A stretch of DNA of 64,000 nt from Minisyncoccota bacterium. GTDB taxonomy: Bacteria > Patescibacteriota > Minisyncoccia > UBA6257 > 2-01-FULL-56-20. Positions 1-64,000 of this stretch are shown here, one piece after another (position 1 is the first letter of the stretch; each line of letters begins with the position of its first letter). Position numbers and translations under genes: made by a program. The stretch covers positions 1,990 to 65,989 of the forward strand of contig JANWIW010000030.1 of assembly GCA_025449695.1 (NCBI GenBank). The letters run 5' to 3'. The notes beneath the pieces were generated by a model, which did no database searches, was not told where the DNA came from, and saw only the letters and a program-made list of their open reading frames with translations.

Positions 1-257
1 GGTGGTATTGCGGATCATAGACCGGCGTCGCGAATTCGGGCGGATACATGGCGACGATCATCTCGTCGTGGCCCGGCGCATCGCACTTGCGTTTGTAAAG
101 GTTCCTTTCGTTCCGCCAGGTCAGGCGTCTCTGTAGGCGGCAAGACGGACAGAAGGTGGGAGGCGGGACCCGAAGTTTGGCATAAAAGTCGAAATCGGCC
201 GGTTCAACGGTGAACGCTTGTTTGCAGTTCTGGCAGTTTTTCGTTTGAGAGCTCATT
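1..257 (-). CDS. Cys-rich multi-zinc-ribbon protein paralog, N-terminal fragment (gene runs off the window start)
   Basis: Minus-strand ATG at 257-255 translates to MSSQTKNCQNCKQAFTVEPADFDFYAKLRVPPPTFCPSCRLQRRLTWRNERNLYKRKCDAPGHDE... It shares the CxNCxxxFTxEPADxxFY...VPPPxxCxxCRxxRR...RNERxLYKRKC motif with the 392..2197 and 61253..63088 proteins. It is absent from the ORF track because no stop codon lies inside the window. Confidence 0.6.
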
Positions 258-269
258 GCTTCATATTAT

Positions 270-385
270 CTGTCATCCTGAGCCCCCCGCGAGCATACGC
301 GGGGCAGGCTCTGCAGCGGGCGAAGGGCCTTGCGCCACCGCTGAAGCTAAGGCGGCACGCGGTCGGGGTACTTCAGGATGACAGA
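270..385. repeat. MITE/REP-like palindromic repeat copy A (termini CTGTCATCCTGAG ... CTTCAGGATGACAG)
   Basis: Inverted termini are visible directly; the interior is GC-rich hairpin-forming sequence. It sits between the two tandem Cys-rich paralog genes. Confidence 0.7.
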
Positions 386-391
386 TAGGCT

Positions 392-2197
392 TCATGCCAC
401 TTCGCTTTGATAGCAGGTTTCGCAGTAGATTATCTCGGGGCGCTCGGAAGCGTACGTCGTCTGGAAGGCACTCGGGCAGGGTCCGGCATCGTGGAAATGG
501 GCGCTGTTGTTCTTATAGCCGCCGCGCTCGGACCCACTGCCGGCGCATTGGCACTGCCGGGACCAAAGGCGCAGGGGGTTCCGCTGGACCAGCCGCTGGT
601 AATGGCGACAGCTGGGGCAGAGCCGCGGCACGGGAATATTCATACTCCGGTAGAACTGGAGTTCCGAGGATATGAGCCGGAAGGCCTTGGTGCATTGCTC
701 CGCGCAGGAGCCCTTGTGCGCGCATTCGATTGTGGCCTGCAAGATAGAATCGTCCGTTTCCGTGATGGTATCCGGTATCTCTTCCTGGAGCATCGTGACG
801 GCATAGTTTTTGCCTGCCGGGTCCTTCCACACATAACCTTTCACCCTGGCCTCGTCTGGGGTCAGGGTGGCGATCTCTTGGGCTATGGTTTCGTTGTACG
901 CGAATGGAGATAGCTCGGATGGGAAGAACTCGCCGTAGGGGTAGGATTTACCCTGCTTATCCATATAAGGCATTGCGTTCATGTGCTCGATGATCTTCGG
1001 GACCAGGGTCTCGTACTCCTCTTTTGAGTACTGCTTGTTCAGGATGCAGTATTGCTTGTTGCGCAGGCCGACGCAGCCGAACAAATAAGAAGACCCGTGT
1101 GAGTTGTAAGAATAATAGATATCATGCGAATCCAGGGTAAAGCGCGAATAGAATACCCTGCTGCCCGGATAGATGGTCGAGGAATCCACGGCCAGCTCCG
1201 TGTTCAACCCCACCCGGTCGCAGTCGTAGAGATCCTTGATATTGGAATACGCGAGCCAGGTGCGGGTGCAGTCCTCTCCCCCGCCGAAGATATCGAAGCA
1301 ATGCCTGCAGTTTTTGGCATTCTCCAGGTTGTCGCCCGTGGAATTCACCGAGTGGATGATGTGAGCGTAGCGGCGCGGATACCGCATCGCATGCTCCTCG
1401 AACCTTTTCTTGATTCCTTCCAGGGCCATGGAGCTGCCGGCGTTCAGCTTGGCGAGTTCCGCTTCGTATTCTTCCTTGGAATACTGGACGTTGAATATTT
1501 GGTAGGCGCCGTTCACCAGATTGGTGCAGCCGAAGCAGTCATGGCAGTTCCGGCAGTTGAAAAGAAAGGCGCTGTTGTAGCAACTTTCGCAGTACCGGCT
1601 CCATGAGAGCCGGGAGCAGGAAATGCAGTCCACCGTCTCGTAGGCATGCTCACTCTTCGATACCCAGTAGTTGTCCAGGCACTCCTTGGAATTGAAGATG
1701 TAGGTGGAGTAGGCAGTGTTCTCGTTAAAGTCGCCACCGAAGACCAGGTAGCAGTTCTTGTTGCCCTCGGTGATACTGCAATAATCGCTGTTCACCGGGT
1801 TGATGTTCAAGAGAGCGACATCCGGGACCTGCGTCCAAAGATCTTTCACCTGCCGGAGGAAAGGCCGCGCGAAATCCATCCCCATGCCATATTCCAAGGG
1901 GTCCCAGCTATCACTCCACCAGGTGGAGTGATCGAACACCCTTTGAGGATTATCCTCGGAAAAGATGGATATCAGCTCTTCACTGTGTCCGGGAGCGCCA
2001 CACTTTCGCTTATAGAGCGTCCGCTCGTTCCTAAAGCTCATCCGCCGCACGATGCGGCAGTCGAAGCACCAGCCCGGCGGCGGAACTTTCACCCGTTCAT
2101 AAAACGCGAAGTCTGCGGGTTCTAAAGTGAACTGGGCACCGCAGTTCGCGCACGCCCGGACTTGCCCTGAACCGGTCGAAGAGATTTCCGGCTGCAT
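392..2197 (-). CDS. Cys-rich multi-zinc-ribbon protein (unknown function; contains internal duplication)
   Basis: ORF 392..2233 (-). The probable start is the internal Met MQPEISSTGSGQVRACANCG at 2197, by alignment with the paralog start MTETGTRTCANCG. The protein has about 45 Cys in CxxC and CxxCxxCxxC clusters (CRNCHDCFGC, CVGLRNKQYC). Internal repeats ...NVQYSKEEYE and ...LNKQYSKEEYE are present. N- and C-terminal ribbons share the motif F(T/R)IxPxExxFYxxxxxPxPxxCPxCR. Confidence 0.7.
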   Translation of the reverse strand: MQPEISSTGSGQVRACANCGAQFTLEPADFAFYERVKVPPPGWCFDCRIVRRMSFRNERTLYKRKCGAPGHSEELISIFSEDNPQRVFDHSTWWSDSWDPLEYGMGMDFARPFLRQVKDLWTQVPDVALLNINPVNSDYCSITEGNKNCYLVFGGDFNENTAYSTYIFNSKECLDNYWVSKSEHAYETVDCISCSRLSWSRYCESCYNSAFLFNCRNCHDCFGCTNLVNGAYQIFNVQYSKEEYEAELAKLNAGSSMALEGIKKRFEEHAMRYPRRYAHIIHSVNSTGDNLENAKNCRHCFDIFGGGEDCTRTWLAYSNIKDLYDCDRVGLNTELAVDSSTIYPGSRVFYSRFTLDSHDIYYSYNSHGSSYLFGCVGLRNKQYCILNKQYSKEEYETLVPKIIEHMNAMPYMDKQGKSYPYGEFFPSELSPFAYNETIAQEIATLTPDEARVKGYVWKDPAGKNYAVTMLQEEIPDTITETDDSILQATIECAHKGSCAEQCTKAFRLISSELQFYRSMNIPVPRLCPSCRHYQRLVQRNPLRLWSRQCQCAGSGSERGGYKNNSAHFHDAGPCPSAFQTTYASERPEIIYCETCYQSEVA

Positions 2198-2240
2198 GAT
2201 TCTCATTAAACCTAAAAGCTTGCCTTGCAGCAAGCTTCCT

Positions 2241-2320
2241 TGTCATTCCGGGAGCCAGGCGGGGCTTGTCCGGAATCCAGTACGTGCATTCCTGGATCCC
2301 GGCTCGGGGCCGGGATGATA
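2241..2320. repeat. MITE/REP-like palindromic repeat copy B (TTGTCATTCCGGGAG ... GGCCGGGATGATA)
   Basis: Same terminal motif family as copy A. It contains the CCTGGATCCCGG core seen in copies D, G and H. Confidence 0.6.
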
Positions 2321-2333
2321 TAACGACTTTGTA

Positions 2334-3803
2334 TTAATATTTTTCCAGCAAATGCACCAGCAGGTTCACGGGAGTGCCGGCCGCGCCCTTGGCCAGGAAC
2401 TCGCTGTCGCTCGGGGTCATGCGCGGGGCGATGTCCAGGTGAACCCAGGGAAAGGGCTTGATGAACTGCCAGAGAAAGACGGCGGCGATGATCGCGCCTG
2501 CCTCGCGGCGGCTCTTGCCCACGTTCGCCCAGTCACCGAAGGTCGCCTTCACCTCGTCCTCGTACTCCTCCCAGAGCGGTAGAGGCCAGACGAAGTCAAA
2601 AGCGCGTTCTCCCGCCTCGCGGAAGAGCTTCTCCAGGTTGAGGTCGGTCGCGAAAAGCGCGGAGGCCTTCTTGCCGAGGGCAACCTCCGCCGCGCCGGTC
2701 AGCGTGGCGATGTCCACCACAAGGCGCGGATCGTACTTCTTGGCATATTCAAGCGCGTCGGCGAGCACTACCCTGCCTTCCGCATCGGTATCCATGATCT
2801 CGATGGTCTTGCCGTTCAACGTCTTTACTACGTCGCCGGGGCGGTAGCTGGAACCGGAAGGCATGTTCTCCGCGGCGGCGATGAGGCCGACGACGTTCTT
2901 CTTTGCCTTCAGCCGGGCAAGGGCGGCCAGAATATGAATGACCGCGGCGCCTCCGGACATGTCGAGGTGCATCTCATAGATGTTCTGGGAAGGCTTGAGG
3001 TTTAGGCCGCCGGAATCGAAGGTGATTCCTTTACCCACAAGGACCACGGGCTTTTCCTTCTTTGAGCCTTTCATGTACTCCATCATGATGAAGCGGGGCG
3101 GGTTGATCGAACCCTTGCCGACGGCGGTGAGACCGCCCATGCCCAGTTCGCGGATCTTTTTTTCGTCCATGACGCTCACCTTGATGCCGCAGCGCTTGCC
3201 GGTCGAGACCGCCGCTTCGGCCAGGGTCTGCGGGGCCATGTCGCCACCCGGCGTATTGGCAAGCTCGCGAGTGCGATTGATCTCCTCGCCGATGACCTGG
3301 CCGCGCGCCAGGGCTTTTTGCACCCGCTTCTCCCCGCCGAAGACCACGATCTTCTCCACCCGGTTCCATCCTTCCTTGGGCGGCGTCTTATAGTGGGTAT
3401 ACTCGAAATTGGCCACCTCCGATTGGAGCGCCAGCGTCTCCGCGAGATATTCCAGGTCCGAAGCGCCTTTCGCCGCGAAGTCCGCCAGATCCACAAGAAG
3501 AATCTTGATTTTTTCTCTTTTGGCCGTGGCCGTGAGCCTGCGTATCGCGAGCACCGCCTTGCGGGCCGTAAACTTCGCTGGGTCGCCGATGCCGAAAAGG
3601 ACCACCTGAATGCCGGAAGGCAGGAACACTATATGCGAGCCCGGCTCCGCGACCGGCGTCTTCTCGAGAAAGCGGTTCAGAAGGAGCTTGTCCTCGTCGG
3701 AAAGATTCTTATAGAAAGGATGGCCGATGATCTTCTTGCCGCCCTTCACGACGATCACGGATACGGCCTGCGGCTCGAATTTCTTGCTCGCGATTATCTG
3801 CAT
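2334..3803 (-). CDS. pepA: leucyl aminopeptidase (M17 family)
   Basis: 489 aa with the M17 signatures GKGITFDSGG and DTDAEGRVVLADAL. Confidence 0.9.
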   Translation of the reverse strand: MQIIASKKFEPQAVSVIVVKGGKKIIGHPFYKNLSDEDKLLLNRFLEKTPVAEPGSHIVFLPSGIQVVLFGIGDPAKFTARKAVLAIRRLTATAKREKIKILLVDLADFAAKGASDLEYLAETLALQSEVANFEYTHYKTPPKEGWNRVEKIVVFGGEKRVQKALARGQVIGEEINRTRELANTPGGDMAPQTLAEAAVSTGKRCGIKVSVMDEKKIRELGMGGLTAVGKGSINPPRFIMMEYMKGSKKEKPVVLVGKGITFDSGGLNLKPSQNIYEMHLDMSGGAAVIHILAALARLKAKKNVVGLIAAAENMPSGSSYRPGDVVKTLNGKTIEIMDTDAEGRVVLADALEYAKKYDPRLVVDIATLTGAAEVALGKKASALFATDLNLEKLFREAGERAFDFVWPLPLWEEYEDEVKATFGDWANVGKSRREAGAIIAAVFLWQFIKPFPWVHLDIAPRMTPSDSEFLAKGAAGTPVNLLVHLLEKY

Positions 3804-3829
3804 GGGAATGGTTGTGGTATCCGGCGGGC

Positions 3830-4360
3830 CTATTGCGCGTTCCTGTCGCTGCGTACCGCCTGCTTCAGCGTCTCGATTTCGGTGATTAACTTTCGCACGC
3901 TCTCCTCGATACTGTCAATGGCGACGCGGGTCTTGAGGTCGCTCTGCGCTTCCTGTTCGTCTTCCTCCTGGATGCGGTCTATATCCTCGGAAAGCTCTTC
4001 CACGTCCTCGCCGATGTCCTCTACCTCCTCACCCATCCGGTCGATATCTTGGGACAACTCGCCGATGTCTTCGCCCAGATCCTCTACCTCCTCACCCAGA
4101 TCTTCAATGTTTTCCTCGACATCGGCCAAGCTCTTTGTAGCGCGGTTTACGGTCATTTGGATGAAAATGGCGAGATAGATGGCTTCCAGGGAGACCGCAG
4201 TAGTCAGGATGAGCAGGATCTGCTCGGTCGCAAGGCCGGCAAAACGCAGGGCGAAGATGCCCACGAAAAAAAGCGTGTGCAGGACGATAGATGCCGGCGA
4301 TCCGATCCATAAAGTGAGGCGCTCGGAAATATGCTCCAAAGAGGTATCGGGTCGTTCCAT
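3830..4360 (-). CDS. DUF1003-family membrane protein with acidic coiled-coil tail
   Basis: ORF 3830..4468; the likely start is MERPDTS at 4360. It has two TM segments and the motif AVSLEAIYLAIFIQ, shared with the 36550..37083 paralog (VSLEAIILAIIVLLSQNR). The C-terminus has acidic EEVEDLGEDIGEL repeats. Confidence 0.6.
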   Translation of the reverse strand: MERPDTSLEHISERLTLWIGSPASIVLHTLFFVGIFALRFAGLATEQILLILTTAVSLEAIYLAIFIQMTVNRATKSLADVEENIEDLGEEVEDLGEDIGELSQDIDRMGEEVEDIGEDVEELSEDIDRIQEEDEQEAQSDLKTRVAIDSIEESVRKLITEIETLKQAVRSDRNAQ

Positions 4361-4367
4361 AGCGGAT

Positions 4368-5444
4368 CTACCTGGCGTCCGGTTTGTCCCCTGACGGATA
4401 CTGCCGGGTAATAGTGTATACGTCGAACAGGGTGAAGAGGAGGCTAAAGACCAAGGGGCCGATGACAAAACCCAACGGGCCGAAGAAGCGCAGTCCGCCG
4501 ATCACCCCGAGGAATATCACCAAGGGATGGATGCGCGCCCATTTACCGCTCAGCTTGGGGCCGAGGACGTTGTCGATCATCCCTATCGCCAGCGCTCCCC
4601 AAATGGCCATTCCCACGCCATCCAGGACGCCGTTTGCGAGGAAGGTATAGATGACGATCGGGAATACCACGAGCGCCGTGCCCACGCCCGGGATCAGGGC
4701 GGAAACGGCAGCGGCGCTGCCCCATAAAGCGGGGTTCGGCACGCCGAACAGGGCGAAGCCGATGCCCGCGAGCAGGCCTTGGCAGAGCGCCATGACTAAG
4801 GTAACGCGGAAGACCGAACTGACGGTGAGGCCTAGCCGGTCCAGTATCTGTTTATCGTATTTGTCCGGCAGCGGGCTCAGCATAATCGCCCGGTCCCGGA
4901 TGCGGTCGCCGTCCTTAAGGAAAAAGAACAGCGACAGGATGCAAATGAAAATGTTTAGGGCAATAAGGAGCAGGTTGGAGAAAACGAAGCCTATACTATT
5001 AATGAGCCAGGTCAGGCCCTTTTGCCCGAGGTCCTGGTAATTGATTTCCAGTCCCTCCGGCAGGCGGCTCAAGATCTGCTGAACGAAGCCGTTCCCGGCC
5101 AGGCCCTGCAGGCTCCATCCGGACAGCGAACCATACGCGCCTTGCGCCTCATGGAAGACGCGTAAGCCGATCAGGGTCAGGGGCACGAACACGATCAGCG
5201 CGACAAGCAGGATGGTGGCGAGTGCGCCCAGGTTGGGGCTCCGCAGCCAGTGGGACAAATGTTCATAGACTGGCCGGAAGGTGACCGCGAGGGCCGCAGT
5301 GAAAAGGAGCGTCGGCACGTACGGCGAGACGATAAGGAAGCAGACTATGGCGATCACCCCCAAAAGACCAAAGAAAAAATACCCTTCTGCCTTTTCGAAC
5401 ATATGCTCTAGCTTAGAACGTGCGGCCGCGTTCGGCAAGCGCAT
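4368..5444 (-). CDS. AI-2E family transporter (PerM/UPF0118)
   Basis: 358 aa polytopic membrane protein with a typical AI-2E N-terminal region and GxxxG-rich C-terminus. Confidence 0.85.
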   Translation of the reverse strand: MRLPNAAARSKLEHMFEKAEGYFFFGLLGVIAIVCFLIVSPYVPTLLFTAALAVTFRPVYEHLSHWLRSPNLGALATILLVALIVFVPLTLIGLRVFHEAQGAYGSLSGWSLQGLAGNGFVQQILSRLPEGLEINYQDLGQKGLTWLINSIGFVFSNLLLIALNIFICILSLFFFLKDGDRIRDRAIMLSPLPDKYDKQILDRLGLTVSSVFRVTLVMALCQGLLAGIGFALFGVPNPALWGSAAAVSALIPGVGTALVVFPIVIYTFLANGVLDGVGMAIWGALAIGMIDNVLGPKLSGKWARIHPLVIFLGVIGGLRFFGPLGFVIGPLVFSLLFTLFDVYTITRQYPSGDKPDAR

Positions 5445-5531
5445 TGACGTGCTTCGAAAGCCGATGTTATAACCTACCCAGTAAAAAGCGCATAATCAGA
5501 CGACGGCGCGAACGGGGAATGGAGATGATCT

Positions 5532-6080
5532 ATGCAAGTCGAGAAAGTATTAATGGACGCGAGAGGTATGAACGCCACCATAGACGCCATGGCTGGGACC
5601 GCCTGGAGACTTCTCGAGGAAATGAAGGCGCACCCGCGCGACCTGGTCGTGTATGGTCTGGAAACGCGCGGCGTTCCGGTGGGCCGCCGGATTGCGGAAG
5701 ACGTAGAAGGACGGGCTGGGATCAAGATTCCCTTCATCCGCCAGCGCATCCGCTATTATGGGGATGATCTGGGTATGGAAACGCAGGAACCGGTGGTCGC
5801 GCGGCCCGCGCCCATAGACCTAAGCGACAAGGTCGTTCTCATCGCCGACGATGTGTTCTGGTCGGCGAGCACGATGGTCGCCGCCCTGGCCCTGGTCATG
5901 TCTCTCGGCCGGCCGAGGCGGGTGATAAACGCCCAACTCGTGGACCGCGGCCATAGGATCTATCCGGTCACGACGGACATCGTGGGCTGCACCGTGCAGA
6001 CGGAGGAGCATCACGTCGTGAAGGTCCAGTTCACCGAGACCGGCGACCTCATAGACCAGGTGCTCTTGATGCGCAGGTGA
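5532..6080 (+). CDS. pyrR: bifunctional pyrimidine operon regulator / uracil phosphoribosyltransferase PyrR
   Basis: 182 aa with the PRTase fold motif VVLIADDV...T and the PyrR-like N-terminal helix (LMDARGMNATIDAMA). Confidence 0.8.
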   Translation: MQVEKVLMDARGMNATIDAMAGTAWRLLEEMKAHPRDLVVYGLETRGVPVGRRIAEDVEGRAGIKIPFIRQRIRYYGDDLGMETQEPVVARPAPIDLSDKVVLIADDVFWSASTMVAALALVMSLGRPRRVINAQLVDRGHRIYPVTTDIVGCTVQTEEHHVVKVQFTETGDLIDQVLLMRR

Positions 6081-6138
6081 AAGCGCGCGGCGGCAGTATG
6101 AGCGTGCCCCCGGCACGACGTCCGGGGGCACGCTCTTT

Positions 6139-7527
6139 TTAATCCGCTTCGAGCGACCGGACCGCGTCCGCGAATTGCTTGCCGCGGTCCTTGTAATTTT
6201 GGAACATGCCGAAGCTCGCGCAGGCGGGCGAAAGGATGACCGAGTCCCCTGGTTCGGCCAGGCCGGATGCGGCTTCTATTATCTCCGTCATAGAGGTGGA
6301 ACCTTCGTGCAGCCGGACCTTGTCTAGCGGGATGCCGTGATCGGCCATGGCGGCCTTTATGCGCGGCCATTCTTCGCCAACGCCGACAATGCCCCGTATC
6401 GAGGCGGACCGGCCGATCGCCGCCGCCAGGCCGGTGAAATCGGCGCCCTTGGTGGCGCCGCCGAGGATGAGAACCTTGGGCTCGTCGAACGACTCGATCG
6501 CGGCCATGGCGGTGTCCGGAGTGGTGCCGAAGGAATCATCCCAATACCGTACACCGCGCACCTCCCGGATGAACTGCAATCGATGCTCCAATCCTTTAAA
6601 GGTGCGCAGGGTACCGCGGATGGCGTCGAGGGGCACTTCGAGCAAGAACGCTGTCATGGCGGCCGCGCAGGCATTCTCGATATTGTGGTGTCCTGGCAGG
6701 GCGACTTCCCTGCGCGAAAGGATCTCCCGAATATCGCCGTTCTCCGCGATCACGATATTCTCGCCCTGCAGGAACGAGCCGCGCTGGAGGGGTTTGCGCC
6801 GGCTCACCCAGAACTTGCGCCCTAGGGACGACTCGGCGATATCCCGGGAAGCGGAGTAATCGATATTGGCCACGACCGCATCTGTCGGGGCCTGGTACCT
6901 GACAATATTCCGTTTCGCGTTCACGTACTCCTCCGCGCTGCCATGAAGGTCGAGATGGTCTTGAGTGACCATGAGCACCACGGCGATCCTGGGGCTGCGG
7001 GTCACTTCGAGGAGCTGGAAACTCGATATCTCATACACTACGATGACATTTTTCGTGATGCGATCCAGGATGGAAAGGGCGGGTATGCCGATATTGCCGA
7101 TAAGCTCGGCCTTCTGTCCGGCGGCCTGCAGCATATGATAGATCAGGGATGCAGTCGTTCCTTTGCCCTTGGTTCCCGTGATACCCACGATCGGCGCTGG
7201 GCAAAGCTCGAAGAATATCGCCGTGCTCGAGGTAACGGGGATGTTGCCGGTCCGGGCCGCCACGATGAGCGGATGGCGGATGGGCACTCCGGGCGACCGG
7301 AGTACAAAGTCGAACCCATCCAGGGCTTGTCCTTCGCCAATCCGGATTTCCACTCCCTGGCGTTCCAAGGCCTTTAAGGCCTCGGCATCCTCCTCGGAAA
7401 ACTTATATTCGGGCTTGTCATCGAAGAGGGCCAAGCGAGCCCCTCGTGCCAGGAGAAATTCGGCGGCGGAGCGTCCTTCCATCCCGAACCCTATAATGGC
7501 GATGCGCTTGTTTTTGAATTCGTACAT
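6139..7527 (-). CDS. murD: UDP-N-acetylmuramoyl-L-alanine--D-glutamate ligase
   Basis: 462 aa with N-terminal IAIIGFGMEGRS Rossmann fold and the Mur ligase P-loop GITGTKGKGTTA. Confidence 0.9.
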   Translation of the reverse strand: MYEFKNKRIAIIGFGMEGRSAAEFLLARGARLALFDDKPEYKFSEEDAEALKALERQGVEIRIGEGQALDGFDFVLRSPGVPIRHPLIVAARTGNIPVTSSTAIFFELCPAPIVGITGTKGKGTTASLIYHMLQAAGQKAELIGNIGIPALSILDRITKNVIVVYEISSFQLLEVTRSPRIAVVLMVTQDHLDLHGSAEEYVNAKRNIVRYQAPTDAVVANIDYSASRDIAESSLGRKFWVSRRKPLQRGSFLQGENIVIAENGDIREILSRREVALPGHHNIENACAAAMTAFLLEVPLDAIRGTLRTFKGLEHRLQFIREVRGVRYWDDSFGTTPDTAMAAIESFDEPKVLILGGATKGADFTGLAAAIGRSASIRGIVGVGEEWPRIKAAMADHGIPLDKVRLHEGSTSMTEIIEAASGLAEPGDSVILSPACASFGMFQNYKDRGKQFADAVRSLEAD

Positions 7528-7535
7528 GGCGCAGG

Positions 7536-7958
7536 TTACGTTTTCGATATTCGTGCGGCGCGCTCCTTCCGGCCGATCAGGGAAGAATGATAGCGATCCG
7601 GCCCGTACGCGCCAAGCCGTATGAGCTTGAATTGGGGCAAGGTTCCGGATCGTCTCTTCCTGCGCAGATCGGCGGCGAGCGCATGCTGATCATAACCCAA
7701 GGCGATCAGGTGCGGACGATGCTTTCGTATCACCTCATAGGTCCCGGGGAGCCTGTCGCCCAGGACCACCTTATCGGCCGCTCTCAGGTCCCGAAGCCGC
7801 GTCGTCCGTTCCTTCTGGGCGTTGCGGGGAGTACGTCCTTTGAGTTCTTTTACGCTGGCATCCCGCGCCAGAACGATAATGAGGATGTCGCCGCGCGCCC
7901 GCGCTGACCCTAGAAAATGGATATGGCCGGGATGGAGTTCATCGAAGACCCCGAAGAC
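7536..7958 (-). CDS. cytidylyltransferase-like nucleotidyltransferase (TagD/RibL/PPAT-type HxGH fold)
   Basis: Motif FGVFDELHPGH. The ORF track extends to 8075, but the start was chosen at MVFGVFD by analogy with the family. Confidence 0.6.
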   Translation of the reverse strand, partial: VFGVFDELHPGHIHFLGSARARGDILIIVLARDASVKELKGRTPRNAQKERTTRLRDLRAADKVVLGDRLPGTYEVIRKHRPHLIALGYDQHALAADLRRKRRSGTLPQFKLIRLGAYGPDRYHSSLIGRKERAARISKT

Positions 7959-8058
7959 CATGACACATGTGCGCGCGCGAACGCGAGAGCGCGTAGTTCG
8001 CAGTTGATCGTTGGTAGATTTTCGGGCCATTATTGTTGATTTTATCAGCTTTCCGAGC

Positions 8059-8086
8059 TTGACACTACTCACCATAAGCTACAAAC
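8059..8086 (+). promoter_or_regulatory. candidate sigma70-like promoter for the RR/HK operon (TTGACA -35; weak -10)
   Basis: TTGACA at 8059-8064, about 70 nt upstream of the RR ATG. The -10 (TACAAA/TAAGCT) is poor, so the support is weak. Confidence 0.3.
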
Positions 8087-8135
8087 TACTCACTAATTCA
8101 TGAACTCTTCATCTTCATGAAGCTACGCTTTCTCC

Positions 8136-8810
8136 ATGAGAATACTAATCGTCGAAGACCAAGAGAAACTCGCGAAGTCGATCCAGAAGGGGTTGGAGCA
8201 GGAAGGATACGCAGCCGATTACGTGCTGGATGGGGAGACTGCCTTGCGGAGGGTGGAGATCGGGCATAAGGACTATGACCTTATCGTCCTCGACCTCATG
8301 CTGCCGAAAAAAGACGGCTTCGAGGTCTGCAACACGATCCGCGCCCACGGCATTCTTACGCCGATCATCGTTCTCACCGCTCGCGGGGCCATCGACGATA
8401 AGATCAGCGCCCTGAACGGCGGAGCGGACGATTACCTGGTCAAGCCTTTCCTTTTCAGCGAGCTGCTTGCGCGCATCAACGCCATCCTGCGCCGTCCCGA
8501 TACCTACATCCCAAGCGAGTTGAAGATCCAGGACCTAGTCCTAAACACGGCCACCCGGGAGGTATTCCGGGCCGGGAAGAAGGTCCAGCTTACCCTCAAG
8601 GAGTTCAGTGTGCTGGAATATCTGATGCGCAACATGAACCGGGTCGTGAACCGCGAAGAGCTTGTGGATCACGTGTGGGACTTCAATTATGACGGTTTCT
8701 CCAATGTAGTGGACGTGCATATCAAGAACCTCCGCAACAAGATAGACACCGACGCTCATGAAAAGATACTGGAGACGGTCAGGGGGGTGGGCTACCGCGT
8801 CAAAGGATAG
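8136..8810 (+). CDS. OmpR-family two-component response regulator
   Basis: 224 aa with a REC domain (LDLMLPKKDGFEVC) and a winged-helix C-terminus. Confidence 0.9.
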   Translation: MRILIVEDQEKLAKSIQKGLEQEGYAADYVLDGETALRRVEIGHKDYDLIVLDLMLPKKDGFEVCNTIRAHGILTPIIVLTARGAIDDKISALNGGADDYLVKPFLFSELLARINAILRRPDTYIPSELKIQDLVLNTATREVFRAGKKVQLTLKEFSVLEYLMRNMNRVVNREELVDHVWDFNYDGFSNVVDVHIKNLRNKIDTDAHEKILETVRGVGYRVKG

Positions 8811-9795
8811 CCCCCTTCGCAGCGCCCGCCTGCGCTTCACCGCGCTTTACGTCGTCCATACGATCGTCATTCTCGCCATGTTCGTGGCGGTCCTGAGCCG
8901 CGTGCGCGCGCATTACCTGCAGGCCAACCTGCAGGGACAGTTCCGGGATACGGCGCAGGAACAGCAGGTCATCGGCAAGCTGCAGTCTGATCTGGAAGAG
9001 GCAACCGCGCTGCTCCTTATCGTGGTCCTGCTCGGAATGGCGTTCGTGAGCTATTTCGCGGTCCAGTTGATCCTGCGTCCCATCCGCAGGTTTCTGGAGA
9101 GTCACCGCCGGTTTATCGCCGACGCATCCCACGAGTTACGTACCCCGCTCGCTATTATGCGGACCGAGATCGAGGTAGCCCTTCTGGATCCAGAAGACCT
9201 CTCTAAACAGGAAGCCGTGAATATTTTGCGCAGCAACGCGGAGGAGATCGAGCGCATGTCCCGTATCCTCACAAACCTGCTGAATCTGGCCAGCTTCCAC
9301 GATGCATCCGGCGAACCGCCCATGATACCCACGCCGATGCAGGAGGTGATCGAGCGCGTCGTAGAACGCTTGAAGAAGAGCGTGACGGCCAAGCGGATCG
9401 AGTTGCGTACGGATGAAGTGAATCCAGTCACGATCCGGGGCAATGCCGTCGCCCTTGAAGAAATCGTCTCCAATCTCCTCAAGAACGCGATCAACTACAC
9501 GCCGCCGGGCGGCACGGTGAGCATGTCCCTGCGGGCCATGGATGATGCTCATGCGGAGCTTACCGTTCGGGATACCGGCGTAGGCATCCCCCCCGAGGAA
9601 CTCCCGCACATTTTCGAACCCTTCTACCGCAGCGAACGCTCGTTCCATATGCATAAGACCGGCTCCGGGCTTGGCCTGCCGATAGTCAAGGAGATGATCA
9701 AGCGCCACCGAGGGTCCATCCGCGTTGAAAGCACTCCCGATCAAGGAACTTCGGTCATCATCCATTTACCGCTCGTGCGAGTTAGTAAAAAGTAA
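8758..9795 (+). CDS. two-component sensor histidine kinase
   Basis: H-box ASHELRTPL, HATPase N/G boxes and two N-terminal TM segments. It overlaps the RR stop by 53 nt; the alternative start is a later Met at about 8878. Confidence 0.85.
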   Translation: MKRYWRRSGGWATASKDSPLRSARLRFTALYVVHTIVILAMFVAVLSRVRAHYLQANLQGQFRDTAQEQQVIGKLQSDLEEATALLLIVVLLGMAFVSYFAVQLILRPIRRFLESHRRFIADASHELRTPLAIMRTEIEVALLDPEDLSKQEAVNILRSNAEEIERMSRILTNLLNLASFHDASGEPPMIPTPMQEVIERVVERLKKSVTAKRIELRTDEVNPVTIRGNAVALEEIVSNLLKNAINYTPPGGTVSMSLRAMDDAHAELTVRDTGVGIPPEELPHIFEPFYRSERSFHMHKTGSGLGLPIVKEMIKRHRGSIRVESTPDQGTSVIIHLPLVRVSKK

Positions 9796-9853
9796 CTGGC
9801 TGCCAGTAATTCTGTGGTTTCCCTTCTAAATTGCAATTACTAATTCCTAGTTG

Positions 9854-11596
9854 CTAGCTCTCTCCCGCCTGTTCCCGCCACATGGCGGCGTAGAGGCCTC
9901 TTTCTCCGAGGAGTTCGGCGTGACTCCCGGACTCCACGACCCTGCCCTGTTCGAGGACATAGATTCGCCGCGCATGCTGGACCGTGGAGAGCCGGTGTGC
10001 CACGAGAATGGTGATGAGTTGCGGCCTGATCCGGGAAACCTCCCGAATAGTCGCAGTGATCTCCCGTTCCGTCAGGGAATCCAGGCTGGAGGTCGCCTCA
10101 TCGAAGATGAGGAGCTCGGGGGCGCGCAAGAGCGCCCGGGCGATCGCCAGGCGCTGGCGTTCCCCGCCGGAGACCTTAATGCCGCCTTCGCCGATCTTAG
10201 TACCGAGCCCTTCCCGCCCCCGCTCCAGGATCGGGAGCGCAGCCGCCTGGCGAAGCACGTTCAGGCACTCTTCGTCGCTCGCGTCCGGCCGGACGAAAAG
10301 GAGATTTTCCCGGATGGTGCCTGCGAAAAGCTGCGTCTCCTGCGCCACCATCCCGATTTTTTTCCTTACCTCGGAGGGATCGATTTCCCTGGCATCGATG
10401 CCATTCAGCAGAAGCTGTCCATTGGTCGGCTGATAGAGGCCTGCAATAAGTTTCAATGCCGTGGTCTTGCCGGAACCAGATGGCCCGACGAACGCGACCT
10501 CTTCGCCCGCCTCGATGCGCAGGGAGACATCGCGCAGCGCAGCTTCATCCCGCGACGCGTACGCGAAAGAAATATTGTCGAATTCAATGGACCGCAGCTG
10601 GCCAAGGAGCTTCGGTAAGTCGGGCCTCTTCTCCGCCGGCATGGTCAGGATTGCTTCAATAGCCTCACCCGACGCTTGTGCCTCCTGGAACTGCGAGGCG
10701 ACGGTACCTAACTCGGTCAGCGGTCCGAATACGAAGAACGAATAGATGAACAGGCTGAAGAACTCCCCCAGCGTGATGGCGCCGCGGAATATGAGCCATA
10801 GCATGAGGAGTAATAGGATTGATCGCATCGTATTGACCAGGCTGCCCTGGATGAAGGACAGTATTCGGACTAGTTTTATCTTCTTCAGTTCCAGGCCGAG
10901 TATCTTCTCATTTGAGGCGTTCAGCCGGCCGATCTCCTGTTCCTCCAGGCCAAGGCTTTTAACGAGCTCGACATTGCGGATCGTCTCCGTAGTGGAGCCG
11001 GCCAGATCGGCGGTTTCTTCCACGATGCTTTTCTGGGCGGCCTTGATCCCCCGGCTGATGTAGAACATGGAAAGGCCGATGATCGGGATCATCGCAAAAT
11101 AGAGCAGCCCTAAGAGCCAGTGCACGGTTATGGCGTACACGACGACGAAAAGTATGCCGACGACCGCCAGGAACACTCCGTTCACCGCGCTTGCGATGAA
11201 GATCTGGAAGTCGGTACGGGCTTTCTGGAGCTTAAGGAGGAGCTCGCCGGAACGCTGGTCCTCGAATACGGCATAGGGCAGAGAGAGGGAATGACCGATG
11301 CTCGTCGCGTAGATCCTCGCGCCGACCCGCTGGGTCACCACGTTCACGTAATAATCCTGGAAATTCTTGGCGATGCGCGAGACGAGGGCTACGCCCATGG
11401 AAGCGAGCACGAGGAGCAGCACGCCATGCAGGAAGGGACCGAAGGCAAGGCTTCCGGCGTGGCTCGCGTAGCGATCCACGATGAGGCGGAATATCTGCGG
11501 ATCGAGCAGGGAAAAGACCTGGTTCACGGACGCGAGGGCGAGCGCTAGGAAAAGGGTCTGTTTGTATTCGCGGATATAAGACCAGATGAGATGCAT
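9854..11596 (-). CDS. ABC transporter, fused permease/ATP-binding (MsbA-like exporter)
   Basis: 580 aa with six TM helices, Walker A GPSGSGKTT and signature VSGGERQRLAIARAL. Confidence 0.9.
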   Translation of the reverse strand: MHLIWSYIREYKQTLFLALALASVNQVFSLLDPQIFRLIVDRYASHAGSLAFGPFLHGVLLLVLASMGVALVSRIAKNFQDYYVNVVTQRVGARIYATSIGHSLSLPYAVFEDQRSGELLLKLQKARTDFQIFIASAVNGVFLAVVGILFVVVYAITVHWLLGLLYFAMIPIIGLSMFYISRGIKAAQKSIVEETADLAGSTTETIRNVELVKSLGLEEQEIGRLNASNEKILGLELKKIKLVRILSFIQGSLVNTMRSILLLLMLWLIFRGAITLGEFFSLFIYSFFVFGPLTELGTVASQFQEAQASGEAIEAILTMPAEKRPDLPKLLGQLRSIEFDNISFAYASRDEAALRDVSLRIEAGEEVAFVGPSGSGKTTALKLIAGLYQPTNGQLLLNGIDAREIDPSEVRKKIGMVAQETQLFAGTIRENLLFVRPDASDEECLNVLRQAAALPILERGREGLGTKIGEGGIKVSGGERQRLAIARALLRAPELLIFDEATSSLDSLTEREITATIREVSRIRPQLITILVAHRLSTVQHARRIYVLEQGRVVESGSHAELLGERGLYAAMWREQAGES

Positions 11597-11613
11597 AGAA
11601 AAGTTTCTAGTTC

Positions 11614-12198
11614 CTAGTTTCTAGTTTCTAGATGATACGGGTCGCGCTTTTTATAGAGAATGAGGCTATAAACGCCTGTCGTTACAATCGCGCCATAGAT
11701 ATTCAGCATCTCGTCGTCCACCGTGTCCGGCCCATCGCCGAGCTGTTTTTGGTAGTGGAGGTAATGGACATCGGTCATATATTCCTGAAACTCGTACAAC
11801 ACGCCTGCGAAGGCAGCCATAAGGACGGCAAGAGCGAATATTCCGAGAGTGACTTTTTTGAACGCAAGCCAATCCTTCCGTACCAAGTCGTGCACGACCC
11901 GCGCGGCCACGAGCCCGGCCACTGCGCCTCCTAAGAAATGGAGCAGCCGGTCCCAGTTGTCGAAGCGCGAGTAGAGATGGAACATATCCGAACTGGCGTC
12001 GAGAAGCACCATGCCGAACACTATCAACTTGAGCCACCAGGGCAGGCGCAGAAGCTCGATGATAAGCCATATCCCGCCCACCGTGAGCATGAGCCCCAGC
12101 CAGCTGTAATCAGGAGTGATCTCAAAGATCACTCCATACCGCGCCAGGATCTCCATCACGAGAAGTCCTAGAAATAATATGCGGATAATCCAACGCAT
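11614..12198 (-). CDS. hypothetical multi-pass membrane protein
   Basis: 194 aa with 4-5 predicted TM helices. It lies 17 nt downstream of the ABC gene on the same strand. Confidence 0.5.
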   Translation of the reverse strand: MRWIIRILFLGLLVMEILARYGVIFEITPDYSWLGLMLTVGGIWLIIELLRLPWWLKLIVFGMVLLDASSDMFHLYSRFDNWDRLLHFLGGAVAGLVAARVVHDLVRKDWLAFKKVTLGIFALAVLMAAFAGVLYEFQEYMTDVHYLHYQKQLGDGPDTVDDEMLNIYGAIVTTGVYSLILYKKRDPYHLETRN

Positions 12199-12228
12199 GG
12201 GATCAGGATGAAGGAATGATCATGAAAA

Positions 12229-12720
12229 TCAGTGAAGCTCGGCCATCTCCCGGATCGAATAATCAAGTACCTTATCCCCCTCCCCGAACCTGAAACTGCC
12301 CTCGAAGCGCTTGCCTTCAAAAAACAACGGCAACCAGTAACGGTCATCGGGCCACATCTCATCGTAAGGCACATCGGTACGGGCAAACCATTGCGGGCGC
12401 ATCTCCTCCGTCTCTTCCGGTTCTCCGGAAAACTCTGTCACGCGGAAGACGTGGACTTCCATATGGAACTTCTCCGGCGAATCGAAGTCCAGGACGCCAA
12501 CCTTATGCATTGTGACGGCATTGAGCCCCGATTCCTCTTTAAATTCCCGACGAGCGGTCGCCTCGATATTTTCTCCTTCCAAGACTTTCCCGCCGAAGCC
12601 ATTCCAACGGCCAGCCCCAAAGCTGCGCTTCTTGAAGCCCAGAAGAATCTTATCGCCGCGTTCCGCTAGGCAAAGAGTAGCGACCGTTTTCTCCATATCC
12701 TTCAGTGTAGCATTTACCAT
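12229..12720 (-). CDS. NUDIX hydrolase
   Basis: Nudix box GGKVLEGENIEATARREFKEESGL. Confidence 0.8.
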   Translation of the reverse strand: MVNATLKDMEKTVATLCLAERGDKILLGFKKRSFGAGRWNGFGGKVLEGENIEATARREFKEESGLNAVTMHKVGVLDFDSPEKFHMEVHVFRVTEFSGEPEETEEMRPQWFARTDVPYDEMWPDDRYWLPLFFEGKRFEGSFRFGEGDKVLDYSIREMAELH

Positions 12721-12755
12721 GACTATATTAATTTAAGTCCGGCATGACATAGATC

Positions 12756-12846
12756 AGAATAAATGCGCGGACATGCCATTCCCGCGAAGGCGGGAATTGA
12801 TTAGAGCGATGCTGGAGTGGATTCCCGCCTTCGCGGGAATGGCAAG
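12756..12846. repeat. pair of mirror hairpins (ATTCCCGCGAAGGCGGGAAT ... ATTCCCGCCTTCGCGGGAAT)
   Basis: Two 8-bp-stem hairpins with GAAG/CTTC loops in opposite orientation, between the nudix and exonuclease genes. The same TTCCCGC/GCGGGAA module occurs in repeat copy D. Confidence 0.6.
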
Positions 12847-12858
12847 GCTAAATCTACT

Positions 12859-13371
12859 TTAAGAAACCGGAAACATCTTCAGATAAACCTCGCGGAGCAG
12901 GCGGGCATCGTCCAGGGCGTGATGGCGCCTGTATTTGGCAGGTTCTATGCCGATCTCCTTACAGAAGCCGGCCTGCTCGTTGTGATAACTTCTCGGGTCC
13001 TTGCCGATCGCGAAGAGCATCGACGCGAAATCTATGGGCAGCCAGAGAAAAGGGTTCTCTTCCCCGACGAACAGCTTATAGAGATAGATCGCGTCGTATT
13101 GATTTACGTAAGAGATCATGAAGGGCTTGCGCTCGCCCACAAACTCCGCGATGCGGCGCCGGACCTCGCCTCGCGCAAGCTTCGGCTGATCGAGGGTGGC
13201 AAGAATGTTCTCCCGCACCCAGTCGCTCACCTCCCCGGCATGCTCCAGTTCCAAATAGAGCTCTTGCCCGTCCGCCTTCACCATTCCGACGGAAAGCAGC
13301 TCGCCTTTATAGGGGTCGAGATCGGAGAATTCAGTATCGACGAAAACAACATTACCGGAGGCTACCTTCAT
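12859..13371 (-). CDS. DEDDh-type 3'-5' exonuclease domain protein
   Basis: Motif VFVDTEFSDLD (Exo I) and HHALDDA (Exo III); 170 aa. Confidence 0.7.
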   Translation of the reverse strand: MKVASGNVVFVDTEFSDLDPYKGELLSVGMVKADGQELYLELEHAGEVSDWVRENILATLDQPKLARGEVRRRIAEFVGERKPFMISYVNQYDAIYLYKLFVGEENPFLWLPIDFASMLFAIGKDPRSYHNEQAGFCKEIGIEPAKYRRHHALDDARLLREVYLKMFPVS

Positions 13372-13416
13372 GATGCTGTATCTTACCCTTGTGTCATAGG
13401 ACGTTTTCCATCGACC

Positions 13417-16020
13417 CTATTTCCTCATGAGCTTCTGGTGTTCTTCGGTATTGAGCATCCCGCACTTCTTCCACTTTTTGCCCGAGCCGCAGGGGCAAGG
13501 ATCGTTCCGCCCGATCCCCGCAGGAGCTCCACCTGAAGGAATCGCGGGAGCCATGGTGATGACGTTGCCTTGGGGCGCTCCCGCGGGCGCCGCATTGGCA
13601 AGCTTAAATATGTTCGAAAAAGTCCATTCATCGAAGTTCCGCCACAGCGCATCGAAAAGCTTCCGGGATTCCTCGCGATACGCGACCAGTGGATCATGTT
13701 GAGCGTAGGCCCGGAGGCCGATGGATTCCTGGAGCGCTTCCAGGTCATCCAAATGGTTCATCCAGAGAAGATCGAGGAGCTGCAGCAGCCGCCCCGTCGT
13801 CTGGGGGTCCACCGCCGCTTCCACGCTGCGCTTCACGAGCGCATCCCGGAAATCCTCCCCGGCCTCCCAATCGGCGCTTATCTCTAAAGGAATAATACTC
13901 GCCTCGGCCGCCAGTTGCCGGGCGGTCTTAGGGGGCTCTTCGCCCTCGGTCTCCGGCTGGTCCACCGGCCCGGCGATGGATTGGAGATGGGAGTACGCCG
14001 CGTCGAAGATGATCTGTCCGAGCGTCTCAGGATTCATCGCGGTCAGGATGTTTTGCCGACGGCGATAAGCGGCTCCGCGCTGCTTGTTCAGTACGTCATC
14101 GTAATCCAGGAGGTGTTTGCGCATGTCGAAGTTCGCGCCTTCCACCTTGGCCTGGGCCTGGGCTACGGTGCCGGAGATCATCCGGTTCTGGATGGGCTGG
14201 TCCTCGGGGATGTCCAGGCGGTCCATGACTCCCTTTAGGCGTTCTCCTCCGAAGATCCGCATCAGGTCATCCTCAAGAGAGAGGAAGAACTGTGAAAAAC
14301 CGGAGTCGCCCTGGCGTCCCGCGCGGCCGCGCAGCTGGTTGTCGATGCGGCGCGCCTCGTGGCGCTCGGTGCCGATCACGCAAAGGCCTCCCGCCTCCCG
14401 GACCTTGGCCGCCTCGTCAGGATCGGCAGGATTGCCGCCGAGGATGATGTCCACGCCGCGGCCGGCGATGTTCGTCGCGACCGTCACTCTGCCCGGCCGG
14501 CCGGCCTGGGCGATGAGCGCGCCTTCCTCTTCATTCTTTTTCGCGTTCAGGAGATTGTGCGGGACATGCGCGCGGTGGAGCATTTCCGAGAGGGCCTCGT
14601 TTTTCGAAATTGAGGTTGTGCCGACCAGGACCGGCTGGCCCTTCTCGTGCCGCGCTTTGATCTCCTGGACAACCGCCTGCCATTTGCCGTTCGCGGTCTT
14701 ATAGATGAGGTCTTGAGCGTCCACCCGCGCAGTAGGGCGGTTCGGCGGTATGGTCGCAACTTCCAGCTTGTACACCTTATGGAACTCTTCGGCAGAGGTC
14801 TGGGCAGTACCGGTCATGCCCGCAATCTTCTTGTACATCCGGAAGTAGTTCTGGATGGATATCTTGCCGTAGGTGCGGGATTCGTCCTGAACCTTGACCC
14901 CCTCCTTGGCTTCGATGGCCTGGTGCAGACCGCCATTATAGCGGCGGCCGTGGAGCATCCGTCCCGTGAACTCGTCCACAATGATCACCTCGCCGTTCCG
15001 CACCACGTAGTCGCGGTCGAGCTTGAAGAGCGCCTTAGCCTTGAGGCACTCCTCCAAGTAATGGACCAGACGCAGATTTTCCGGAGCGTAGATATTCGGG
15101 ATGCCGGCCATCCGTTCCACCTTCTCGATGCCGGAGGCGGTGATGAGCACGGACTTCCGTTTCTCGTCCAGCTCGTAATCCTCATCCTGCACGAGACCCG
15201 CCACGAGCCGGGTAAAGGTTTTATAGTGATCACTCGACTCGGTGTCCGGGGCGGAGATGATGAGCGGAGTACGGGCCTCGTCGATCAGGATCGAGTCCAC
15301 CTCGTCTATAATGGCGTAAACATGGCCGCGCTGGACCTGCTGAGTAAGGCCGTAGGCAAGGTTATCGCGAAGATAATCGAAGCCGAACTCGTGATTCGTG
15401 CCGTAGGTGATGTCCGCGAGATAAGCCTCGCGGCGGGAAATGGGCCGCAGGAACTCCTGTTGGACCCGGAAGCTCCCGGTCTGGTCGCGTTCCGTGTCCG
15501 CCAGAACTTCTCCTTCCGGAGGGATCTTCCAATCCGGATCATAAAGGAAGGCCGCGTTCGGCACGAGACAGGCCACGGAGAGCCCCAGGGCGCGGTAGAT
15601 CTGTCCCATCCACACGGCGTCGCGGCGGGCCAGATATTCGTTTACGGTCACCACATGGACCCCTTCCCCTCCCAGGGCATTCAAGTACGCGGGAGCGACG
15701 CCGGCAAGGGTCTTACCTTCGCCGGTACCCATTTCTGCCACGCCGCCGCGATGGATGATGAGCCCGCCCATGAGCTGCACGTCGTAGGGACGCTGCCCCA
15801 GCGTCCGCTTTGCGGCCTCCCGGCCCAGCGCGAACGCGTGCGGCAGGATATCATCCAGGGACTCGCCCCCTTTTAAGCGCTCTTTAAGCCTGGAACTCTC
15901 TCCGGCAAGGTTGGCACTTGACAAATTTGAAACCTCGCCCTCAAGAGCGTTCACTTCGGCAACCACGCCCTCCAGCCGGCCCAAGGCGCGGCGGCGGAAT
16001 AAATCATCGAAAATCGCCAT
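13417..16020 (-). CDS. secA: preprotein translocase ATPase SecA
   Basis: 867 aa with DEAD-like motor motifs and the C-terminal zinc-binding tail CPCGSGKKWKKC. Confidence 0.95.
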   Translation of the reverse strand: MAIFDDLFRRRALGRLEGVVAEVNALEGEVSNLSSANLAGESSRLKERLKGGESLDDILPHAFALGREAAKRTLGQRPYDVQLMGGLIIHRGGVAEMGTGEGKTLAGVAPAYLNALGGEGVHVVTVNEYLARRDAVWMGQIYRALGLSVACLVPNAAFLYDPDWKIPPEGEVLADTERDQTGSFRVQQEFLRPISRREAYLADITYGTNHEFGFDYLRDNLAYGLTQQVQRGHVYAIIDEVDSILIDEARTPLIISAPDTESSDHYKTFTRLVAGLVQDEDYELDEKRKSVLITASGIEKVERMAGIPNIYAPENLRLVHYLEECLKAKALFKLDRDYVVRNGEVIIVDEFTGRMLHGRRYNGGLHQAIEAKEGVKVQDESRTYGKISIQNYFRMYKKIAGMTGTAQTSAEEFHKVYKLEVATIPPNRPTARVDAQDLIYKTANGKWQAVVQEIKARHEKGQPVLVGTTSISKNEALSEMLHRAHVPHNLLNAKKNEEEGALIAQAGRPGRVTVATNIAGRGVDIILGGNPADPDEAAKVREAGGLCVIGTERHEARRIDNQLRGRAGRQGDSGFSQFFLSLEDDLMRIFGGERLKGVMDRLDIPEDQPIQNRMISGTVAQAQAKVEGANFDMRKHLLDYDDVLNKQRGAAYRRRQNILTAMNPETLGQIIFDAAYSHLQSIAGPVDQPETEGEEPPKTARQLAAEASIIPLEISADWEAGEDFRDALVKRSVEAAVDPQTTGRLLQLLDLLWMNHLDDLEALQESIGLRAYAQHDPLVAYREESRKLFDALWRNFDEWTFSNIFKLANAAPAGAPQGNVITMAPAIPSGGAPAGIGRNDPCPCGSGKKWKKCGMLNTEEHQKLMRK

Positions 16021-16331
16021 CAGTGCTCGGTACGGTATTTCTCGATCTCGTGATGCAGCTTGTCCCGGACCGCATCTATGGCGGCATGGGCGTCCTCGTG
16101 CGTCTCCTCCGCATGCAGGTTTTTCTTGGGAAGGATGAGATCGGCAGCGGCCCGAAAAACCTCTCCTTTATGATGATGCGCGGTAGCACGCTCGATCGTG
16201 GCCTTTAGCTCCAGGGCGCCCAGTTCTTCGTAGCGCTCTATGAATTTATCAAGGGATCCGAGCTTTTGCCGGATATAAGTGTCCAAACTGCCCGTTAAAT
16301 CAAGGTTTTTCGCGGTTATATCGATATGCAT
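16020..16331 (-). CDS. hpf: ribosome hibernation promoting factor / RaiA
   Basis: Begins MHIDITAKNLDLT...DKLHHEIEKYR. The track ORF extends to 16421, but the start was chosen at MHIDIT. Its stop overlaps the secA ATG by 4 nt (ATGA). Confidence 0.85.
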   Translation of the reverse strand: MHIDITAKNLDLTGSLDTYIRQKLGSLDKFIERYEELGALELKATIERATAHHHKGEVFRAAADLILPKKNLHAEETHEDAHAAIDAVRDKLHHEIEKYRTEH

Positions 16332-16713
16332 GATCCGAATAGTATACCTTTTTCCCAAGAAAAAATGAAATTGCCGGAGGGCAATTTCATCTCGAGGCAG
16401 CAATCGAAAGCTCTCTTCCAAAGACCAACCCCCTTTCGGGGGTTGGAGAGAAGCTAGATCCGCTTCTTCGAAGACTTCTTGGCAGTCTTCTTCTTCGCAG
16501 CCTTTTTCTTTGCCATTGTTTTATTTTCGTTTTTTATTTTACATTGGGTTGCCGACCACCCCAATGCGTATCAGATGCGCGAAAATAATTATTTAAAAAA
16601 TTTTTCGCGCCTCTTACCACTTCTTACCTCTAAATTATATCACGTTTCGCACGAAAAATGCCCCAGGCTGTGGATAATTCGCCGTGATGCGTAAATAGAG
16701 ACGCATAGCGGCG

Positions 16714-17673
16714 TTACGATTCCTCCCAATGTAAAAGCTCTACCTCTTCGGTTAGGCGTATCGAAAATTTCTTTCGCACCTCATGCTTCACGAGCGACAT
16801 GAGCGCGACAACATCCTTCGCGCTCGCTTCGCAGACGTTCACAATGAAGTTGGGATGCTTCACTGAGATCATTGCCCCGCCAAAGGACACTCCGCGAAGC
16901 CCCGCCTGGCTCACGAGGCGCGCCGTGGGGATGACGGGAATGGGGTCAGTCTTCACGTTGCGCACGAGCTCTTTCCTGCGGGATCTCGGGATCTCGTCTA
17001 CGGGAACATTCTTGAAAATGCTGCCGATATTCGGGTATTCCAGGGGGTGGCGGGAATGCCGGTACTCCACTTTTTCCCGGATGCCGGCCCGGATCGCTTT
17101 GCGTTCGCCGGGCTTCAGTGAGAAGACCGCCTCGACGATCACCTCTTTTCCATTCCTTTCCTTAAAGATGCTCGACCGGTAATTGAAGCGGCACGCATTT
17201 TTTTTACGAACGGCTATTTTACCCGTACGGACATCTATACTCTTCACCCGGACGATCGAGTCCTTGGTCTCGCCGCCGAACGCTCCCGCATTGCCGCGGA
17301 TCGCTCCGCCGAGCGTTCCGGGCAATCCGCCGGCCCACTCCAACCCGGAGAGAGCCTCTTTCGCGGTGAATTCGAGAAGGTCGGATATGGACACGCCCGC
17401 TCCGGCGGTGACTATATTGCCCCGCCGCGTGAGCGTCATGACATCCGGCTTGAGGACGAAACCGCCGAAACCCTTGTCGGGGATCAATAAGTTCGTACCG
17501 CCTCCGAGAATAAAAAGCGGCGCCTTCAATCGCTTCGCCTCCTTCAGTCCCCTGCGGATGTCGCTCGTGGTCTTGGCACGCCAAAAGAAGCGGGCCGGAC
17601 CCCCGATCTTATAACTCGCATAGGCGCTTAAGGAAACATTCTCTTGCAGCATAATCAACAAGTCTGTCTTCAA
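16714..17673 (-). CDS. murB: UDP-N-acetylenolpyruvoylglucosamine reductase
   Basis: FAD-binding N-terminus YKIGGPARFFW and LFILGGGTNLL, with a MurB C-terminal domain. Confidence 0.85.
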   Translation of the reverse strand: MKTDLLIMLQENVSLSAYASYKIGGPARFFWRAKTTSDIRRGLKEAKRLKAPLFILGGGTNLLIPDKGFGGFVLKPDVMTLTRRGNIVTAGAGVSISDLLEFTAKEALSGLEWAGGLPGTLGGAIRGNAGAFGGETKDSIVRVKSIDVRTGKIAVRKKNACRFNYRSSIFKERNGKEVIVEAVFSLKPGERKAIRAGIREKVEYRHSRHPLEYPNIGSIFKNVPVDEIPRSRRKELVRNVKTDPIPVIPTARLVSQAGLRGVSFGGAMISVKHPNFIVNVCEASAKDVVALMSLVKHEVRKKFSIRLTEEVELLHWEES

Positions 17674-18088
17674 AAGAACAGGCTCCCCGGCAAGCTGCGG
17701 ATTTCGCCCGCGGGCGTGCTGTAAATAACGGTCTCTCCCGGCGCAGGCCGGATCCTGTGGATTTTTCGCCTCAGCGGGTCGCAGACAGCAGCCTCTTCAG
17801 CAGTATAGCCGTACGGCTGTAGTGTGGAGACTTTGTTTCTCGGCGGGCTGCAAATGGTGACCTCCTTTGTTTGTTGGTAAATGAGTGCTCTCTTCGCAGC
17901 CCGTCCAGAAACCAAGTGAAGGCCTTGCCCGCAATCCGCCGGGTCGCGATGTTCCGCGACCCGCTGAAGCGAAAATTGTAAATGAAAAGGATGCACGCCC
18001 TATCCCAACCCACGGAAGATCCGTACCGGCTCATCTTACCACACCTCGGGCAATACAAGACCCGCCGGGCGCGCAAGCGTGGCATCCA

Positions 18089-18219
18089 AGAAACCAAAAT
18101 CCCCCGTGAGGGGGATCCGGCCAAACAAAAGGATAGGATTTTCCTTAACCGTATGACCGCCTAAGGACGATCCACACTCATTCGCAGCCATTGTAGCACA
18201 GAAGGCCTTACAAAGTCAA
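18089..18219 (-). ncRNA. candidate small RNA (about 95 nt) with its own sigma70-like promoter and intrinsic terminator
   Basis: Minus-strand TTGACT (18219-18214), an 18-nt spacer, then TGcTACAAT (18198-18190). About 90 nt downstream is the hairpin ATCCCCCTCACGGGGGAT plus a U-tract (18116-18091). The region has no convincing ORF. Confidence 0.35.
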
Positions 18220-18360
18220 CTCCCTTCAGAAAGCCGCTTCTTTCCTCTCTGTCTGCCACTCCGGAAGCCAGCAGGCTATCCGGAATGGCAGGTCCGAGTA
18301 AAGCCCCCGATCTGCAAGGAAAAGAAAGTGTGACTCTTACCTCTTATCCCTCCAGCACCT

Positions 18361-18999
18361 TCATAACCTCGCCACATCGGGCTTTGGACGGAACACAAAA
18401 TACTTATAACCCAGAAAGTTCCACAGGAAGGACACGCCGATGCCTATGAGCACCCCCAGGTTCGCCCAGAGATTTTCGCCAATCGTGTCCGGTCGCGGCA
18501 GGAAATTCACGAAGCTCCCCGCAGCGGCTACATTCAAGGCCCAGCCAATGCCCGCGATGACATAGAAGCTGAACGCCGCCTCCGCACTGGTCTTATTGTG
18601 AGAATCAAAGGTCCAGAGCTTGTTCCAGAAAAAGCTGTTCGTTGTCGCCCCAAAGAAGGATATAGCCTTGAAGAGCACGTAAGCCGATCCCGCGGCTATG
18701 CCGGTGAACGCGATAAGGAGGTTTACGATGCCGATATCGATCATGCTATTCAGGGTCCCTACCGCGGCGAACTTCGCGAACTGGTAAAGCACGGACCACA
18801 GTTTGCCGAGAAGGTGCGCGATGAAGAGCGCGAGCGGAGCAAGGATCAGGAAGAAAAAAAAGAGGCCAATGCGGACCATAGGGGTCACCGCGAGGCCCGC
18901 CTGGACGATGGTCGTCTCGAGTGTCGAAAGGAGCGGCTGCACCAAAAGTCCTACCAGGGCGCCGATGAGTATAATAAGTCCCAGATCTTTTTTGCTCAT
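18361..18999 (-). CDS. GtrA-family membrane protein
   Basis: Motif FAKFAAVGTLNSMIDIGIVNLL...FFWNKLWTF and 4-5 TM helices. Confidence 0.7.
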   Translation of the reverse strand: MSKKDLGLIILIGALVGLLVQPLLSTLETTIVQAGLAVTPMVRIGLFFFFLILAPLALFIAHLLGKLWSVLYQFAKFAAVGTLNSMIDIGIVNLLIAFTGIAAGSAYVLFKAISFFGATTNSFFWNKLWTFDSHNKTSAEAAFSFYVIAGIGWALNVAAAGSFVNFLPRPDTIGENLWANLGVLIGIGVSFLWNFLGYKYFVFRPKPDVARL

Positions 19000-19252
19000 G
19001 ACATATATTGTACCAAAGGCGAAACGCGTCCTTTGGGAACGCGTTTCATATGGACGGCATGACAGGTCTCGCGAAAAGGGCGGGTGCGAAACCAGGTCCG
19101 ATCGGGCAAGAAGGATTCAAGAAAACGGAGTGTTCGGGCTTATAGCGCCCGAATAATCTTCCAAAACGGTCTAGCACTCAAGGAAGGCACCTCGGACATC
19201 GAACCCTTGCCACGCCGTCGTGGATCTACAGTACGTCTTTTAAATAAGTTAG

Positions 19253-19444
19253 TCAATCATGCTCTGGCGCGCACTTCCGAATGATGATCGGTATGGTGTT
19301 CGTCTCGCGGCTCGCGAGATATCCTAAGGCGAAACTGAACGTGGCGATAAGAAAGAAGAATCCTCCCAGGATAATGGCCTTTCGATGAGCGGCGTAGTAT
19401 TCGCGGACTCCGGATAACGCGCGTTTTATTGACATAGAAGCCAT
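19253..19444 (-). CDS. small hypothetical membrane protein (63 aa)
   Basis: One hydrophobic segment (AIILGGFFFLIATFSFALGYLA). No homology cue. Confidence 0.3.
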   Translation of the reverse strand: MASMSIKRALSGVREYYAAHRKAIILGGFFFLIATFSFALGYLASRETNTIPIIIRKCAPEHD

Positions 19445-19584
19445 TCCCGCTTACAATGATGCGGTCGGATAAAGAAACCTTAAAGAGAGTTCATCTAAAG
19501 GAATGGCGACCCTCCTTCGCTCCTGTGGAGCTTCGGAAGGGTGCTCATTTTTCTAGATAAATTCTTGGAAGAATTTAAAGAAAA

Positions 19585-19860
19585 ATGGCACATACAAAAG
19601 CCCTTGGCTCCACTAAGAACGGCCGCGACTCTCGATCCAAGCGTTTGGGCGTGAAGCTTCAGGATGGCCAGCCCGTCGGCGCCGGCCAGATCATCATCCG
19701 CCAGAGGGGCACCCGCTATCTCCCCGGAGATAACGTGGGCCGGGGCGGAGATGATACCCTCTACGCCCTGAAGGCCGGCACCATCGCCTTCTCTACTAGG
19801 ATCAAGACGCGTTTCGACGGCAATCGCCGTACCGCGACCGTGGTCACAGTGGAAACATAG
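19585..19860 (+). CDS. rpmA: 50S ribosomal protein L27
   Basis: [24 protein letters not shown]... is the classic bL27 N-terminus. Confidence 0.95.
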
Positions 19861-19861
19861 C

Positions 19862-19990
19862 TGTCATCTTGAGCGACCGAAGGAAGTCCCTTTAGGGGCG
19901 ACCGCAGGAAGTCCCCGTGGGAGTATTCCGAAGGACCCCGGTGTTACATCGGGGTCCTTCCCCCGCATCAAGTGCGGGGTCAGGATGACA
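19862..19990. repeat. MITE/REP-like palindromic repeat copy C (TGTCATCTTGAGCG ... GGGGTCAGGATGACA)
   Basis: Inverted termini and an internal imperfect direct repeat (GACCGAAGGAAGTCCC / GACCGCAGGAAGTCCCC), between rpmA and rplI. Confidence 0.7.
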
Positions 19991-19991
19991 A

Positions 19992-20441
19992 CTATATTTC
20001 CCTGCTCACGCGCACGTTCAGAGTCGCTTCGATACCCTTGTGGAAATTCACCTTTACCTTGTGATCGCCGAATGCTTTGAGAGGATGTTCCAAAGCGATC
20101 TCCACCCGGTCATGAGTGGCGAGTCCTTGTTCGCGCAAAGCCTTTAATATCTGGTCCTTATTGATCGAGCCGAACACGGAACCCTGGTCATCCCCTTTTA
20201 GCGTGAATACAAGGGTCGCAGCCTCCAGGTTGCGGCCGAGCTCGGTCAGTCGCTTCACCGTGGCGCTATCCTCCGTCTCATGGGCCTGCCGTTCCGCCTC
20301 TAGCCTGCGCAGCCGCTCGGCGGTCGCGGGCGCCGCGAAGCCTTGCGGGATCAGGAAATTGCGCGCGTAGCCGTCCGCGATATCCTTAACCTGGTCCTTT
20401 TCGCCTTTGCCGGGAACGCGCTTCAGGAATACGATTTTCAT
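19992..20441 (-). CDS. rplI: 50S ribosomal protein L9
   Basis: MKIVFLKRVPGKGEKDQVKDIADGYARNFLIPQGFA matches the bL9 N-domain. Confidence 0.9.
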   Translation of the reverse strand: MKIVFLKRVPGKGEKDQVKDIADGYARNFLIPQGFAAPATAERLRRLEAERQAHETEDSATVKRLTELGRNLEAATLVFTLKGDDQGSVFGSINKDQILKALREQGLATHDRVEIALEHPLKAFGDHKVKVNFHKGIEATLNVRVSREI

Positions 20442-20470
20442 AAGTAATAGTTAAGAGTGAGAAGGGTATT

Positions 20471-20546
20471 TGTCATTCCCGCCTCCGGGCGGGAATCCAC
20501 TCTTGCGCTGGATCCCGGGTAGCCTGACTGGGCTTCCGGGATGACA
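20471..20546. repeat. MITE/REP-like palindromic repeat copy D (TGTCATTCCCGCC ... CTTCCGGGATGACA)
   Basis: Termini plus the internal hairpin ATTCCCGCCTCCGGGCGGGAAT. Its 3' half is nearly identical to the 3' halves of copies G and H. Confidence 0.7.
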
Positions 20547-20558
20547 ATATCTTTCTGG

Positions 20559-21788
20559 CTAATTTTCATTGGCTATTTCCTCTTTCACGACCTGAATTGC
20601 CTTGTCGAGCTGGGGATCGCGTTCGTTTTTAAGGTCTTCCTCGCTGATCTCTATCTCATGATCAGGCTTCAATCCGGAATCTTCCAATATAGTGCCGGAC
20701 GGCAGGACCCAATGCGCGATGGTGAGCTTGATGACGGAACCGCCACTCAGGTCCATAAACTCCTGCACGGTTCCCTTGCCGAAACTTGTCTGACCGATGA
20801 GCTTCACCTGACGGTTATCCCGCAGGGTGCCCGCCAGGATTTCCGCTGCGGACGCCGAACCTTCGTCGATCAGCACCGCGACCGGGATCTTGGCCAGGGC
20901 TTCATTCCCGCTCGCGCGCAGCGTGTCGAGTACGCCCTCGCGGCCCACCTCCTTCACCACTACCGTGCCGCGCGGCAGAAACCATCCCGCCAGGTTGACC
21001 GCCACCTCCAGGTATCCGCCGGGATTGCCGCGCAGGTCCAGGACCAGCCCTTCAGTGCCCGCATCCGCGGCCTTCCGCATCGCGTTCCAGAACAGCGTCT
21101 CCGCATTGGCGTTGAAGCTGTACAGCTGGACGTAGGCAATGCGGTCCGGCAGCATCTTGAAGTCCAGGGTCGGAGCCTGGATGTTCTCGCGGACGATGCT
21201 GAAGTCCTTGGGTCTCTCCCAGCCATCGCGGAAGATGCTCAACTTGACGGTTGTGCCAAGCACGCCGCGGATAAAGCTCACCGCCTGATCCACCGCCATA
21301 TTATCGGTAGAGGTAGCATCGATCATGAATATCTGGTCGTTCGGTTTGAGGCCCGCGCGTTCCGCGGGGGTGCCCTTAAGCGGCGCGACGATCACGAGCT
21401 GGTCGCGGCGGATGCCGATCTCCGCCCCTATGCCGCTGAAATTGCCGTCCACATCCTCCTCAAAGCTCTTGGCCGCGGCCGGCGTGAAGAACTGCGAATA
21501 GGGATCGCCGAGCGATCGCACCAGGCCGCTCACTGCGCCGTTCACCCTCGCATCAGCGGACACATCCGCGGCACTCAGGTGTTTTTCGTCAATCGTCCGC
21601 CAGGCCTCCCAAAAGATTCCGAAATCAGCGTCCGTGGTCGTGCTTTCAACCCCACTCACCCCTTGGACGGCGATCGTCGCAGGCATCCGCCGGCCGGCGG
21701 ACCAGCCCGCATAAAAGCCGGCGAAGACGAGTAGGAGCGCGGCGAGGACCGCGAGCATCGGCAATGCGTATCGGCGGCCGTTTTGCAT
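20559..21788 (-). CDS. ctpA: carboxyl-terminal processing protease (S41)
   Basis: PDZ domain plus S41 motifs (VVLDLRGNPGGYL, GTASAAEI-like), with an N-terminal signal anchor. Confidence 0.9.
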   Translation of the reverse strand: MQNGRRYALPMLAVLAALLLVFAGFYAGWSAGRRMPATIAVQGVSGVESTTTDADFGIFWEAWRTIDEKHLSAADVSADARVNGAVSGLVRSLGDPYSQFFTPAAAKSFEEDVDGNFSGIGAEIGIRRDQLVIVAPLKGTPAERAGLKPNDQIFMIDATSTDNMAVDQAVSFIRGVLGTTVKLSIFRDGWERPKDFSIVRENIQAPTLDFKMLPDRIAYVQLYSFNANAETLFWNAMRKAADAGTEGLVLDLRGNPGGYLEVAVNLAGWFLPRGTVVVKEVGREGVLDTLRASGNEALAKIPVAVLIDEGSASAAEILAGTLRDNRQVKLIGQTSFGKGTVQEFMDLSGGSVIKLTIAHWVLPSGTILEDSGLKPDHEIEISEEDLKNERDPQLDKAIQVVKEEIANEN

Positions 21789-21891
21789 GTAGGGAGATTT
21801 TACCAGACCGCCGCGGAATTGAGAACGTCCCGGACCGCCGGCGCGCGAGGCGCCGCTTGGTGATTCGCTCGTTTGAAGCTATCATTTCCTC

Positions 21892-22257
21892 ATGGCGGTC
21901 GGGCTCTCCGGAGACAGTGAGAAGTACATCGCCGAGCTTAAGAAACGCTCCAAAGAGTCGCACGTCCACCGGCAGTTCCAGCTGACGGGACTCGAGATCG
22001 CCGATCTCCTCGGCGACCGGGCCCACAAGTCTCTTTACATCAAGCTGGCCAAGGAACGCAGCGCCCACGAGCTTCTGCGGATTGCGAAGGAGGTCGCGGG
22101 AAAGCAGGATGTGCGGAGGAAGGGGGCTTATTTCATGGCTATCGTCACCGGAACCGCGAAACCGGCCGGCCAGAAGGAAATCTTCCGATCCAAGCCGGCG
22201 AGATCCCTTCTTCGTACTAAAAGAAATGGCGGCAAATCCCGAAAGAACCCATCCTGA
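21892..22257 (+). CDS. hypothetical protein (possible first gene of the def-fmt operon)
   Basis: 121 aa with helical-looking composition. It overlaps the chosen def start by 32 nt. The antisense ORF 21646..22332 looks like GC-driven noise. Confidence 0.35.
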   Translation: MAVGLSGDSEKYIAELKKRSKESHVHRQFQLTGLEIADLLGDRAHKSLYIKLAKERSAHELLRIAKEVAGKQDVRRKGAYFMAIVTGTAKPAGQKEIFRSKPARSLLRTKRNGGKSRKNPS

Positions 22258-22777
22258 GATCTGGATCGAGGGGCTCGCAGCCGAGAGGAAGCGGCTGCGC
22301 TCGGTCGCGAAGCCTTTCGATTTTTCCTCCATGCCCTATAAAGAGTTGGCGGCGCTCATTCGGCGCATGCGCAAGATTATGCGCGAGGCGAACGGCGTCG
22401 GCCTCGCCGCGAACCAGATCGGGCTGCCCCACCGTCTTTTCGTGGCGGAAGTGCCCGTGAACGACGGCACTAAGTTCTACTCGGTGATAAATCCAGCCAT
22501 AGAGAAGATGAGTACCGAGAAGGCCACTATTGAGGAAGGGTGCCTTAGCGTGCCCGGCATATGGGGTGATGCTCCGCGCGCCGAGAGAGTGACCCTCGTG
22601 GGACAGGATCTGCGCGGTAAGTCTCTTAAAATCAAAGCTTGGGGCCTTCTCGCCCGCGTCTTCCAGCACGAGACCGATCATCTGGACGGAAAGCTCTTCA
22701 TAGACAAGGCCAAGAACCTGCATCGCGCGGAAAAAGACAATTCTGAGCCGGTACAGGATGCCAAAAATAATCAGTAA
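22226..22777 (+). CDS. def: peptide deformylase
   Basis: Motifs GVGLAANQIG, EGCLSVPG and HETDHLDG. The start was set at MAANPERT; the track ORF begins earlier at 22082. Confidence 0.9.
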   Translation: MAANPERTHPEIWIEGLAAERKRLRSVAKPFDFSSMPYKELAALIRRMRKIMREANGVGLAANQIGLPHRLFVAEVPVNDGTKFYSVINPAIEKMSTEKATIEEGCLSVPGIWGDAPRAERVTLVGQDLRGKSLKIKAWGLLARVFQHETDHLDGKLFIDKAKNLHRAEKDNSEPVQDAKNNQ

Positions 22778-22846
22778 ACAGTCATTGGTAATCAAGAAGG
22801 CACCCATGGGTCCTGTTTGCTCATTACTAACTTCCAGTTACTCCCT

Positions 22847-23707
22847 ATGAAATTCGTCTTTTTCGGCTCGCCTGCGTTCGCCGCGCTCACTCTCCAGGGT
22901 ATCCTGGACCGGGGCTTGGTGCCGGACATACTAGTCTCGAACCCCGACCGGCCGGTTGGCAGAAAGCAGGTGGTGACTCCACCGCCAACCAAAGAAGCTA
23001 TTGCGGCGAGAAACCTGACCGGTCAAGTCAAAGTGTTCCAACCGGAAGATCTGAGATCAGTAAGCTCGCAGCTCACCGCCCTCTCGCCGGACCTCTTTGT
23101 GGTCGCTGCATATGCGAATATCATCCCTCAGGCGGTGTTGGATATCCCCCGCCTGGGCACGCTGGGGGTCCATCCCTCTCTGCTTCCGAAATACCGGGGC
23201 GCGTCCCCCATCCAATCGGCCATATTGAACGGCGAACAGGAGACCGGAGTGAGTATTTACCTCCTCCAAAAAGGCGTGGATGACGGCCCCGTCCTTGCCA
23301 AAGAGCGCCTTGCGATCGGCCCGGACGAGACCTTTTCCGAGCTCTTGCCCCGTCTCGCGGAACTTGGCGGCAGGATGCTTGCCGGGCTTATACCCGCGTT
23401 CCTCTCCGGAACCGCGGTACCGGTACCTCAGGACCATGCCCAGGCGACGCTCACGAAGAAGTTCACCGGGGCGGACGGGTTCGTGCCCTTGCCCGAGCTT
23501 CAGGCAGCCATAAAGGGCGGTGCCGCCTTCGCCCGTCCCATCTACAACAAGATACGCGCGCTGGCCTCCGAGCCGGGCGTGTGGACCGACCGCGGGGGAA
23601 AACGCATCAAAGTTCTCGAAGCGCGGCTCGAGGATGGAAAGCTCGTACCTCTCCGCATCCAGCGCGAAGGCAAACTGCAGGAACCGTTCCGTCCGGGCGT
23701 GCTTTGA
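22847..23707 (+). CDS. fmt: methionyl-tRNA formyltransferase
   Basis: MKFVFFGSP..., the formyltransferase core HPSLLPKYRGASPIQ and a C-terminal Fmt domain. Confidence 0.9.
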   Translation: MKFVFFGSPAFAALTLQGILDRGLVPDILVSNPDRPVGRKQVVTPPPTKEAIAARNLTGQVKVFQPEDLRSVSSQLTALSPDLFVVAAYANIIPQAVLDIPRLGTLGVHPSLLPKYRGASPIQSAILNGEQETGVSIYLLQKGVDDGPVLAKERLAIGPDETFSELLPRLAELGGRMLAGLIPAFLSGTAVPVPQDHAQATLTKKFTGADGFVPLPELQAAIKGGAAFARPIYNKIRALASEPGVWTDRGGKRIKVLEARLEDGKLVPLRIQREGKLQEPFRPGVL

Positions 23708-23724
23708 TATACCGTTGGAGCCCT

Positions 23725-23823
23725 TTATATAAAAAGGGACGTCCCGATCATTCCTATGAGGAGCGCGAGGACCACGATCGCCACGAAGATGCTCTTCCAA
23801 GCGGAGGTTTTATTCTTGGCCAT
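23725..23823 (-). CDS. candidate 32-aa hydrophobic micro-protein
   Basis: Minus strand: MAKNKTSAWKSIFVAIVVLALLIGMIGTSLFI, a single TM segment, between fmt and the tRNA. Too short for statistical support. Confidence 0.25.
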   Translation of the reverse strand: MAKNKTSAWKSIFVAIVVLALLIGMIGTSLFI

Positions 23824-23962
23824 GCCGGTCATTATACGGAAATCGGCGGGCCTCCTCAAGGAGGCTGAGGAATGATACCCTTTTGTCATCCTGCTGTGCC
23901 CTCCGTAGCTTTAGCGAAGGAGGGAGTCTGCAGGAGCGGGCAAAGGAGCTTGTCCGCTCACT

Positions 23963-24033
23963 TGGGGGATCGTCTAACGGTAGGACAGCGGCCTTTGGAG
24001 CCGTGAATCGGGGTTCGAATCCCTGTCCCCCAG
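23963..24033 (+). tRNA. tRNA-Gln (anticodon UUG)
   Basis: Folded by hand: acceptor UGGGGGA/UCCCCCA, D-arm GUCU-AACGGUA-GGAC, anticodon arm GCGGC-CUUUGGA-GCCGU (anticodon UUG), T-arm CGGGG-UUCGAAU-CCCUG, discriminator G. No encoded CCA. Confidence 0.8.
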
Positions 24034-24184
24034 CATTAGCTGTTGGCTTAGCGAGTACCCGAGCTTAGCAACCCTTATGCCCCGCCGAAGCTCGTCGGAG
24101 CGAAGGAGGGCCACCTTGAGCATAGTTCTGGGCGTCCGAGGAGGGTTGAAAGGTCCGATGTAATATATAATTAAGTTACTAGCT

Positions 24185-24562
24185 ATGGGAACATTTATCG
24201 AAACGAACGACACTCTGCAAATTACAAAAGAGCAAGGGTTCCCTGCCGAACTCGATTTGGATACTCACCTTAAAAATCCTTTCACGGTAAAAGATTTTGA
24301 AGGGAAAATCTTCGCTTTCAAAGACAAGCCCAATATAAGAGTTTATCAGCAACCGCCGGTCAGAAACTTTTTAGTAGAAAATAGAAATGACAAGTGGATA
24401 TATTGGGGCTTGATTCACATGTTGGAAGTTAACCATGACTATGGGGAAAAGGTGACTAGCGGCAAGTTTCGCATAATTTATATAAATACCCCAGAGGAAA
24501 TGAAAGTGGCGCATAGAATCACCGATCGACGTCCTGAAGCAGATTTCTTTGGGCATGACTAA
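24185..24562 (+). CDS. hypothetical protein (island)
   Basis: 125 aa in low-GC (about 40%) sequence immediately downstream of the tRNA. Confidence 0.55.
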   Translation: MGTFIETNDTLQITKEQGFPAELDLDTHLKNPFTVKDFEGKIFAFKDKPNIRVYQQPPVRNFLVENRNDKWIYWGLIHMLEVNHDYGEKVTSGKFRIIYINTPEEMKVAHRITDRRPEADFFGHD

Positions 24563-24580
24563 AGAGAAAAATGATCTGTT

Positions 24581-25255
24581 ATGCCAACAAACTTTTACGA
24601 TAGCGATGACTTTAAAAATATCGACTTCAAACCCTTAAATCCGTTGTATTATCCGACGGAGTACCAGCGCTACATCAAAGAAGAGACCGACCTCATTAAG
24701 CAACACATCAACGGCAAAACAGCACTTGAGGCTGGGGTCGGTATCGGCAGATTGATTCCCGATCTTGCCCCTATCGCAAAAGAGTTCGTCGGCATAGACA
24801 ACGCCGATCTCATGCTCCAGAATTCTAAAGAGCGAGCGGAAGGCTTCTCAAACGTCCGCCTTGTGAAAGGCGATCTTGAGAATCTTTCACACTTATTCCC
24901 GTCTAAATATTTCGATGTCAGCCTCTGTGTCTGGAATACTCTCGGCAACGTGAAAGATGAAGTCGTTGTGCTATCCGAACTCGCCAAAGTTACCAAGGAA
25001 AGAATTCTGGTTTCGGTACATCTAAAAGGCGCCTTAGAACAGAGGAAGAATTGGTATAAAACAGTTGGCCTTTCCATGGATGGAGTGGATGAGAAAAACG
25101 AGATTTTCTACAACACTAAGTCGGGACTCCGGTCGAAGGCGTATAGCCTTGAGGAGATCGAAGCTATTTCTAAAAACGCAGGGCTGGTCGTTGCAGATCA
25201 CAAGATCTTGGCTGGCGTTGTTCTTTGGGTTGAAATTGAAAGCTTGCCCAAGTGA
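24581..25255 (+). CDS. class I SAM-dependent methyltransferase
   Basis: Motif I LEAGVGIGRL and motif post-I/II; 224 aa. Confidence 0.75.
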   Translation: MPTNFYDSDDFKNIDFKPLNPLYYPTEYQRYIKEETDLIKQHINGKTALEAGVGIGRLIPDLAPIAKEFVGIDNADLMLQNSKERAEGFSNVRLVKGDLENLSHLFPSKYFDVSLCVWNTLGNVKDEVVVLSELAKVTKERILVSVHLKGALEQRKNWYKTVGLSMDGVDEKNEIFYNTKSGLRSKAYSLEEIEAISKNAGLVVADHKILAGVVLWVEIESLPK

Positions 25256-25328
25256 AACATGAGAACGAGCTATACTTATCCTATGAAGAAAAGAGTAAAA
25301 ACCCTCCGGCGACTCACTAAAATGACCC

Positions 25329-25399
25329 GTCCGAGGAGCCTCTTTCTGGTAAGATGAACTAACCCTCTGGGAGCCTTGCGGGGTAAGGGTTTTCAGAAG
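25329..25399 (+). promoter_or_regulatory. conserved 5' leader element, copy 1 (upstream of the SDR gene)
   Basis: GTCCGAGGAGCCTCTTTCTGGTAAG...CTCTGGGAGCCTTGCGGGGTAAGGGTTTTCAGAAG. A 70-nt paralogous element lies upstream of the AKR gene at 26949..27019 and shows covariation in a small hairpin (CTCTGGGAG vs CTTCGGGAG). Confidence 0.4.
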
Positions 25400-25448
25400 T
25401 ACGAGACCGGGAAGGCCAGCAGCAGCGAGATGGAGTAGAATCATATAT

Positions 25449-26135
25449 ATGAACTTGGAAAACAAGGTTGTTGTTATAACGGGAGGCAGCGAGGGTTTCG
25501 GTAAATCTCTCGCGAGAATGTTTTCCCACGAAAAATCCCGCCTAATAATTGCGGGCCATGAGCAGGCTAAGCTGGAGGATGCAGCAAAAGAGTTGGGAGC
25601 AGATTATCTACTGATTGACGTTACCCGTCCACAAGAGCTCAATAATTTGGCGGCATACGTTTCTGAAAAATATGGAACGATAGATATTTGGATAAACAAT
25701 GCCGGGATTCAGATTGCGCCCAGCATGGTGGAAAACGTAGATATTGAAAAACTACACCACTTATTCGAGGTTAATTTTTTCGGCTATTTTTACGGCTGTC
25801 AAAGCGCAATTCGGTGCATGAAAAAGCAGTCTCACGGATTAATAGTCAACGTGAACTCCACCGCAGGACTTGATGGCAAATCTGGACTTTCCGCTTATTC
25901 TTCTTCGAAATTCGCAACTAAGGGATTGACCGAATCTCTGCGGAAAGAGGTCGTCGATACACACATTCAAGTCTTTGCTGTATATCCCGGAGGAATGCAG
26001 ACGAACATCTACAAAGAAAAGTATCCGGACGACCTGAAAAACTATATGCTAACGGATGATGTTGCGAAAAAGGTGGTAGATAATCTCAAGATAGATCATC
26101 CCGAAAAGGACCTTATCCTTAAGCGGTCGGCGTGA
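25449..26135 (+). CDS. SDR-family oxidoreductase
   Basis: TGGSEGFGKSLA Rossmann motif and the YxxxK catalytic site (YSSSKFATKGL). Confidence 0.85.
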   Translation: MNLENKVVVITGGSEGFGKSLARMFSHEKSRLIIAGHEQAKLEDAAKELGADYLLIDVTRPQELNNLAAYVSEKYGTIDIWINNAGIQIAPSMVENVDIEKLHHLFEVNFFGYFYGCQSAIRCMKKQSHGLIVNVNSTAGLDGKSGLSAYSSSKFATKGLTESLRKEVVDTHIQVFAVYPGGMQTNIYKEKYPDDLKNYMLTDDVAKKVVDNLKIDHPEKDLILKRSA

Positions 26136-26165
26136 ATAAGGTTGGGCTAGATCCAAGAATCGTTC

Positions 26166-26300
26166 CGGTCACGTCCCACCTGCCCAGTCGATTACAGAAT
26201 CTAACCCGCTTTGCGGGTAGGATTCTGTTGAGTCCTGCGCTGCGCCCTTCGAAGCTTTACGATACCCCGCGAAGCTCGAAGAGCAAAGTGGGGCTACCTT
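26166..26300. repeat. island intergenic repeat, family X, copy 1 (contains the TCCCACCTGCCCAG motif and a strong hairpin at 26194..26228)
   Basis: About 85% identical over about 100 nt to 27920..28030. The hairpin is ACAGAATCTAACCCGC-TTTG-GCGGGTAGGATTCTGT. It sits between convergent genes, so it likely acts as a terminator. Confidence 0.6.
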
Positions 26301-26340
26301 GTGCATAGTATCGAGTGACCGAGACGCGTCAGTTCTCCCC

Positions 26341-26832
26341 TCAGCCCCGCCGCGCCGCCTCAATAGCAGCAACGTCGATTTTTGTCATTGTCATCATCGC
26401 TTCAAAGGCACGCTTTGCTTCTGCGCCGCCAACCGCAAGTGCGTCGATCAGCGTACGCGGCGTGATCTGCCATGATACTCCCCAGCGGTCTTTGCACCAG
26501 CCACATTGGCTTTCCTGACCTCCATTCCCGACGATCGCGTTCCAATAGCGATCTGTTTCTTCCTGATTGTCCGTCGCGATCTGAAAGGAAAATGCCTCAC
26601 TTTGTTTGAACGCTGGTCCACCGTTCAGACCAATACAAGGGATTCCAAAGACCGTGAACTCTACCGTGAGCACGTCGCCTTCCTTGCCATCCGGAAAATC
26701 ACTGGGCGCATGATTAACAGCCGTTACTTTACTATCGGGAAAAGTAGCGGCGTAAAAGTTTGCTGCGTTTTCTGCATCCTTGTCGAACCAGAGGCAAATT
26801 GTATTTTTTGGTTGCATGTTATTTTGTATCAT
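26341..26832 (-). CDS. VOC-family protein (PhnB/YjdN-like glyoxalase fold)
   Basis: N-terminal ICLWFDKDAENAANFYAATFPDSKV is typical of PhnB-like VOC proteins. Confidence 0.75.
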   Translation of the reverse strand: MIQNNMQPKNTICLWFDKDAENAANFYAATFPDSKVTAVNHAPSDFPDGKEGDVLTVEFTVFGIPCIGLNGGPAFKQSEAFSFQIATDNQEETDRYWNAIVGNGGQESQCGWCKDRWGVSWQITPRTLIDALAVGGAEAKRAFEAMMTMTKIDVAAIEAARRG

Positions 26833-26948
26833 TATTTTACCGCGCTTCGGGAGATTTGCAAACTAAGTAAAAGTATCTCATTGATCCCCGGCCGGGACGG
26901 GTCAACTCTCCCCTGCCGGTAGCGAGAGTATACCGCCATTTAGCATCC

Positions 26949-27019
26949 GTCCGAGGAACCTAGTTCTGGTAAACTTACAGAATCCTTCGGGAGACTTACG
27001 GGGTAATGATTTTACAAAA
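26949..27019 (+). promoter_or_regulatory. conserved 5' leader element, copy 2 (upstream of the aldo/keto reductase gene)
   Basis: GTCCGAGGAACCTAGTTCTGGTAAAC...CTTCGGGAGACTTACGGGGTAATGATTTTACAAAA. See copy 1. Confidence 0.4.
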
Positions 27020-27049
27020 TCCGCGATCGAGAAAGCCACCACTATAACC

Positions 27050-27913
27050 ATGAACCAGAAGATTCTAAAAAGCGGATTCTATCTTCCTGAAATTGGCTTA
27101 GGAACCGGAGGTGATCCCTCAAAAGCTGTCGGTTATGAAGAGCGGAAAAAAGCGCTTCAGATCGCACTTGATATGGGATACCGGCATATTGATTGCGCAG
27201 CGACATACTCCAATGGAGGGGTAGAAAAGTTCGTTGGGGAGGCCATTAAGCGCATTGATCGTTCGGAATTAATCCTTTCAACAAAAGTTTCTCCGCTCAA
27301 TCTTGCTTATGATGACCTAATTGAATCAGTGCAATTAAGCTTGGGTCGTTTAGGAGCAAGTTACGTCGATTTGTTGTACATCCATGCTCCTAATATGGAT
27401 ATTCCCTTATCCGAAACCATGCGAGCTATGGATACCGTGATAGATAATGGGATGGCAAAGCACCTGGCCGTGAGTAATTTCAACGTCGACCTTCTCATCA
27501 AAGCACAGTCGTTTACCAAGAATAAAATTGTCGCGAATCAGATCGAGTATAATCTTGCGACTCGTGAAAAAAGTCATTGCGAGGGGTGTGACAGTATGGA
27601 ATCGAAAATAATTCCATTCTGCCAGGAAAATGACATTCTCGTGGTCGCGTATCGACCCGTTGATCGAGGCTCTATCCTTGAACCCAACCAATTACTCGAT
27701 ACCTTGTCAAAAAAGTATGGGAAAACGAGAGCACAAATCGCCTTGAATTGGCTGATTTCACAAGACAACATCGTTACCATTCCACGCTCGGATGCATTCG
27801 CCCATCTTAGGGAAAACCTTGACGCAAGTGGTTGGTATTTAGACAAAGCAGACGTCGAACTCCTTAGAAGGGAGTATCCGCTTAGAGAGATTAAGTCCTA
27901 CCGTTATTATTAA
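27050..27913 (+). CDS. aldo/keto reductase
   Basis: 287 aa with the AKR signatures (DCAATYSNGG..., LYIHAPN) in a TIM-barrel. Confidence 0.85.
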   Translation: MNQKILKSGFYLPEIGLGTGGDPSKAVGYEERKKALQIALDMGYRHIDCAATYSNGGVEKFVGEAIKRIDRSELILSTKVSPLNLAYDDLIESVQLSLGRLGASYVDLLYIHAPNMDIPLSETMRAMDTVIDNGMAKHLAVSNFNVDLLIKAQSFTKNKIVANQIEYNLATREKSHCEGCDSMESKIIPFCQENDILVVAYRPVDRGSILEPNQLLDTLSKKYGKTRAQIALNWLISQDNIVTIPRSDAFAHLRENLDASGWYLDKADVELLRREYPLREIKSYRYY

Positions 27914-27919
27914 GCTCAC

Positions 27920-28060
27920 GAATCGCGTCCCACCTGCTCAGCCGATTACAGAATCTTACCCGCACAGCGGATTAGATTCTGTTGAGTCCTGCGCTGCGCC
28001 CTTCGAAGCTTTACGGCGTCCAGCGTAGCTTGAGCGGAATTGAAGCGAAGAAGGGAAGCC
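27920..28060. repeat. island intergenic repeat, family X, copy 2
   Basis: GCGTCCCACCTGCTCAGCCGATTACAGAATCTTACCCGC...GATTCTGTTGAGTCCTGCGCTGCGCCCTTCGAAGCTTTACG, nearly identical to copy 1. Confidence 0.6.
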
Positions 28061-28086
28061 TTGGCGAAGTGGGTCAGCAAAGAGAA

Positions 28087-28674
28087 TTAGCTGATCCCAA
28101 CGAGATAATATCTCCTTGTTCCCTCATTGGTCACCTGAACAGTAAATCCCTGTTCTGAAAATAGTCTCGATAAATTATCTGGGGAATAAAATACACTTCC
28201 CATTTTTAGGAACTTTTCCATGCGGACTATCACCCTCCCTCCAAAAGTTAAAGGGTTAAATTCCTCTACAATTACTGCACCTCCATACTTCAGAACCCTC
28301 TTGATTTCCTGAGCACATTGAACTTGATTCGGCAAATGATGGAACACATCTACCATAATAATTTTATCTATTGAGTTGTCGGCAAAAGGTAACTTTTCGG
28401 CAGTTCCGATCAGGCAGGCAATTCCATTGTGCTTGCGGCATTGCTCGATCATTTTCTCTGATGGATCGACCACCGTAACTTTCTTTACCTTCCCTGTTAA
28501 AAACTTGGCTACTCTGCCCGTACCGCCTCCTACATCAACAACTTCATCTTCAACGCTAAACTCTACGACAGAAGTAAGTTTCCTAAAAGTAGCTTTTGCT
28601 CCGATATGAACCTTCTCATATATCGGCGCAAGAACGTCAAAATAGTTGGGCACACCCCTAATGATATACTTCAA
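28087..28674 (-). CDS. class I SAM-dependent methyltransferase
   Basis: Motif I VVDVGGGTGRVAKFL and Methyltransf_11-like DVFHHL. Confidence 0.75.
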   Translation of the reverse strand: MKYIIRGVPNYFDVLAPIYEKVHIGAKATFRKLTSVVEFSVEDEVVDVGGGTGRVAKFLTGKVKKVTVVDPSEKMIEQCRKHNGIACLIGTAEKLPFADNSIDKIIMVDVFHHLPNQVQCAQEIKRVLKYGGAVIVEEFNPLTFGGRVIVRMEKFLKMGSVFYSPDNLSRLFSEQGFTVQVTNEGTRRYYLVGIS

Positions 28675-28843
28675 CGATCACGGTTCCAATCGCATCCCAC
28701 CTGCCCGGCATTAGTGAAAGTAAGTCGGGTTTCCGTTCTTTTGCGGGCTCCGCAAGCAAGGATTTGAATAATAATCCTCCCCTTACGAACAGGAAGGACC
28801 TCGACCGAAGTCGAGGCCCCACATGCTTTGCCGCTGTGGATTG

Positions 28844-29929
28844 TCATGCTGCGATGAGCGCGGACGGGTTCGGGGCGGGAAGCTCCTTGCCCGTGATGAT
28901 CGCGATCTCTCCCAGCACCCTCTGGAGGTAGCCGGTTGGCAGAACGGTTTGCGCGGCGGAACCGTCCACGAGAGAGAGGCTTGTCGCGAGCAACAAGTCG
29001 CCTTGGCGCACGCCATTCAGCTTGAACGAACGTCGGCCGCCGACACTCGGGTTCTGCAGGTCAACCACGACTTCATTGAGAGCCGGCGTCGGCCGCGGCG
29101 CGTCGGCCGTGAATCGGTAGCTCGCGATAGCTCTCTCCACGTGGGTGTAGGGCTCGCGGTAACCGTACTGGTCGTGGCCGAACCACTTCTCGACTGCGTC
29201 CGCCACGAACCGCCGGACCTGCCCCTGGTTCGAGATGACGACGCGCAGCATCTCTCCGGTCTCTTTGCTTCGGAACCAGATGAGACCGCCGACCTGGGTG
29301 AAGTCCGAGGCCGAGAAGCTTCGCCTTCCATACTCGTCGTAGTCAGTACGGGTGCTGTAGACGAAATCTTTTTCGACGGGGACCCAGCCGCCGTCCGCCA
29401 CAGGTTCCGCGACGCCTTGCTCGATAGAGAAGGGGTCCTCAACAGAAAAGACGCCATTTATGAGCCGCTCCATCCAGTCCCAGTCCTGGGAGTTGTCCGC
29501 GAGGCACTTGTTGCGGCGAGCGATGAAGCTGGCAACGCCGAGCGGCGTGAAAGAGAAGATCGCCCAGAACAGGCAAAGTTCAATGGCGAAAAAGACGCGC
29601 TCCGGAGCAGGGACCCACGCCCCGCCCTCACGTTCGCCATAGCCGCGATCGCCGTAAACATAACTGCCGTTGTGAGCGAGGAAGTGAGCTTCATCGATAC
29701 CCACGAGATCGCCCCGGACACCGCGATTGGGATCGGCCAAATTGGCACGAGCTGTTTCCGCCGTGGGGTACGAAATCGGATACAGCCTCTCGTACAACAC
29801 GTCGTCGAGGCGGTAGTGAAGGATGCTCGCGCCGAGAATGCAGAGGAAAACGAGCAGGGCGAGCAGGGCGCCGTTTTGGAACATCTCACTGGCAGCCTTG
29901 GGGGAAAGAGGGATTTTGGCTTGTTTCAT
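28844..29929 (-). CDS. hypothetical membrane-anchored protein
   Basis: 361 aa with an N-terminal TM (ALLALLVFLCILGASIL) and a large extracytoplasmic domain. The antisense ORF 28823..30004 is rejected as R/D-rich GC noise. Confidence 0.6.
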   Translation of the reverse strand: MKQAKIPLSPKAASEMFQNGALLALLVFLCILGASILHYRLDDVLYERLYPISYPTAETARANLADPNRGVRGDLVGIDEAHFLAHNGSYVYGDRGYGEREGGAWVPAPERVFFAIELCLFWAIFSFTPLGVASFIARRNKCLADNSQDWDWMERLINGVFSVEDPFSIEQGVAEPVADGGWVPVEKDFVYSTRTDYDEYGRRSFSASDFTQVGGLIWFRSKETGEMLRVVISNQGQVRRFVADAVEKWFGHDQYGYREPYTHVERAIASYRFTADAPRPTPALNEVVVDLQNPSVGGRRSFKLNGVRQGDLLLATSLSLVDGSAAQTVLPTGYLQRVLGEIAIITGKELPAPNPSALIAA

Positions 29930-30205
29930 CAGTCACTCCTTTCGATTTTTGCAGCTCAGAAACCACTGGTTGAGGGAAATGGATTGTCGGAGATCTCGTG
30001 CTAATTTAACAAGTTTCCATAAAATTGTCAATGGCACGGACATTAAAATCCCCGGCGGCGCAGAGATGTTGGCTTTAGAAAGTCAATCAAGTTTGCAAAT
30101 TATTGAATCGAGGATCCTGATCGGAGTTATAGGACTGAATTTCAGAAAGCATCTCCAATAGCATCCCACCTGCCCAGCAAGTGGTTTCCGTGCCATAATT
30201 GAGTA

Positions 30206-30766
30206 ATGAAAAAATTAGCGCCTGCAATAATAACAGTAATCGTAATTGCTGCAGGAGTTTACTACCTCAACTCAACTCCTCACCAGGAATCTGCATCGCA
30301 AGCTCCGCCGGCAAACCAGAGATCTTTCGACGGAAGGAATGCTACCTTCTCGATAAATGACAATGCGATCACGCTTGTCGATGGAGCAGCGGAAAGCCCT
30401 GCCGCTCCCGGTTCCGCGTCGAAAGTCGTCACCCGTTATTTCGGCAATGAGGCGACCGGAGATCTGAATGGCGACGGCTCGCAGGATGTGGCGTTTCTCG
30501 TGACTCAGGACGGCGGAGGCAGCGGGCTCTTCTATTATGCCGTAGTCGCCCTTAAGACAGCGGATGGATACAGAACCACGAACGCCTTCTTCATCGGCGA
30601 CAGGATCTCCCCGCAGTCAACTTACATCCCGATGAATTCCATGGAGCTCCACGTGAACTATGCGGAACGCAAGCCGGGCGAGCCGATGACCGCGCAGCCT
30701 TCTGTCGGAGCGGTCAAGCTGCTTAAGGTCACCTCTCATGGAGTGTTGGAAGGCCTCATGAAATAA
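30206..30766 (+). CDS. hypothetical secreted/signal-anchored protein
   Basis: 186 aa with an N-terminal signal anchor and a DLNGDGSQD motif. Confidence 0.6.
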   Translation: MKKLAPAIITVIVIAAGVYYLNSTPHQESASQAPPANQRSFDGRNATFSINDNAITLVDGAAESPAAPGSASKVVTRYFGNEATGDLNGDGSQDVAFLVTQDGGGSGLFYYAVVALKTADGYRTTNAFFIGDRISPQSTYIPMNSMELHVNYAERKPGEPMTAQPSVGAVKLLKVTSHGVLEGLMK

Positions 30767-30988
30767 GTTCAGGCCCTGGCAACATCCCGGCCACCCCCAA
30801 TGCGCGAACGCGTAAAAGGCCTTATCGCTTTTGGGGCAAAACGGGCTCTTTCCGTTCAAGGCATTCAAATGATTCAAAAGCACATCACTTGTAGTGATGT
30901 GCTTTTGAAGGTGGGCAAGTTTGCTTGAGGTATTGCCCGTCTGACCTCTTGATATCAAGGTGATCTCGCCTGTTCCATCGGAACCTCC

Positions 30989-32059
30989 TTACGCCGCATC
31001 TTCGAACGCCGTGTCCTCAAAGCCGGGGAGTAACTCGTCGATGATGTTCGTGCTCAGAAACTGTTGGATGCGGCCCGGATCACGCGGATACATGCTGATC
31101 GCCATGCGGAACTTCGCGTCGGCCATGTCGGGAGTAAGACTCTCGAGGCTCAGCGCTCCCGCGTCCTTCGCGAGCTTGCCGAGCTCGTAGCGGTCGAGGA
31201 TCACACGCCCGTCCTCGAACGGTGAAAGGATCCCGACATGGATCCCGGCCTTGGTCGCAGCCCTGACGGCGTCGATCCAGGAATAGCTCCCGTTCTTGCC
31301 GTCCTTCCACTTCCGGTTCGGGATATTGCCCGCTCCCTTGCACTCGAGGATCACGCCGGCGAGGCGGCGAGCCCTCACGAGATCGAGGAGTATCCACGGC
31401 GGAGTGTCGGCGGAGACGCGGATCGTGCCGAGGTTCGGCTCGAAGACGGTGTCCATGCGAAGACCCTGCACCGCCAGCACGCCGTTGAACTTGCGCGTGC
31501 CTTCGAGAATCATGACGCGCGGCCACGCCTGGGCGACGGGAGGCCGTCCGGGCGTGTAGAACGCGGCGAAGTCGGAATCGCGCCGCTTGCGGATCCGGCT
31601 GCCATGGAGCACGTCGCCGATGCAGACCGAGTAGACGCCCACGATGCCGTTTTGCTTGAAGACGCTCGCTACCCGGAAAGTGTTCGCGATCTGCATGGGA
31701 ACATCGCTGCCCGACTCGTCCTTCGTCATCTGCGCGCCGATTACGAACACCGGCTTCTGCAGCGACAACTTGAAGACCATGCCGAGGACAGCGCAGGTCT
31801 CGGCCAGGCTGTCCGTGCCGTGCAGGATCACGAAAGCGTCGTGACCGTTGTAGGCCGCGCGGATCGCCCTCGCGAAACCGACCCGGTCCCTATGGTTGAT
31901 GTTCGTGGAATCTTGGCGTCTCGGATAATCCTCGAGGGTCAGCCGAAAGTTTTTCGACAGGCTGATCCCGGCGAGAAGCTCTTTGGCACTTTTGGCCGGC
32001 CGGAGAGGCTTCCCGACCATGCCGAGCGTGCCTCCGGTGTTCAACACGTGAATCTTCAC
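30989..32059 (-). CDS. ansA: L-asparaginase (type I)
   Basis: Motifs TGGTLGM and HGTDSLAET. GTG start at 32059 with RBS AGGAGGTGG; the track ORF reads through upstream noise to 32335. Confidence 0.8.
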   Translation of the reverse strand: MKIHVLNTGGTLGMVGKPLRPAKSAKELLAGISLSKNFRLTLEDYPRRQDSTNINHRDRVGFARAIRAAYNGHDAFVILHGTDSLAETCAVLGMVFKLSLQKPVFVIGAQMTKDESGSDVPMQIANTFRVASVFKQNGIVGVYSVCIGDVLHGSRIRKRRDSDFAAFYTPGRPPVAQAWPRVMILEGTRKFNGVLAVQGLRMDTVFEPNLGTIRVSADTPPWILLDLVRARRLAGVILECKGAGNIPNRKWKDGKNGSYSWIDAVRAATKAGIHVGILSPFEDGRVILDRYELGKLAKDAGALSLESLTPDMADAKFRMAISMYPRDPGRIQQFLSTNIIDELLPGFEDTAFEDAA

Positions 32060-32279
32060 TTGCCACCTCCTGTTCCTGGAATTCCGATTTTCTTTTTCAA
32101 ATGACAGCCCCTGCAGCCGCCATTTGAACCGTCTGGCAGTCCGTAGAAGTGATTTATAAAAACACAATATTGGGTGATTAGTCAATACCAGCACGCATAT
32201 CCCCCAACCGCGAGGTTGGTTCTGTAAGGACAAGTTCAGGAAATATGCCGCCTTCGAGGAGCGGGCGGGGCAATTCCGC

Positions 32280-33140
32280 TCACTGCAGGTCAGTGAACAC
32301 CACGAGCCTTTGGCTGTAGCTCTTCCGGACAGCATCCCAGACGCCTTCGCAGGTAATGAGGTTCAAGTGAGCGCCGTCGTCTTTGGCTATAAAAACATCG
32401 GCCGCCGCCGCCGCCGGATCGTAATAGCGGCTCTCGCGGACCACGAACCGGATGGCTTCCCCCTTGTCGTTCCGGACATATATCTCGTCTCCCGGCTGCA
32501 GTTCGCTGAGGCCGCTGAACACGCCCGGCTTCGTGATTATTCCTCCTCGTACCTGCGCCACATGCCCCATCACGATCGCGGTGCCCTTTTCCCCGGGCAG
32601 CGCGCTGCCCGTGAACCATCCCACATCAACGAGATTGTCAGGTATTTCGATGGTTCCGCCGGATTTTAGGCCGTTATACTGGAATCCTGCACTGACGTTC
32701 AGTTTCGGGATCTCGAAACGGGCCAGGGAACGGACCACACTATCTGCGACCGCCACGCTCGTCGTTCCGGCCGTGGTCTGCACCGGAACCGGTATGATCG
32801 GTGCCTGAGAGACAGGTGCGCTGATCTCCGCCCTCGAGACAGGGCCGAAGTAGCCGGTCGCGGGAGAAATGCCCGATCGTGCCTGCCATGCGGAAAGCGC
32901 GCTCTTGGTGAGCGGGCCGAAGTAGCCGGTCGGGACGGGGATCTTCAGAAAACCCCCGGCGATCAAAGATCGCTGCAACACGGATACGTCATCCCCGCTG
33001 ATTCCAATGGAAAGGTTGCGCGCGAATATGGGACCTGCCGTCAGGGGCAAGGGCAGGGCCCCTCCGGCTGCGCTTCTCCCCGGCATGGAAACGAAGAGCA
33101 ATAGCGCGCCGAGCCATAATAGTGCATTAGATATTTTCAT
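32280..33140 (-). CDS. sortase-family transpeptidase with N-terminal peptidoglycan-binding domain
   Basis: Signal peptide, PGBD1-like segment (DDVSVLQRSLIAGGF...GYFGPLTKSAL), and catalytic His (VMGHV), Cys (LNLITCEGVW) and Arg (RLVVFT). Confidence 0.7.
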   Translation of the reverse strand: MKISNALLWLGALLLFVSMPGRSAAGGALPLPLTAGPIFARNLSIGISGDDVSVLQRSLIAGGFLKIPVPTGYFGPLTKSALSAWQARSGISPATGYFGPVSRAEISAPVSQAPIIPVPVQTTAGTTSVAVADSVVRSLARFEIPKLNVSAGFQYNGLKSGGTIEIPDNLVDVGWFTGSALPGEKGTAIVMGHVAQVRGGIITKPGVFSGLSELQPGDEIYVRNDKGEAIRFVVRESRYYDPAAAAADVFIAKDDGAHLNLITCEGVWDAVRKSYSQRLVVFTDLQ

Positions 33141-33278
33141 CGCAGGATTATTATGCCATAGAGTTCTCCTGTCGGCGGCGCGGCGAATATGGCGGCGATC
33201 GCTGCTTTCATGCCATCTTATGACGCCCGGTACCGAAGTTCATTACAGACATAGGCTCTTATGCCATAATCAAAGCAT

Positions 33279-33836
33279 ATGGAGATTGACCTGGGATTAT
33301 TGCACTTCCTGCCTGCCATCGGGCACTCCGAACTCCTCGGGCCATCTGTGGCAAAGATGCTCTCCGGATTGCCAATGGCCGATAAGATCGGCGTCGCGGA
33401 GATCGATCCGGACCTGTCCGATACCGCCGCGTTCTGTGAAAAATATGGCATCGGGATGGACCAGGCCGCCAATTGCGTGGTGCTTGAGGCCAAACGCGCG
33501 GAAAAGAGCTGGCTCGCGGCATGCGTCGTCCTCGGCAGCACGCGCGCCGACGTGAATGGGCTGGCCCGCCGGACGCTGGATGCGCGCAGGGTTTCTTTCG
33601 CGCCCATAGAGCAGGCGGTTGCCCAGACTGGCATGGAGTACGGGGGGATCACTCCCCTCGGTCTCCCCGGCGATTGGACCATCCTTATAGATAAGGGCGT
33701 AGCGGAATCGGAATACGTGATCATCGGTAGCGGCCTCAGGAAGTCCAAGCTTGTGATCCCCGGCAGCGCGCTGGCCTCGTTGCCGAAGGCTCAGGTACTT
33801 GAGGGGTTGGGACAGATGAAGGAACCATCAACCTGA
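33279..33836 (+). CDS. YbaK/EbsC-family aminoacyl-tRNA deacylase
   Basis: 185 aa with a YbaK fold and a Gly-rich motif (ITPLGLPGDW...IGSG). Confidence 0.7.
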   Translation: MEIDLGLLHFLPAIGHSELLGPSVAKMLSGLPMADKIGVAEIDPDLSDTAAFCEKYGIGMDQAANCVVLEAKRAEKSWLAACVVLGSTRADVNGLARRTLDARRVSFAPIEQAVAQTGMEYGGITPLGLPGDWTILIDKGVAESEYVIIGSGLRKSKLVIPGSALASLPKAQVLEGLGQMKEPST

Positions 33837-33838
33837 CC

Positions 33839-34444
33839 ATGCCCTTCAAGCCCCCGTACGCCAGCAAGGAAAATTTTTTGGCGCAGCTGGAGCAGGCCGG
33901 TCTTTTGGCGCCCCGGATGCAAACGGCTCTGGAGTACGCAAGACGGGCCCATAAGGACCAGAAACGAGACCAGGGCAACCCTTATCTCGAGGAACACATC
34001 TATCCGATCGGCTCCGGCATCCTCAAAAGGCATGCAGCCGACCCAGAACTGGAGAATATGGTCATATTAGGCGTGTTGCATGATGTGGTCGAAGACGATC
34101 CCAATGTCTTGCTTCCGGATATTGAAAGAGATTTCGGAAGGGTTATGCTCGACAAACTGCTTCTTGTCACTAAGAAACCTAATGAGAATACCGACTTGCT
34201 TTCCGAGGAAGAAAAAAGGGTGGTGAACGCGAGAATGCTGCAGAACCTGGAACATGCCTCTCGCCTCGCGCAAATCGTCAAGCTCGAGGACCGGCTAAAC
34301 AACCTCGCAAGCATCGAGAGAGCGGACACGCCGAAGTACCTGCGCTACGTGGAGGAAACCCGAACCATGTTTATCCCTTTCGCCGAGCGTGTGGCCGCAT
34401 CCTATGTAGGTCTCTACTTGGAGCAGTTAGCGCGTCTTGCTTAA
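33839..34444 (+). CDS. HD-domain phosphohydrolase (RelA/SpoT-like small hydrolase)
   Basis: HD motif HD...VLHDVVEDD with surrounding helices matching the (p)ppGpp-hydrolase HD fold. Confidence 0.7.
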   Translation: MPFKPPYASKENFLAQLEQAGLLAPRMQTALEYARRAHKDQKRDQGNPYLEEHIYPIGSGILKRHAADPELENMVILGVLHDVVEDDPNVLLPDIERDFGRVMLDKLLLVTKKPNENTDLLSEEEKRVVNARMLQNLEHASRLAQIVKLEDRLNNLASIERADTPKYLRYVEETRTMFIPFAERVAASYVGLYLEQLARLA

Positions 34445-34462
34445 CGCTGTCTGATCATCCTT

Positions 34463-35737
34463 TTAGCGCTCCGGCCCGGCCTTCGCCGCGCTCGTCCCCG
34501 CCACGAAGCCGGTCGTCCAGCACAGCTGCAACCCGTACCCCCCGGACGGGCGGTCTATGTTCAGGACGTCCCCGGCAAAATAGAGGTTTTCCATTTTGCG
34601 GGAGCGCATGGTCCTGAAGTCCACCTCGGGCAGTACGACCCCTCCGGAGGTGACTACCGCCTTATCCACGCCAAGCAGGCCTTTGACCCGCATCGGCAAG
34701 TCTTTGAGGAGCGCCGCCAGCTGGCGGCGCTGCTCGCGGGTGACGCTATGGCCGGAAGTGGTGCCGGGAATGCCGGAAAGCTCCACGAGGACGGGACCGA
34801 GCGCGGACGGCATAAGCCCGGTCAATATGTTCTTGAATTGCTTGTTGCTTTTCTCTCCCAGGGCTCCTTGCAGCTTCTTGTCGAGGACCCCAGGGTCAAG
34901 CGAAGAGAAAAGGTCCAACGAGATCGTCACACTCCCATATTTCAAGAGCTCGCCGATATCCCGGCTCGCGTTCAAGACCATCGGCCCGCTGATGCCGAAG
35001 TGGGTAAAGAGCATCTTCCCCTTTCTCACATCCTGCTTCACGCCGTTCTGAAGGACGGTGAGCTTGACGTCAGGAAGGCTCACTCCCTGAAGGCGCTTGA
35101 CCCAAGCATCCTGGATCGCGACCGGCACCAGCGCCGCCCCCTGGTCCACGACCGTATGGCCGATCGCCGTAAGCCAGGCGAAACCCTCGCCGGTCGATCC
35201 GGTCTCCGGCCGTGACTTGCCGCCAGTCGCGAGGATAAAGGAATGCCCCCGGACCTCCCTGCCGCCTTTCAGGCGGACAGCCGCTATGGCGCTCCCCTTC
35301 TTCGTAAAGCCGCTGGCCGGCGCATTGCGGGAAACGACCACCCCGCCATCCCGCATGTACCCCACCAGGGCTTCCCAGACCGAGACCGCTTTATCGCTTT
35401 TCGGAAACACCCGCTTCTCCGCCTCCACTTTGGTCGGCATCTTCCTCGCATGGAAAAAATCCAGGGCCTCCTTGACCCCGTACTGGGCGAACGCGGAAAA
35501 GAGAAAACGGTCGTTCTTCCTGAACTTCGCGAGGAACGCCCTGGTATCGAACTCCGCGTTGGTCACGTTGCAACGCCCCCCGCCGGTGATGAGAAGCTTC
35601 TTCCCAAGCTGGGGGTTCTTTTCTATCAAAATGACTCTAGCTCCAAGTTCTGCGGCCCTCCCGGCAGCCATCATACCCGCGGGTCCGCCGCCGATCACGA
35701 CAACATCCCAAAGCTTATCCGCCATAGGGGCCATCAT
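34463..35737 (-). CDS. FAD-dependent oxidoreductase, HI0933/BaiN family
   Basis: DVVVIGGGPAGMMAAGRAA...LITGGGRCNVTN. Confidence 0.8.
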   Translation of the reverse strand: MMAPMADKLWDVVVIGGGPAGMMAAGRAAELGARVILIEKNPQLGKKLLITGGGRCNVTNAEFDTRAFLAKFRKNDRFLFSAFAQYGVKEALDFFHARKMPTKVEAEKRVFPKSDKAVSVWEALVGYMRDGGVVVSRNAPASGFTKKGSAIAAVRLKGGREVRGHSFILATGGKSRPETGSTGEGFAWLTAIGHTVVDQGAALVPVAIQDAWVKRLQGVSLPDVKLTVLQNGVKQDVRKGKMLFTHFGISGPMVLNASRDIGELLKYGSVTISLDLFSSLDPGVLDKKLQGALGEKSNKQFKNILTGLMPSALGPVLVELSGIPGTTSGHSVTREQRRQLAALLKDLPMRVKGLLGVDKAVVTSGGVVLPEVDFRTMRSRKMENLYFAGDVLNIDRPSGGYGLQLCWTTGFVAGTSAAKAGPER

Positions 35738-35777
35738 AGCACCTCGCCTTCTTTATGGCAGTGCTACAATAGAGGCA

Positions 35778-35962
35778 TGACCATATTCAAAACGGCATCT
35801 TATACGTGGTGGCAGATCGGCCTCTTTAAATTATCCCTGCTCTGTATCGGCATCGCGATCGGGGCCTATTGGCCGGCGGTGTTCCTTCCGTACCTGGGCA
35901 TCCTCCTTATAACCGGCATAGTGCTCGGCATCTATATCGGCGCTGTCTGGCTCAGGCAGTAA
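35778..35962 (+). CDS. small hypothetical membrane protein (61 aa, 2 TM)
   Basis: MTIFKTASYTWWQIGLFKLSLLCIGIAIGAYWPAVFLPYLGILLITGIVLGIYIGAVWLRQ with RBS-like GAGG upstream. It forms the tail of track ORF 35243..35962. Confidence 0.4.
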
Positions 35963-36037
35963 TCCCCGAACCCGCAGGACAATCCGCAGTCCTCTCGTTC
36001 ATTCAAATAACACTCCTTTATTTTGTATAATACGGTT

Positions 36038-36490
36038 ATGCAAAAGATATACCAATCGATATTCATCAACGCTCCCCGCGAGAAGGTATGGGATACCATG
36101 CTCTCCGATAGCACCTATCGCGAATGGACGACGGCTTTCAATCCCGGATCGTATTATAAGGGAGACTGGAGCGAGGGATCGAAAATACTCTTTCTCGGGC
36201 CGAATCCGGGCGGACCGGGCGAGGGCGGCATGGTGAGCCGCATCAAGGAGAACAGGCCTCACGAGTACATATCCATCGAGCACCTCGGCATCTTTAAGGA
36301 CGGTGTTGAAGACACAGCGAGCGAGGAAGCGAAGAAATGGGCGCCGGCCTACGAGAATTATACGTTCATCGAGAAGGACGGAGGTACCGAACTCCTGATC
36401 GAAATGGATATCGAGCCTGATCAGAAAACGACGTTCGAGGACATGTGGACAAAAGCGCTGCAGCGCCTCAAGGAACTGGCCGAAAAATAG
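36038..36490 (+). CDS. SRPBCC-superfamily protein (AHSA1/polyketide-cyclase-like)
   Basis: MQKIYQSIFINAPREKVWDTM... is a typical START/Bet-v1 N-terminus. Confidence 0.7.
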   Translation: MQKIYQSIFINAPREKVWDTMLSDSTYREWTTAFNPGSYYKGDWSEGSKILFLGPNPGGPGEGGMVSRIKENRPHEYISIEHLGIFKDGVEDTASEEAKKWAPAYENYTFIEKDGGTELLIEMDIEPDQKTTFEDMWTKALQRLKELAEK

Positions 36491-36549
36491 GACGGGTCAT
36501 CGTTTTACCCCCGGTCTTATCTGCTATACTGCAGATATAGCTTTCACGC

Positions 36550-37083
36550 ATGGATATTTCCCCGCAGAAAAACACGGCGCCGACTGAGGAAAGCAGGCAT
36601 ATCATCCGCAGCCTTAAGGCAAAAGCGGACAAGAACAGGTCACCGGGAGAAGTGATCGCCGATGATCTGACCCATGCGTTCGGCAGCGTGGGATTTTTAT
36701 CTCTGAACGCCGTCGTGTTCATCGCCTGGATCGCCATCAACACCGGCCTTGTTCCCGGGATCGCTGCCTTCGATCCCTTTCCTTTCAGCCTGCTTACGAC
36801 CATCGTATCCCTCGAAGCGATCATCCTTGCCATCATCGTGCTCTTGTCTCAGAATCGCGCCATAGAAACCGACGACCTGCGGGAGGAAATCGATCTTCAA
36901 GTGAATCTGATCACCGAGCGGGAACTGACCAAGCTCATGACTATACTCGTTCCATTGCTCGAGAAGAACGGCATCGACGTTTCAGAAGACGCGACGCTCC
37001 AGGAAATGCTGAAGCCGACCGATACCGGCAGAATCCAGAGGGTTCTCGAGAAACAGATCGCCCGCAAGAACGGCTTTCTGTAG
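36550..37083 (+). CDS. DUF1003-family membrane protein
   Basis: Two TM helices and the motif VSLEAIILAIIVLLSQNR. Paralog of 3830..4360. Confidence 0.7.
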   Translation: MDISPQKNTAPTEESRHIIRSLKAKADKNRSPGEVIADDLTHAFGSVGFLSLNAVVFIAWIAINTGLVPGIAAFDPFPFSLLTTIVSLEAIILAIIVLLSQNRAIETDDLREEIDLQVNLITERELTKLMTILVPLLEKNGIDVSEDATLQEMLKPTDTGRIQRVLEKQIARKNGFL

Positions 37084-37659
37084 ATGTTTATCGCCCTGAC
37101 CGGCACCATTGGATCGGGAAAGGACACAGTCGCGAAATATTTGGTTGAACACCACGGTTTCCACTTCGCTTCCGGGAGCGATCTCATCGCCGGGGAGGTC
37201 AGGAAGAGAGGCCTTGCCGCGAGCCGCGAGAACATGAGAAGTGTCGCAAATGAGCTTCGAAAGCGGGATGGCACGCGCCTGCTGGACATGATGATCAACG
37301 AAGCCGCCGGCAAGAGGGACGTAGTGATAGGATTCCTGAGGACGGAAAACGCGATACGGAGGCTAAGGGAGGTTGAGCCCGCAGCCATTCTTGCCGGCGT
37401 GGACGCGCCGATAGATACGCGTTACAAGCGTGCCGCCGCGCGGAACGAAGAGAAGGACCGGATGACGCTCGATGAATTCGTCGCCGCAGAGGCTTTGGAA
37501 ATGTCGTCCGAGGATCCTGACACCCAGAACATCGGCTACTGCATGAGCCATGCCGATATCATTGTAATGAACGACTCCTCCTTGGAGGACCTTCACAATA
37601 AGATCGAGGAAATGCTGGTCAAGATAACGCGGACTTCCCAGGAAAGAATGTTAGAATAA
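37084..37659 (+). CDS. P-loop nucleotide kinase (dephospho-CoA kinase / dNMP kinase-like)
   Basis: P-loop LTGTIGSGKDT. Its start overlaps the upstream stop (TAGATG). Confidence 0.55.
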   Translation: MFIALTGTIGSGKDTVAKYLVEHHGFHFASGSDLIAGEVRKRGLAASRENMRSVANELRKRDGTRLLDMMINEAAGKRDVVIGFLRTENAIRRLREVEPAAILAGVDAPIDTRYKRAAARNEEKDRMTLDEFVAAEALEMSSEDPDTQNIGYCMSHADIIVMNDSSLEDLHNKIEEMLVKITRTSQERMLE

Positions 37660-37663
37660 ACGC

Positions 37664-38389
37664 ATGAACGCGACCCGCGATCCCATTCTCCACGTCGACG
37701 AGCCGCACGTGATGGGCGCCGGCCGGAAGCTCAACTGGCTCCGGGCCGCGGTGCTTGGCGCGAACGACGGCATCGTTTCCACCGCTTCGCTCGTCGTCGG
37801 CGTCGCGGGAGCTTCGAATTCGTCCGGCTTTATCCTGACCGCAGGCGTGGCCGGTCTTTTGGCAGGCGCGCTTTCCATGGGCGTCGGGGAATATGTCTCG
37901 GTTAGCACCCAGCGCGATACCGAAAAAGCGCTTATTGAGAAGGAACGCCGGGAACTCATTGAAGAACCCGAGCTCGAACTCCAGGAGCTCGCCCAGATCT
38001 ACGCGAGGAAGGGCCTCTCCGGGGCGACGGCACAGAAAGTGGCGGAGGAACTCACCGCCCACGATGCCTTCGCCGCGCACCTGGACGCGGAGTTAGGCAT
38101 CGACCCGGACGACCTCACGAACCCGTGGCAGGCAGCTTATGCATCCGCCTTGGCCTTCTCCTGCGGAGCCATGATCCCCATCCTCATGATCACCCTTCCC
38201 CCCGAATCGATACGCATTCCGGTGACCTTCCTGGGAGTCCTCATTGCGCTTGCCGTGACGGGCACCCTGAGCGCCCACGCCGGCGGGGCGAGCAAGAGGA
38301 AGGCCGCACTGCGTATCATGGCCGGCGGCATGCTGGCTATGGCAGCGACTTTCGGCATCGGCAAGCTGTTCGGAGTGGCGGGAATATAA
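37664..38389 (+). CDS. VIT1/CCC1-family Fe/Mn transporter
   Basis: LNWLRAAVLGANDGIVSTASLVVGVAG plus a C-terminal TM bundle. Confidence 0.8.
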   Translation: MNATRDPILHVDEPHVMGAGRKLNWLRAAVLGANDGIVSTASLVVGVAGASNSSGFILTAGVAGLLAGALSMGVGEYVSVSTQRDTEKALIEKERRELIEEPELELQELAQIYARKGLSGATAQKVAEELTAHDAFAAHLDAELGIDPDDLTNPWQAAYASALAFSCGAMIPILMITLPPESIRIPVTFLGVLIALAVTGTLSAHAGGASKRKAALRIMAGGMLAMAATFGIGKLFGVAGI

Positions 38390-38475
38390 CATCCCTGATA
38401 GGAAAGAAACCCTGTCCTGCCATGATTCGAAAAAGAACCGCTTTGTTGGAATATAATTAAGATGAGCCAAACTCC

Positions 38476-38970
38476 ATGATCGCCTATATCCTTTCCGATT
38501 TCTCCCGCGTCATCCTCATGCCGAAGGATAGGAGCTATGCGGGCGAACTGAACGATCTTTACCGGACCAAGGTGCTGCAGGATGGCATGGGCTATTTCGA
38601 CGTCTTCGACCTGAACGAAGAGCTCCTGGCCTTCCTTGGATCCCTCGGAGAAAATTATCCCCTCGGCATCTTCACGAGCGAAATCGTCCAGAACGACCCG
38701 GCAGTGCGCCCTCGGCTCGAGCAGGCGTTCCGCGACGTAGTGAGCGCCCAGGACCTCGGCATCAGAAAAACGGAGAAGGAGGCTTATCTGACGGTGGCCA
38801 AGAGCCTTCAGCAGGAACCGGCGGCGGTCCTTTATATAGATGATAAAGAAGAGAACGTAGCTGCCGCCCGCGATGCCGGCCTGCATGCGATCCGCTATGT
38901 TTCAAACTCCCAGATCATGGCCGATATCCGTGCGGCATTGGCCGGTAAAAATGAGAAGGAGGCCCGCTGA
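38476..38970 (+). CDS. HAD-like hydrolase (short)
   Basis: 164 aa. Motif I is degenerate (ILSDFSRV); a motif IV-like LYIDDKEENV is present. Confidence 0.5.
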   Translation: MIAYILSDFSRVILMPKDRSYAGELNDLYRTKVLQDGMGYFDVFDLNEELLAFLGSLGENYPLGIFTSEIVQNDPAVRPRLEQAFRDVVSAQDLGIRKTEKEAYLTVAKSLQQEPAAVLYIDDKEENVAAARDAGLHAIRYVSNSQIMADIRAALAGKNEKEAR

Positions 38971-38984
38971 GGAGCCTCCAACTT

Positions 38985-40259
38985 TTAATTGATCGTCGTG
39001 CCCAGCATGATGGCATCCCTGCCGCCGTGCACGTGCTTGCCCTGCGTGGCCGTCACCGTCATATCCACCGCCCTCCTGGCCGCATAGTGGACGATCAGGC
39101 GGACGTTCCAGCCATCCTGTTCCGTCACGTCGCCGCTGTCGCCGAAGGTCGCGAAACGGTGCGATGTATTCCGGATCTCGCGCTGGCAGATGAAACCGCT
39201 GGAATTGGATGCGCGAAGCGCGCGCTCCCCTTCCGGGTCATCCGAAAACCACACGCCTCTCATGCTCCCGGCCAGGTACCTCTTCAGCACGAAAGGCTGG
39301 TCTCCGAAGCGGCTGCGGCCCTCGGCCTTTTTGGAGGTGAAATACGTCGCGGGGATGTATCGCCTCACGGTCGCGAGAGATTCGGGTGGTATCTGGGACC
39401 GCAGCACCACCTCCAGCGCCTCGTCGCCTTCCTCGTTCCGGAGCAAGGCAAGAAGCGCCTTAGACCCGAGAAAGGGTTTTGGCGGCACCAGGAACTCGAT
39501 CTCTTCGGCCTGGTAGAGCTCGGCCAGCCTGCGGCCAAGACAGTGGTTGTGCCGGAAAAACGGCAGGTCCATGAAGAGTCTCACTTCCCGCTCTTCGATC
39601 ACCGGCTTCCCTTCGCCGGCACTCACGCTCCGCTCGCCCGCCACCAGGAGTTCGATACCTTCTCCGGCCAGTTCCGCCTGAAGGATGCGAAATGCGGGAA
39701 GGTAAAAGTTGGCATGGGAGGGGTTCTCTGGTTCCGCATAGATCAGGGCCAGGCGCTGCTGGCCGCGCTTCCTCATGCACTCCGCGATGGCAACGGCAAC
39801 GCCGGGAAGCGTATCGGCTTCGGGCCGGAGCGCCGCACAGAGCTTCTGGGTCAGGACCGCATAGCCGTGGTTTTCGATGTTCTGGCCGTCGATCTCGATG
39901 AGATGCCAGCCGCCTTCCCCTACCAGAAGGTCCACCTTGTAGATGGCGGGAACCGCGCCCGGCCGGAGGAGCATGGCCTCCCGATAAAGAGATGGCACCT
40001 GAGCCCCCAGCGTGGCGGCGACCGTCCGCCAAGCCCTGCTCTGCCCGAGATCGGGATGGAGGGCGATGGCCGCGATGCGTCCGACGCCGGCCAGGCATTC
40101 GTGGAGCGCCCGGCCGAGAGCGTCCAGTTCCTCGCGCTGCGTTTCACTGATCTCATACACTTGCGGCGAGAGCCGAAAGCGGTGCGCGGGCTCCTTCCAG
40201 AGGCCCGACGCCGTGACGATGCGTTGTAATGTGTCGTACAAGAAACACCTCCTATTCAA
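38985..40259 (-). CDS. hypothetical protein, possible circularly permuted ATP-grasp-like ligase
   Basis: 424 aa. The LIEIDGQNIENHG segment resembles the ATP-grasp ExN Mg-site loop. The antisense 400-aa ORF is rejected as R/G/P-rich noise. Confidence 0.45.
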   Translation of the reverse strand: MNRRCFLYDTLQRIVTASGLWKEPAHRFRLSPQVYEISETQREELDALGRALHECLAGVGRIAAIALHPDLGQSRAWRTVAATLGAQVPSLYREAMLLRPGAVPAIYKVDLLVGEGGWHLIEIDGQNIENHGYAVLTQKLCAALRPEADTLPGVAVAIAECMRKRGQQRLALIYAEPENPSHANFYLPAFRILQAELAGEGIELLVAGERSVSAGEGKPVIEEREVRLFMDLPFFRHNHCLGRRLAELYQAEEIEFLVPPKPFLGSKALLALLRNEEGDEALEVVLRSQIPPESLATVRRYIPATYFTSKKAEGRSRFGDQPFVLKRYLAGSMRGVWFSDDPEGERALRASNSSGFICQREIRNTSHRFATFGDSGDVTEQDGWNVRLIVHYAARRAVDMTVTATQGKHVHGGRDAIMLGTTIN

Positions 40260-40350
40260 TTCGCAAGTTACACTGCCATTCGCGGCAGTATCGCTTCCGA
40301 TCGGAGCCCGGCCGGGAGCGATACTGCAACCAATGCCGATATCAATAAAA

Positions 40351-40384
40351 ACCAGCTTTCCGTCACCGGAAAGCTGGTTTTTAT
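40351..40384. terminator. bidirectional rho-independent terminator-like hairpin
   Basis: AAAAACCAGCTTTCC-GTCACC-GGAAAGCTGGTTTTTATT, with an A-tract before and a T-tract after. Confidence 0.6.
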
Positions 40385-40572
40385 TGCGGTTATGTCGTTA
40401 CCTACTGGACACAGACGTTCTCGGAGCCACGACACGCAAAGCCAACTTCCCGGAAAGAAAGCTGACAGCAGGAACAGATGCCTTGCTTCAGAACGGTCAT
40501 ATATATTCCAGAGTGCCAGAGCCGGATCTGCCTGTCAATGCCAGGCGGCATTGTGAGAAAAACCCGGTTTTC

Positions 40573-40737
40573 TCTTCCCGTTTGTCATCCCGGCTCCCTC
40601 CTTCGCTCCTTCTGCGCTTAGCCTTCGAAGGACACGCAAAAGCTCCAACTTCGCCATAGGCCTACGGCTGGACACGTCCTCCTTCGCTATAGGCTACGGC
40701 TGGACACGTACGGAAGGGCATCGCAAGGCCGGGATAA
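40573..40737. repeat. MITE/REP-like repeat copy F with an internal 33-bp tandem duplication
   Basis: Starts TTGTCATCCCGGC and ends GCCGGGATAACA (degenerate). Inside is CTTCGCCATAGGCCTACGGCTGGACACGTC repeated twice. Confidence 0.55.
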
Positions 40738-40833
40738 CAAAATAAACGGGGCTACAGCGCTAGAAAGACGGGTGGACCGCTGATCTCCGGCTGGCAAGTG
40801 CGCGGGAGGAGAGATTGGCTACACCGCAGCGGT

Positions 40834-41211
40834 TCAAGCACGCTCGGGAGCTGCGGCTTGCGCAGTCTCCGCATCCAGCATCTTGCACATCTTCGCGCAG
40901 AACGCCCGCAACAATTCTCGCTTCTTCCAGAGAGGATTGCTGTCGGAAACCTCGTTGCGGCGGATTTGCCGCAGATCCTGGATGATCATATAGCGGTCAT
41001 GGCCCAAGTCGCCTTCGGCCCGGACATTGGTATCCTCGATACCTTGGTATATCTGGCGCAGTTGTTGGTATTTTACGGGCCGGTCCATGGCCGCAAAGGC
41101 AGGGTGCAGCTCAATGTGCTCCACGAGATCATGGATAGCCACGTAAAAATCGAAGCCCGCCGGCGTATTCATCACTTTTTGAAGGCTTCTCACCAGGTCC
41201 ATTCGTTGCAT
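40834..41211 (-). CDS. hypothetical protein
   Basis: Protein-like composition (DFYVAIHDLVEHIELHP...LWKKRELLRAFCAKMCK). The competing plus-strand ORF 40798..41511 looks like noise. Confidence 0.4.
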   Translation of the reverse strand: MQRMDLVRSLQKVMNTPAGFDFYVAIHDLVEHIELHPAFAAMDRPVKYQQLRQIYQGIEDTNVRAEGDLGHDRYMIIQDLRQIRRNEVSDSNPLWKKRELLRAFCAKMCKMLDAETAQAAAPERA

Positions 41212-41398
41212 GTTGCGGGATGGCATGAGTACCACACTTTACCACATGTATCCGGAAATAGCGATGGCAGCTTTTATGCCCTTGTTCAGCGTCCTCTTCT
41301 CGCGCGCGAGCGCGCCGATCTTGCTTTACAGAATAATTTCTTTATGGTATTTTTGAACCGGAGATTTAGTCGGATTTCTAGCAACACACATCAACCAC

Positions 41399-41635
41399 AT
41401 GACTGGAACTATCAAGACGCTCACGGAAAAGGGGTATGGGTTCATCTCTCGCGAAGGCGAGACGAAGGATCTTTTCTTCCACTCCAAGGACTTGAACGGT
41501 ATCGCCTATGAAGACCTTAAGGTCGGAGATGCGGTCACCTTCGAGGTGACCCAGGGCGAGAAGGGCCCGGCCGCGACCAACGTGGCTCTCGCCTCCGCCA
41601 CGGGCGCAGCCGCCACGGACGAGGCAGCTGCCTAA
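41399..41635 (+). CDS. cspA: cold-shock protein (CspA family)
   Basis: GTIKTLTEKGYGFISRE...DLFFHS is the RNP1/RNP2-type cold-shock domain. Confidence 0.9.
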   Translation: MTGTIKTLTEKGYGFISREGETKDLFFHSKDLNGIAYEDLKVGDAVTFEVTQGEKGPAATNVALASATGAAATDEAAA

Positions 41636-41649
41636 GACAGGCTCCCTCA

Positions 41650-41685
41650 AAGACCGCCCCGTTCAACGGGGCGGTCTTTGTTTTG
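41650..41685 (+). terminator. rho-independent terminator of the csp gene
   Basis: AGACCGCCCC-GTTCAA-CGGGGCGGTCT followed by TTTGTTTT. Confidence 0.8.
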
Positions 41686-41824
41686 CCCGACGGCAAACAA
41701 AAAAGCATCATCTGAAAATGACGCTCTTTTGTTTGTGGGGACAGTAATGTTATTCGGGCCTGTCACCCACATCTCCCGAAAAGACGGTATTGATGCGATG
41801 CTGCTCGCCGCAATTCACAGATCA

Positions 41825-42034
41825 GCCGGCGAGCAGCCTTGCCAGCTCGTCGATCGCGGACTGGTCACGCCTGCCGCCGTCCTGTCCGGTGACCGGACAA
41901 CGGCTAATGCAACCCTGCGCTTCAATTGGAGCAGTGCCGCTGGCCAGTTGATTGGCGAGGCGCCAGCAGCACCCGGGGTAGCTGCTGTACCAGGACTTTG
42001 CGGCCGTGATCTGGTCATCTGTCAGTTGTGCCAT
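41825..42034 (-). CDS. candidate small Cys-containing protein (69 aa)
   Basis: MAQLTDDQITAAKSWYSSYPGCCWRLANQLASGTAPIEAQGCISRCPVTGQD...; an AGGAAGG RBS-like sequence lies 9 nt upstream. Speculative. Confidence 0.3.
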
Positions 42035-42095
42035 AGAATCCCCTTCCTTGAACGGTGCCCGATATTCTTTATGCAACGGATCAGACACTGATCCG

Positions 42096-42983
42096 CTAGC
42101 CGGCACGGCGAGGGCCTGAAATGGCCGCGCGGAAGACCCGATAACGTCCCTCGAGAAGGCCTCGAGCCTCGTCGATGTCGATTCCCCGCCGGGCGACGAT
42201 GGATGCAACCGCCACGTCATTGCCGCAAAGCCCGAGAAGCCGGCTGGCCTCGAGATCGTTCGTCCCGCCCGCTTCCATGACCATGGCGCGGGCGCGGTCC
42301 GTGAGCTTTGCATTGCTCGGGGGCATGAAGATCATGAGGTCGTCATACGTGCGGCCGAGACGGGCCATCACTCCGGTGCTCACGATATTCAGGACGCGTT
42401 TCGTGACGTCGCCCGAGACCATGCGCGTGGACCCACGGACGGGTTCCCGCCGCACGGGAGCGACGATCGGCAGATCCACCAGGCGTTCCATTCTGCTGCC
42501 TTCACTATTGACGAGAGCCACGGTGAGGGCTCCCATCCGTTTGGCCTCCGTGAGAGCCGCTACCGTGTACGGGGTATTGCCGGACGCGGCGACGCCAAAG
42601 ACGACATCCTTGTCGGTGGCGTTCTCACGAATCGCGGCTGTGCCTGCACCCTCATCATCCTCAGCACCCTCGACGCTTTGCCAGAAGGATATCTGGCCGC
42701 CGGCCGGGAATGTCTGGACGAGGTCGTGCGGGACGCCAAAGGTAGGCGGAAGCTCCGATGCGTCCACGGCAGCGAGGCGCGCGCTCGTCCCCGCACCGAC
42801 GTAATACCAGCTGCCGCCGGTCAGGATACGCGCGACGATTGCATCGATCACCCTTGCGATCTGCGGCAGGGTGGGCTCGATGATCGCATTCGCGGCGCAC
42901 TGGGCCTCATGGATATGTCGGGCGATGCGGATCCCCGACCAGAGATCTAAATGCGGGGCCTTTTTTTCCTTCTTCGTTGCCAT
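42096..42983 (-). CDS. murQ: N-acetylmuramic acid 6-phosphate etherase
   Basis: SIS domain with the MurQ signature GGSWYYVGAGTSARLAAVDASELPPTFG. The start was set at MATKKEKK. Confidence 0.85.
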   Translation of the reverse strand: MATKKEKKAPHLDLWSGIRIARHIHEAQCAANAIIEPTLPQIARVIDAIVARILTGGSWYYVGAGTSARLAAVDASELPPTFGVPHDLVQTFPAGGQISFWQSVEGAEDDEGAGTAAIRENATDKDVVFGVAASGNTPYTVAALTEAKRMGALTVALVNSEGSRMERLVDLPIVAPVRREPVRGSTRMVSGDVTKRVLNIVSTGVMARLGRTYDDLMIFMPPSNAKLTDRARAMVMEAGGTNDLEASRLLGLCGNDVAVASIVARRGIDIDEARGLLEGRYRVFRAAISGPRRAG

Positions 42984-43192
42984 GCTTTCCTCTCTTTCAT
43001 TGCGGAGTCCGATCTGATGCACTGCGCTTCCCAAGTTATCAAGTGACAACCTCCGCGGCTGACACTTCTGAAGGGGCAGCGCGAAAGTAACTCATTACAG
43101 CACATAGATTACATGTACGTCAATTCAGGCGAGCCCCCATCACATTGACTTAACTCAGTCGCAATGAGATATTAAAATCGTTCTTTTACGTT

Positions 43193-43234
43193 ATCGCAGC
43201 AGAGGAAAGGAAACATTCTTTCCTCTGCTGCGAT
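43193..43234. promoter_or_regulatory. perfect 17-bp inverted repeat (ATCGCAGCAGAGGAAAG-8nt-CTTTCCTCTGCTGCGAT) in the murQ / membrane-protein divergent region
   Basis: Seen directly. It ends about 30 nt upstream of the 43263 start, before an AAGGAGAG RBS. Confidence 0.5.
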
Positions 43235-43262
43235 CTCAATTGTCCGCACAAGGAGAGCCCTG

Positions 43263-43616
43263 ATGATAGTCAATGTTCTGCTCCGTTCCTGTTCGCTGCT
43301 CGTGGTCATCGCGGTACTGCACCAATGCCTGTGGTCAGCGGGTGGCAGCCGTCTTCATCGAAGGATTGGCTCGATCGCAATGGCACTGGGAGGCGCCATC
43401 GTGATACTGGTCACCATTCGTGGCATGCAACACGGAGGCGAGCTCAGCGGGATGTATGTGATGCATCTCGTGACAGGCGGGCCGTTCTTCGTGACTTATT
43501 TCGCCGCCGGCTGGGCGGCGTGGAAAAAGAAGACGTGGCACCCGCGCATGGGGCGAGTGAGCGCTGTCATGCTCGTTCTCACCCTTTTTGCCGGCGTCAT
43601 GAGTGCTCTGAAGTGA
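43263..43616 (+). CDS. hypothetical membrane protein (4 TM)
   Basis: 117 aa, hydrophobic, with good RBS spacing. Confidence 0.55.
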   Translation: MIVNVLLRSCSLLVVIAVLHQCLWSAGGSRLHRRIGSIAMALGGAIVILVTIRGMQHGGELSGMYVMHLVTGGPFFVTYFAAGWAAWKKKTWHPRMGRVSAVMLVLTLFAGVMSALK

Positions 43617-43787
43617 TGACGGATATTAAGCCGCACAGGAAGACCGCCTTCCCGTGCGGCTTCCTCGTTGGCCTGGAAAAGGCTTCTAAGAGAGATGAGG
43701 AGCTGGATATAAAAGCAGAATGACCAGGCCGAAGCCTGGTCATTCCTGATCCCGCCCGAAGGCGGTTTCTGCTTACTGCGTGAACCA

Positions 43788-45080
43788 TCAGACTCCGAAG
43801 CCGTTGTCCGAGCTGCCGCCGCCCAGAGTGACGGTCGGGAAGCCGAAGTTATTGGTGGCGGTGTCGCTCGAACGGCTGACCCCGCCCGTCCAGTCGCTTG
43901 TGCTCGCGGCATGCTCGTGCGCGTAGGCTGCGTTCGAGACGGAGGCTTCGACCGTCCGGAGCAGCTCGTAGAGCACGAGGTGATTCAGGAAGCGGCCCAT
44001 ACTGCTCCGCGCCTGCTCGGTCTTGAGCATGGCAGCGTCCGCGGCGTCGAGACAGCTCGCGACGCGCTGGGGCTGCTTGCTCACGGCCAGGTTCGCGCGG
44101 AGGTCGGCGATGCGGGCCGGCATGGTCTCAAGGAGAACCGGCACCTTCTCGCGGGCCTCCGCGGCGGTCTTGATCTCCTGCTCCATCTTCCGCACGGCGC
44201 TGCGCACTGTAAAGATGTCGAGGGTCATGGAGTGCTGGAGCCAGTCCACCTTCTTCGCCTCGCGGGTGAGCTTGGTGAGCGGCTTGAGCTTCTTCTCCAG
44301 GTCCCAAAAGGCCCGGGCGGTCTCTCGAAGCACATCGTCATGCTTCGCGAATCCGTTGCCTTCCTCCAGGAGTTTTTTCAGCTCCGGGATATGGCGGAGC
44401 AGCTCGTCCCGATAGGGATTTGACATGCTGAGCCAGAGAACGATGATCACGATGAAGAAAAGCGAGAAAGCGCCGTACGCCATGAGATTCACCGTGAAGT
44501 CGTCGTACTTGGACGGATCGGGCTGCGGCACGGGGATGGGCCCGTTGTACCGGGGACGGGAGGCGGCAGCGCCCGCGTTCGGAGCGCTTGCCGCCGCGTT
44601 CGCCACCGGCTGGACGCCGAAGAGGTCCATGATGCCGTGTACCGCCCCGACGACGGCGCTCTCCGCGCTGCCGTTCTTCATGCGGTCAATGGCGGCGTCG
44701 CGGATCTCGATGGCGCGGTTGCGGGTCAGCGTGCCCTTCACGCCCTCACCGACGTACATGGAGCACTTCTGTTCGCTCGGGACGAGGAGAAGGACGATAC
44801 CGTTGTTCGTCTCCTTCTTGCCCACGCCCCACGCGCCCATGATGCCCTTGGCGTACTCCGGGCCGCTCCGTCCGTCCAGCGACTTCACCGTGACGACCAC
44901 GAGCTCGACGCTCGTTGTCTTCTCCAGGTTGGCGATGTCGGCGGTGAGCGTCTGGCCCGTCCTCATGGAAACGACGTCGGCGTTGTCGTTCACCCAGGTG
45001 TTGTTGAAGGCGGGATAGTCGGCGTAGGCGGTGAAGCAGGCGATGAGGATGACTGCGAGGGTAGCGATCTTCTGTCTCAT
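43788..45080 (-). CDS. TPM-domain (TLP18.3/Psb32/MOLO-1) protein with TM helix and long C-terminal helical region
   Basis: Signal peptide; TPM motifs ADIANLEKTTSVELVVVTVKSLDG and NGIVLLLVPSEQKCSMYVGEGVKG. Confidence 0.75.
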   Translation of the reverse strand: MRQKIATLAVILIACFTAYADYPAFNNTWVNDNADVVSMRTGQTLTADIANLEKTTSVELVVVTVKSLDGRSGPEYAKGIMGAWGVGKKETNNGIVLLLVPSEQKCSMYVGEGVKGTLTRNRAIEIRDAAIDRMKNGSAESAVVGAVHGIMDLFGVQPVANAAASAPNAGAAASRPRYNGPIPVPQPDPSKYDDFTVNLMAYGAFSLFFIVIIVLWLSMSNPYRDELLRHIPELKKLLEEGNGFAKHDDVLRETARAFWDLEKKLKPLTKLTREAKKVDWLQHSMTLDIFTVRSAVRKMEQEIKTAAEAREKVPVLLETMPARIADLRANLAVSKQPQRVASCLDAADAAMLKTEQARSSMGRFLNHLVLYELLRTVEASVSNAAYAHEHAASTSDWTGGVSRSSDTATNNFGFPTVTLGGGSSDNGFGV

Positions 45081-45265
45081 GACTTTCGATTCCTTTCATT
45101 CCTCTCAAATTTCACACAGAGTTGATGGTTCGATGCTGGTCGATCAGGCGACCCCAAAAACACCCAAGACGTCCTTGGGGTCGCCATCGACCGTTCTTAA
45201 TGTGCTCTTATATTATATCACTTAATAGGATTTAAGTCAATATAAGCTTTCCCTAGGGGAAGGCT

Positions 45266-45802
45266 CTAGGCGCCCCGGGGCCTACCGAGCCGTCCCAGTA
45301 TCTTTTGGGCCTCGTCCTTGGCAATGCTTCGCCGCTGGCGCGCGTTCTTGTCGTTCAACGCGTCATCGGCCATTTGCAGGAGATCGAGCACGCGGCGCTT
45401 GGAAAAGTTGCCCGGCGCCATATACGCGATCCGTGGCCGTAATACTGCAGGCACCGCATCCGCCATTTCCTCAAATCCTTGCTGCGGCGCGAAAAGGAGG
45501 ACCTTTTCCACGGAATGCTTCCCGATAAGCTCGGCTAGGCGGTGCCCCAGATCATCGAGAAACTCCTTGTGGGTCTTCTCCTCTTGCCTATCCTCGCGGA
45601 CCGCTCCTGCGCCGAGCACCTTTCCTTTACCCTTCCGGACAAAAAGGCCTTCCCTATCGGAGTAGGCCGGCTTCTCCTTCCGCACTTCATGGTGTTCCGC
45701 CACAGCTCCGTTCTGGACCACATATATCCTCGCGTCCAGGATGCCGGCCGCAATCACCAGTGTCGCATTGCTCCAGCGCGAAAGATTGTCAGGGATCTTC
45801 AT
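45266..45802 (-). CDS. hypothetical protein
   Basis: 178 aa with no confident family call. Confidence 0.5.
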   Translation of the reverse strand: MKIPDNLSRWSNATLVIAAGILDARIYVVQNGAVAEHHEVRKEKPAYSDREGLFVRKGKGKVLGAGAVREDRQEEKTHKEFLDDLGHRLAELIGKHSVEKVLLFAPQQGFEEMADAVPAVLRPRIAYMAPGNFSKRRVLDLLQMADDALNDKNARQRRSIAKDEAQKILGRLGRPRGA

Positions 45803-45887
45803 ATCCCTAATGATGCACCACCGGCGTGAACGGAGCGTTAAGCCGGTTTGCCGGCTTTCCCCAAAAAAGGTGCTATAATCCCAGTAT

Positions 45888-46160
45888 ATGGATCGTCAAG
45901 AATGGATGCAGAAGCTGGAACGGGAGGGCTTCAAGGATATCCAGGTGTCCGCGCATGCGCCGGACGCGGACTTTCCGGAGCATCGTCATGACCTCGCCAC
46001 CGCTCACGTGGTCCTGGAGGGCGAACTAACCATCACTGACGCGACCGGTACCCGCACCGTCCATCCGGGAGAGCGTTTCGACGTATCGGCAGGCACAGTG
46101 CATGCGGCGAGATGCGGGCCGGGAGGCTGCACCTTCCTCATGGGAGTCAAAGACGCGTGA
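45888..46160 (+). CDS. cupin-domain protein
   Basis: 90 aa with cupin motifs HRHDLATAHVVLEGEL and PGERFDVSAGTVHA. Confidence 0.7.
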   Translation: MDRQEWMQKLEREGFKDIQVSAHAPDADFPEHRHDLATAHVVLEGELTITDATGTRTVHPGERFDVSAGTVHAARCGPGGCTFLMGVKDA

Positions 46161-46182
46161 GCGCGGCGACAGGGGCCAACGA

Positions 46183-47433
46183 CTATGCCACGCGCCGGAT
46201 GGAATTGCGCAAGGCCCCGCCGATCAGTTCGCCCGTATAATCCCTGGCCTTCTTCGCGAGGCTCTTCACGGTCATCTTTCGCTTCGGGTCGTACAGATTT
46301 TTCCAGGGGTCGGGGCGGCCGAGGACCCAGTTCCGGGCCATGAGAGCGGTGATGCCCGCATAGGTCATACCATTGCCCGAAAAGGCCGTAGCGGTGAACT
46401 GCCGCGGCGCGGTCTCCCCTATGAGGGCCAATCCGTCCGAAGGCTCGAGAATCGGGCCCGTCCACCTGCGCACCATGCGGGGGTGTATGCCCGGCAGGAT
46501 GGCGGCAAGATGCTCCTTCAATCCTGCATAGTTCTTCCGCTCGTCCATATGTATTTCCTCACGATGGTCGGCGCCGCCAAGGATCAGCCGGTCGGTCCTG
46601 CCGGCAGGATCTATACGAAAATAATGGTAGGGGTTCGCCAAGTCGAAGTAGATGCCTTCCGGCACAAGCCCCTTCGGGAGAAGGGCCTCGATCGCGCAGC
46701 TCACGTACATCCCTTTCTTGAGGAAAGTGGCCCTGGGCTTCTGAAAAGGATAGTACGTTGCAATCACGACGCGGTCAGCCCTGATGCGCTTGCCGTGCTT
46801 CAGCCGGACGACGGGACGAACGTCACCGGTCATATCTATAGCCTCGGTACTCTCGTGGACGCGGACGCCGAGCCGGGATAGCTTTTCTGCCAAGCCGAAG
46901 ACGAACTTCAACGGATGAAATTTGGCTTGTCCCGGCACCTCCCAGACGCCTTCGTTCCGGAAGCCGAAGCTGTTCGCCCGGCGGACGCGTCCGGGAAAGC
47001 CAAGCTCCACGGCAAGATCGTTCTCGCGCCGCAGATCGCGAAGATCGCGGGCGCGGTTCGCGTATACCCGCGCCGGCACGCGCAGGAACTCACAGGCTAT
47101 CTTTTCTTCGCGGATAATGTCCGCGATAAGCTCCATGCCATGTGCATGCGATTCCCATACGCCCCGTGCGGCGGGGACTCCGAGCATGGAAATCAGGCCG
47201 GCGAGCGAGGTATCTACAACCTGGGTGATAAACGCGGTGGTAAAGGCGGTGGTATCCATTCCGATCCGCTTCTTCTCGATCAGGGTCACCGCGAGCCCTT
47301 CCTTGGCGAGGAGGTATGCGGTCATGACGCCGGTCAATCCGCCGCCGATTACCGCAACCTCGGTCGCATGATCTCTCTCGAGGGCGGGGTAGGCTCGGGG
47401 TGCTTTGGCGCTCTTGGTCCAGGCGGTCTGCAT
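46183..47433 (-). CDS. FAD-dependent oxidoreductase (DAO family)
   Basis: VAVIGGGLTGVMTAYLLAKEGLAVTLIEK dinucleotide-binding motif. Confidence 0.8.
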   Translation of the reverse strand: MQTAWTKSAKAPRAYPALERDHATEVAVIGGGLTGVMTAYLLAKEGLAVTLIEKKRIGMDTTAFTTAFITQVVDTSLAGLISMLGVPAARGVWESHAHGMELIADIIREEKIACEFLRVPARVYANRARDLRDLRRENDLAVELGFPGRVRRANSFGFRNEGVWEVPGQAKFHPLKFVFGLAEKLSRLGVRVHESTEAIDMTGDVRPVVRLKHGKRIRADRVVIATYYPFQKPRATFLKKGMYVSCAIEALLPKGLVPEGIYFDLANPYHYFRIDPAGRTDRLILGGADHREEIHMDERKNYAGLKEHLAAILPGIHPRMVRRWTGPILEPSDGLALIGETAPRQFTATAFSGNGMTYAGITALMARNWVLGRPDPWKNLYDPKRKMTVKSLAKKARDYTGELIGGALRNSIRRVA

Positions 47434-47512
47434 TGCCCATCCATTCTTCCATGCCCGCCTTTAAATTAAGTGAAAGCCGGGACGGCCTTTGTTATTATTA
47501 GCATATATGGAC

Positions 47513-47938
47513 CAGAGCATCCTGGATTACCTCAAAACCCAGCGAGTGTGCGTCCTATCGGTGGAGATGATAGATGGCGCACCCCACGCGGCCACGGTGC
47601 ATTTCGCGCACGCCGAATCTCCCCTCGTTTTCTTTTTCGAGACCAACCGCGATTATCGTAAGGCGGAGCCGCTGCTCACGCGGCCGTCCGTCCGGGCATC
47701 GGTCGTGATCGGCTCGAACGAGGGCGATATGCGCACCCTCCAGATGGACGGTGCCGCCAGGATGGTGACGCCCGCAGAGCAGGATATATTCCGGGATATT
47801 TATCTGGGGAAATTTCCGGCAAAGGAAAAGAATTCCACTGACCCGAGAGTCATCCCCTTCATGTTCACCCCGGCCTGGTGGCGGTTCACTGATTGGACCA
47901 GGCCGGAAGGCAAAAGGATATTCAGCTCTGGTAACTGA
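47513..47938 (+). CDS. pyridoxamine 5'-phosphate oxidase-like FMN-binding protein
   Basis: Split-barrel PNPOx-like N-terminus (CVLSVEMIDGAPHAATVHF). The start was set at MDQSILDYL. Confidence 0.65.
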   Translation, partial: QSILDYLKTQRVCVLSVEMIDGAPHAATVHFAHAESPLVFFFETNRDYRKAEPLLTRPSVRASVVIGSNEGDMRTLQMDGAARMVTPAEQDIFRDIYLGKFPAKEKNSTDPRVIPFMFTPAWWRFTDWTRPEGKRIFSSGN

Positions 47939-48562
47939 TCAGGAACCCCGCGGGCGCCATTCGGTGAGCTTGCCGGCGCCGATCTCTATCGGATCAGCGG
48001 CGCGAAGCTCGCGGACATCGCTCCCGGGCAACACCTGGAAATGAGGCGAATGATCCAGGGCCCGCGGGATCTCCCAGAGGTCCTCTTGGGCGGTGAGCCA
48101 TCTCGTACCGAATCGCAGGAGCGAATACGGCGCCGACCAGCTGCGCATGGTCTTTCGCCCGCTGTCCAAAAAATATTCGTTGAAGTAAGAAAGCGCGAGC
48201 TCCCGTACGGTGCGATAGACGGGATCGCGAAACCGCAGCACGGCATGATTGGTCTTGCTTATCGCCCCCCAATGCCCTTTTCGCTTGAAGAGCGCCACCA
48301 CATGATCGTCGTCGCCATGGGCGGTTCTGAGGTCCAGGAGGAGCGGCGGCTCGCCATGGCGCCACAGGGCGGCGGCGGCGAGCATCGCCCCTTCCATGCA
48401 ATGGGCTTCCTTGTGGGCCATCACTTGAAGGGGCGAACGGCATGTCTCTCCATCACTCTCGAAATTGATGCGCAGGCCGTTCAGAAAATCCTGGATCGCC
48501 GCGGGGCCGCGCAGTTTGGCGAGAAACCCCAGACCGGCGTCGTCTTTGGGGAACGCGCGCAT
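47939..48562 (-). CDS. hypothetical protein (possible Cys-His hydrolase/transglutaminase-like fold)
   Basis: HCMEGAMLAAAAL...HGDDDHVVA suggests a catalytic Cys/His arrangement, but the call is uncertain. Confidence 0.45.
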   Translation of the reverse strand: MRAFPKDDAGLGFLAKLRGPAAIQDFLNGLRINFESDGETCRSPLQVMAHKEAHCMEGAMLAAAALWRHGEPPLLLDLRTAHGDDDHVVALFKRKGHWGAISKTNHAVLRFRDPVYRTVRELALSYFNEYFLDSGRKTMRSWSAPYSLLRFGTRWLTAQEDLWEIPRALDHSPHFQVLPGSDVRELRAADPIEIGAGKLTEWRPRGS

Positions 48563-48566
48563 GGGA

Positions 48567-49286
48567 CTAGAACGGGGCGAACCGGACGGCGGCGAAGAGC
48601 ACGGCCACCCCAAGCACAGTCATGAAAGTCGTCCACATGGTCGGATGCCTGTGATGGCTCTCCGGGATCAGGTCGGATGCGCCGATATAAAGGAAGAACC
48701 CGCAAAAGAGGGCCAGAATGGGGCCGAGATACTGCTCCGGGACCTGGAAGAAAAGCGTGGCGAATGCCCCCAAGGCAGGCGCCAACGCGCCCACCAGGAG
48801 CCAGTGGAACGCACGGCGGCTCTCTCCTTTATTCTTCAGCACCATGTTCACCATGTTAATGCCGTCCGAAAAGTGATGCACCAGCACGGCGGTTGCGACC
48901 ACCGCGCCCACGGCGGCGGACACCTGGAAGGCCAGGCCTATGGCCAATCCGTCCAGGAACCTATGCAAGGAAATGCTGCTGGCGCCGATGGTGCCCCGGT
49001 GGTGATGCGAGCTTTCGTCTTCATCGTCATGAAAATGGAGGGTAATGTAGCGATCCACCATAAGATAAATAAGGAAACCTAACGCCATAATGGAAGTTAT
49101 CGTCGCCGGCTCGAAGAACGCACTGCCGAGTTCTATGGCCTCGGGCAGTAAGTCGAAGAAGGCAACGCCGATAACGACTCCGGCGCTGAATCCCATGATA
49201 AGGTGCAGCTTGTCCTTGAAGCGCAGGGCAAGAAGGCCACCAAGCAGGGTGAAGACGACCGTGGCAATGCCAATGATCACTACCAT
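48567..49286 (-). CDS. zupT: ZIP-family zinc transporter
   Basis: 8 TM helices with metal-binding motifs HHFSDGINMV and HNxxEG-like. Confidence 0.85.
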   Translation of the reverse strand: MVVIIGIATVVFTLLGGLLALRFKDKLHLIMGFSAGVVIGVAFFDLLPEAIELGSAFFEPATITSIMALGFLIYLMVDRYITLHFHDDEDESSHHHRGTIGASSISLHRFLDGLAIGLAFQVSAAVGAVVATAVLVHHFSDGINMVNMVLKNKGESRRAFHWLLVGALAPALGAFATLFFQVPEQYLGPILALFCGFFLYIGASDLIPESHHRHPTMWTTFMTVLGVAVLFAAVRFAPF

Positions 49287-49377
49287 GTCCCTTTATTCTA
49301 CCAGATGGCGGCAGGATGCGCAGATGAACTTTCCATGAGGCCGGCATCCTTGTCTTCCTCTTTTTGACGGGACTATA

Positions 49378-51141
49378 ATGAAGGCCTTTATGGAAAGACT
49401 TGTTTCACGCGCCGCCGGGCAAGGTTCTCTCGGCAAGGCGGCGGAACTCGCCAAGATACAAAAGGAAAAGGAGGTCCTGGAGGAACACCTGGAACGGCTG
49501 CAGCTCCTCGCGAACGCCACCAAGGTGCTGATCAGCGACGAGCTGGATTATGAGAAGCGCCTCAAGGACCTGGGCGAGGTAGTGGTGCCCGCTTTCGCGG
49601 ACTGGTGCGCCATCAACATCGTGCATGGCCGCCCTTCATACACGCTCGTGACCAGCGCCTCTCCGGAGAAACGGGCCATCGCGGAAGAGATCCAGCGCAA
49701 ATACCCTCCCCGCCCCGAGTCCACCTACGGCATCTCCGATGTCATCCGCCAAGCTGAGCCCCGGCTCTACGCCGCTCTTCCGGAGGACCTCATGCGCCAG
49801 ACGACCCAGAGCGAGGAGCATTATCAGCTCCTGAGGCAGCTGGGCATCGTCTCGGTCATCCTGGCGCCGCTCGTCGCCCGGGACCAGATCCTCGGCGGCA
49901 TCACTTTCGTCACCTCCGATTCCGGCCGCGTCTACACCGAAGCCGATCTGGATACGGCCGCCCAGTTGGCCAATAGCGCCGCCATATCGCTCGAGAACGC
50001 GCTTCTGCACCAGGAGCTCATGGAGGCCAACCGCGCCAAGGAAAAGTTCCTGGCAATGCTTGCCCACGAGCTCCGCAACCCGCTGACCCCCATTCGCAAC
50101 AGCCTGCCCATCCTGGCCGCGAAAGGCGACGACGACTACGAGGTGAAAGATATCGTGGACATCATGGACCGGCAGATCCGCACCATGAGCCGCCTCCTGG
50201 ATGATCTGTTCGACGTATCCCGCATCACCGAAGGCAAGATCCAATTCCAAATGGAAGGGATCGATCTCCTGGCCCTTGTCCAAAGCATCATCCAAAGCCG
50301 GCGGGCAGAGCTCGAAAAGAAGGGCTTCAAGTTCTCTGTCTACCTGGGCGAAGGGCCGCTCGTGATCATGGCCGATCGCGTCCGCGTCGAGCAAGTCATC
50401 GTGAACCTGTTGAACAACGCCGCCAAATATACCCCCTCCGGAGGGCACATCGCCCTCGAGTGCGGACGCGAGGGCGGCCAGGCGGTGATCCGGGTGCGCG
50501 ACACCGGCAAAGGCATCCCGCCGCACATGCTGAAGAAGATATTCCAGCTGTTCATCCAGGTGGACCAGTCCATCGACCGGCCAGAGGGCGGGCTCGGCCT
50601 GGGACTCACCCTTGTGCAGATACTCGTGGAGCACCATGGCGGAACCGTTCTCGCCCGGAGCGAAGGCGTGGGCAAAGGCAGCGAGTTCGTGGTCAGCCTG
50701 CCACTCGCCGTCTCTCCTCTCCCGAAGACCGCTGACCAGCATCCGAACCGGCTGGTGCAGGACTCCCCCCGGCGCATCCTTATCGTGGATGACAACGAGG
50801 ACGCGGCGAATTCCATCGGCAAGCTCCTGCGCAAATTCGGCCACGAGGTGCAGATCGCATACGACGGCATCGCTGCCCTCGAAGAGGCCAAGGCGTTCGC
50901 TCCGGAGGTGGTGCTCCTCGACCTGGGATTGCCCATCCTGGACGGCTACGAGACGGCCCGCAGGCTGCGGAGCGCGGTGCCGGACCGGAATAAGCTGCTT
51001 CTCATCGCCCTGTCCGGGTATGGGCAGGAAGAGGATCGCCGGCGCGCCATGGAGGCGGGGTTCGACCATCATCTGGTCAAGCCCTTCGACACGCACGAGC
51101 TGCGCGCGCTCCTGAACGCGTGGACCCCGGATCGCTCCTGA
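49378..51141 (+). CDS. hybrid sensor histidine kinase / response regulator (GAF-HisKA-HATPase-REC)
   Basis: H-box AHELRNPLTPI, HATPase G boxes and a C-terminal REC domain (ILIVDDNEDA...VVLLDLGLPILDG). Confidence 0.85.
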   Translation: MKAFMERLVSRAAGQGSLGKAAELAKIQKEKEVLEEHLERLQLLANATKVLISDELDYEKRLKDLGEVVVPAFADWCAINIVHGRPSYTLVTSASPEKRAIAEEIQRKYPPRPESTYGISDVIRQAEPRLYAALPEDLMRQTTQSEEHYQLLRQLGIVSVILAPLVARDQILGGITFVTSDSGRVYTEADLDTAAQLANSAAISLENALLHQELMEANRAKEKFLAMLAHELRNPLTPIRNSLPILAAKGDDDYEVKDIVDIMDRQIRTMSRLLDDLFDVSRITEGKIQFQMEGIDLLALVQSIIQSRRAELEKKGFKFSVYLGEGPLVIMADRVRVEQVIVNLLNNAAKYTPSGGHIALECGREGGQAVIRVRDTGKGIPPHMLKKIFQLFIQVDQSIDRPEGGLGLGLTLVQILVEHHGGTVLARSEGVGKGSEFVVSLPLAVSPLPKTADQHPNRLVQDSPRRILIVDDNEDAANSIGKLLRKFGHEVQIAYDGIAALEEAKAFAPEVVLLDLGLPILDGYETARRLRSAVPDRNKLLLIALSGYGQEEDRRRAMEAGFDHHLVKPFDTHELRALLNAWTPDRS

Positions 51142-51172
51142 TTGCGGCCGGGAACGGTTCCCAGTATCATAG

Positions 51173-52219
51173 ATGACTATGTATTCCGACCTTAAAGTCG
51201 CGGGCCCGAAGCGTGGCGAGATAGAGATAACCGGCCAGATACCTCCGGCTGACCTGGAAGGCTACTATACTCAGGTCCTGGAGGAAATGCGCAAGGATTT
51301 CTCGATGCCGGGGTTCCGCAAAGGCAATGTGCCGATGGAAACCTTCCAGCCCCACGCGAACCAGGGCCATGCCCTGGAGGAGGCGGCAGAGCTTGCCCTC
51401 GCGGACGCATATCCCGCGATCATAGAAGAGCGCGCCCTGGAGACGCTCGGACGGCCGGAAGTAACGATCACCAAGCTCGCCCTCGGCAATCCGATGGAAT
51501 TCAAGATAGTCGTCGGCGCAAGGCCGGTGATAAAGCTGCCGAACTATAAGAAGATCGCCGGCGAAGTCCGCGCTGCCCGGAAGCCCATGGAGGTGACCGA
51601 TGCCGACGTGGAAGAGGTCGTCACTTCGCTCCGCAAGCTGCGTGCGGCGCCTTCCGTGTCCCAAGATGCCAAGAAGGATGGTGCCCCCACGCCGGAAGAG
51701 CTGCCGGAGCTGACCGACGAATTCGTGCGTACCTTGGGAAGCTTCGAGACTATATTGGATTTCAAGGTCAAGCTGCGCGAGAACCTGAAGCTCGAGAAGG
51801 AAACCGAATCGAAGCGCGTCCTCAGAGAAGCGATTGCCGCCAAGCTCGCGGAGAGCGTAAAGATGGAGCTGCCGGAACGCTTCGTGGAAGGAGAAGCGGA
51901 GGCCATGTTCGAGCAGCTGCGGCACGATCTTGAGCACGCGAACCTCTCCCTGGAGGATTATCTGAAGCGTTCCAATACCACGGAAGAAACCGTCCGCAAG
52001 AGCCAGCGGGAATACGCCGAGCGGCAGATCAGGACGCGCCTGATCCTGGAGGAGGTCGCCAAGGCGGAATCCATCGAGCCGAACGCCGATGAGGTGCGGA
52101 TGGAGTCGGAACTCCTGCGCGAACGGAACCCGGAACTGGAACCGGAGCGCATCGCGCGATACGTCACGAACCTCCTGCGGAACGAGAAAGTGCTGGAATT
52201 TTTGGAAAAAGCAGAATAG
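51173..52219 (+). CDS. tig: trigger factor lacking the PPIase (FKBP) domain
   Basis: The N-terminal ribosome-binding domain carries the signature PGFRKGNVP. EVTDADVEEVVTSLRKLRA matches the linker, and the C-terminal arm domain is present. At 348 aa it has no room for an FKBP domain. Confidence 0.75.
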   Translation: MTMYSDLKVAGPKRGEIEITGQIPPADLEGYYTQVLEEMRKDFSMPGFRKGNVPMETFQPHANQGHALEEAAELALADAYPAIIEERALETLGRPEVTITKLALGNPMEFKIVVGARPVIKLPNYKKIAGEVRAARKPMEVTDADVEEVVTSLRKLRAAPSVSQDAKKDGAPTPEELPELTDEFVRTLGSFETILDFKVKLRENLKLEKETESKRVLREAIAAKLAESVKMELPERFVEGEAEAMFEQLRHDLEHANLSLEDYLKRSNTTEETVRKSQREYAERQIRTRLILEEVAKAESIEPNADEVRMESELLRERNPELEPERIARYVTNLLRNEKVLEFLEKAE

Positions 52220-52232
52220 GGAGATCGTGCCT

Positions 52233-52416
52233 GTCATCCCGGCCTTGCCGCCTTTTGGCACGGCTTCGCCAAGGGCGAGGCTTCCGTGAGAGGCGAGGCT
52301 CGCTTGAAGCAGCGCCTCCGGCGGGATACGAGACCCAAGCTTGTCATTCCGGCCTTGAGCCGGGATCCAGTATTTTCCTGGATCCCGGATAGCCCCGCTG
52401 GGCTTCCGGGATGACA
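52233..52416. repeat. MITE/REP-like repeat copy G (tandem composite of two elements)
   Basis: CTGTCATCCCGGCC...CAAGCT then TGTCATTCCGGCC...GGGCTTCCGGGATGACA. It is about 95% identical over 184 bp to copy H, which lies about 960 bp downstream. Confidence 0.85.
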
Positions 52417-52553
52417 AGGCCATTTCCAATCACGATTCAGTCATTAAGTATCTCATGGAAATTTCCTTGAAAGCGAGGAACGGGAATCCAGAGGCTCTCA
52501 AATCAAACTGCCCGACGCGAAGGCCGGGCAGCTGACTAATGCGTGGTTCGAAG

Positions 52554-53027
52554 TTACGACGGCCACGAGACGTCGGCGGCGGCGAGATAGTGGTCCAGAT
52601 CCTTCTGCGGGACCAGGCTCATCACGCCCTCGCGAAGGACATGAAGCTCTTCCCACACGGCCTGCACATTTCTGGGACCGAAATTCATCCGCTTCAACTT
52701 GGTCGAATACACTACGGTCCGGTTGCCATCCGTGCCATAGAATTGGCACTCTATCTCAATCCTCGATGCGGAATCGCTCCGAAACACGATCCACACGCAC
52801 TTCCGTCCCTCAAATTCGAAGCGATACCCTCCCGAGAGGCGGCTGTTCTGGACGAGATTGCCCTCACACGCGGTGACGTTGATGGCTTGAGACAGCTCGT
52901 CATGCAACAGATCGAACATCAGGGTCACCATGATGTTCACCTCGTTTCTCATCCTGTCGATCGCATATGCACCCCTGACGAGCTTGAGTGTGATCTCTCT
53001 ACTGTTGTTTCCGATCGCGACTTTCAT
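52554..53027 (-). CDS. hypothetical protein flanked by repeat copies G and H
   Basis: ORF 52554..53108; the likely start is MKVAIGNNSREITLKL. No family cue. Confidence 0.5.
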   Translation of the reverse strand: MKVAIGNNSREITLKLVRGAYAIDRMRNEVNIMVTLMFDLLHDELSQAINVTACEGNLVQNSRLSGGYRFEFEGRKCVWIVFRSDSASRIEIECQFYGTDGNRTVVYSTKLKRMNFGPRNVQAVWEELHVLREGVMSLVPQKDLDHYLAAADVSWPS

Positions 53028-53192
53028 TTCTGCCTCCAGAATGCCCCCTCGGGCTTTTAAGTCGTGATTGCTTTTTCTACCAAGCACACGCTTGGCTTCT
53101 CTTTGCATTATACAAATTTAGACTATATTTGTCAAACTTTAGCCTACCCTCCCGGCTTTGGCGCGCTACTTGCGTTGTAATCTGAAAGCATT

Positions 53193-53376
53193 GTCATCCC
53201 GGCCTTACCGCCTTTTGGCACGGCTTCGCCAAGGGCGAGGCTTCCGTGAGAGGCAAGGCTCTCTAGAAGCAGCGCCTCCGGCGGGATACGAGACCCAAGC
53301 TTGTCATTCAGGACTTGAGCCGGGATCCAGTATTTTCCTGGATCCCGGATAGCCCCGCTGGGCTTCCGGGATGACA
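53193..53376. repeat. MITE/REP-like repeat copy H
   Basis: Near-identical direct repeat of copy G. Confidence 0.85.
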
Positions 53377-53411
53377 AGGCTATCTCCGATCACCGTTACC
53401 TAGTTATTCTC

Positions 53412-53750
53412 TCATCGCGCAAACCGCTGCAGTTCCCGTACTATCTCTGCGGGTAAAGGATCTCCGGGCTTGGTCACCCCCGGGTATCGCCATGCGGACA
53501 CGACCCGGCGCTCGCCCGGACGCTCGGAGATCATGACCCATATCTCCTGCGTCCACTCGGCGGCCTTGCCGGCCACCGTTCGTCTCACCGAAGCAGGCTG
53601 CATCATCGCTACCGTGTCCTCGGCTATTCCCTCCTCGACGCGCTGGGGCGAATGGATGACCCGCCGCACCCGGGCCTCAGAAAGGCGGTATTGCCTCATT
53701 TTGGCCTGGCTATGCGCGGTCCAGACGAGCTTCTTCGAGGTGAACTTCAT
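53412..53750 (-). CDS. DUF4258-like small protein
   Basis: 112 aa. LVWTAHSQAKMRQYRLSEARVRRVI resembles the DUF4258 HAxxRMxxR core. Family assignment is from memory only. Confidence 0.45.
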   Translation of the reverse strand: MKFTSKKLVWTAHSQAKMRQYRLSEARVRRVIHSPQRVEEGIAEDTVAMMQPASVRRTVAGKAAEWTQEIWVMISERPGERRVVSAWRYPGVTKPGDPLPAEIVRELQRFAR

Positions 53751-53753
53751 CCC

Positions 53754-54581
53754 CTATACGCCGAGCCCCTGCGGCTCCTTGTCTGCTTTTGCATTTTTCA
53801 TTTTGGAAACCGGCCTAGCCTTTGCGCCTTCCTCTCTCGCTGCACGCGCTTCGAAATACGCGCAATGATCGCAATCCTTGCCCTTCGGCGGGATGATATC
53901 GGCGGCAAGCGCGGAGCGCAGCTTCAGGAGCACGCTCTCCACCCAGGTGTCATTCCCCGTATACGGGATCACTTTGATATCGAACTCCAATCTGGCGTCG
54001 AAAGCCTCCTTGTCGGCATTACCGTTGCAATAAACGAAATAACCCGTACTCGAGACCCTGAACCCGTTCCTGCGGAAAAGCCATTGATATATCTCCATCT
54101 GACGCTTATAGCCGTCCTGCCATTCCGCATCCAGGCTGACCTCCTGGCTCTTGGAAGTGGCTTTGTAATCAACGATGTGCAATTCGCCGGAGGGAGCGAC
54201 CCAGACATCGTCGATCCCGCCGCGCACCAGGAGATTGGTGGGTTCATGGAAATATCGTATCCCCCGCTTCAATGAATCCCGCCATTCATCAAGCCTCTCA
54301 TCCGCGTAGGGCACCGCGTCTATGCCATAGGCCTTCATGAGCGGATGAGCGGAACCTCTCGCGCGATGGACATCGAACTCTTTCTTGAGAAGAGTGTCCA
54401 CGGCAGTGTTCAGGCTGAACGGAAAGCCCGGCGGGCGGCCCGTCCCCAGGCGCTTATCCAGGTAAAAACAACGGGGGCAGTCTACAAATAAATCTATGCC
54501 GCTCCTGCTCACTATGAAAGGCTCGTCCGACGAGGGGTCGAAGATACCTCTCGTCTTTACGGGATTATAATATTTGCTCAT
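53754..54581 (-). CDS. PD-(D/E)XK nuclease, Cas4/RecB-like with Cys cluster
   Basis: Motif II/III GGIDDVWV...ELHIVDYKATSK. Cys pairs are near both termini (VDCPRCFYL, KDCDHCAY), consistent with a Cas4/AddB-type Fe-S site. Confidence 0.7.
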   Translation of the reverse strand: MSKYYNPVKTRGIFDPSSDEPFIVSRSGIDLFVDCPRCFYLDKRLGTGRPPGFPFSLNTAVDTLLKKEFDVHRARGSAHPLMKAYGIDAVPYADERLDEWRDSLKRGIRYFHEPTNLLVRGGIDDVWVAPSGELHIVDYKATSKSQEVSLDAEWQDGYKRQMEIYQWLFRRNGFRVSSTGYFVYCNGNADKEAFDARLEFDIKVIPYTGNDTWVESVLLKLRSALAADIIPPKGKDCDHCAYFEARAAREEGAKARPVSKMKNAKADKEPQGLGV

Positions 54582-54721
54582 CTTCGTAACATTTTCCCGC
54601 GAAACCAACGCGATTGCAATCAGCGGCAAAACGACTTCGATTGACCGGTTACTTAAGCTATGGCATAAATAGACCGGTTCAGGATCGGGCCTTATCCCGA
54701 AATACGAGCGGGGAGACAGAT

Positions 54722-55096
54722 ATGGAAGCTCATGAGATCCTTTTTGTCCTCATGGAGAGGCTTGTCGAAATCGCCCGTCGTCCTCTCGGACAACGGGAGG
54801 TGCGCTATGTGGCCCACAGCATCTCGTTCGAGATGACCGCCCTGCAGCACGAAGGCTCCTCCTTCTATGTGGGCGTGCGGCGCATTTCGGGCAGCGACCG
54901 GTCGGAGCTCTTGCTCTGGCCCGGCGAGCCCGCGCATGGACAAGAGATCCTTCAACTCTTGGCCGACGCGGGCGACGTGAGGGTCGATATGGTGGGCGCA
55001 ATGAAGGCCGGCGACCCGGCCTTCGCCGTAGCGGCCGCCATACTGGGGCGCCTGGCGATGCTCCGGCGGCAGGAAGCCGCGGCGTTCAGGACGTGA
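54722..55096 (+). CDS. hypothetical protein
   Basis: About 125 aa from MEAHEILFVLMERL. It is followed by a strong terminator hairpin. Confidence 0.4.
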   Translation: MEAHEILFVLMERLVEIARRPLGQREVRYVAHSISFEMTALQHEGSSFYVGVRRISGSDRSELLLWPGEPAHGQEILQLLADAGDVRVDMVGAMKAGDPAFAVAAAILGRLAMLRRQEAAAFRT

Positions 55097-55108
55097 CGCC
55101 GGATCAAT

Positions 55109-55150
55109 CGAACGTGCAGACCCCCCGTCTGCACGTTCCGCGTTTTCATG
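55109..55150 (+). terminator. rho-independent terminator-like hairpin
   Basis: GAACGTGCAGAC-CCCCC-GTCTGCACGTTC followed by CGCGTTTTCATG. Confidence 0.6.
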
Positions 55151-55265
55151 TGTATTCTTGCGGCATGGTCTGGCATGCGCTGGCCGGAATCGCTGATTAC
55201 CTACGGGAAATGCCTTAATGCAATCCTTCCGGAAGCAAGGGGAGAATTAAGCCAGGAGGTTCTCG

Positions 55266-55955
55266 ATGAACAGTTTGATTCGATGTGTTGCAATGTGTAC
55301 CGCGCTGCTTCTTACGCACTGCGGCACGAACTCGGCAGCCGCAGCGGCCTGGCGGATCGAAGAAGTCATGCCAAACCGGGACGGATACCTGTTCCGCATC
55401 GGCTGGACGGAACAGGATCTGAGCCATCATTTCTTCACTACAATCCAGGTGTCGCCGGAAGACGCGCAAGTCCTCTCCCGCAGCATGGGTGCGGCCGGGC
55501 CCACCGGCCTGCCCGGACGCGTCTTCGGAGGAGACGACGAGCTCGCGGAAGAGGCGCTCGGCCGGAAGATCTTCTTCGCCAAGCATCCGGACTATCGCCC
55601 CGTGCCGCCGCAAGCCATCTATGATCAAGCCGCAGCGGCCCTGGCCCTGATGGAATGCCCGGACCTTTCGAACCATGACCCGCGCGTGGTCGACGAGGCC
55701 TTCCGGGACGGCTACCGCGCCGGGACCGCGTGGGTCGAAAGCTTCGACAGGAAGGTCCGCGACCTGAGCGCCGGCAAGGTCTCGCTGAAGATGGCAGAGA
55801 ACCCGTACGTGCGGCCCCTCTTCGGCGACGTGCTCGTGCTCCAGGCTTCAAGCAACGGGACCGCGCTCCACGTGAGCATAGATCCCTTTCCGGACGGCCG
55901 CGCTTTCGGTTGTCCCGCCCATCCACCGCTCCCCGCATGCAACTGCCCGCAATAA
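55266..55955 (+). CDS. hypothetical secreted protein / possible lipoprotein
   Basis: Signal peptide with LLTHCG (imperfect lipobox); 229 aa. Confidence 0.6.
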   Translation: MNSLIRCVAMCTALLLTHCGTNSAAAAAWRIEEVMPNRDGYLFRIGWTEQDLSHHFFTTIQVSPEDAQVLSRSMGAAGPTGLPGRVFGGDDELAEEALGRKIFFAKHPDYRPVPPQAIYDQAAAALALMECPDLSNHDPRVVDEAFRDGYRAGTAWVESFDRKVRDLSAGKVSLKMAENPYVRPLFGDVLVLQASSNGTALHVSIDPFPDGRAFGCPAHPPLPACNCPQ

Positions 55956-55962
55956 TGGCACG

Positions 55963-55995
55963 CCGCGCTTCTCGCGCGGCGTTTCCTCACTGTGA
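55963..55995 (+). terminator. rho-independent terminator
   Basis: ACGCCGCGC-TTCT-GCGCGGCGT then TTCCTC...TTTCATT. Confidence 0.6.
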
Positions 55996-56178
55996 TTTCA
56001 TTGGAGAAGCGCATCATCCATAGAATATTCTGACGAAAGGTCGATCACCTAATCGGAATCGAATCACATGCCACGCCAGAACAGAGGCCGCTCTTCCAAG
56101 GCTAGATATCGTGGGCGCTCCAGCTCCTCTTCCAGCCGCTCCTCCGGCGAGAGCTCGGAGGATTAACGAGCCTTCCTC

Positions 56179-56210
56179 AGCGCGAAACCGGCCGTACGGC
56201 CGGTTTCGCG
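56179..56210. promoter_or_regulatory. perfect 15-bp-stem palindrome GCGCGAAACCGGCCG-TA-CGGCCGGTTTCGCGC
   Basis: Seen directly. It lies 70 nt upstream of the small membrane ORF 56281. Confidence 0.5.
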
Positions 56211-56280
56211 CATCATTCTCCCTTCACCGGCCTGTCGTCATAGTGCATACAAAGGCCGAAACCAAAAGACTAACCATCCC

Positions 56281-56526
56281 ATGGCTACAGTGATTCATGA
56301 AGAACCCGACCGGGAGATCGTGCACGAAGTCCACGAGCATCACGATGGCGGCGGATATGGCGGCGTGGTAAGCATGATCGTCGCCCTCGTTGTCCTCGCG
56401 ATAGTCCTCTTCTACGGCTTGCCTTACTTGCGCCGGGCCCTGTCCCGCGAGCAGCCCGCCGCGCCCGATACCATAAACGTCAACTTGAACGCGAACGTGC
56501 CCGATATGAACGGCGCGAACCCCTGA
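56281..56526 (+). CDS. small hypothetical membrane protein (81 aa)
   Basis: His/Glu-rich N-terminus followed by one TM (VVSMIVALVVLAIVLFYGL). Confidence 0.45.
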   Translation: MATVIHEEPDREIVHEVHEHHDGGGYGGVVSMIVALVVLAIVLFYGLPYLRRALSREQPAAPDTINVNLNANVPDMNGANP

Positions 56527-56579
56527 GCGCGGCGGCCGGCGGAAGATGCCCGGCAACTCTTGAAAGGGGTTCATGTATA

Positions 56580-57014
56580 ATGAACGGTATCATGGCCGGG
56601 CAGCACAACAAACAAGGGTTCGTCCAGGAGTTCAAAGAGTTCGCGGTTCGGGGCAGCGTCATGGATCTCGCGGTTGGCGTGATCATCGGCGGCGCGTTCG
56701 GCAAGATCGTCTCCTCGCTCGTCGCTGACGTGATCATGCCGCCCATCGGCATCCTTCTCGGCGGCGTCAATTTCGCGCAGCTGAAACATACCTTTCACCG
56801 CTTGGGACCGAACGGAGACCCGCTCACCTGGAACTATGGCGTATTCATCCAGAACGTAGTGGATTTCCTGATCATCGCTCTGGTGGTCTTTTTCATGGTC
56901 AAGGCGGTGAACAGGATAAAACGAAAGCAGCCCGCACCGGCAAAGCCGGCGGAGCTCACCGCGGAAGCAAAACTGCTGAGCGAAATACGCGACCTGCTGC
57001 AGGGAAAAAGGTAA
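56580..57014 (+). CDS. mscL: large-conductance mechanosensitive channel
   Basis: EFKEFAVRGSVMDLAVGVIIGGAFGKIVSSLVADVIMPPIG is the MscL TM1 signature. Confidence 0.9.
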   Translation: MNGIMAGQHNKQGFVQEFKEFAVRGSVMDLAVGVIIGGAFGKIVSSLVADVIMPPIGILLGGVNFAQLKHTFHRLGPNGDPLTWNYGVFIQNVVDFLIIALVVFFMVKAVNRIKRKQPAPAKPAELTAEAKLLSEIRDLLQGKR

Positions 57015-57076
57015 CCGGTCATTAGGAGATAACGAGCCCTACCTCATTACTATTTACCAATTACTGATTCCTCTCT

Positions 57077-57823
57077 CTATTGCACGGTCAGGGTGCGGGT
57101 GATCAATATCGCCCCGCCCTGGGTCACGCGCAGGGTGTAGATACCGCTCTGTACCGTTACCGTCCAGGGGAACGAATTGCTCGCCGTCTGCCCGAGATAA
57201 GTGACGAGGCCATTTGCGCCGACAAGCTCTATGTTTGCACTACCCATACTGCTATTGAAGGGCGACCAAAGGATCGTGTAGAAGATGCCCCTCGTCACCA
57301 CGCTCACGTCCAGGTTGTTGCTATTCAAGACCTGGATCTGAGTGACCGGTTGGACCGGGTAAGCGCTGCCGCCGCAGTGGGAAGAGTACTGTCCGGAACC
57401 ATACTGGTTGTACGGGTACTGATTGGAGGGATACTGGTCATATTGATACTGGTTGTAACCGTACCCGTAGCAGCACTGATAGCTGTACTGCTGATAAGGA
57501 TATTGGTTGTATTGGTACTGGTTGTTGTACTGGTACTGGTTATACTGCGGGCAGTTGTTGTACTGGTAATTATTATTGTTTGTGTTCGAACACTGCCAAG
57601 ACTGCGTAGAGACGCCGTTCAGGTAACAGTAAGGGGCGCTCGTGGTTTGCTGTTGACCGGGAACGACCTGCTGCAGGTAGGCCGAGTTCTGGTTCACGTA
57701 TTGGATCGTCTGATTGGCGAGCGCGACCGCCTGGACCTGAGTAGGCCCCGGAATAGTGGGGTTATTGCTTACTGCGGCGAGCAGCGAATAAGCCAATTGG
57801 AGCAAAACGGCAGCGAAGGTCAT
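57077..57823 (-). CDS. secreted protein with Q/N/Y-rich low-complexity (prion-like) region and C-terminal beta domain
   Basis: Signal peptide, then repeats NNNNYQYNNCPQYNQYQYNNQYQYNQYPYQQYSYQCCYGYGYNQYQYDQYPSNQYPYNQY, then a roughly 100-aa C-terminal domain. The region has locally lower GC. Confidence 0.7.
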   Translation of the reverse strand: MTFAAVLLQLAYSLLAAVSNNPTIPGPTQVQAVALANQTIQYVNQNSAYLQQVVPGQQQTTSAPYCYLNGVSTQSWQCSNTNNNNYQYNNCPQYNQYQYNNQYQYNQYPYQQYSYQCCYGYGYNQYQYDQYPSNQYPYNQYGSGQYSSHCGGSAYPVQPVTQIQVLNSNNLDVSVVTRGIFYTILWSPFNSSMGSANIELVGANGLVTYLGQTASNSFPWTVTVQSGIYTLRVTQGGAILITRTLTVQ

Positions 57824-57858
57824 GAATACCTAGAGCCTGCCGCAATCTCCTCAGTTTG

Positions 57859-58341
57859 TCAATGAAGTTTAGATGAAGCTCCATTCTTTCCTGAAGGACG
57901 GGCCTTTTTCAGGCTTTGTCTCCATAGCAAGAAAAGACCGATGAAGTTGAGGCCGATAAGGAGAGCGAAAGGCGTGATGGAAAAACCGTCCAGGTCCAAT
58001 ACGCGGCCGCCTATCATGAAGGGCGCTTTGGAATAGAACCAGCCATAGCTGAGGGAGCCGAAGATACCGTACCCGATGAAGAGGATCCCCAGGCAGGTCA
58101 GTATAACCCCCGTCCAATCGAAGCGACGCAGCCTGAAGCCCCAACTCCTAAAGGAGCCGGATGGTCGCGCCTTCGCGACCGGCATGGCAAGCCGGACTAC
58201 AGGCGGAGGCGCGACAGCCTGGACAGGCGGCGAGACCGGCGCGGCGTCTCCCAAACGGTACGCATCGCGGGGCGGATGATTGTATCCGCCGCCAACGAGG
58301 AGGGGTTCCGAAGGCGCGGTTTTTGCGTGATTGCTATCCAT
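57859..58341 (-). CDS. hypothetical membrane protein with Pro-rich N-terminus
   Basis: ORF runs to 58410; the start was set at MDSNHAKT. 3 TM helices. Confidence 0.5.
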   Translation of the reverse strand: MDSNHAKTAPSEPLLVGGGYNHPPRDAYRLGDAAPVSPPVQAVAPPPVVRLAMPVAKARPSGSFRSWGFRLRRFDWTGVILTCLGILFIGYGIFGSLSYGWFYSKAPFMIGGRVLDLDGFSITPFALLIGLNFIGLFLLWRQSLKKARPSGKNGASSKLH

Positions 58342-58479
58342 GACAGTTCCAGCCGGGCCTCGCTTGCTCGCGGCTCCGGACGTCCAAGAACTTATCACGC
58401 CGAACTCCAAGTTGCAATAAAAAGTCCGCCCCGTTCCTCTTGATGGGAGGAGGGGGCGGACAAGGCGTACCGGAGCTCT

Positions 58480-58608
58480 CTATTGGGTCTTTTCTTCCGC
58501 CTGCGACGCATTATCTTTCGGCATGGTGTGGCCGCAGCCGTCGCATTTCATCATCTCCCCTTCTTGGCGCATGACATTGCCGCACTGGGGACATTTCACT
58601 TCGTCCAT
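58480..58608 (-). CDS. candidate 42-aa zinc-ribbon protein
   Basis: MDEVKCPQCGNVMRQEGEMMKCDGCGHTMPKDNASQAEEKTQ with two CxxC pairs. It lies 18 nt downstream of msrB on the same strand. Confidence 0.4.
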   Translation of the reverse strand: MDEVKCPQCGNVMRQEGEMMKCDGCGHTMPKDNASQAEEKTQ

Positions 58609-58626
58609 AGTGTTCCAAGTTGATTA

Positions 58627-59034
58627 TTAGCTCGACCTTTCTCCGGTTTCCGTTTTTTCGAGATCGAGGCAGACGGAGTTGATGCAATACCGCTTGCCGC
58701 CCTTGTCCTCTGGCCCGTCGTCGAAGACATGTCCCAGATGCGCCCCGCATCTCTTGCAGGCGACCTCCGTCCGGTGCATGCCATGATCGTCGTCCGGACG
58801 GAGCTCGACGTGTTCCAGATTGGCCGGCTCGGTAAAACTCGGCCAGCCCGTGCCGGAATCGAACTTTGTCCCGGATGAGAAAAGCTCCGCACCGCAGACC
58901 GCGCAGCGGTACATGCCCCGGGCATGTTCGTCCCAGTACTTGCCTGTAAACGGAGCCTCTGTCCCCTTCCGCCGCGCCACGCCGTAAAGTTCCGGCGAAA
59001 GTTCTTCGTTCTTCTTAATGGGTTGGCTGGTCAT
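58627..59034 (-). CDS. msrB: peptide-methionine (R)-S-oxide reductase
   Basis: CAVCGAELF...[10 protein letters not shown] zinc site and active-site motifs. The start was set at MTSQPIKK. Confidence 0.9.
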
Positions 59035-59127
59035 GGGGCGCTGTAGTTGTCGTAAATATTGTATCTGTTGTAATTGTTTGCGCATTGCAGTGAGAACATT
59101 ACAACAGCTACAACATTTACAACCTTG

Positions 59128-59700
59128 TTAGTTGTTATTTCTTAATAATCTTGCATACCTTTCTTTCAGCTTTTCCATCTTGGGATTAATGACCAGCTGG
59201 CAATATGGCGCGGAGGAGTTGTTGCGGTAGTAGTCGCGATGATAATCCTCGGCCGGGTAGAACTCGTTAAGAGGCGCGACTTCGGTCACGGCTTTCGGCC
59301 CACCGCCCTCCGGGCGAGCCTCGCCTATGGGCGGGTCTTCGTTCAGCTTAGCGATGAAGGCTTCCGCGGCCTTCCTTTGCGCTTCGTTCGTAAAGAGCAC
59401 CGTGGAGCGGTACTGGGTGCCCACATCCGCGCCCTGCCGGTTCAACTGAGTCGGATCGTGGCTCGCGAAAAAGACCGTGAGCAGGTCCTCATAAGAGATC
59501 TCATCCGGATCGTACTCGACCCGGATAACCTCGGCATGCCCCGTCGTACCCCCGGAAACCTGCTCATAGGTCGGGTTCGGAACCGATCCCCCGGCATAGC
59601 CCGGCATGACCGCTCGCACGCCCTTCAACTCGCTGAAGACCGCCTCGGTACACCAGAAGCAGCCTCCGCCGAACACCGCGATCTCCAGAGCCTGGGTCAT
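59128..59700 (-). CDS. msrA: peptide-methionine (S)-S-oxide reductase
   Basis: GGGCFWCTEAVF active site. The start was set at MTQALEIA to avoid overlap with the divergent methyltransferase gene. Confidence 0.85.
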   Translation of the reverse strand: MTQALEIAVFGGGCFWCTEAVFSELKGVRAVMPGYAGGSVPNPTYEQVSGGTTGHAEVIRVEYDPDEISYEDLLTVFFASHDPTQLNRQGADVGTQYRSTVLFTNEAQRKAAEAFIAKLNEDPPIGEARPEGGGPKAVTEVAPLNEFYPAEDYHRDYYRNNSSAPYCQLVINPKMEKLKERYARLLRNNN

Positions 59701-59797
59701 GGGAATATCGTTCCATGATACACCATGGCCCTGGTTGACGCATGAATACACGCGAACCAGACCGGCCCGCGTTCGCATTTCTGATATAATTTCCGTC

Positions 59798-60523
59798 ATG
59801 GTCAAGCTGCTGTTCCGCCGCCTCTTTCCTCGTTCCAAGACCGATTTCCCCATCGCCTACATAGCGAACAGGTTCTTTACGACCCGTGCCGGGAAAGGGC
59901 CTGTCCTCATCATAGGTGACCATTTAAACCGGGAATATGAGTCCTTTCGGGACAAATTCCCGGAGGTCTACTCCCTGGACATCGTGCCGAATAACGGCCG
60001 GGTCAAGGAAGGATATTACATCCAGCAGTCCATCGAAGACCCCTTGAAGTTCAAAGATGGGCACTTCGGGACGATAATCATGGGCGAGGTGATCGAGAAC
60101 CTGTGGAGGGATAGGGACGCGCTCATCGAGCTGAGACGGGTCCTCTCTGATGATGGGGTGTTCCTGTTAAGCCTTGAATTCTATGCCGATGAGCCCTTGC
60201 ACTATCACATCTACTCTCCTGGGTCCATTGAACTCCTTTTGCACTACAGCGGCTTCGAGATCGAGGAAATGCGCTACAGCGGCCTTATCCCTAAGATGAT
60301 AGGTACCAAGGTGACGGGATTGATGGCAGTCCTGCTGTATCCCTTTTTGGGTAAGAATGCCCTAAAAAAATTCACCGGCTTTACGGGTTTCCTGGACGGC
60401 TTGCTTAGCCAATCAAAGTCCCTGAACGGCATATTCGAGATGTCCGCGTATGTGAAAGCTCGCAAGGCAGCGATACCCTCTCCTCTCGAACCCCAGGTGG
60501 AATATTACGAGAAGGTCTTTTAG
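59798..60523 (+). CDS. class I SAM-dependent methyltransferase-like protein
   Basis: VLIIGDH...DGHFGTIIMGEVIENL...DGVFLLSLE resembles a Methyltransf_11 fold. The start is MVKLLFRR at 59798. Confidence 0.55.
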   Translation: MVKLLFRRLFPRSKTDFPIAYIANRFFTTRAGKGPVLIIGDHLNREYESFRDKFPEVYSLDIVPNNGRVKEGYYIQQSIEDPLKFKDGHFGTIIMGEVIENLWRDRDALIELRRVLSDDGVFLLSLEFYADEPLHYHIYSPGSIELLLHYSGFEIEEMRYSGLIPKMIGTKVTGLMAVLLYPFLGKNALKKFTGFTGFLDGLLSQSKSLNGIFEMSAYVKARKAAIPSPLEPQVEYYEKVF

Positions 60524-60533
60524 CCGGTACGCG

Positions 60534-61097
60534 TCAAGCCTTTTCCGTGAACACTACGATCCGCTCGCTGTAAACCTTCTTGTCCTTCAGCCAAACGCCG
60601 CCACAGGTGATGAGGTTCAGGCGGCTCGGCGTGTCCATCGCGAAGACTTCCTCCGCTCTGGCGTCGTAGGGGTATCTTTTCTTCTCGAAGACGCGGAAGG
60701 TGACCGTCTTTCCGTCCGTATCCCGGACCTGCACCTCGTCCCCCACCTGGAGCTTGTCCAGGTCGTAGAAGACCGCTTCGGGCGTCAGCTTGGTGTCCAG
60801 ATGCCCTGCCATGACCGCGCTGCCGGGCATGCCCGGCCGGGAACCCAGCTTGTACCAGGCCACGTCGAACTGGTTGCCGGGAACGCCCATATTGCCCTTC
60901 TGGTCCAGGCCGACCGGGACCACGGGCGCATCCACCCGGATGGCCGGGATGACTATCCGCGCCGGATCGGCGTACGGCGCGACTATCTGCATGCCCGCGG
61001 GGGGCGAGATGAACGTGACCTCGTTCACGGCCAAAAGCAATGCGCCTATGGCGAAAACTATTACCAGAACCAATGCCCATTTCCAGAATGTTCTCAC
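60534..61097 (-). CDS. sortase-family transpeptidase (membrane-anchored)
   Basis: N-terminal TM, His (MAGHLD), Cys (LNLITCGGVW) and Arg (RIVVFTE). Paralogous to the catalytic domain of 32280..33140. Confidence 0.7.
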   Translation of the reverse strand: MRTFWKWALVLVIVFAIGALLLAVNEVTFISPPAGMQIVAPYADPARIVIPAIRVDAPVVPVGLDQKGNMGVPGNQFDVAWYKLGSRPGMPGSAVMAGHLDTKLTPEAVFYDLDKLQVGDEVQVRDTDGKTVTFRVFEKKRYPYDARAEEVFAMDTPSRLNLITCGGVWLKDKKVYSERIVVFTEKA

Positions 61098-61252
61098 GCC
61101 TTAAGCCTAGGCCAAGGCGATGAATCCAAAATGAAGCGAACCGTAAGACGGTCACCCGCCCATGCGTCTAAAGAAAACTTTTAACCGGAACAGGGAGGCC
61201 CTGCCCGCTTTTTTCGCGATGATCCAATAGCCTTTAAGGCGCCAGAGAAAGG

Positions 61253-63088
61253 TCATAGGAACTCTTCTTTATAACATTGTTCGCAGTAAATGGCCTCCGG
61301 CGCCCCCGGCGGGTAGGTGGTCTCAAAACGGTTCGCGCACGGCGCATCCCCGTGAGAATGCGTAACAGTGTTCACGTAGGCATCTCCGCCGTTCTTTCCC
61401 CGGCACATGCAAGCTCGGGAATAGAGCCGGAACTCGTTTACCCATTGCAGCCGCTCGCGGTGCCGGCAGTTCGGGCAAAGCCGCGGCAGGGCGATGTGCA
61501 TGGTCCGGTAGAACTGCAGCTCTTCAGGGGTTATGCGGAAAGCGGTCGTGCATTCGTGGTCGCAGGTCCCTTTCCCCTTCGTCCCAACTTCGCTCAAACT
61601 GCGATGGGCACGCAAGGCCTCGGGAGACGCGGCGTGGGCGCAGCCGATCACCTGGTCCACGATGGAGTTCTCGACGTCCGCGATGTGGTCGGGCAGGTCT
61701 CCGGGATGCATGGAGATCTCATAAGCTCTATCCGGCGGATCGCGCCATGCCAGGCCTTCGGCGAGGACTTGTTCCCTTGTCTTCGGGTACCACTTAAGGG
61801 CGATAGTCTCGTTGTAGGCGTATGCGGATAGTTCCATAGGAAAGAACTCGCCGAACCCGTAGGTCCGGCCTTTCTTGTCCACGTACGGCATCTCGCCCAT
61901 GTGGGCCACGATCTTCTCCCGCAAGGCGTGGTACTCCTTCTCGGAATACTGCTTGTTCAGGATACAGTGCTTCTTGTTGCGAATGGTGATGCAACCGAAT
62001 AGGTTTACCGAGTTAGGGGAGAAATCGCAGTACATGATGTCCCTGGATCCCCGGCTGCCCGCCGTAAAAGCGCACCGCTGGGCCTGGGTGACCCCATAGA
62101 CCTCATAGAGCAGCTCGGAGGTGTCGCCGCCGCCTGTTACGTCATAACTGTCCTTAAGATTCAGTCCTCCAACATAGATGTACTTGCAGTTCTGCACGCC
62201 GTCCAGAGTGGAAAAGCACATCTGGCAGTCCTTGGTGGAGCGTATGACATCCCCTTTCACGTTCTGGCTGTTCAGGACATGGGCGTAGCGCCGGGGCGTG
62301 GCCAGGCAAAGGGAGCGGAACTTCTCCTTGGCCTCTTCCAGGCGCTTGTAGCTGCCCAAGTCCCAATAGGCCATCTCCTTGGCATACTCTTCTTTGGAGA
62401 GCTGTTCGTTGAACAGGCGGTATTTCTGTTTGCGCATGTTCACGCAACCGAAGCAATCCGAACACCCGACGCAATTGAAGAGGAACGACGAATCCAGACA
62501 GTCGTCCGAGAAATAGGCGTAACGCGTGCGGTATAGCCGGTCGGAGTGGACGGCCTCGTAGGCATGGTCGGAATTGTCGGTCACATAAGCGTCGAAGGAA
62601 TGCCGCGAGAAGAGCAGCGCGTCCGCGTATTGGGAGTCCTCCGAAAAGTAGCTCCAGAAGGTCAGGTAGCAGTTCTTGCAACTGCGGCATGCATGGGTGA
62701 ACTCGCTGTTCACGCAGTTGATACTCGTAAGGCCCGGCCGCGGCACCGCCTCCATGAGGTCGCGGTACTGCGCGAAAAAAGGACGGGAGAAATCGTAGTC
62801 CCGGCCGTAGTCCAGGGCATCCCACTTGTCCGACCACCAGCACTCGCGGCAATAGACCGTGAACGGCCCGCCTGGCGCGTGGATGCTGATCATGGACCGG
62901 CCGCACAGCCTGCAGGTGTCCCGGTAGAGGGTACGGTCCTCCCGCCAGGCCGAACGGCGCATGTCCCGGCAGGGCGGGCACCAGGTCGGGGCAGGCACGC
63001 CGATACTCTTATAGAACCCGATATCGGCGGGTTCGATCGTGAAGTCTTGCCCGCAGTTCGCGCATGTCCGCGTCCCGGTCTCCGTCAT
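61253..63088 (-). CDS. Cys-rich multi-zinc-ribbon protein paralog
   Basis: The start was set at MTETGTRTCANCGQDFTIEPADIGFYKSIGVPAPTWCPPCR. It has the same architecture and internal repeats (..NEQLSKEEYAKE / ..LNKQYSEKEYHAL, NCVGCSDCFGC) as 392..2197. Antisense ORFs 62154..62981 and 62546..63451 are rejected. Confidence 0.7.
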   Translation of the reverse strand: MTETGTRTCANCGQDFTIEPADIGFYKSIGVPAPTWCPPCRDMRRSAWREDRTLYRDTCRLCGRSMISIHAPGGPFTVYCRECWWSDKWDALDYGRDYDFSRPFFAQYRDLMEAVPRPGLTSINCVNSEFTHACRSCKNCYLTFWSYFSEDSQYADALLFSRHSFDAYVTDNSDHAYEAVHSDRLYRTRYAYFSDDCLDSSFLFNCVGCSDCFGCVNMRKQKYRLFNEQLSKEEYAKEMAYWDLGSYKRLEEAKEKFRSLCLATPRRYAHVLNSQNVKGDVIRSTKDCQMCFSTLDGVQNCKYIYVGGLNLKDSYDVTGGGDTSELLYEVYGVTQAQRCAFTAGSRGSRDIMYCDFSPNSVNLFGCITIRNKKHCILNKQYSEKEYHALREKIVAHMGEMPYVDKKGRTYGFGEFFPMELSAYAYNETIALKWYPKTREQVLAEGLAWRDPPDRAYEISMHPGDLPDHIADVENSIVDQVIGCAHAASPEALRAHRSLSEVGTKGKGTCDHECTTAFRITPEELQFYRTMHIALPRLCPNCRHRERLQWVNEFRLYSRACMCRGKNGGDAYVNTVTHSHGDAPCANRFETTYPPGAPEAIYCEQCYKEEFL

Positions 63089-63122
63089 GGTCTGATTGTA
63101 GCAAGTTGCTATACTTTGCCCT

Positions 63123-64000
63123 ATGAAGCCCATCCAGATCATCGTCCCGGGCGGCCTCAATACCGATTTTGTCGCGCAAGGCGTGAGAAAGCTCGCCGGC
63201 AAGGGCGAGCTCGTGACCGGCAAGGAGCTGAAGATAGGTCCCGGCGGCAAATCGAGGAACGTGGCCCAGATGATCGCCACGCTCACAGGACCGGGGAAAG
63301 TGGCTATGATCGGCAGGACGACCAAGGACCCCTTCGGTCTTTATCGGGTGCCTATGGACGCCCTGAAAGACGCCGGGGTAAACACCGCATACGTGGAGGT
63401 GCTCGAGTTCACCGGCACTTTCCCCGGCATCGCCCTCATCCCCGTGGATGAGGAGGGTAACAACCAGATCTATCTTTTACCGGGCGTGAACAGCGGATTT
63501 TCCCCTGCCGGCATCGATGCAGCGGAGAAGCTCTTCCAAGCGGCGGGGAGCTCGGGCATGCTGGCCCTTTCCCTGGAATTACCGATCGAGACGGCGCTCC
63601 GTGCTATGGACCAGGCTGTGAAACACGGCCTCCGGATCATCCTTGACCCGGGCGGCATCGAGCCCGGCGCGGATCATGGACGCCTCCTTAGCAAGGATAT
63701 CTTCCTCCTCAAACCGAACGAGTACGAAGCCGAAATATTGAGCGGCGTTACCGTTACGGATCTCAAAAGCGCTGGAAAGGCGGCTTCCCTTCTCATGCAA
63801 AAAGGCCCGCAAAACGTCCTGATCACGGCCGGGGTAGATGGCGCTTATCTTTTCACGCCGGAAGCGGGACAGCACATCCCGGTCCCGGACATCGCTTCCA
63901 GCTCGGGCGAAAAAGATGAGACTGGCTGTGGCGACCAGGCCATGGCCGCCATCTGCGCCATGATCGCGGAGGGCAAAGATGTCGCGGAGGCCGCGAGGCT
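63123..64000 (+). CDS. PfkB-family sugar kinase (ribokinase-like), 3'-truncated by the window end
   Basis: Hand translation MKPIQIIVPGGLNTDFV...GPGGKSRNVAQMIATL...DETGCGDQAMAAICAM shows the PfkB signatures. It is absent from the ORF track because no stop falls in the window. Confidence 0.8.
   Translation, partial: MKPIQIIVPGGLNTDFVAQGVRKLAGKGELVTGKELKIGPGGKSRNVAQMIATLTGPGKVAMIGRTTKDPFGLYRVPMDALKDAGVNTAYVEVLEFTGTFPGIALIPVDEEGNNQIYLLPGVNSGFSPAGIDAAEKLFQAAGSSGMLALSLELPIETALRAMDQAVKHGLRIILDPGGIEPGADHGRLLSKDIFLLKPNEYEAEILSGVTVTDLKSAGKAASLLMQKGPQNVLITAGVDGAYLFTPEAGQHIPVPDIASSSGEKDETGCGDQAMAAICAMIAEGKDVAEAAR

Follow-up and report, generated by a model that had tools for sequence, protein, structure and literature searches.

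The window analyzed here is a stretch of 64 kb from the genome of a bacterium that its SecA relatives assign to the Parcubacteria/Patescibacteria, and thus to the candidate phyla radiation (CPR). Its genes include those for an M17 and an S41 peptidase, an RNase T-like protein, the ribosomal proteins L27 and L9, trigger factor, and a tRNA-Gln, and GC-rich palindromic repeats are scattered between them at a density of about 11 per 64 kb. A repeat family with TGTCATYC termini had been proposed in the first-pass annotation, and its existence was confirmed: the window contains 17 instances of the 8-mer TGTCATYC, while dinucleotide-preserving shuffles had 3.6 on average and 11 at most. All 12 exact TGTCATYCYG sites are intergenic, in line with the claim that the elements lie between genes, and the intergenic share of the window is about 14.6%. 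Seven of the eight copies listed at first are present within a few bases of where they had been placed. The eighth, a supposed degenerate copy at 43718-43775, turned out to be no family member but a pair of terminator-like hairpins in a convergent intergenic gap, with a T-run behind each of them. The extents of copies A, B, C, D, F, and G held (Table 1; without the 17-nt tail F spans 52232-52416 and G 53192-53376), whereas copy E had to be corrected from 40573-40737. In addition, copy X, the singleton at 18254, and the left half-copy at 23884 had been missing from the list.

Table 1. Positions and anatomy of the repeat elements in the 64-kb window; z values refer to ssDNA folding.
Element	Position	Strand	Anatomy	z
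Copy A	271..383		Long element, termini TGTCATCCTGA...TCAGGATGACA, interior degenerate but structured	-3.4
Copy B	2241..2320		Head-to-head dimer; left TGTC-ATTCCGG..CCGGAAT-CCA; right ATCCCGGC-CCCGA-GCCGGGAT-CCA, tag decayed to TATC	
Copy X	12774..12844		Head-to-head dimer, units TGCC-ATTCCCGC-GAAG-GCGGGAAT; 24-nt arms 100% complementary	-9.1
Singleton	18254..18290		One extended unit, TGCC..GGCA ends; like right-hand units of D and F2	-6.1
Copy C	19862..19990		Long element	-6.5
Copy D	20471..20546		Canonical head-to-head dimer; left TGTC-ATTCCCGCC-TCCG-GGCGGGAAT-CCA; right an extended hairpin	-5.0
Partial copy	23884..23935 (approximate extent)	+	Left terminus TGTCATCCTG, then hairpin, no right terminus; just upstream of tRNA-Gln	
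Copy E	40583..40739		Long element TGTCATCCCGGC...GCCGGGATAACA; internal tandem duplication; right tag decayed	
Copy F	52232..52433	+	Module 1 52232-52341 (right end decayed), canonical dimer F2 52342-52416, 17-nt tail common with G	-6.9 (F2)
Copy G	53192..53393	+	Direct repeat of F, 96% identity	

The building block of the repeats is a directional unit that consists of a TGTC tag, a stem of 8-9 bp opening with AT, a loop of 4-5 nt, and a CCA tail. Tag and tail are unpaired, and the loop is occasionally larger and structured. Most units are paired head-to-head, with the tags pointing outward and a spacer of 7-25 nt, while the longer copies contain extra hairpins or fused modules. TGTC was found at 12 termini, TGCC in X and in the 18254 unit, and the decayed form TATC at the right end of B. 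Stems and loops of the expected size were found in D-left (ATTCCCGCC/TCCG), X (ATTCCCGC/GAAG), F2-left (ATTCCGGC/CTTGA), and B-right (ATCCCGGC/CCCGA). Larger structured loops are present in D-right, F2-right, and B-left. The stem is followed by CCA in both units of B, D, F2, and G2 and in X-right, and by TGA in X-left. The internal hairpin modules ATTCCCGC/GCGGGAAT and CTGGATCCCGG, which had been noticed before, were recovered as common to B, D, F, and G. A, C, and E have mutually unrelated interiors. When folded as ssDNA, the elements surpassed their shuffled counterparts, with z values from -2.9 to -9.1. Copy D folds into three hairpins that are closed by TGTC/GACA. This 76-nt element was considered as a tRNA, but its cloverleaf look is a product of the dimer layout, and no tRNA-like elements were called by ARAGORN.

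Seven elements (A, B, X, C, D, F, and G) start 1-35 nt past a stop codon. The distance from the preceding stop is 8 nt for A (ORF 392-2233(-)), 13 nt for B (M17 peptidase), 14 nt for X (RNase T-like gene), and 12 nt for F (trigger factor). Copy D follows the stop of the S41 peptidase gene at 12 nt and precedes the L9 start by 29 nt, and copy C occupies the entire space between the L27 and L9 genes, which are convergent, leaving 1 nt to either stop codon.

Copies F and G each combine a 110-nt module with a 75-nt canonical dimer, and they bracket an orphan gene, 52554-53027(-). The first-pass annotation had estimated their identity at about 95% and had proposed recent activity or recombination; the measured value is 96% across 202 nt. 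The similarity begins exactly at TGTC and ends 17 nt beyond GATGACA. Because it runs past the end of the element, recombination or duplication of a 202-nt block is more likely than two independent insertions. The 202-nt F composite had no match among 72,556 plasmids.

No transposase had been seen in the window at first, and this was corroborated: Pfam scans of about 70 ORFs and tblastn with E. coli RayT revealed no ssn gene, no RAYT, and no other transposase. Two candidates for a partner protein within the window were rejected. The 184-aa ORF between F and G is without homologues, matched nothing in Pfam/NCBIfam, and gave an unusable AlphaFold model from single-sequence input (pLDDT 46). The Cys-rich 613-aa ORF, located between A and B, carries no nuclease signature, and its two paralogues in the window lack flanking repeats.

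The anatomy of B, X, D, F2, and G2 agrees with the published definition of the CGTC-tagged REPs, which comprise the families CGTC-1 to CGTC-4 and include dRS3 of Neisseria and RPE-4/RPE-6 of Rickettsia (Di Nocera, De Gregorio & Rocco 2013, PMC3733652). Both groups share the (C/T)GTC tag, the AT-initiated stem of 8-9 bp, the loop of 4-5 nt, and the tail CCA, and both occur mostly as head-to-head dimers. Both are found between genes, near the 3′-ends of unidirectional or convergent ones, with no transposase nearby, and the stop-proximal placement in the window matches this published pattern. There are also differences. The tag in the window is almost always TGTC, with TGCC in two elements; the definition names CGTC and tolerates TGTC or CCTC as variants (PMC3733652). 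Several long structured "loops" and composites of 110-185 nt occur in the window, and larger structured loops are a variation known in the CGTC-REP family (PMC3733652). The host lies outside the 2013 survey, which covered five phyla and mostly alpha-proteobacteria (PMC3733652).

The repeats also resemble the NTS/Ssn-related motifs (SRM), which are bound and cut as ssDNA by SsnA, a GIY-YIG nuclease of 94 aa (Chenal 2025, PMC11893778). Shared features are the consensus, the directional hairpins, the conserved GTC and C, the intergenic location, and the bracketing of small GIY-YIG genes in other genomes. Binding and cleavage by SsnA need GTC before the palindrome and C right after it (PMC11893778); these are the invariant parts of the repeats, with both present in 9 of 11 units in the window, in favor of a common identity. 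Likewise, the X-right unit agrees with CGTCATTCCCGCGMAVGCGGGAATCYRG, the NTS consensus of Neisseria, at 25 of 28 positions. The literal SRM string, HGTCWYN(0-2)YYVSBRHN(0-5)WNVSBRGN(0-2)RNCYNB, had 4 matches in the window versus 0.64 by chance, three of them in F2/G2 and one in coding DNA. Several observations count against this identity. Most units, all but 3 of about 11, fail the literal string, for instance through 9-bp stems or another base at R; even the canonical D-left, F2-left, and X miss it at one or two positions. X and the 18254 unit carry TGCC instead of HGTC, and A, C, E, and module 1 of F/G have the common termini but poorly canonical units. Moreover, the window lacks an ssn gene, and tblastn with five small GIY-YIG proteins gave no match in its 64 kb, so that an Ssn partner is putative for this organism. 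Nevertheless, we regard it as probable that the scattered palindromes belong to the superfamily of CGTC/TGTC-tagged REPs (PMC3733652) and that these are identical with dRS3/NTS of Neisseria, RPE-4/6 of Rickettsia, and the "Ssn-related motifs" (PMC11893778). The earlier description as REP-like and non-autonomous was correct and can be sharpened in this way.

Besides those of the window, units were analyzed in loci from other genomes (numbered with L). A genome collection was scanned with the pattern GGATCCCGGN{5,30}CCGGGATGACA, and among the matches listed the family was broadly spread, with units of 25-29 nt nearly unchanged in Rickettsia, Polaromonas, and CPR genomes. The X unit is identical to units of a Rickettsia endosymbiont locus (L119), the right arm of A shares 30 of 32 nt with an element of a Candidatus Azambacteria locus (L134), and the left 27 nt of C match TGTCATCCTGAGCG-type units in viral-contig loci. 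A count over 853 kb of genome loci yielded 195 canonical units; the tag began with T in 161 and with C in 22, the stem was 8 bp long in 157, and 166 had the CCA tail. For 82 distinct units, which were anchored by tag and tail only, the inner stem positions were paired in 93.5% of cases, compared to 67% (maximum 72%) with shuffled partners, and 27 different fully paired stems occurred among them. Two scans of viral contigs with window-specific sub-sequences yielded no matches.

The units were repeatedly found around small GIY-YIG genes. Among the loci that had been fetched by DNA pattern only, L075 has the order dimer - 18 nt - ssn - 14 nt - dimer, L135 contains a GIY-YIG gene within a dimer, and in L066 and L083 units are adjacent to a GIY-YIG gene. 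Of 15 viral-contig loci chosen protein-first, 12 had flanking units, and 7 had them on both sides with the tags outward. The bracketing was reproduced in L075, L135, and L263-L277, and the GIY-YIG nuclease was the sole gene type found between such ends elsewhere. These numbers can be set beside the published ones, according to which at least one SRM flanks 71% of ssn homologues, and Ssn is encoded by 81% of the genomes in which SRM number more than 200 (PMC11893778). The first-pass annotation had suggested looking for a cognate insertion sequence with the same inverted repeats. Such a counterpart, an ssn gene of about 95 aa bracketed by the same units, does exist in other genomes but not in the window.

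Because small GIY-YIG genes in other organisms sit between such units, the dimers in the window look, from their sequence, like gene-less miniatures of a unit-ssn-unit arrangement. The ends and inner junctions of F2 equal those of the element in L135 (GGGATCCAG...CTGGATCCCGG), with the gene of about 300 nt swapped for a spacer of 7-25 nt. We hypothesized the following sequence of events. The unit would fold whenever the DNA is single-stranded, i.e., during replication, uptake, or repair. The folded unit would be the recognition site of Ssn, a small single-domain GIY-YIG nuclease, which would bind the hairpin and nick the ssDNA a few bases 5′ of the tag. Binding and cleavage by Ssn as well as its effect on transformation in Neisseria are taken from the literature (PMC11893778), while anatomy, enrichment, structural covariation, stop codon placement, and the ssn genes between the same units elsewhere were observed in the present analysis. 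The host presumably encodes its own Ssn elsewhere in the genome, beyond the window, and the gene-less dimers may be non-autonomous derivatives of the unit-ssn-unit element that would have spread in trans.

A stronger version of this model is conceivable, but we are inclined to doubt it. It states that the head-to-head dimers are true non-autonomous transposons of an Ssn-driven mobile element, that Ssn is a new kind of bacterial ssDNA transposase, and that a recent burst took place in this reduced Patescibacteria genome and is absent from its nearest relatives. Ssn is known to cut ssDNA, not to transpose (PMC11893778), which counts against transposition by Ssn. The loci of the closest SecA relatives (76-77% identity; L260 and L261) have no units and are not or only partly syntenic with the window. 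In a metagenome scan for the S41 peptidase, relatives had at most 52% identity, unit levels equaled the background, and no orthologous empty sites were found. As a further possibility, in a CPR cell that scavenges DNA and is naturally competent, the system might act as a gate that decides which of the incoming ssDNA recombines.

Alternatively, the repeats could be RNA structures at 3′-ends that are selected by the host, irrespective of their origin, with the transcribed hairpins stopping exonucleases or terminating or insulating transcription between packed genes. The positions of seven copies shortly after stop codons, including the exact filling of a convergent gap by C, would fit such a role, as would the tolerance of G-T pairs in the stems, and an RNA role was proposed for the identically placed CGTC family (PMC3733652). 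However, the repeat hairpins lack a T-run, which the terminator-like hairpins at 43717-43765 have. Rfam scans of the whole window (gathering threshold) and of the repeat regions (E-value threshold) retrieved a tRNA-Gln and one chance-level P9, but no family matching the repeats. The invariance of the unpaired tag and tail across phyla suggests that a protein recognizes the units, and the RNA form of the motif is not bound by SsnA (PMC11893778). Selection for an RNA function as the explanation of the hairpins is improbable, yet a role at RNA 3′-ends is compatible with membership in the CGTC/TGTC-tagged superfamily and could coexist with it.

Equally poor prospects are given to the possibility that the dimers are REPINs, replicative units that a single RAYT (an HUH/Y1 transposase) encoded elsewhere copies via ssDNA, like the GTAG-tagged REPs of E. 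coli and Pseudomonas. The similarity to REPIN-RAYT systems (Bertels & Rainey; Nunvar; Ton-Hoang) is considerable: two inverted palindromic units with a spacer form one long hairpin, are non-autonomous, and leave no target-site duplication, and both systems share a presumed ssDNA route and a presumed single-copy partner gene flanked by repeats. Furthermore, Bertels and Rainey treat Neisseria ATTCCCGCGCAGGCGGGAATC as a REPIN of a Group 2 RAYT that decays where the RAYT is frameshifted. In contrast, the tag in the window is TGTC/TGCC rather than GTAG (or GTGG), and the partner would be a GIY-YIG nuclease. In the survey of Di Nocera et al., CGTC repeats flanked a RAYT gene in none of the species (PMC3733652). 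In N. gonorrhoeae, the hairpins directly beside the RAYT gene are GTAG-tagged (GTAGGTCGGATTC..GAATCCGAC), and the closest dRS3 dimer follows 140 nt further out. The tblastn search with E. coli RayT gave 2-3 weak matches across 2.2 Mb of repeat-bearing loci, none of them flanked by units, and the RAYT genes of the viral loci L020 and L044 were rejected as partners because they also lack flanking units. The short-hairpin mosaics with variable modules in F, G, and C are reminiscent of NIMEs and the BIMEs of E. coli, but NIMEs form larger arrays beside surface-protein genes, whereas the elements in the window are mostly isolated, one per intergenic gap.

Classical MITEs, i.e., internally deleted copies of a DDE-type IS with terminal inverted repeats beginning with TGTCATCC that move by cut-and-paste with target-site duplication, had also been considered at first, and the TG...CA termini and the small, scattered copies are reminiscent of them, but this origin is very improbable, as the 16 flanks have no direct target-site duplication and are instead inverted relative to each other, continuing the inverted symmetry, the interiors of A, C, and E are unrelated whereas every terminus is a self-contained hairpin, the transposase searches of the window and the plasmid search with F were negative, and near-identical units in Rickettsia, Polaromonas, and CPR genomes would be unexpected for the ends of one IS.

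Taken together, the probable assignment to the CGTC/TGTC-tagged REPs adds a host and not a mechanism: these intergenic DNA hairpins are already known and very widespread, and what is new is their presence in a CPR bacterium of the Parcubacteria/Patescibacteria, at a high density of about one element per 6 kb. Parcubacteria/Patescibacteria have small genomes that are usually regarded as repeat-poor. For annotation, recognition of the units accounts for unusually structured intergenic DNA beside ribosomal protein and chaperone genes and avoids spurious calls of small ORFs, e.g., 53144-53377. It also links two bodies of work without mutual citations, one on "CGTC REPs without a dedicated transposase" from 2013 (PMC3733652) and one on the Ssn nuclease and its motifs from 2025 (PMC11893778). 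Because gene-less dimers and ssn elements have their ends and junctions in common, a concrete and testable model for the multiplication of the repeats can be formulated.

The first-pass annotation had described a scattered family of palindromic repeats, and this family turned out to be real, with seven of the eight listed copies recovered at their positions. In the window, TGTCATYC was counted 17 times, in contrast to 3.6 ± 2.1 occurrences (maximum 11) in dinucleotide-preserving shuffles. The claim that the copies all lie between genes also held: all exact matches of the 10-mer TGTCATYCYG (12/12) are intergenic, while about 14.6% of the window lies outside the ORF calls. Folded as ssDNA, the elements were far better than their own shuffles, with z scores from -2.9 to -9.1. 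The eighth listing, a "degenerate copy", is no family member, and three elements had been overlooked (see the table).

Features in the window. Units are read outside-in, as tag / stem arm / loop / stem arm / tail.
Feature	Position	Remarks
Cys-rich paralogues	1-256 (-), 392-2233 (-), 61253-63325 (-)	
Copy A	271-383	
Copy B	2241-2320	right unit: (T)ATC / ATCCCGGC / CCCGA / GCCGGGAT / CCA
Copy X	12774-12844	perfect dimer, overlooked; unit: TGCC / ATTCCCGC / GAAG / GCGGGAAT / CCA
Singleton unit	18254-18290	overlooked
Copy C	19862-19990	
Copy D	20471-20546	left unit: TGTC / ATTCCCGCC / TCCG / GGCGGGAAT / CCA
Left half-copy	23884	upstream of tRNA-Gln, overlooked
Low-GC island	24040-30210	directly 3' of tRNA-Gln
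Island 5' leader modules	25327-25421, 26947-27041	about 95 nt, 73% identical
Island 3' motif	26164, 27918, 28685, 30154	near-invariant, consensus ATCGCRTCCCACCTGCCCAGC
Hairpins after 3' module	26194-26228, 27948-27982	first two sites
Copy E	40583-40739	
"Degenerate copy"	43718-43775	two terminator-like hairpins, each with a T-run; the neighbouring genes converge
Copy F	52232-52433	left unit of dimer part F2: TGTC / ATTCCGGC / CTTGA / GCCGGGAT / CCA
Orphan gene	52554-53135 (-)	between F and G
Copy G	53192-53393	
Nuclease region	53412-54629 (-)	beside copy G
Low-complexity ORF	57077-57823 (-)	tandem repeats at 57386-57584

What is repeated is a directional, roughly 28-nt unit, rather than the whole element of 75-185 nt. 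The right units of D, F2 and G2 (F2 and G2 being the canonical dimer parts of F and G) and the singleton are of the same type, with a longer and bulged hairpin. In each of B, X, D, F2 and G2, two units face one another, their tags on the outside and their tails 7-25 nt apart. In both F and G, the canonical dimer is fused to a 110-nt module whose right end has decayed. A, C and E have common TGTCATCC termini, and their interiors are larger, hairpin-rich and unrelated to one another. The left end of C matches TGTCATCCTGAGCG-type units, which are common in loci from other organisms.

The elements lie in intergenic DNA. Seven of them begin 1-35 nt past a stop codon, and C occupies the entire gap between the convergent genes for L27 and L9, 1 nt from either stop. 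Direct target-site duplications, for which the first-pass annotation had recommended a search, were not found at the elements. Instead, the inverted symmetry tends to carry on through the 10 nt beyond the tags, roughly as GGARAT..YCT ahead of TGTC. The flanks are mutually inverted over 10-12 nt beyond each TGTC tag (e.g., 19851-19861 and 19991-20002; 52220-52231 and 52417-52433), and the right-side flank of X, F and G is AAGGCYA. The inverted flanks could reflect a preference for palindromic targets, or they could be an outer segment of the element spanning the cut position expected for Ssn, the GIY-YIG nuclease encoded by ssn genes.

The genes of the window are ordinary housekeeping genes (Pfam, about 70 ORFs), including M17 and S41 peptidases, SecA, MurB, MurD, L27, L9, fmt, def, trigger factor and two-component systems. 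In agreement with the earlier statement that no transposase is present, Pfam scans of these ORFs revealed no transposase, integrase, REP-associated tyrosine transposase (RAYT) or GIY-YIG protein in the window. A tblastn search of the window with E. coli RayT gave no RAYT match, and neither tblastn with five small GIY-YIG proteins nor a GIY-YIG motif scan detected a small GIY-YIG gene there. The nuclease region immediately beside copy G encodes two proteins, one of 112 aa that matches DUF4258 weakly (E = 0.012) and a PD-(D/E)XK/Cas4-like nuclease of 291 aa; the window contains no CRISPR array. A large Cys-rich protein is encoded by three paralogues, one of which is flanked by copies A and B; they have many CxxC motifs and zinc-ribbon-like segments N- and C-terminally, and none of the three matched a Pfam or NCBIfam family. 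The low-complexity ORF contains imperfect 15-nt tandem repeats that encode a Q/N/Y-rich stretch (YQYNNQYQYNQYPYQQY...), and its product is probably secreted. The low-GC island (45-54% versus about 58% elsewhere) looks like a cassette-type island. It carries small enzyme genes (two methyltransferases, an SDR, a 3-dmu-9_3-mt/glyoxalase-like gene and an aldo-keto reductase) that are bracketed by common non-coding modules; neither an integrase nor an Rfam match was detected in it.

Copies F and G are 96% identical across 202 nt, and the similarity begins exactly at TGTC and runs 17 nt beyond GATGACA. The near-identity had been read as recent activity or recombination. Because it reaches past the element end, it is better explained by duplication or recombination at a resident copy than by two separate insertions. 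A Campbell-type insertion of the orphan gene between F and G could be one example of such an event. This gene has a lower GC content than its neighbours. Its promoter, at 53135-53107, is a perfect TTGACA-17-TATAAT, and GGAGG stands ahead of Met28. Its product had no homologue besides itself among 5.8 billion proteins, and a single-sequence structure model was unusable (pLDDT 46).

Database entries for the window's proteins are singletons that trace to a single 70,240-bp NCBI contig. The named SecA relatives with 63-66% identity are Parcubacteria, Liptonbacteria, Paceibacterota and "Patescibacteria group" MAGs, and the best relatives of the S41 peptidase (at most 52% identity) come from groundwater metagenomes, as judged by contig name. 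In the two contigs that are nearest by SecA (76-77% identity), the 22 kb of each are free of units, and therefore the repeat family is not common to the lineage at that depth. Synteny with them is too eroded for a strict empty-site comparison.

The same units are present in other genomes. A scan of viral contigs with the two termini alone retrieved 92 contigs, and every element had the same plan. Among the matches listed in a scan of species-representative genomes were alpha-, beta- and gamma-proteobacteria, Rickettsia, Coxiellaceae, Chloroflexota and Omnitrophota, as well as the CPR groups Saccharibacteria, Daviesbacteria, Azambacteria, Falkowbacteria and Parcubacteria. Single units differ very little between these lineages: the X unit is identical to units of a Rickettsia endosymbiont (24/24), and the left unit of F2 to a Polaromonas unit at 28 of 29 positions. 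The loci among the matches listed (853 kb) contain 195 canonical units, with T in the tag in 161 and C in 22, stems of 8 bp in 157 and 9 bp in 26, loops of 5 nt in 106 and 4 nt in 59, and a CCA tail in 166. Covariation was analyzed with 82 distinct units anchored solely by the tag plus AT...AT plus CCA. The inner six stem positions were 93.5% paired, versus 67% (maximum 72%) with shuffled partners, and 27 different fully paired stems were found. Therefore, this directional ssDNA-type hairpin has been conserved via compensatory change, while the single-stranded tag and tail are fixed, a pattern characteristic of structures that proteins recognize. In Candidatus Azambacteria (L134, 36% GC), an element at 6092-6232 has TGTCAT...GGATGACAGAG ends, and its right arm (CCTTGCGCCACCACTGAAACTAAGGCGGCAC) equals the interior of copy A at 30 of 32 positions; this sequence match suggests a composite sub-family common to CPR bacteria. 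Two viral contigs (L039, 8545-8970; L062, 8923-9430) carry at least five tandem head-to-head dimers with a period of 80-90 nt at the contig ends, which superficially resemble CRISPR or tRNA arrays.

Feature for feature, the unit agrees with the CGTC-tagged REPs, which mostly form head-to-head dimers adjoining the 3' ends of unidirectional or convergent ORFs and include Neisseria dRS3 and Rickettsia RPE-4/6 (Di Nocera et al. 2013). The dRS3 core was redefined as the 28-nt NTS, CGTCATTCCCGCGMAVGCGGGAATCYRG (Chenal et al. 2025, PMC11893778), with which the right unit of X agrees at 25 of 28 positions. SsnA, a 94-aa single-domain GIY-YIG protein (cd10448), binds the NTS only as ssDNA and cuts it a few nt upstream; cleavage needs GTC ahead of the palindrome, and binding needs C behind it (PMC11893778). 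Ssn-related motifs (SRMs) flank 71% of the ssn homologues, in 42% on both sides, and Ssn is encoded by 81% of the genomes with more than 200 motifs (PMC11893778). The literal SRM search string, which is narrow, yielded 4 matches in the window versus 0.64 expected, and D-left, F2-left and X fail it by 1-2 positions.

An association of the units with ssn genes in other organisms was observed from both directions. Four loci (L075, L135, L066 and L083) were fetched by the DNA pattern alone, without a protein query, and small ORFs between their units carry a GIY-YIG domain (PF01541, E = 1e-12 to 1e-16). In L075 the gene is separated from a dimer by 18 nt on one side and by 14 nt on the other, in L135 it lies inside a dimer (TGTCATCCCGGCCTTGTGCCGGGATCCAG - gene - CTGGATCCCGGGACAGGCCCGGGATGACA), and in L066 and L083 dimers are adjacent to it. 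Conversely, in 15 viral-contig loci selected for relatives of these proteins, units were found within about 60 nt of the gene in 12, and on both sides with the tags outward in 7. In one of the seven, the hairpin and CCA tail of the upstream unit match copy X exactly, with the tag TGTC versus TGCC in X. F2 and the L135 element have identical ends and inner junctions (GGGATCCAG ... CTGGATCCCGG), with TATTTTC where L135 has the gene. The dimers of the window therefore resemble miniature versions, lacking the gene, of a unit-ssn-unit element.

Mobilization of the repeats by a RAYT is unlikely. The Neisseria sequence has been tied to a Group 2 RAYT by Bertels and Rainey, but in N. gonorrhoeae (NZ_CP119142.1, filed as a plasmid, 2.17 Mb), the RAYT gene is directly flanked on both sides by GTAG-tagged hairpins (GTAGGTCGGATTC..GAATCCGAC; 1250-2050), and the nearest CGTC/dRS3 dimer lies 140 nt farther upstream. 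This agrees with the negative result of Di Nocera on RAYT and bears on which repeat family that RAYT serves.

According to the literature, such units are sites where Ssn binds and nicks ssDNA, and Ssn lowers transformation by NTS-gene-NTS DNA. In the most likely mechanism, the host genome would encode its own Ssn outside the window, and the dimers would have spread in trans from a unit-ssn-unit element. Secondarily, the hairpins may protect or delimit transcripts. In summary, the first-pass interpretation of REP-like, non-autonomous elements was essentially right; the family and its protein partner had already been described, and the novelty lies in the lineage of the host, in how densely the repeats occur in a small genome, and in the explicit relation between miniature and gene-bearing elements.

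Follow-up and report, generated by a model that had tools for sequence, protein, structure and literature searches.

Organization of the Locus

Within the window, the whole 64,000-nucleotide stretch of DNA analyzed here, a non-coding gap separates gtrA from an operon composed of murB, hpf, and secA. The genes that frame the gap are as follows.

18999..18361, minus strand: gtrA (Pfam GtrA_DPMS_TM)
16714..17652, minus strand: murB, UDP-N-acetylmuramate dehydrogenase (Pfam MurB_C and FAD_binding_4; NCBIfam PRK13905, 265 bits)
16421..16020, minus strand: hpf, located 3′ of murB
16020..13417, minus strand: secA, located 3′ of hpf

The start codon of murB is most likely ATG 17652 (MLQENVSL...) rather than TTG 17673, because the proteins of relatives begin at the aligned position (MPLQENVSL in L184). 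The non-coding gap therefore extends from 17653 to 18360. The closest MurB proteins, at 52–59% identity, are from Paceibacterota/Parcubacteria MAGs (one-genome-per-species GTDB contigs). This places the window in an uncultivated bacterium of the candidate phyla radiation that lacks a close sequenced relative. The closest relative is L184, whose MurB is 68% identical to that of the window.

Searches of the gap with nhmmer and blastn identified two blocks of ~80% nucleotide identity upstream of murB in relatives. The first, denoted A, corresponds to a predicted small RNA (sRNA) including its promoter and terminator. The second, denoted B, covers 17914..17832 around AAGGAGGT. Conservation of the gap had been put forward in the first-pass annotation as a check on the sRNA, and it is found for both blocks, which recur together upstream of murB in a gtrA–A–B–murB–hpf order that is rigid among relatives. 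Element B and its complementarity to A, the key feature of the locus, were absent from that annotation.

The sRNA Gene A

The features of A, all on the minus strand, are composed of a promoter, a 5′ seed, a hairpin, a second seed, and a terminator.

18190..18219, minus strand: promoter of A, with the −35 box TTGACT at 18219..18214, an 18-nt spacer, and the −10 box at 18195..18190 in the extended form TGcTACAAT
18088..18183, minus strand: sRNA A, ~95 nt, with the predicted 5′ end at G 18183 and the 3′ end in the U-run at ~18091..18086
18174..18183, minus strand: seed a, GAAUGAGUGU, the outermost 5′ stretch of A and the complement of segment b in B
18136..18173, minus strand: hairpin of A, GGAUCGUCCUUAG...UUAAGGAAAAUCC, which is the UCCUUA/UAAGGA hairpin
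18121..18132, minus strand: seed a′, CCUUUUGUUUGG, single-stranded between hairpin and terminator, complementary to segment b′ of B
18086..18118, minus strand: intrinsic terminator of A, GGAUCCCCC-UCAC-GGGGGAUUU, then UGGUUUCUU

Most elements that the first-pass annotation had read from the letters were recovered. A promoter scan located the minus-strand promoter (TTGACT, 18-nt spacer, TGcTACAAT) at 18219..18190, the terminator is present as a G+C hairpin at 18118..18097 followed by AUUUUGGUUUCUU, and the UCCUUA/UAAGGA hairpin is part of the predicted fold, which has an energy of -42.2 kcal/mol against -31.8 ± 3.3 for shuffled sequences (z = -3.2). In the window alone, these signals are moderately above chance. 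Only 5 promoter-like sites occur in 10 kb, this promoter among them, and 10 terminator-like sites are found in the region where 11 are expected. Such site counts, close to those of shuffled sequence, would suit a non-functional spacer in which promoter-like and terminator-like sites have arisen by chance. We assign this explanation a negligible probability, as the comparative data refute it: more than 120 loci, in which MurB is only ~50–60% identical to that of the window, share the complete unit and show covariation in it. It is the comparative data, not the window alone, that make the predicted sRNA feature real.

The architecture of A recurs in 36 genome loci, as a promoter, GAAUGAGUG(Y)G, a variable hairpin, a single-stranded stretch that ends in (A/G)UUCUGUUUGG, and a G+C-rich terminator with a U-run. 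The promoter consensus of these loci has a −35 box of TTGACT or TTGCAn, a spacer of 17–18 nt, and TGnTATAAT, with GAAUGAGUG positioned 6–7 nt past the −10 box. Over 77 loci, the mean −10 score is 5.3 of 6, compared with 2.5 at random control positions. A TG precedes the −10 box in 77% of them (16% of controls), and at least 10 of the 12 promoter consensus positions are matched in 53% (0.3% of controls). Since the −10 box ends 6–7 nt before GAAUGAGUG in 69 of the 77 loci, A most likely starts on the G of this motif, at 18183, instead of at the GGCUGC given in the first-pass annotation.

A covariance model of A, denoted R2, was built from 32 relatives (genome loci). It matches the window at 18192..18084 with 73.3 bits (E = 6e-15), its only real match in 64 kb. 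The model finds A in 45 of 80 genome loci and in 76 of 100 metagenome loci, the latter being an independent set picked solely by the sequence pattern of B. Loci L081–L200 of the comparison derive from Hainich, Rifle, and bog samples, groundwater or peat sites rich in Parcubacteria. RNAalifold on a plain MAFFT alignment of A gave only 5 pairs because of indels, and the structure was instead given by hand and followed by model-based re-alignment. Compensatory changes are found at 9 of 9 hairpin pairs among 73 distinct homologues, with 0 of 500 shuffles reaching the observed covariation, and the terminator covaries at 11 of 11 modelled pairs. For these 20 pairs together, 90% of cells are paired, compared with 72% in shuffles and 32–56% in slid controls. 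Fitting the alignment to the model biases it in favor of the structure; the compensatory changes can nevertheless be seen directly in the raw sequences. Seed a is nearly invariant among relatives.

Taken at the level of sequence, A has its own sigma-70-type promoter and its own intrinsic terminator, the mark of an independent transcription unit expected of a trans-encoded sRNA. The conserved promoter and the covarying hairpin and terminator support the earlier proposal of an independently transcribed ~95-nt sRNA, and the comparisons indicate that A is a real gene, deeply conserved across Parcubacteria/Paceibacteria.

No known RNA family accounts for the region. The 4227 models of Rfam 15, which include SRP, RNase P, tmRNA, 6S, T-box, raiA, and riboswitches, are unmatched by A and B; the only match at gathering score in the window is a tRNA at 23963. 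Relaxing the threshold to E ≤ 10 over 17500..18500 yields chance matches only, the best being nrdJ, upstream of A, with 21 bits against a threshold of 40. Rfam searches of the relatives L061, L047, and L022 returned no matches, and ARAGORN detected no tRNA or tmRNA over 15000..21000. The first-pass statement that the transcript is not SRP RNA, RNase P RNA, tmRNA, or 6S RNA agrees with these searches.

Element B at the Head of the Operon

Element B lies ~170–200 nt downstream of A in the window, on the same strand, at the head of the murB–hpf–secA operon. Its parts are as follows.

17832..17914, minus strand: element B hairpin, from fold and covariation
17912..17893 and 17854..17835, minus strand: 5′ strand and 3′ strand, respectively, of the closing stem P1
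17888..17879 and 17873..17864, minus strand: segments b (GCACUCAUUU) and b′ (CAAACAAAGG), respectively, of the B core
17865..17856, minus strand: invariant GGAGGUCACC of the B core

The closing stem P1 has 10–19 bp and surrounds an almost invariant core, GAGCACUCAUUC-AAnA-CAAACAGAAU-UGGAGGUCACC, or in its longer form GAGA-GCACUCAUUC-AAnA-CAAACAGAAU-UG-GAGGUCACCAC. In the window, B folds with -30.8 kcal/mol (z = -4.65), and 0 of 200 shuffles are as good. A covariance model of B, denoted R1, has a single true match in the window (72.9 bits, E = 8e-20), with its other matches being generic two-strand hairpins. In an alignment of 82 diverse sequences made by MAFFT alone, all 17 of 17 P1 pairs show compensatory changes and 0 of 500 shuffles are as good. 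Double-changed cells number 478 in this set compared with 146 in shuffles, and pairing is 88% in the real structure compared with 39–49% in slid controls. Within the core, an inner helix is formed by CUC with GAG and AUUC with GAAU, and is supported by an A-U to G-C switch from CAUUC/GAAU to CGUUC/GAAC. The GGAGGU is therefore predicted to be paired with GC(A)CUC in B alone. Of 80 murB loci from GTDB genomes, 56 carry B, and the 19 loci labelled Acidobacteriota/Acidiferrales all fall outside these 56. The fold and covariation together indicate that B is a real conserved structured RNA element.

The same stretch of DNA is crossed by a 108-codon ORF (17670..17996, minus strand), which the first-pass annotation had presented as a possible small protein or leader with an internal AAGGAGGT and an ATGA overlap with murB. 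The ORF and AAGGAGGT (GGAGGT at 17865..17860) are both present. The overlap is really TTGA and depends on TTG 17673, which is probably not the start of murB. That this ORF, or a shorter one after AAGGAGGT, encodes a small protein or a leader peptide coupled to murB has in its favor the open frame itself, the strong Shine–Dalgarno-like GGAGGT inside it, and the ATT and TTG codons found 4–6 nt past GGAGGT in the window, which could start the shorter ORF. We regard this as highly improbable. Pfam and NCBIfam searches of five ORFs in the gap gave no matches, and when the 108- and 117-codon ORFs were compared with 200 related loci by tblastn, no protein-level conservation emerged, the weak matches lying only over the B nucleotide block and in either reading frame. 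Neither a conserved ORF nor a consistent start codon follows GGAGG in 45 relatives, and length differences in the loop of B are not multiples of three. The region of the ORF is, moreover, the covarying RNA hairpin B. The 108-codon ORF was rejected as a gene on all of these grounds. What stands of the leader idea is that AAGGAGGT sits in a conserved leader hairpin; a start codon placed consistently after it does not. Although GGAGGUCACC is invariant, Shine–Dalgarno sequences are hardly used in the window's genome, and many genes look leaderless.

Complementarity and Co-Evolution of A and B

Two parts of the B core find their complements in A, one in its 5′ end, GAAUGAGUG, and the other in its second single-stranded stretch, AUUCUGUUUG. 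The 5′ seed GAAUGAGUGC is the complement of GCACUCAUUC in B, and the second seed, (C)GAUUCUGUUUG, is the complement of CAAACAGAAU(UG). For the window, RNAduplex gives a helix of 10 bp with -12.8 kcal/mol between seed a and B, and a helix of 10 bp with a bulge and -12.6 kcal/mol between seed a′ and the loop of B. An identity of A as a cis-antisense RNA was rejected, given that A lies on the same strand as B and that the complementarity is limited to two segments of 10–12 nt.

The second helix, a′:b′, was evaluated with an alignment-free permutation test (RNAduplex) on 77 A/B locus pairs holding 51 distinct loop variants. Cognate pairs have a mean energy of -13.3 kcal/mol, compared with -9.6 ± 0.26 for permuted partners, and 0 of 10,000 permutations are as good. 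The a′ and b′ segments drift in sequence while complementarity is kept locus by locus, as in the pairs CAAAUAGAAC/GUUCUAUUUG, CAAAAAGAAU/AUUCUUUUUG, AACAUAUAG/CUAUAUGUU, CACAGAAGA/UCUUCUGUG, CACAAGUAGAAU/AUUCUACUUGUG, and CAAAUAACG/CGUUAUUUG. A divergent copy upstream of secA has the pair UAAGAGGUUU/AAAUCUCUUA.

Variants of seed a are almost all transitions that keep wobble pairing with B. A compensatory change, GAGUGAGUG with CACUCACUC, is found in L014 and L046, in a sub-clade linked to rny; in the sub-clade that carries it, the inner partner of the segment within B itself has no compensation. A thus combines a conserved single-stranded seed with a compensatory change, as is expected of a trans-encoded sRNA, and the A–B interaction is supported by natural compensatory mutations. 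On the strength of these patterns, A and B are complementary and co-evolve.

Seed a pairs with the 5′ half of the B core and seed a′ with the 3′ half, and therefore the two helices are crossed. A nested cofold cannot hold both, and the crossed topology surfaced when both were enforced; in the standard cofold of A with the leader, the state of lowest predicted energy was not the two-helix complex. Owing to the crossing, the A:B complex would be side-by-side or pseudoknot-like, or the helices would form sequentially.

Arrangement of A and B among Relatives

B was found in 170 loci, and 129 of these have A as well. The usual arrangement, seen in 119 of the 129, places A upstream of B with both on one strand, separated by a median of 99 nt. 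A is on the strand opposite to B in 10 loci and more than 500 nt (0.5–1.4 kb) away in 14, with complementarity kept in both groups. Because A can sit far from B or on the other strand, A acts in trans. Such separability from the target locus is expected of a trans-encoded sRNA, and in L184 there is B without A nearby.

Promoter-like sequences are also found for B. A −10 box TGnTATACT lies 6–8 nt before the stem of B in about a third of relatives, sometimes only 20–30 nt past the terminator of A, and 32% of loci, compared with 8% of controls, have a −10 box before B with 5 or more of its 6 positions matched. The B of L184 stands behind its own TTGAAT–TACAAT promoter. In the window, no good promoter was found directly upstream of B.

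These arrangements bear on the proposal that a single long murB leader begins with A, with the terminator of A as an attenuator and the A–B contact made at long range in cis. The same-strand order with A upstream in 119 of 129 loci and the median gap of 99 nt would fit this proposal, and read-through transcripts carrying both elements are plausible in the window, where a good promoter between A and B is missing. It is nonetheless very unlikely. The complementarity persists where A is on the opposite strand (10 loci) or 0.5–1.4 kb away (14 loci), a strong canonical terminator is conserved after A, many relatives have separate −10 boxes directly before B, and in L184 a promoter of its own precedes B while A is missing from the vicinity.

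The position of B relative to genes is that of a leader, a conserved structured domain at the 5′ end of an mRNA, with the exception of one sub-clade in which B is inverted. The spacer between B and murB is 25–370 nt in relatives, and 25–260 nt in nearly all loci found by the pattern of B. In loci that lack murB, B is followed by hpf or secA, which come later in this operon. Between B and the gene, a terminator is missing from about half of the loci. In ~30 loci there is a strong terminator (-30 to -39 kcal/mol) with a 5′ arm, CCGCUCCGCCCAG, that overlaps the P1 3′ strand, CAGCCGCUCC, so the B stem and the terminator would be mutually exclusive. In this terminator clade, CCGCUCC is common to the closing stem of B and the downstream intrinsic terminator. 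In the ~30 overlap loci, the leader by itself has its lowest energy in the terminator fold, and by nearest-neighbour energies the binding of A does not obviously shift the balance between B stem and terminator. The spacer of the window has the following content.

17653..17831, minus strand: B–murB spacer, with a degenerate partial repeat of the 3′ half of B at 17759..17729 and a weak hairpin plus UUCUUUU at ~17722..17674

No fold signal for a structured expression platform was detected in this ~180-nt spacer (z about 0.1–0.2), and no convincing terminator was found after B in the window. Partial repeats of the 3′ half of B follow B in 24 of 170 loci.

An invariant core within a covarying stem is also what would be seen if B were a riboswitch-like or protein-binding leader, with A as a secondary modulator or decoy. 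The signal would then be a small molecule, the ribosome, or a protein that recognizes the invariant internal loop and GGAGGUCACC. The latter is not explained by pairing with A, and sites complementary to it are not enriched within 64 kb. The exclusive stem and terminator of ~30 loci, where the terminator fold has the lowest energy for the leader by itself, and the tandem partial repeats, as in tandem riboswitches, would be in keeping with such a leader. However, murB, hpf, and secA share no obvious metabolite, the variable part of the loop co-evolves with A rather than being fixed like a ligand pocket, and no known riboswitch family is matched. We consider a riboswitch-like B to be improbable.

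Proposed Mechanism

The preferred reading, to which we give a probability of roughly 60%, is that A is a trans-acting sRNA that remodels the murB–hpf–secA leader by two-site pairing with B. A second A or a second B was not found within the 64 kb of the window. In B alone, segment b (GCACUCAUUC) would pair with GAAU..GAGGU across from it, burying the GGAGGU motif. Seed a′ would dock first, on the apical loop of B and the adjoining strand (CAAACAGAAUUG), a loop-first order that we infer by analogy with loop-initiated antisense pairing. Seed a resembles the GAAU..GAGGU of B itself and would then displace that strand from GCACUCAUUC. In this manner, A would open and re-wire the B core through two helices of ~10–12 bp each.

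The pairing of A and B probably changes expression of the operon. In the terminator clade, where CCGCUCC is common to the B stem and the terminator, control may be on read-through. In the other clades, it may be on translation, or on the processing or stability of the mRNA.

Relation to Known RNA Systems

In plasmid countertranscript attenuation and the related CopA–CopT system, exemplified by RNAI/II of pT181 with the repC leader, RNAIII of pIP501, and CopA–CopT of R1, a small terminated hairpin RNA binds a hairpin in the 5′ leader of its target mRNA. A and B share this arrangement, and their binding would likewise begin at a loop and spread by strand exchange. The competing stem and terminator in the B leader of one clade add a likeness to countertranscript attenuation. 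Unlike the countertranscripts, A is a separate gene that is not on the opposite strand, and its complementarity is confined to two short segments in crossed order. The plasmid systems also control replication, whereas A and B are chromosomal, class-wide, and associated with housekeeping genes.

Trans-encoded sRNAs that remodel self-paired 5′ leaders include DsrA and RprA with rpoS and GlmZ with glmS. A resembles them in having its own promoter, an intrinsic terminator, and a conserved single-stranded seed, and in that it would compete for a leader strand sequestered by an internal partner. GlmZ, too, controls an early step of cell-wall precursor synthesis. A differs from this group in having no sequence or Rfam relationship to it, in its two crossed seeds, and in the position of its gene directly upstream of the target. 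Furthermore, the GGAGG of B that would be freed has no start codon after it, unlike classic ribosome-binding-site release.

The geometry of the complex is reminiscent of the T-box and its tRNA, where a leader RNA is read by another RNA via two contacts in crossed order, and the read-out in one clade of B could be terminator versus antiterminator, as in the T-box. B has, however, no T-box sequence, specifier loop, Stem I features, or Rfam T-box match. Its candidate RNA ligand, A, is a dedicated sRNA rather than a tRNA, and the helices are 10–12 bp rather than 3–4 bp. In relying on two-site recognition more than on antisense pairing, A and B also resemble EBS/IBS.

The raiA motif RNA (Rfam RF03072) is, like B, a conserved structured RNA adjoining a hibernation-factor gene (raiA/hpf), and whether it is cis-acting or free-standing is debated. 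B has no Rfam match to it even at E ≤ 10, and the two differ in size, structure, and phyla. We know of no partner sRNA of raiA RNA.

A and B are closest in mode to plasmid countertranscripts, leader-opening sRNAs, and the geometry of the T-box, and are members of none of these. From the comparisons made here, they are best filed as two new candidate RNA families of sRNA–leader control for which Rfam has no model. Literature searches by topic and by motif sequence returned no relevant paper on the motif or on sRNAs of these bacteria. Bacteria of the candidate phyla radiation have tiny genomes and few known regulators, and to our knowledge their regulatory RNAs are essentially uncharted. The A/B pair fronts three core functions, namely, cell-wall synthesis (murB), ribosome hibernation (hpf), and protein export (secA). 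It can be tested in vitro without cultivation, and the covariance models can be used to annotate further Parcubacteria genomes. The crossed two-site geometry together with the invariant GGAGGUCACC may point beyond simple antisense silencing.

The Inverted Sub-Clade and a Possible Two-Piece RNA

In L021, L029, L032, L046, and L061, B is inverted, divergent from murB, and preceded by (T)TATAAT, and in L061 the inverted B has its own canonical terminator. Given the inversion, B cannot control murB in cis in this sub-clade, and it is a free-standing RNA there.

A free-standing B that is still complementary to A, with its own promoter and terminator, suits the possibility that A and B are two pieces of one bimolecular structured RNA that functions in its own right, for instance as a ribonucleoprotein scaffold, a sensor, or a ribozyme-like complex. 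The proximity to murB would then reflect conserved gene order, and the gtrA–A–B–murB–hpf order is indeed rigid. Crossing of the two helices points to a compact complex with a side-by-side arrangement, not to an antisense duplex, and the invariance of GAGCACUCAUUC, GGAGGUCACC, and GAAUGAGUG across the whole class is more typical of structured RNAs than of sRNA–target pairs. On the other hand, B runs into murB, hpf, or secA without a terminator in most loci, the terminator overlapping its stem in one clade has the appearance of an expression platform, and the a′:b′ helix drifts freely in sequence, as guide–target pairs do. This account is unlikely, and remodelling of the leader by A is preferred over it.

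A more speculative form of RNA–RNA reading, which we hold only tentatively, is that A:B is a dedicated two-piece RNA device, class-wide in the candidate phyla radiation, a compact complex in which two crossed helices of about one turn each let a leader or free-standing RNA be read by its partner RNA, much as a T-box reads tRNA. If so, the GGAGGUCACC/GAGA internal loop of B would be exposed for a further partner, which may be the ribosome, a nuclease, or a ligand, and the device, unlike an ordinary sRNA–target pair, would belong to a new class, either of RNA-sensing switches or of bimolecular structured RNAs.

In the sub-clade with inverted B, A lies ~100 nt from, and divergent to, rny, the gene of RNase Y.

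Translation start and leader of murB

The start of murB is most likely the ATG at 17652 on the minus strand (MLQENVSLSAY...), not the TTG at 17673 given by the ORF tool. Relatives start the gene at the position aligned with this ATG; L184, for example, begins MPLQENVSLNAY. With the start placed at 17652, the overlap with murB that the first-pass annotation attributed to the 108-codon ORF (17670..17996, minus strand) would be an artefact.

Many genes in the window carry a -10-like box (TACAAT, TAAAAT, TAATAAT or TAGAAT) whose end is 7-9 nt before the ATG and have no Shine-Dalgarno sequence, such as those at 18999 (gtrA), 21788, 33140, 49286 and 25449. A Shine-Dalgarno-like word of any kind is found upstream of only 14 of the 35 long ORFs. 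These sequence features suggest that leaderless mRNAs are widespread in this genome, a background against which the structured murB leader of 100-300 nt stands out as conspicuous.

Hairpins and promoter candidates around A and B

The leader usually opens with B, a conserved hairpin complementary to A, the predicted ~95-nt sRNA encoded downstream of gtrA. Two further hairpins lie in the gap:

18252..18290, minus strand: imperfect 13-bp hairpin (CUGCCAUUCCGGA...UCCGGAGUGGCAG), between the gtrA stop and the A promoter
17941..17962, minus strand: perfect 8-bp hairpin (GGGUCGCG-GAACAU-CGCGACCC), between A and B

The first has no U-run, and its match to nrdJ-RNA is weak and below threshold (21 bits against 40, E = 0.27). 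It seems not to be conserved, because the distance from the end of gtrA to A is only about 30-70 nt in several relatives. Just upstream of the second is a lone TACAAT box (17980..17975), which, together with TGgTAAGAT (-10 at 18038..18033), makes up the only promoter candidates for B in the window, both of them weak.

Variation of B among relatives

In 24 of 170 loci, B is followed by one or two partial repeats of the form ACAGAAUUG-UCCCG...insert...CGGGA-GAGGUCACC, which consist of the 3' half of B and an inserted hairpin and lack the GCACUCAUUC strand (L020, L022, L037, L082, L102, L106, L107, L161, L162 and L183, among others). The window holds a degenerate copy:

17729..17759, minus strand: degenerate partial repeat

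These repeats could give A additional places to dock, or they could compete for the 5' strand of B.

One clade shares the motif CCGCUCC between the B stem and a strong downstream terminator, whose 3' arm (GGGCGGAGCGG) is similar to the 5' strand of the B stem (L006, L007, L011, L034, L041-L047, L085, L095, L103, L129, L130, L138, L145-L147, L153, L167, L170, L188 and L196). The murB ATG is placed after the terminator U-run, in L006 at a distance of only 5-6 nt.

The orientation of B relative to murB is reversed in a sub-clade comprising L021, L029, L032, L046 and L061 (B at about 3800..3937, minus strand). In L046, A (3738..3851, plus strand) and B (3937..3852, minus strand) are convergent and abut, and the inverted B of L061 has its own terminator. 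In these five loci, as in L014 and L017, A lies ~100 nt from the RNase Y gene rny and is divergent to it.

Related MurB proteins and other matches to B

Contigs labelled Acidobacteriota or 'Acidiferrales' (L012, L015, L018, L024-L026, L028, L030, L031, L033, L035, L036, L039, L040, L049, L050, L054, L060 and L073) encode MurB proteins 53-56% identical to the Parcubacteria MurB of the window, and many true Parcubacteria MurB are no closer to it. Both A and B are absent from these labelled loci. Horizontal transfer of murB and mis-binning of the contigs are possible causes.

Elsewhere in the window, four long perfect hairpins score weakly with the B model, owing to stem length only, and look like ordinary intergenic bidirectional terminators:

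40340..40389, both strands: long perfect hairpin
12772..12846, both strands: long perfect hairpin
56176..56215, both strands: long perfect hairpin
43190..43237, both strands: long perfect hairpin

Follow-up and report, generated by a model that had tools for sequence, protein, structure and literature searches.

The nearest known counterparts are the tandem ssrA islands of Dehalococcoides, in which tandem islands specific to ssrA or to tRNA genes lie in high-plasticity regions (McMurdie et al. 2009, PMC2764846). Direct repeats of ssrA are found 11 times downstream from ssrA, along with similarity over ~150 bp among the flanking intergenic sequences, and this pattern was read as repeated integration (PMC2764846). 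The locus described here shares with that case a small, streamlined genome and low-GC accessory genes located directly 3' of a small RNA gene. In both, short repeats recur downstream in similar intergenic surroundings; they repeat the 3' end of the RNA gene in Dehalococcoides and may do so here. However, the Dehalococcoides repeats are near-exact over 19-20 bp and an integrase-containing cluster resides next to ssrA, whereas here the copies (termed A motifs below) are degenerate and the units span 0.75-2.1 kb. Moreover, no integrase, transposase, or other mobility family was detected in the ~50 open reading frames (ORFs) tested across the 64-kb stretch of DNA that was analyzed (the window), which upholds the claim of the initial annotation that an integrase is absent.

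Genomic islets have been described as elements of <10 kb, with a tRNA site, perfect or near-perfect direct repeats of 16-20 bp, mobility genes, and absence from close strains among their marks (Juhas et al. 2009, PMC2704930). Deviant GC content and codon usage, a tRNA gene site, a length of <10 kb, and an accessory cargo are common to such islets and to the present locus, but here the ORFs tested include neither an integrase nor other mobility genes, the repeats at the flanks match imperfectly, and the mosaic character of the composition extends down to single ORFs.

CIMEs are integrase-less elements bounded by att-type sites that accumulate in tandem at one site by means of a recombinase provided in trans. 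They descend from Firmicutes ICEs or IMEs and exceed the units seen here in size. The absence of an integrase, att-type-like repeats, and tandem units at one site are common to CIMEs and this locus, but no helper element is known here. CIMEs and the accretion of integrative elements have been made the subject of a review (PMC5704250).

On balance, we favor the view that the locus is an islet lacking an integrase that grew through a series of small insertions, with tRNA-Gln as the hotspot, and not by the arrival of one block. It would be a horizontally acquired islet of accessory genes, ~4.7 kb long or ~6.1 kb if the unit between the third and fourth A motif copies (A3 and A4) is included, set at the 3' end of tRNA-Gln(UUG) in a GC-rich Paceibacteria/Patescibacteria genome. 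Several small insertions would have accreted at or beside the attachment site formed by the 3' end of the tRNA, and the junctions would retain degenerate site copies (the A motif) and related flanking arms (modules X, Y, and Z). The cargo would comprise AT-rich single genes of kinds whose homologs occur in many other Patescibacteria. We infer that insertion was serial and site-specific, and that the recombinase acts in trans or was lost. Candidate-phyla-radiation bacteria have tiny genomes, and their routes of gene gain are little known. The literature that we searched did not describe any tRNA-linked islands or cassette arrays from these bacteria. The locus would exemplify how genes for redox chemistry and methylation are gained one by one at a tRNA hotspot with no visible integrase.

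The tRNA gene and the six genes behind it are as follows.

23963..24034, + strand: tRNA-Gln(UUG), called by ARAGORN and matching the Rfam tRNA model at 60.7 bits; the proximal boundary
24185..24562, + strand: hyp125, a hypothetical protein of 125 aa; GC 0.40, GC3 0.44
24581..25255, + strand: class I SAM-dependent methyltransferase, 224 aa; Pfam Methyltransf_25/11/31; GC 0.458
25449..26135, + strand: SDR, 228 aa; Pfam adh_short 7e-51; GC 0.44, GC3 0.48
26341..26832, - strand: PhnB-like/VOC-superfamily protein, 163 aa; Pfam PF06983 2e-50
27050..27913, + strand: aldo/keto reductase (AKR), DkgB-like, 287 aa; Pfam Aldo_ket_red 7e-51; GC 0.438
28087..28674, - strand: class I SAM-dependent methyltransferase, 195 aa; Pfam Methyltransf_11 6e-24; GC 0.413, GC3 0.41

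All six genes are intact, and family searches agree with the identities first proposed for five of them (two methyltransferases, an SDR, a VOC/PhnB-like protein, and an aldo/keto reductase). The match of the AKR to the NCBIfam DkgB model (6e-37) falls under the cut-off. Its closest homologs are 73-76% identical, and the one at 73% is assigned to Patescibacteria by name. The PhnB gene has an intermediate GC content of 0.51. The sixth protein, hyp125, has no Pfam, NCBIfam, or PDB match, and an AlphaFold2 model (pLDDT 84.5) gave no significant match in a fold comparison. Homology searches returned 1330 homologs, the best 120 of which are 64-78% identical, and hyp125 represents a very conserved, Patescibacteria-wide family of unknown function. 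Its conservation is so high that 78% identity reveals little about recent transfer. The best-match identities are 76-78% for AKR and hyp125, compared with only 63% for fmt. Jointly, the six genes plausibly constitute a toolkit for carbonyl or xenobiotic redox chemistry and methylation.

The existence of a low-GC stretch of ~4.7 kb right behind tRNA-Gln(UUG), noted in the initial annotation, was borne out quantitatively. The block begins directly 3' of the tRNA end called by ARAGORN, and positions 24035-28710 have a GC content of 0.459 versus 0.582 in the remainder of the window (z ~ -8.8 against other 4.7-kb windows, whose GC is 0.581 +/- 0.014 with a minimum of 0.540). GC3 is also shifted, with values of 0.41-0.54 for the six island ORFs versus ~0.6-0.8 for most ORFs elsewhere in the window. 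This drop is restricted to the ORFs, whose GC is 0.443 compared with 0.583 +/- 0.034 for host ORFs, whereas the spacers are host-like (0.522 versus 0.535 +/- 0.061, with the six internal spacers at 0.48-0.555). Foreign composition is thus a property of the ORFs, in GC and GC3, but not of the spacers. The GC-normalized dinucleotide signature of the block is ordinary (delta* 0.054 versus 0.040 +/- 0.0135).

Such a shift could also come from an assembly or binning artifact, if DNA from a low-GC organism were chimerically joined at a conserved tRNA. The contig is metagenome-assembled, tRNA genes are frequent chimera points, and the contig of the closest relative (L098) ends inside the same tRNA-Gln. 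Nonetheless, host-level GC is present on both sides within one contig, the composition switches from each ORF to the next host-type spacer, one of the spacer modules is found again at other places in the contig, and the two copies of module X are 85% identical rather than 100%. We give this explanation almost no credence.

The spacers contain the following repeat modules.

24035..24184, + strand: post-tRNA spacer, with a C-type hairpin at ~24078-24107, module Z, and an AT-rich -10-like box just 5' of hyp125
24097-24154, + strand: module Z, CCACCTTGAG...CGTCCGAGGAG
25327..25421, + strand: module Y copy 1 (Y1), stopping 27 nt short of the SDR start codon
26151..26332, + strand: module X copy 1 (X1), between the convergent SDR and PhnB genes
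26947..27041, + strand: module Y copy 2 (Y2), stopping 8 nt short of the AKR start codon
27906..28086, + strand: module X copy 2 (X2), between the convergent AKR and methyltransferase genes

As originally proposed, the intergenic spacers are built from recurring modules. Positions 26169-26279 and 27923-28033 of X match at 85% over 111 nt (E 1e-27), Y1 and Y2 match at 73% over 95 nt (E 5e-13), and the A motif occurs four times. The likeness of X1 and X2 extends over ~180 nt around the A motif, and a profile alignment covers 26151-26329. X1 consists of an A motif at 26162-26185 (CGTCCCACCTGCCC), a strong hairpin at 26194-26228 in a region with a fold z of -5.05, then the conserved 33-mer (26229-26261), and finally C/Z-type sequence (26262-26332). 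In X2, the A motif (27916-27939), the hairpin (27948-27982), and the 33-mer (27983-28015) recur. That related sequence also flanks the tRNA was confirmed, because 24077-24140 of the post-tRNA spacer resembles 26262-26323 (75%, E 1e-6). Outside this locus, X and Y had no match in any other sequence searched with them as such, and mobility of the modules is thus unsupported.

Since X is located between convergent gene pairs and bears a strong hairpin, an additional role as a 3'-end or terminator region is probable. Similarly, Y probably also serves as the promoter or leader of the two oxidoreductase genes because it sits just upstream of SDR and AKR. The consensus RNA structure of Y is weak, with a consensus fold of -10.7 kcal/mol. 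Searches of the window with Rfam 15 yielded a real match for the tRNA-Gln gene alone, even at E <= 5, the sole other row being a noise-level mir-1910 hit (18.3 bits versus a 70-bit cut-off). If the modules are merely regulatory or terminator sequences, the locus is an ordinary small genomic islet. If they turn out to be recombination sites, they would offer a tangible and testable way to study how genes move horizontally within the radiation.

Structured, conserved spacers that alternate with single accessory ORFs of deviant composition are also a hallmark shared with integron arrays and CALINs. The locus could accordingly be imagined as an integron-type cassette array that lacks its integrase, with X and Y as attC sites. 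Conserved elements of 95-180 nt do stand between lone ORFs that are unrelated to one another and deviate in GC, X includes an imperfect hairpin, and in two other genomes (L086 and L088) homologs sit in arrays of small accessory genes. However, a pattern search for the attC core sites R'' and R' (RYYYAAC...GTTRRRY) at a spacing of 50-150 nt gave zero hits, both in the island spacers and in the window as a whole, and no IntI was found among the ORFs tested. The hairpin of X is only 35 nt long with ends unlike R''/R' boxes, the six genes have mixed orientations (+ + + - + -) and promoter-like boxes in front of them, and the array adjoins a tRNA gene. An integron cassette array was rejected due to the zero attC core pairs, the missing integrase, the mixed orientation, and the promoter-like boxes, and we regard it as exceedingly improbable.

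Additional repeats bracket individual units and mark the distal boundary.

26315..26336, + strand: left copy of a 22-nt direct repeat that brackets PhnB, CCGAGACGCGTCAGTTCTCCCC
26891..26912, + strand: right copy of the same repeat, CCGGGACGGGTCAACTCTCCCC
28682..28715, + strand: A3, GGTTCCAATCGCATCCCACCTGCCCGGCATTAG, exactly at the distal GC boundary
28844..29929, - strand: 361-aa membrane-anchored protein (g361), with a host-like GC of 0.61, inside the A3-A4 unit
30154..30179, + strand: A4, TCCAATAGCATCCCACCTGCCCAGCA, 27 nt upstream of the next gene

The four A motif copies (14-26 nt, all on the + strand) are located at 26172, 27926, 28693, and 30162, which places them within 4 kb where 0.6 would be expected. 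A3 looks like a degenerate version of the 3' end of tRNA-Gln that includes the T-loop motif and CATTAG, and GGTTCNAATCNC is present only in A3 and the tRNA. Ungapped, 18 of 25 positions agree. The alignment score ranks second among 12764 windows and is reached by 20 of 20000 shuffles, although an unrelated coding site at 59.57 kb outscores A3. A2 ranks about fourth in the window, and identity is low for both copies. Thus, the direct repeat of the tRNA 3' end that had been anticipated at the distal boundary is there, but in degenerate form only, and the A motif resembles the 3' end of the tRNA with no more than moderate significance.

The repeat that brackets PhnB (18 of 22 positions) is better than that of all 61 background genes. 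The shorter bracketing repeats of hyp125 plus methyltransferase (11/11) and of AKR (10/10) are equaled or beaten by 2 of these 61. A4 matches 28685-28710 at 92% over 26 nt (24/26, E 5e-4), and the A3/A4 pair that flanks g361 is the top bracketing repeat of the window, reached by none of the 61 background genes. The g361 protein has no Pfam or NCBIfam match. The repeat-bounded array may continue to 30179, with the g361 unit as a further member.

The fmt-tRNA-Gln synteny is conserved in relatives, and those that share the order SecA...def-fmt-tRNA-Gln (L081-L084 and L098) lack all of the genes that follow the tRNA in the window, although the contig of L098, the closest relative, ends inside this tRNA. 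It had been suggested that relatives with the same genes and similar composition at this locus would argue against an island. Instead, the synteny with four relatives breaks at the tRNA, the nearest of the relatives being distant (57-63% fmt identity), and the absence behind tRNA-Gln is seen in L082 and L083/L084. One of these genomes, L082, has the 3' end of tRNA-Gln duplicated as a clean 35-nt direct repeat (31/33, z ~6.6). By this repeat, the tRNA-Gln 3' end is a real att-type site in the lineage, and tRNA-Gln(UUG) is likely an attachment hotspot. In L086, an AKR homolog lies 350 nt past tRNA-Gln(CUG). In L088, another Patescibacterium, 46-nt repeats stand on both sides of the AKR homolog and a third copy follows downstream, and a 39% homolog of the PhnB protein resides within the accessory array. 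In the GC-rich L091, the hyp125 homolog is once more AT-rich (0.366 versus 0.552) and lies between elements homologous to Z and Y.

These observations bear on whether a single foreign island integrated once at tRNA-Gln and later lost its integrase, with the internal repeats arising by subsequent local duplication of spacers. We view this scenario as possible but unlikely. It would account for a contiguous low-GC block that starts at the tRNA, for the degenerate tRNA 3'-end copy at the distal boundary, and for the absent integrase. It fits poorly with spacers that are host-like in GC while ORF GC3 remains unameliorated, with the unrelated SDR and AKR genes having the same 5' (Y) and 3' (X) flanks, and with a PhnB gene that differs in GC content and is bracketed by a 22-nt repeat not shared with the other units. 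In addition, the island genes are unlinked to one another in other genomes. Since foreign-like ORFs alternate with host-like spacers, units are bracketed by their own repeats, and the genes are unlinked elsewhere, the evidence points to a mosaic, and the earlier interpretation of an old or decayed insertion, which implies one block, was not sustained in that form.

The region could alternatively be a native variable one, in which the X, Y, Z, and A modules belong to the lineage's ordinary stock of cis-regulatory or REP-type elements, such as promoter/leader and terminator modules, and the AT-rich genes arrived through homologous or illegitimate recombination without site-specific insertion at the tRNA. 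REP- and MITE-type repeats are dispersed over a genome in many intergenic copies. The short C-type hairpin does recur outside the island, at 19510, 40596, and 40677, and the window has further hairpin repeats (family D4). Likewise, X lies between convergent genes and Y directly 5' of start codons. Another genome, L091, keeps homologous Z and Y elements on either side of its hyp125 homolog (the Y-like element at 2371-2474) with no tRNA there, and Rfam searches around these elements found nothing significant. In contrast, all copies of X, Y, and A in the 64-kb window fall between 24 and 30.2 kb, the A motif is similar to the 3' end of the tRNA and coincides with the GC boundary, L082 has a genuine att-type duplication at tRNA-Gln, and little RNA structure is conserved in Y. 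We thus judge a native variable region to be rather improbable.

Beyond the serial insertions that we favor, a more speculative and quite doubtful proposal is an undescribed cassette-type mode of gene capture in Patescibacteria, whereby single AT-rich accessory ORFs enter short conserved sites with a recombinase in trans. Candidate sites are the CGTCCGAGGAG box found in Z and Y and the A motif, CCACCTGCCC, which is related to the 3' end of tRNA-Gln. They would lie in a repeated noncoding scaffold downstream of tRNA-Gln. The repeat-bracketed AKR of L088 and the Z-hyp125-Y unit of L091 may be other instances.

The GC content of the island, the stretch at positions 24035-28710 directly 3' of the tRNA-Gln(UUG) gene (23963-24034, + strand; the sole tRNA gene in the window according to ARAGORN and Rfam), is 0.459 versus 0.582 in the remaining window. 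All other 4.7-kb windows average 0.581 +/- 0.014 and none falls below 0.540, which gives the island a z-score of about -8.8. Likewise, GC3 ranges from 0.41 to 0.54 in the six island ORFs and is about 0.6-0.8 in most other ORFs of the window. These values bear out the initial annotation, which had described a low-GC block directly downstream from tRNA-Gln. Its gene list was also recovered with Pfam and NCBIfam:

24185-24562: hyp125, a family-less 125-aa protein
24581-25255: class I SAM methyltransferase
25449-26135: SDR
26341-26832 (-): PF06983 (PhnB/VOC-like) protein, here PhnB
27050-27913: aldo/keto reductase (AKR)
28087-28674 (-): class I SAM methyltransferase

The family-assigned genes align with their family models over the full length and therefore are not pseudogenes. 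Judging from family membership, the cargo is predicted to act in carbonyl-compound reduction or detoxification and in methylation. An integrase had been reported as absent, and indeed no integrase or transposase family was detected in the approximately 50 ORFs tested across the window.

The foreign composition is limited to the island ORFs. Mean ORF GC is 0.443 within the island and 0.583 +/- 0.034 outside it, and the island spacers are host-like, with a mean GC of 0.522 (n=6, range 0.48-0.555) next to 0.535 +/- 0.061 (n=28) for spacers elsewhere. A single decayed island whose spacers were duplicated later is an unlikely explanation, because one ameliorating insert should carry spacers that resemble the un-ameliorated GC3 of its ORFs. 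The observed spacers do not, which argues for a mosaic rather than a block. An assembly chimera is highly improbable, given that composition switches ORF by ORF within one contig, that the spacers hold host-type modules, and that the two copies of spacer module X are 85% rather than 100% identical. We moderately favor a genomic islet that lacks an integrase and would have grown through several small insertions at a hotspot, the 3' end of tRNA-Gln. Its junctions would retain degenerate att-like copies (the A motif) together with related arms (modules X, Y, and Z), and the cargo would be AT-rich accessory genes of kinds widespread in Patescibacteria. Regions of <10 kb are termed genomic islets under published genomic-island criteria (PMC2704930).

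The island spacers are made up largely of repeat modules. Recurring modules, some of them flanking the tRNA, had been noticed by eye, and the similarities of X, Y, and the post-tRNA spacer confirm them:

26169-26279 and 27923-28033: module X, copies X1 and X2, 85% identical (E 1e-27), with about 180 nt aligned by profile
25327-25421 and 26947-27041: module Y, 73% identical (E 5e-13)
24077-24140: post-tRNA spacer, resembling the distal part of X1 (75%, E 1e-6)
24097-24154: module Z, in the post-tRNA spacer
26172, 27926, 28693, and 30162 (all +): A motif, RTCCCACCTGCYCRG, four copies (A1-A4) where about 0.6 are expected by chance

Module X sits between the convergent gene pairs SDR/PhnB and AKR/methyltransferase and carries a strong hairpin (fold z-scores of -5.05 and -3.34). 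Module Y ends 27 nt before the start codon of SDR and 8 nt before that of AKR, and these two genes have 5' and 3' flanks in common although their folds are unrelated. The tRNA is both preceded and followed by a short C-type hairpin (CCCTCCGTAGCTTTAGCGAAGGAGGG-like), which X contains as well. Because it is also present at 19510, 40596, and 40677, this hairpin is part of the general repertoire of the host genome. A native variable region, whose repeats would be regulatory or REP-type modules, is slightly more doubtful than a single decayed island.

The notion that Y is a structured RNA or riboswitch was rejected, as its single-sequence folds are no better than those of shuffles (z of +0.04 and +1.1) and its consensus structure is weak. 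Homology between Y and X was not significant either (p ~0.1). Rfam searches with gathering and E-value thresholds matched no known RNA in the spacers and yielded the tRNA alone. An origin of Z or Y from RNase P or another long RNA was considered and dropped. In exact-pattern scans, metagenome contigs contained neither an X 22-mer nor a Y 26-mer, and viral contigs contained neither this Y 26-mer nor another X pattern, a 20-mer. When X, Y, and Z were compared with all 98 fetched loci (blastn-short, nhmmer), matches were found only in L091/L092, of which L091 holds a hyp125 homologue.

Direct repeats bracket several units. Comparing flanks of 110 nt left and right of a unit, against a background of 61 further window genes, gave the following:

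26315-26336 and 26891-26912: 22-nt repeat around PhnB, 18/22; 0/61 background genes score as high or higher
24133 and 25328: CGTCCGAGGAG around hyp125 plus methyltransferase, 11/11; 2/61 as high or higher
Both sides of AKR: TTACAGAATC, 10/10; 2/61 as high or higher
28685-28710 and 30154-30179: repeat around the unit 28711-30153 (361-aa membrane protein, host-like GC), 24/26; 0/61 as high or higher

An integron-like array has only a very slight chance of being correct. Membership fails because RYYYAAC...GTTRRRY pairs spaced like attC core sites are lacking throughout the window, gene orientations are mixed, promoter-like boxes precede the genes, and no IntI was found in the ORFs tested. Among described architectures, the closest to this locus is that of the tandem Dehalococcoides islands specific for ssrA and tRNA genes, where as many as 11 downstream copies of the ssrA direct repeat occur and the intergenic DNA around them is similar over about 150 bp (PMC2764846). 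The present locus is of interest chiefly for its CPR host and for an ORF-precise mosaic in which single genes are bracketed by repeats.

A repeat of the tRNA 3' end had been predicted at the distal boundary of the island. The candidate for it is a degenerate copy seen at permissive scoring only, in which 28682-28715 (GGTTCCAATCGCATCCCACCTGCCCGGCATTAG; A3, at the distal GC boundary) aligns with GGTTCGAATCCCTGTCCCCCAGCATTAG of the tRNA; a stringent search found nothing but the 11-mer CCCGGCATTAG. Among the 12,764 windows of the two strands the boundary copy ranks second, its score is matched or exceeded by 20 of 20,000 shuffles, and the A2 copy ranks about fourth. Moreover, the pattern GGTTCNAATCNC is confined to the tRNA and the distal boundary. 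The top-scoring match, at 59.57 kb, is intragenic and chance-like, and thus a degenerate tRNA 3'-end relic at the distal boundary is probable but not proven.

The closest fmt homologues are 57-63% identical, and names among the listed fmt homologues include Candidatus Paceibacterota and Minisyncoccia, which places the host in the Patescibacteria (CPR) as a GC-rich member. A close relative is absent from the species-representative genomes, where the best fmt match is 46% identical. The gene order SecA-RaiA-MurB...L27-L9-CtpB-def-fmt is kept in relatives, and tRNA-Gln(UUG) follows fmt in the loci L082 and L083/L084 and, in part, in L098. No ORF 3' of the tRNA in the window has a homologue 3' of the tRNA in these loci, and therefore tRNA-Gln is a synteny breakpoint. 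The island genes are missing from this locus in L082 and L083/L084, although these relatives are distant (fmt only 57-63% identical).

In L098, the closest relative (fmt 63%), tRNA-Gln(UUG) is cut off midway by the end of the contig (5989-6035), which is consistent with an assembly break from strain variation or repeats just 3' of the tRNA. In L082 (fmt 59% identical), a 35-nt stretch comprising the final 18 nt of tRNA-Gln and the adjoining 17 nt is found again 120 nt downstream (3974-4008 and 4130-4162; 31/33 with one 2-nt gap, z ~6.6). This classic att-type duplication shows tRNA-Gln to be a recombination target in the lineage and lends independent support to the relic at the island boundary. 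Between the repeats lie about 120 nt of inserted DNA that carry no gene but contain hairpins and a GTCGGAGGAG box, possibly a miniature or deleted integrative element.

The best homologues of AKR are 76%, 75%, and 73% identical, the last from a Patescibacteria group bacterium, whereas no fmt homologue is closer than 63%. In L086, the AKR homologue lies 350 nt 3' of tRNA-Gln(CUG), in a local patch of low GC, and is the first in a series of small accessory genes. There it is paired with a small ABM-like gene directly after the tRNA (3260-4523), and the two also adjoin, in reversed order, in L090 (455-1677). In L088, from another Patescibacterium, the homologue belongs to an array of small genes that share one orientation (DUF1905, OmdA, Ble-like, PhnB-like with 39% identity, DUF1428, and others), with no tRNA within 20 kb. 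Direct repeats of 46 nt flank the homologue on both sides (9898-9943 and 10890-10935; core CAGGTTCTAATCTCCTTCATCAGCCGGAGC), and a third copy (12555-12600) lies 1.7 kb downstream inside the accessory array.

Searches of Pfam, NCBIfam, and PDB gave no match for hyp125, and none of its fold matches was confident. The best 120 of 1330 family matches, at 64-78% identity, come from several Patescibacteria classes and include Paceibacterota, Microgenomates, and Roizmanbacteria; with 35 invariant columns in 123 aa, this is a strikingly conserved protein without assigned function. In L091 the hyp125 homologue is AT-rich (GC 0.366 vs 0.552 for the GC-rich locus), and the non-coding elements on its two sides (1927-2505) are homologous to Z, present in two copies, and to Y. 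Two GC-rich genomes share such elements, which four low-GC hyp125 loci (L093-L097) lack. A T-loop-like GTTCGAATCG upstream of Z in L091 was set aside as evidence, being more simply part of a C-type hairpin. The homologue contexts examined contained no other island genes, and so the six genes are not a unit that travels together. The initial annotation stands in its observations on composition, genes, and repeats. Its interpretation is supported in part, in that the old or decayed block probably gives way to a mosaic with host-like spacers and genes that are unlinked elsewhere.

Cys-rich paralogues of 613 and 690 aa are located at opposite ends of the window (392-2233 and 61253-63325, both -), with DNA 70% identical over 202 nt, and a 592-aa homologue is encoded directly upstream of hyp125 in L091 (74-1852). 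These three proteins have no family or structure match except a weak one to a treble-clef zinc finger. The paralogues were rejected as recombinases on this basis, and their sequence resembles a Cys-rich repeat protein. Another direct repeat, of 202 nt and 96% identical, has copies 960 nt apart (52232-52433 and 53192-53393). Its hairpin-rich 59-nt end (GCCGGGATCCAG...CCGGGATGACAA) appears again at 20489-20547 between rplI and ctpB. These copies form a small family of interspersed host repeats in their own right. Tandem repeats that are short and degenerate (TACTGGTTGTA-like, spacing 15-54 nt) occur at 57402-57584 within an ORF (57080-57865) whose GC3 is unusually low (0.48) and which matches nothing in Pfam. 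Finally, an AT-rich intergenic patch (16422-16713, GC 0.44) between raiA and murB includes a putative tiny Lys-rich ORF read by eye (MAKKKAAKKKTAKKSSKKRI; about 16458-16520, -).
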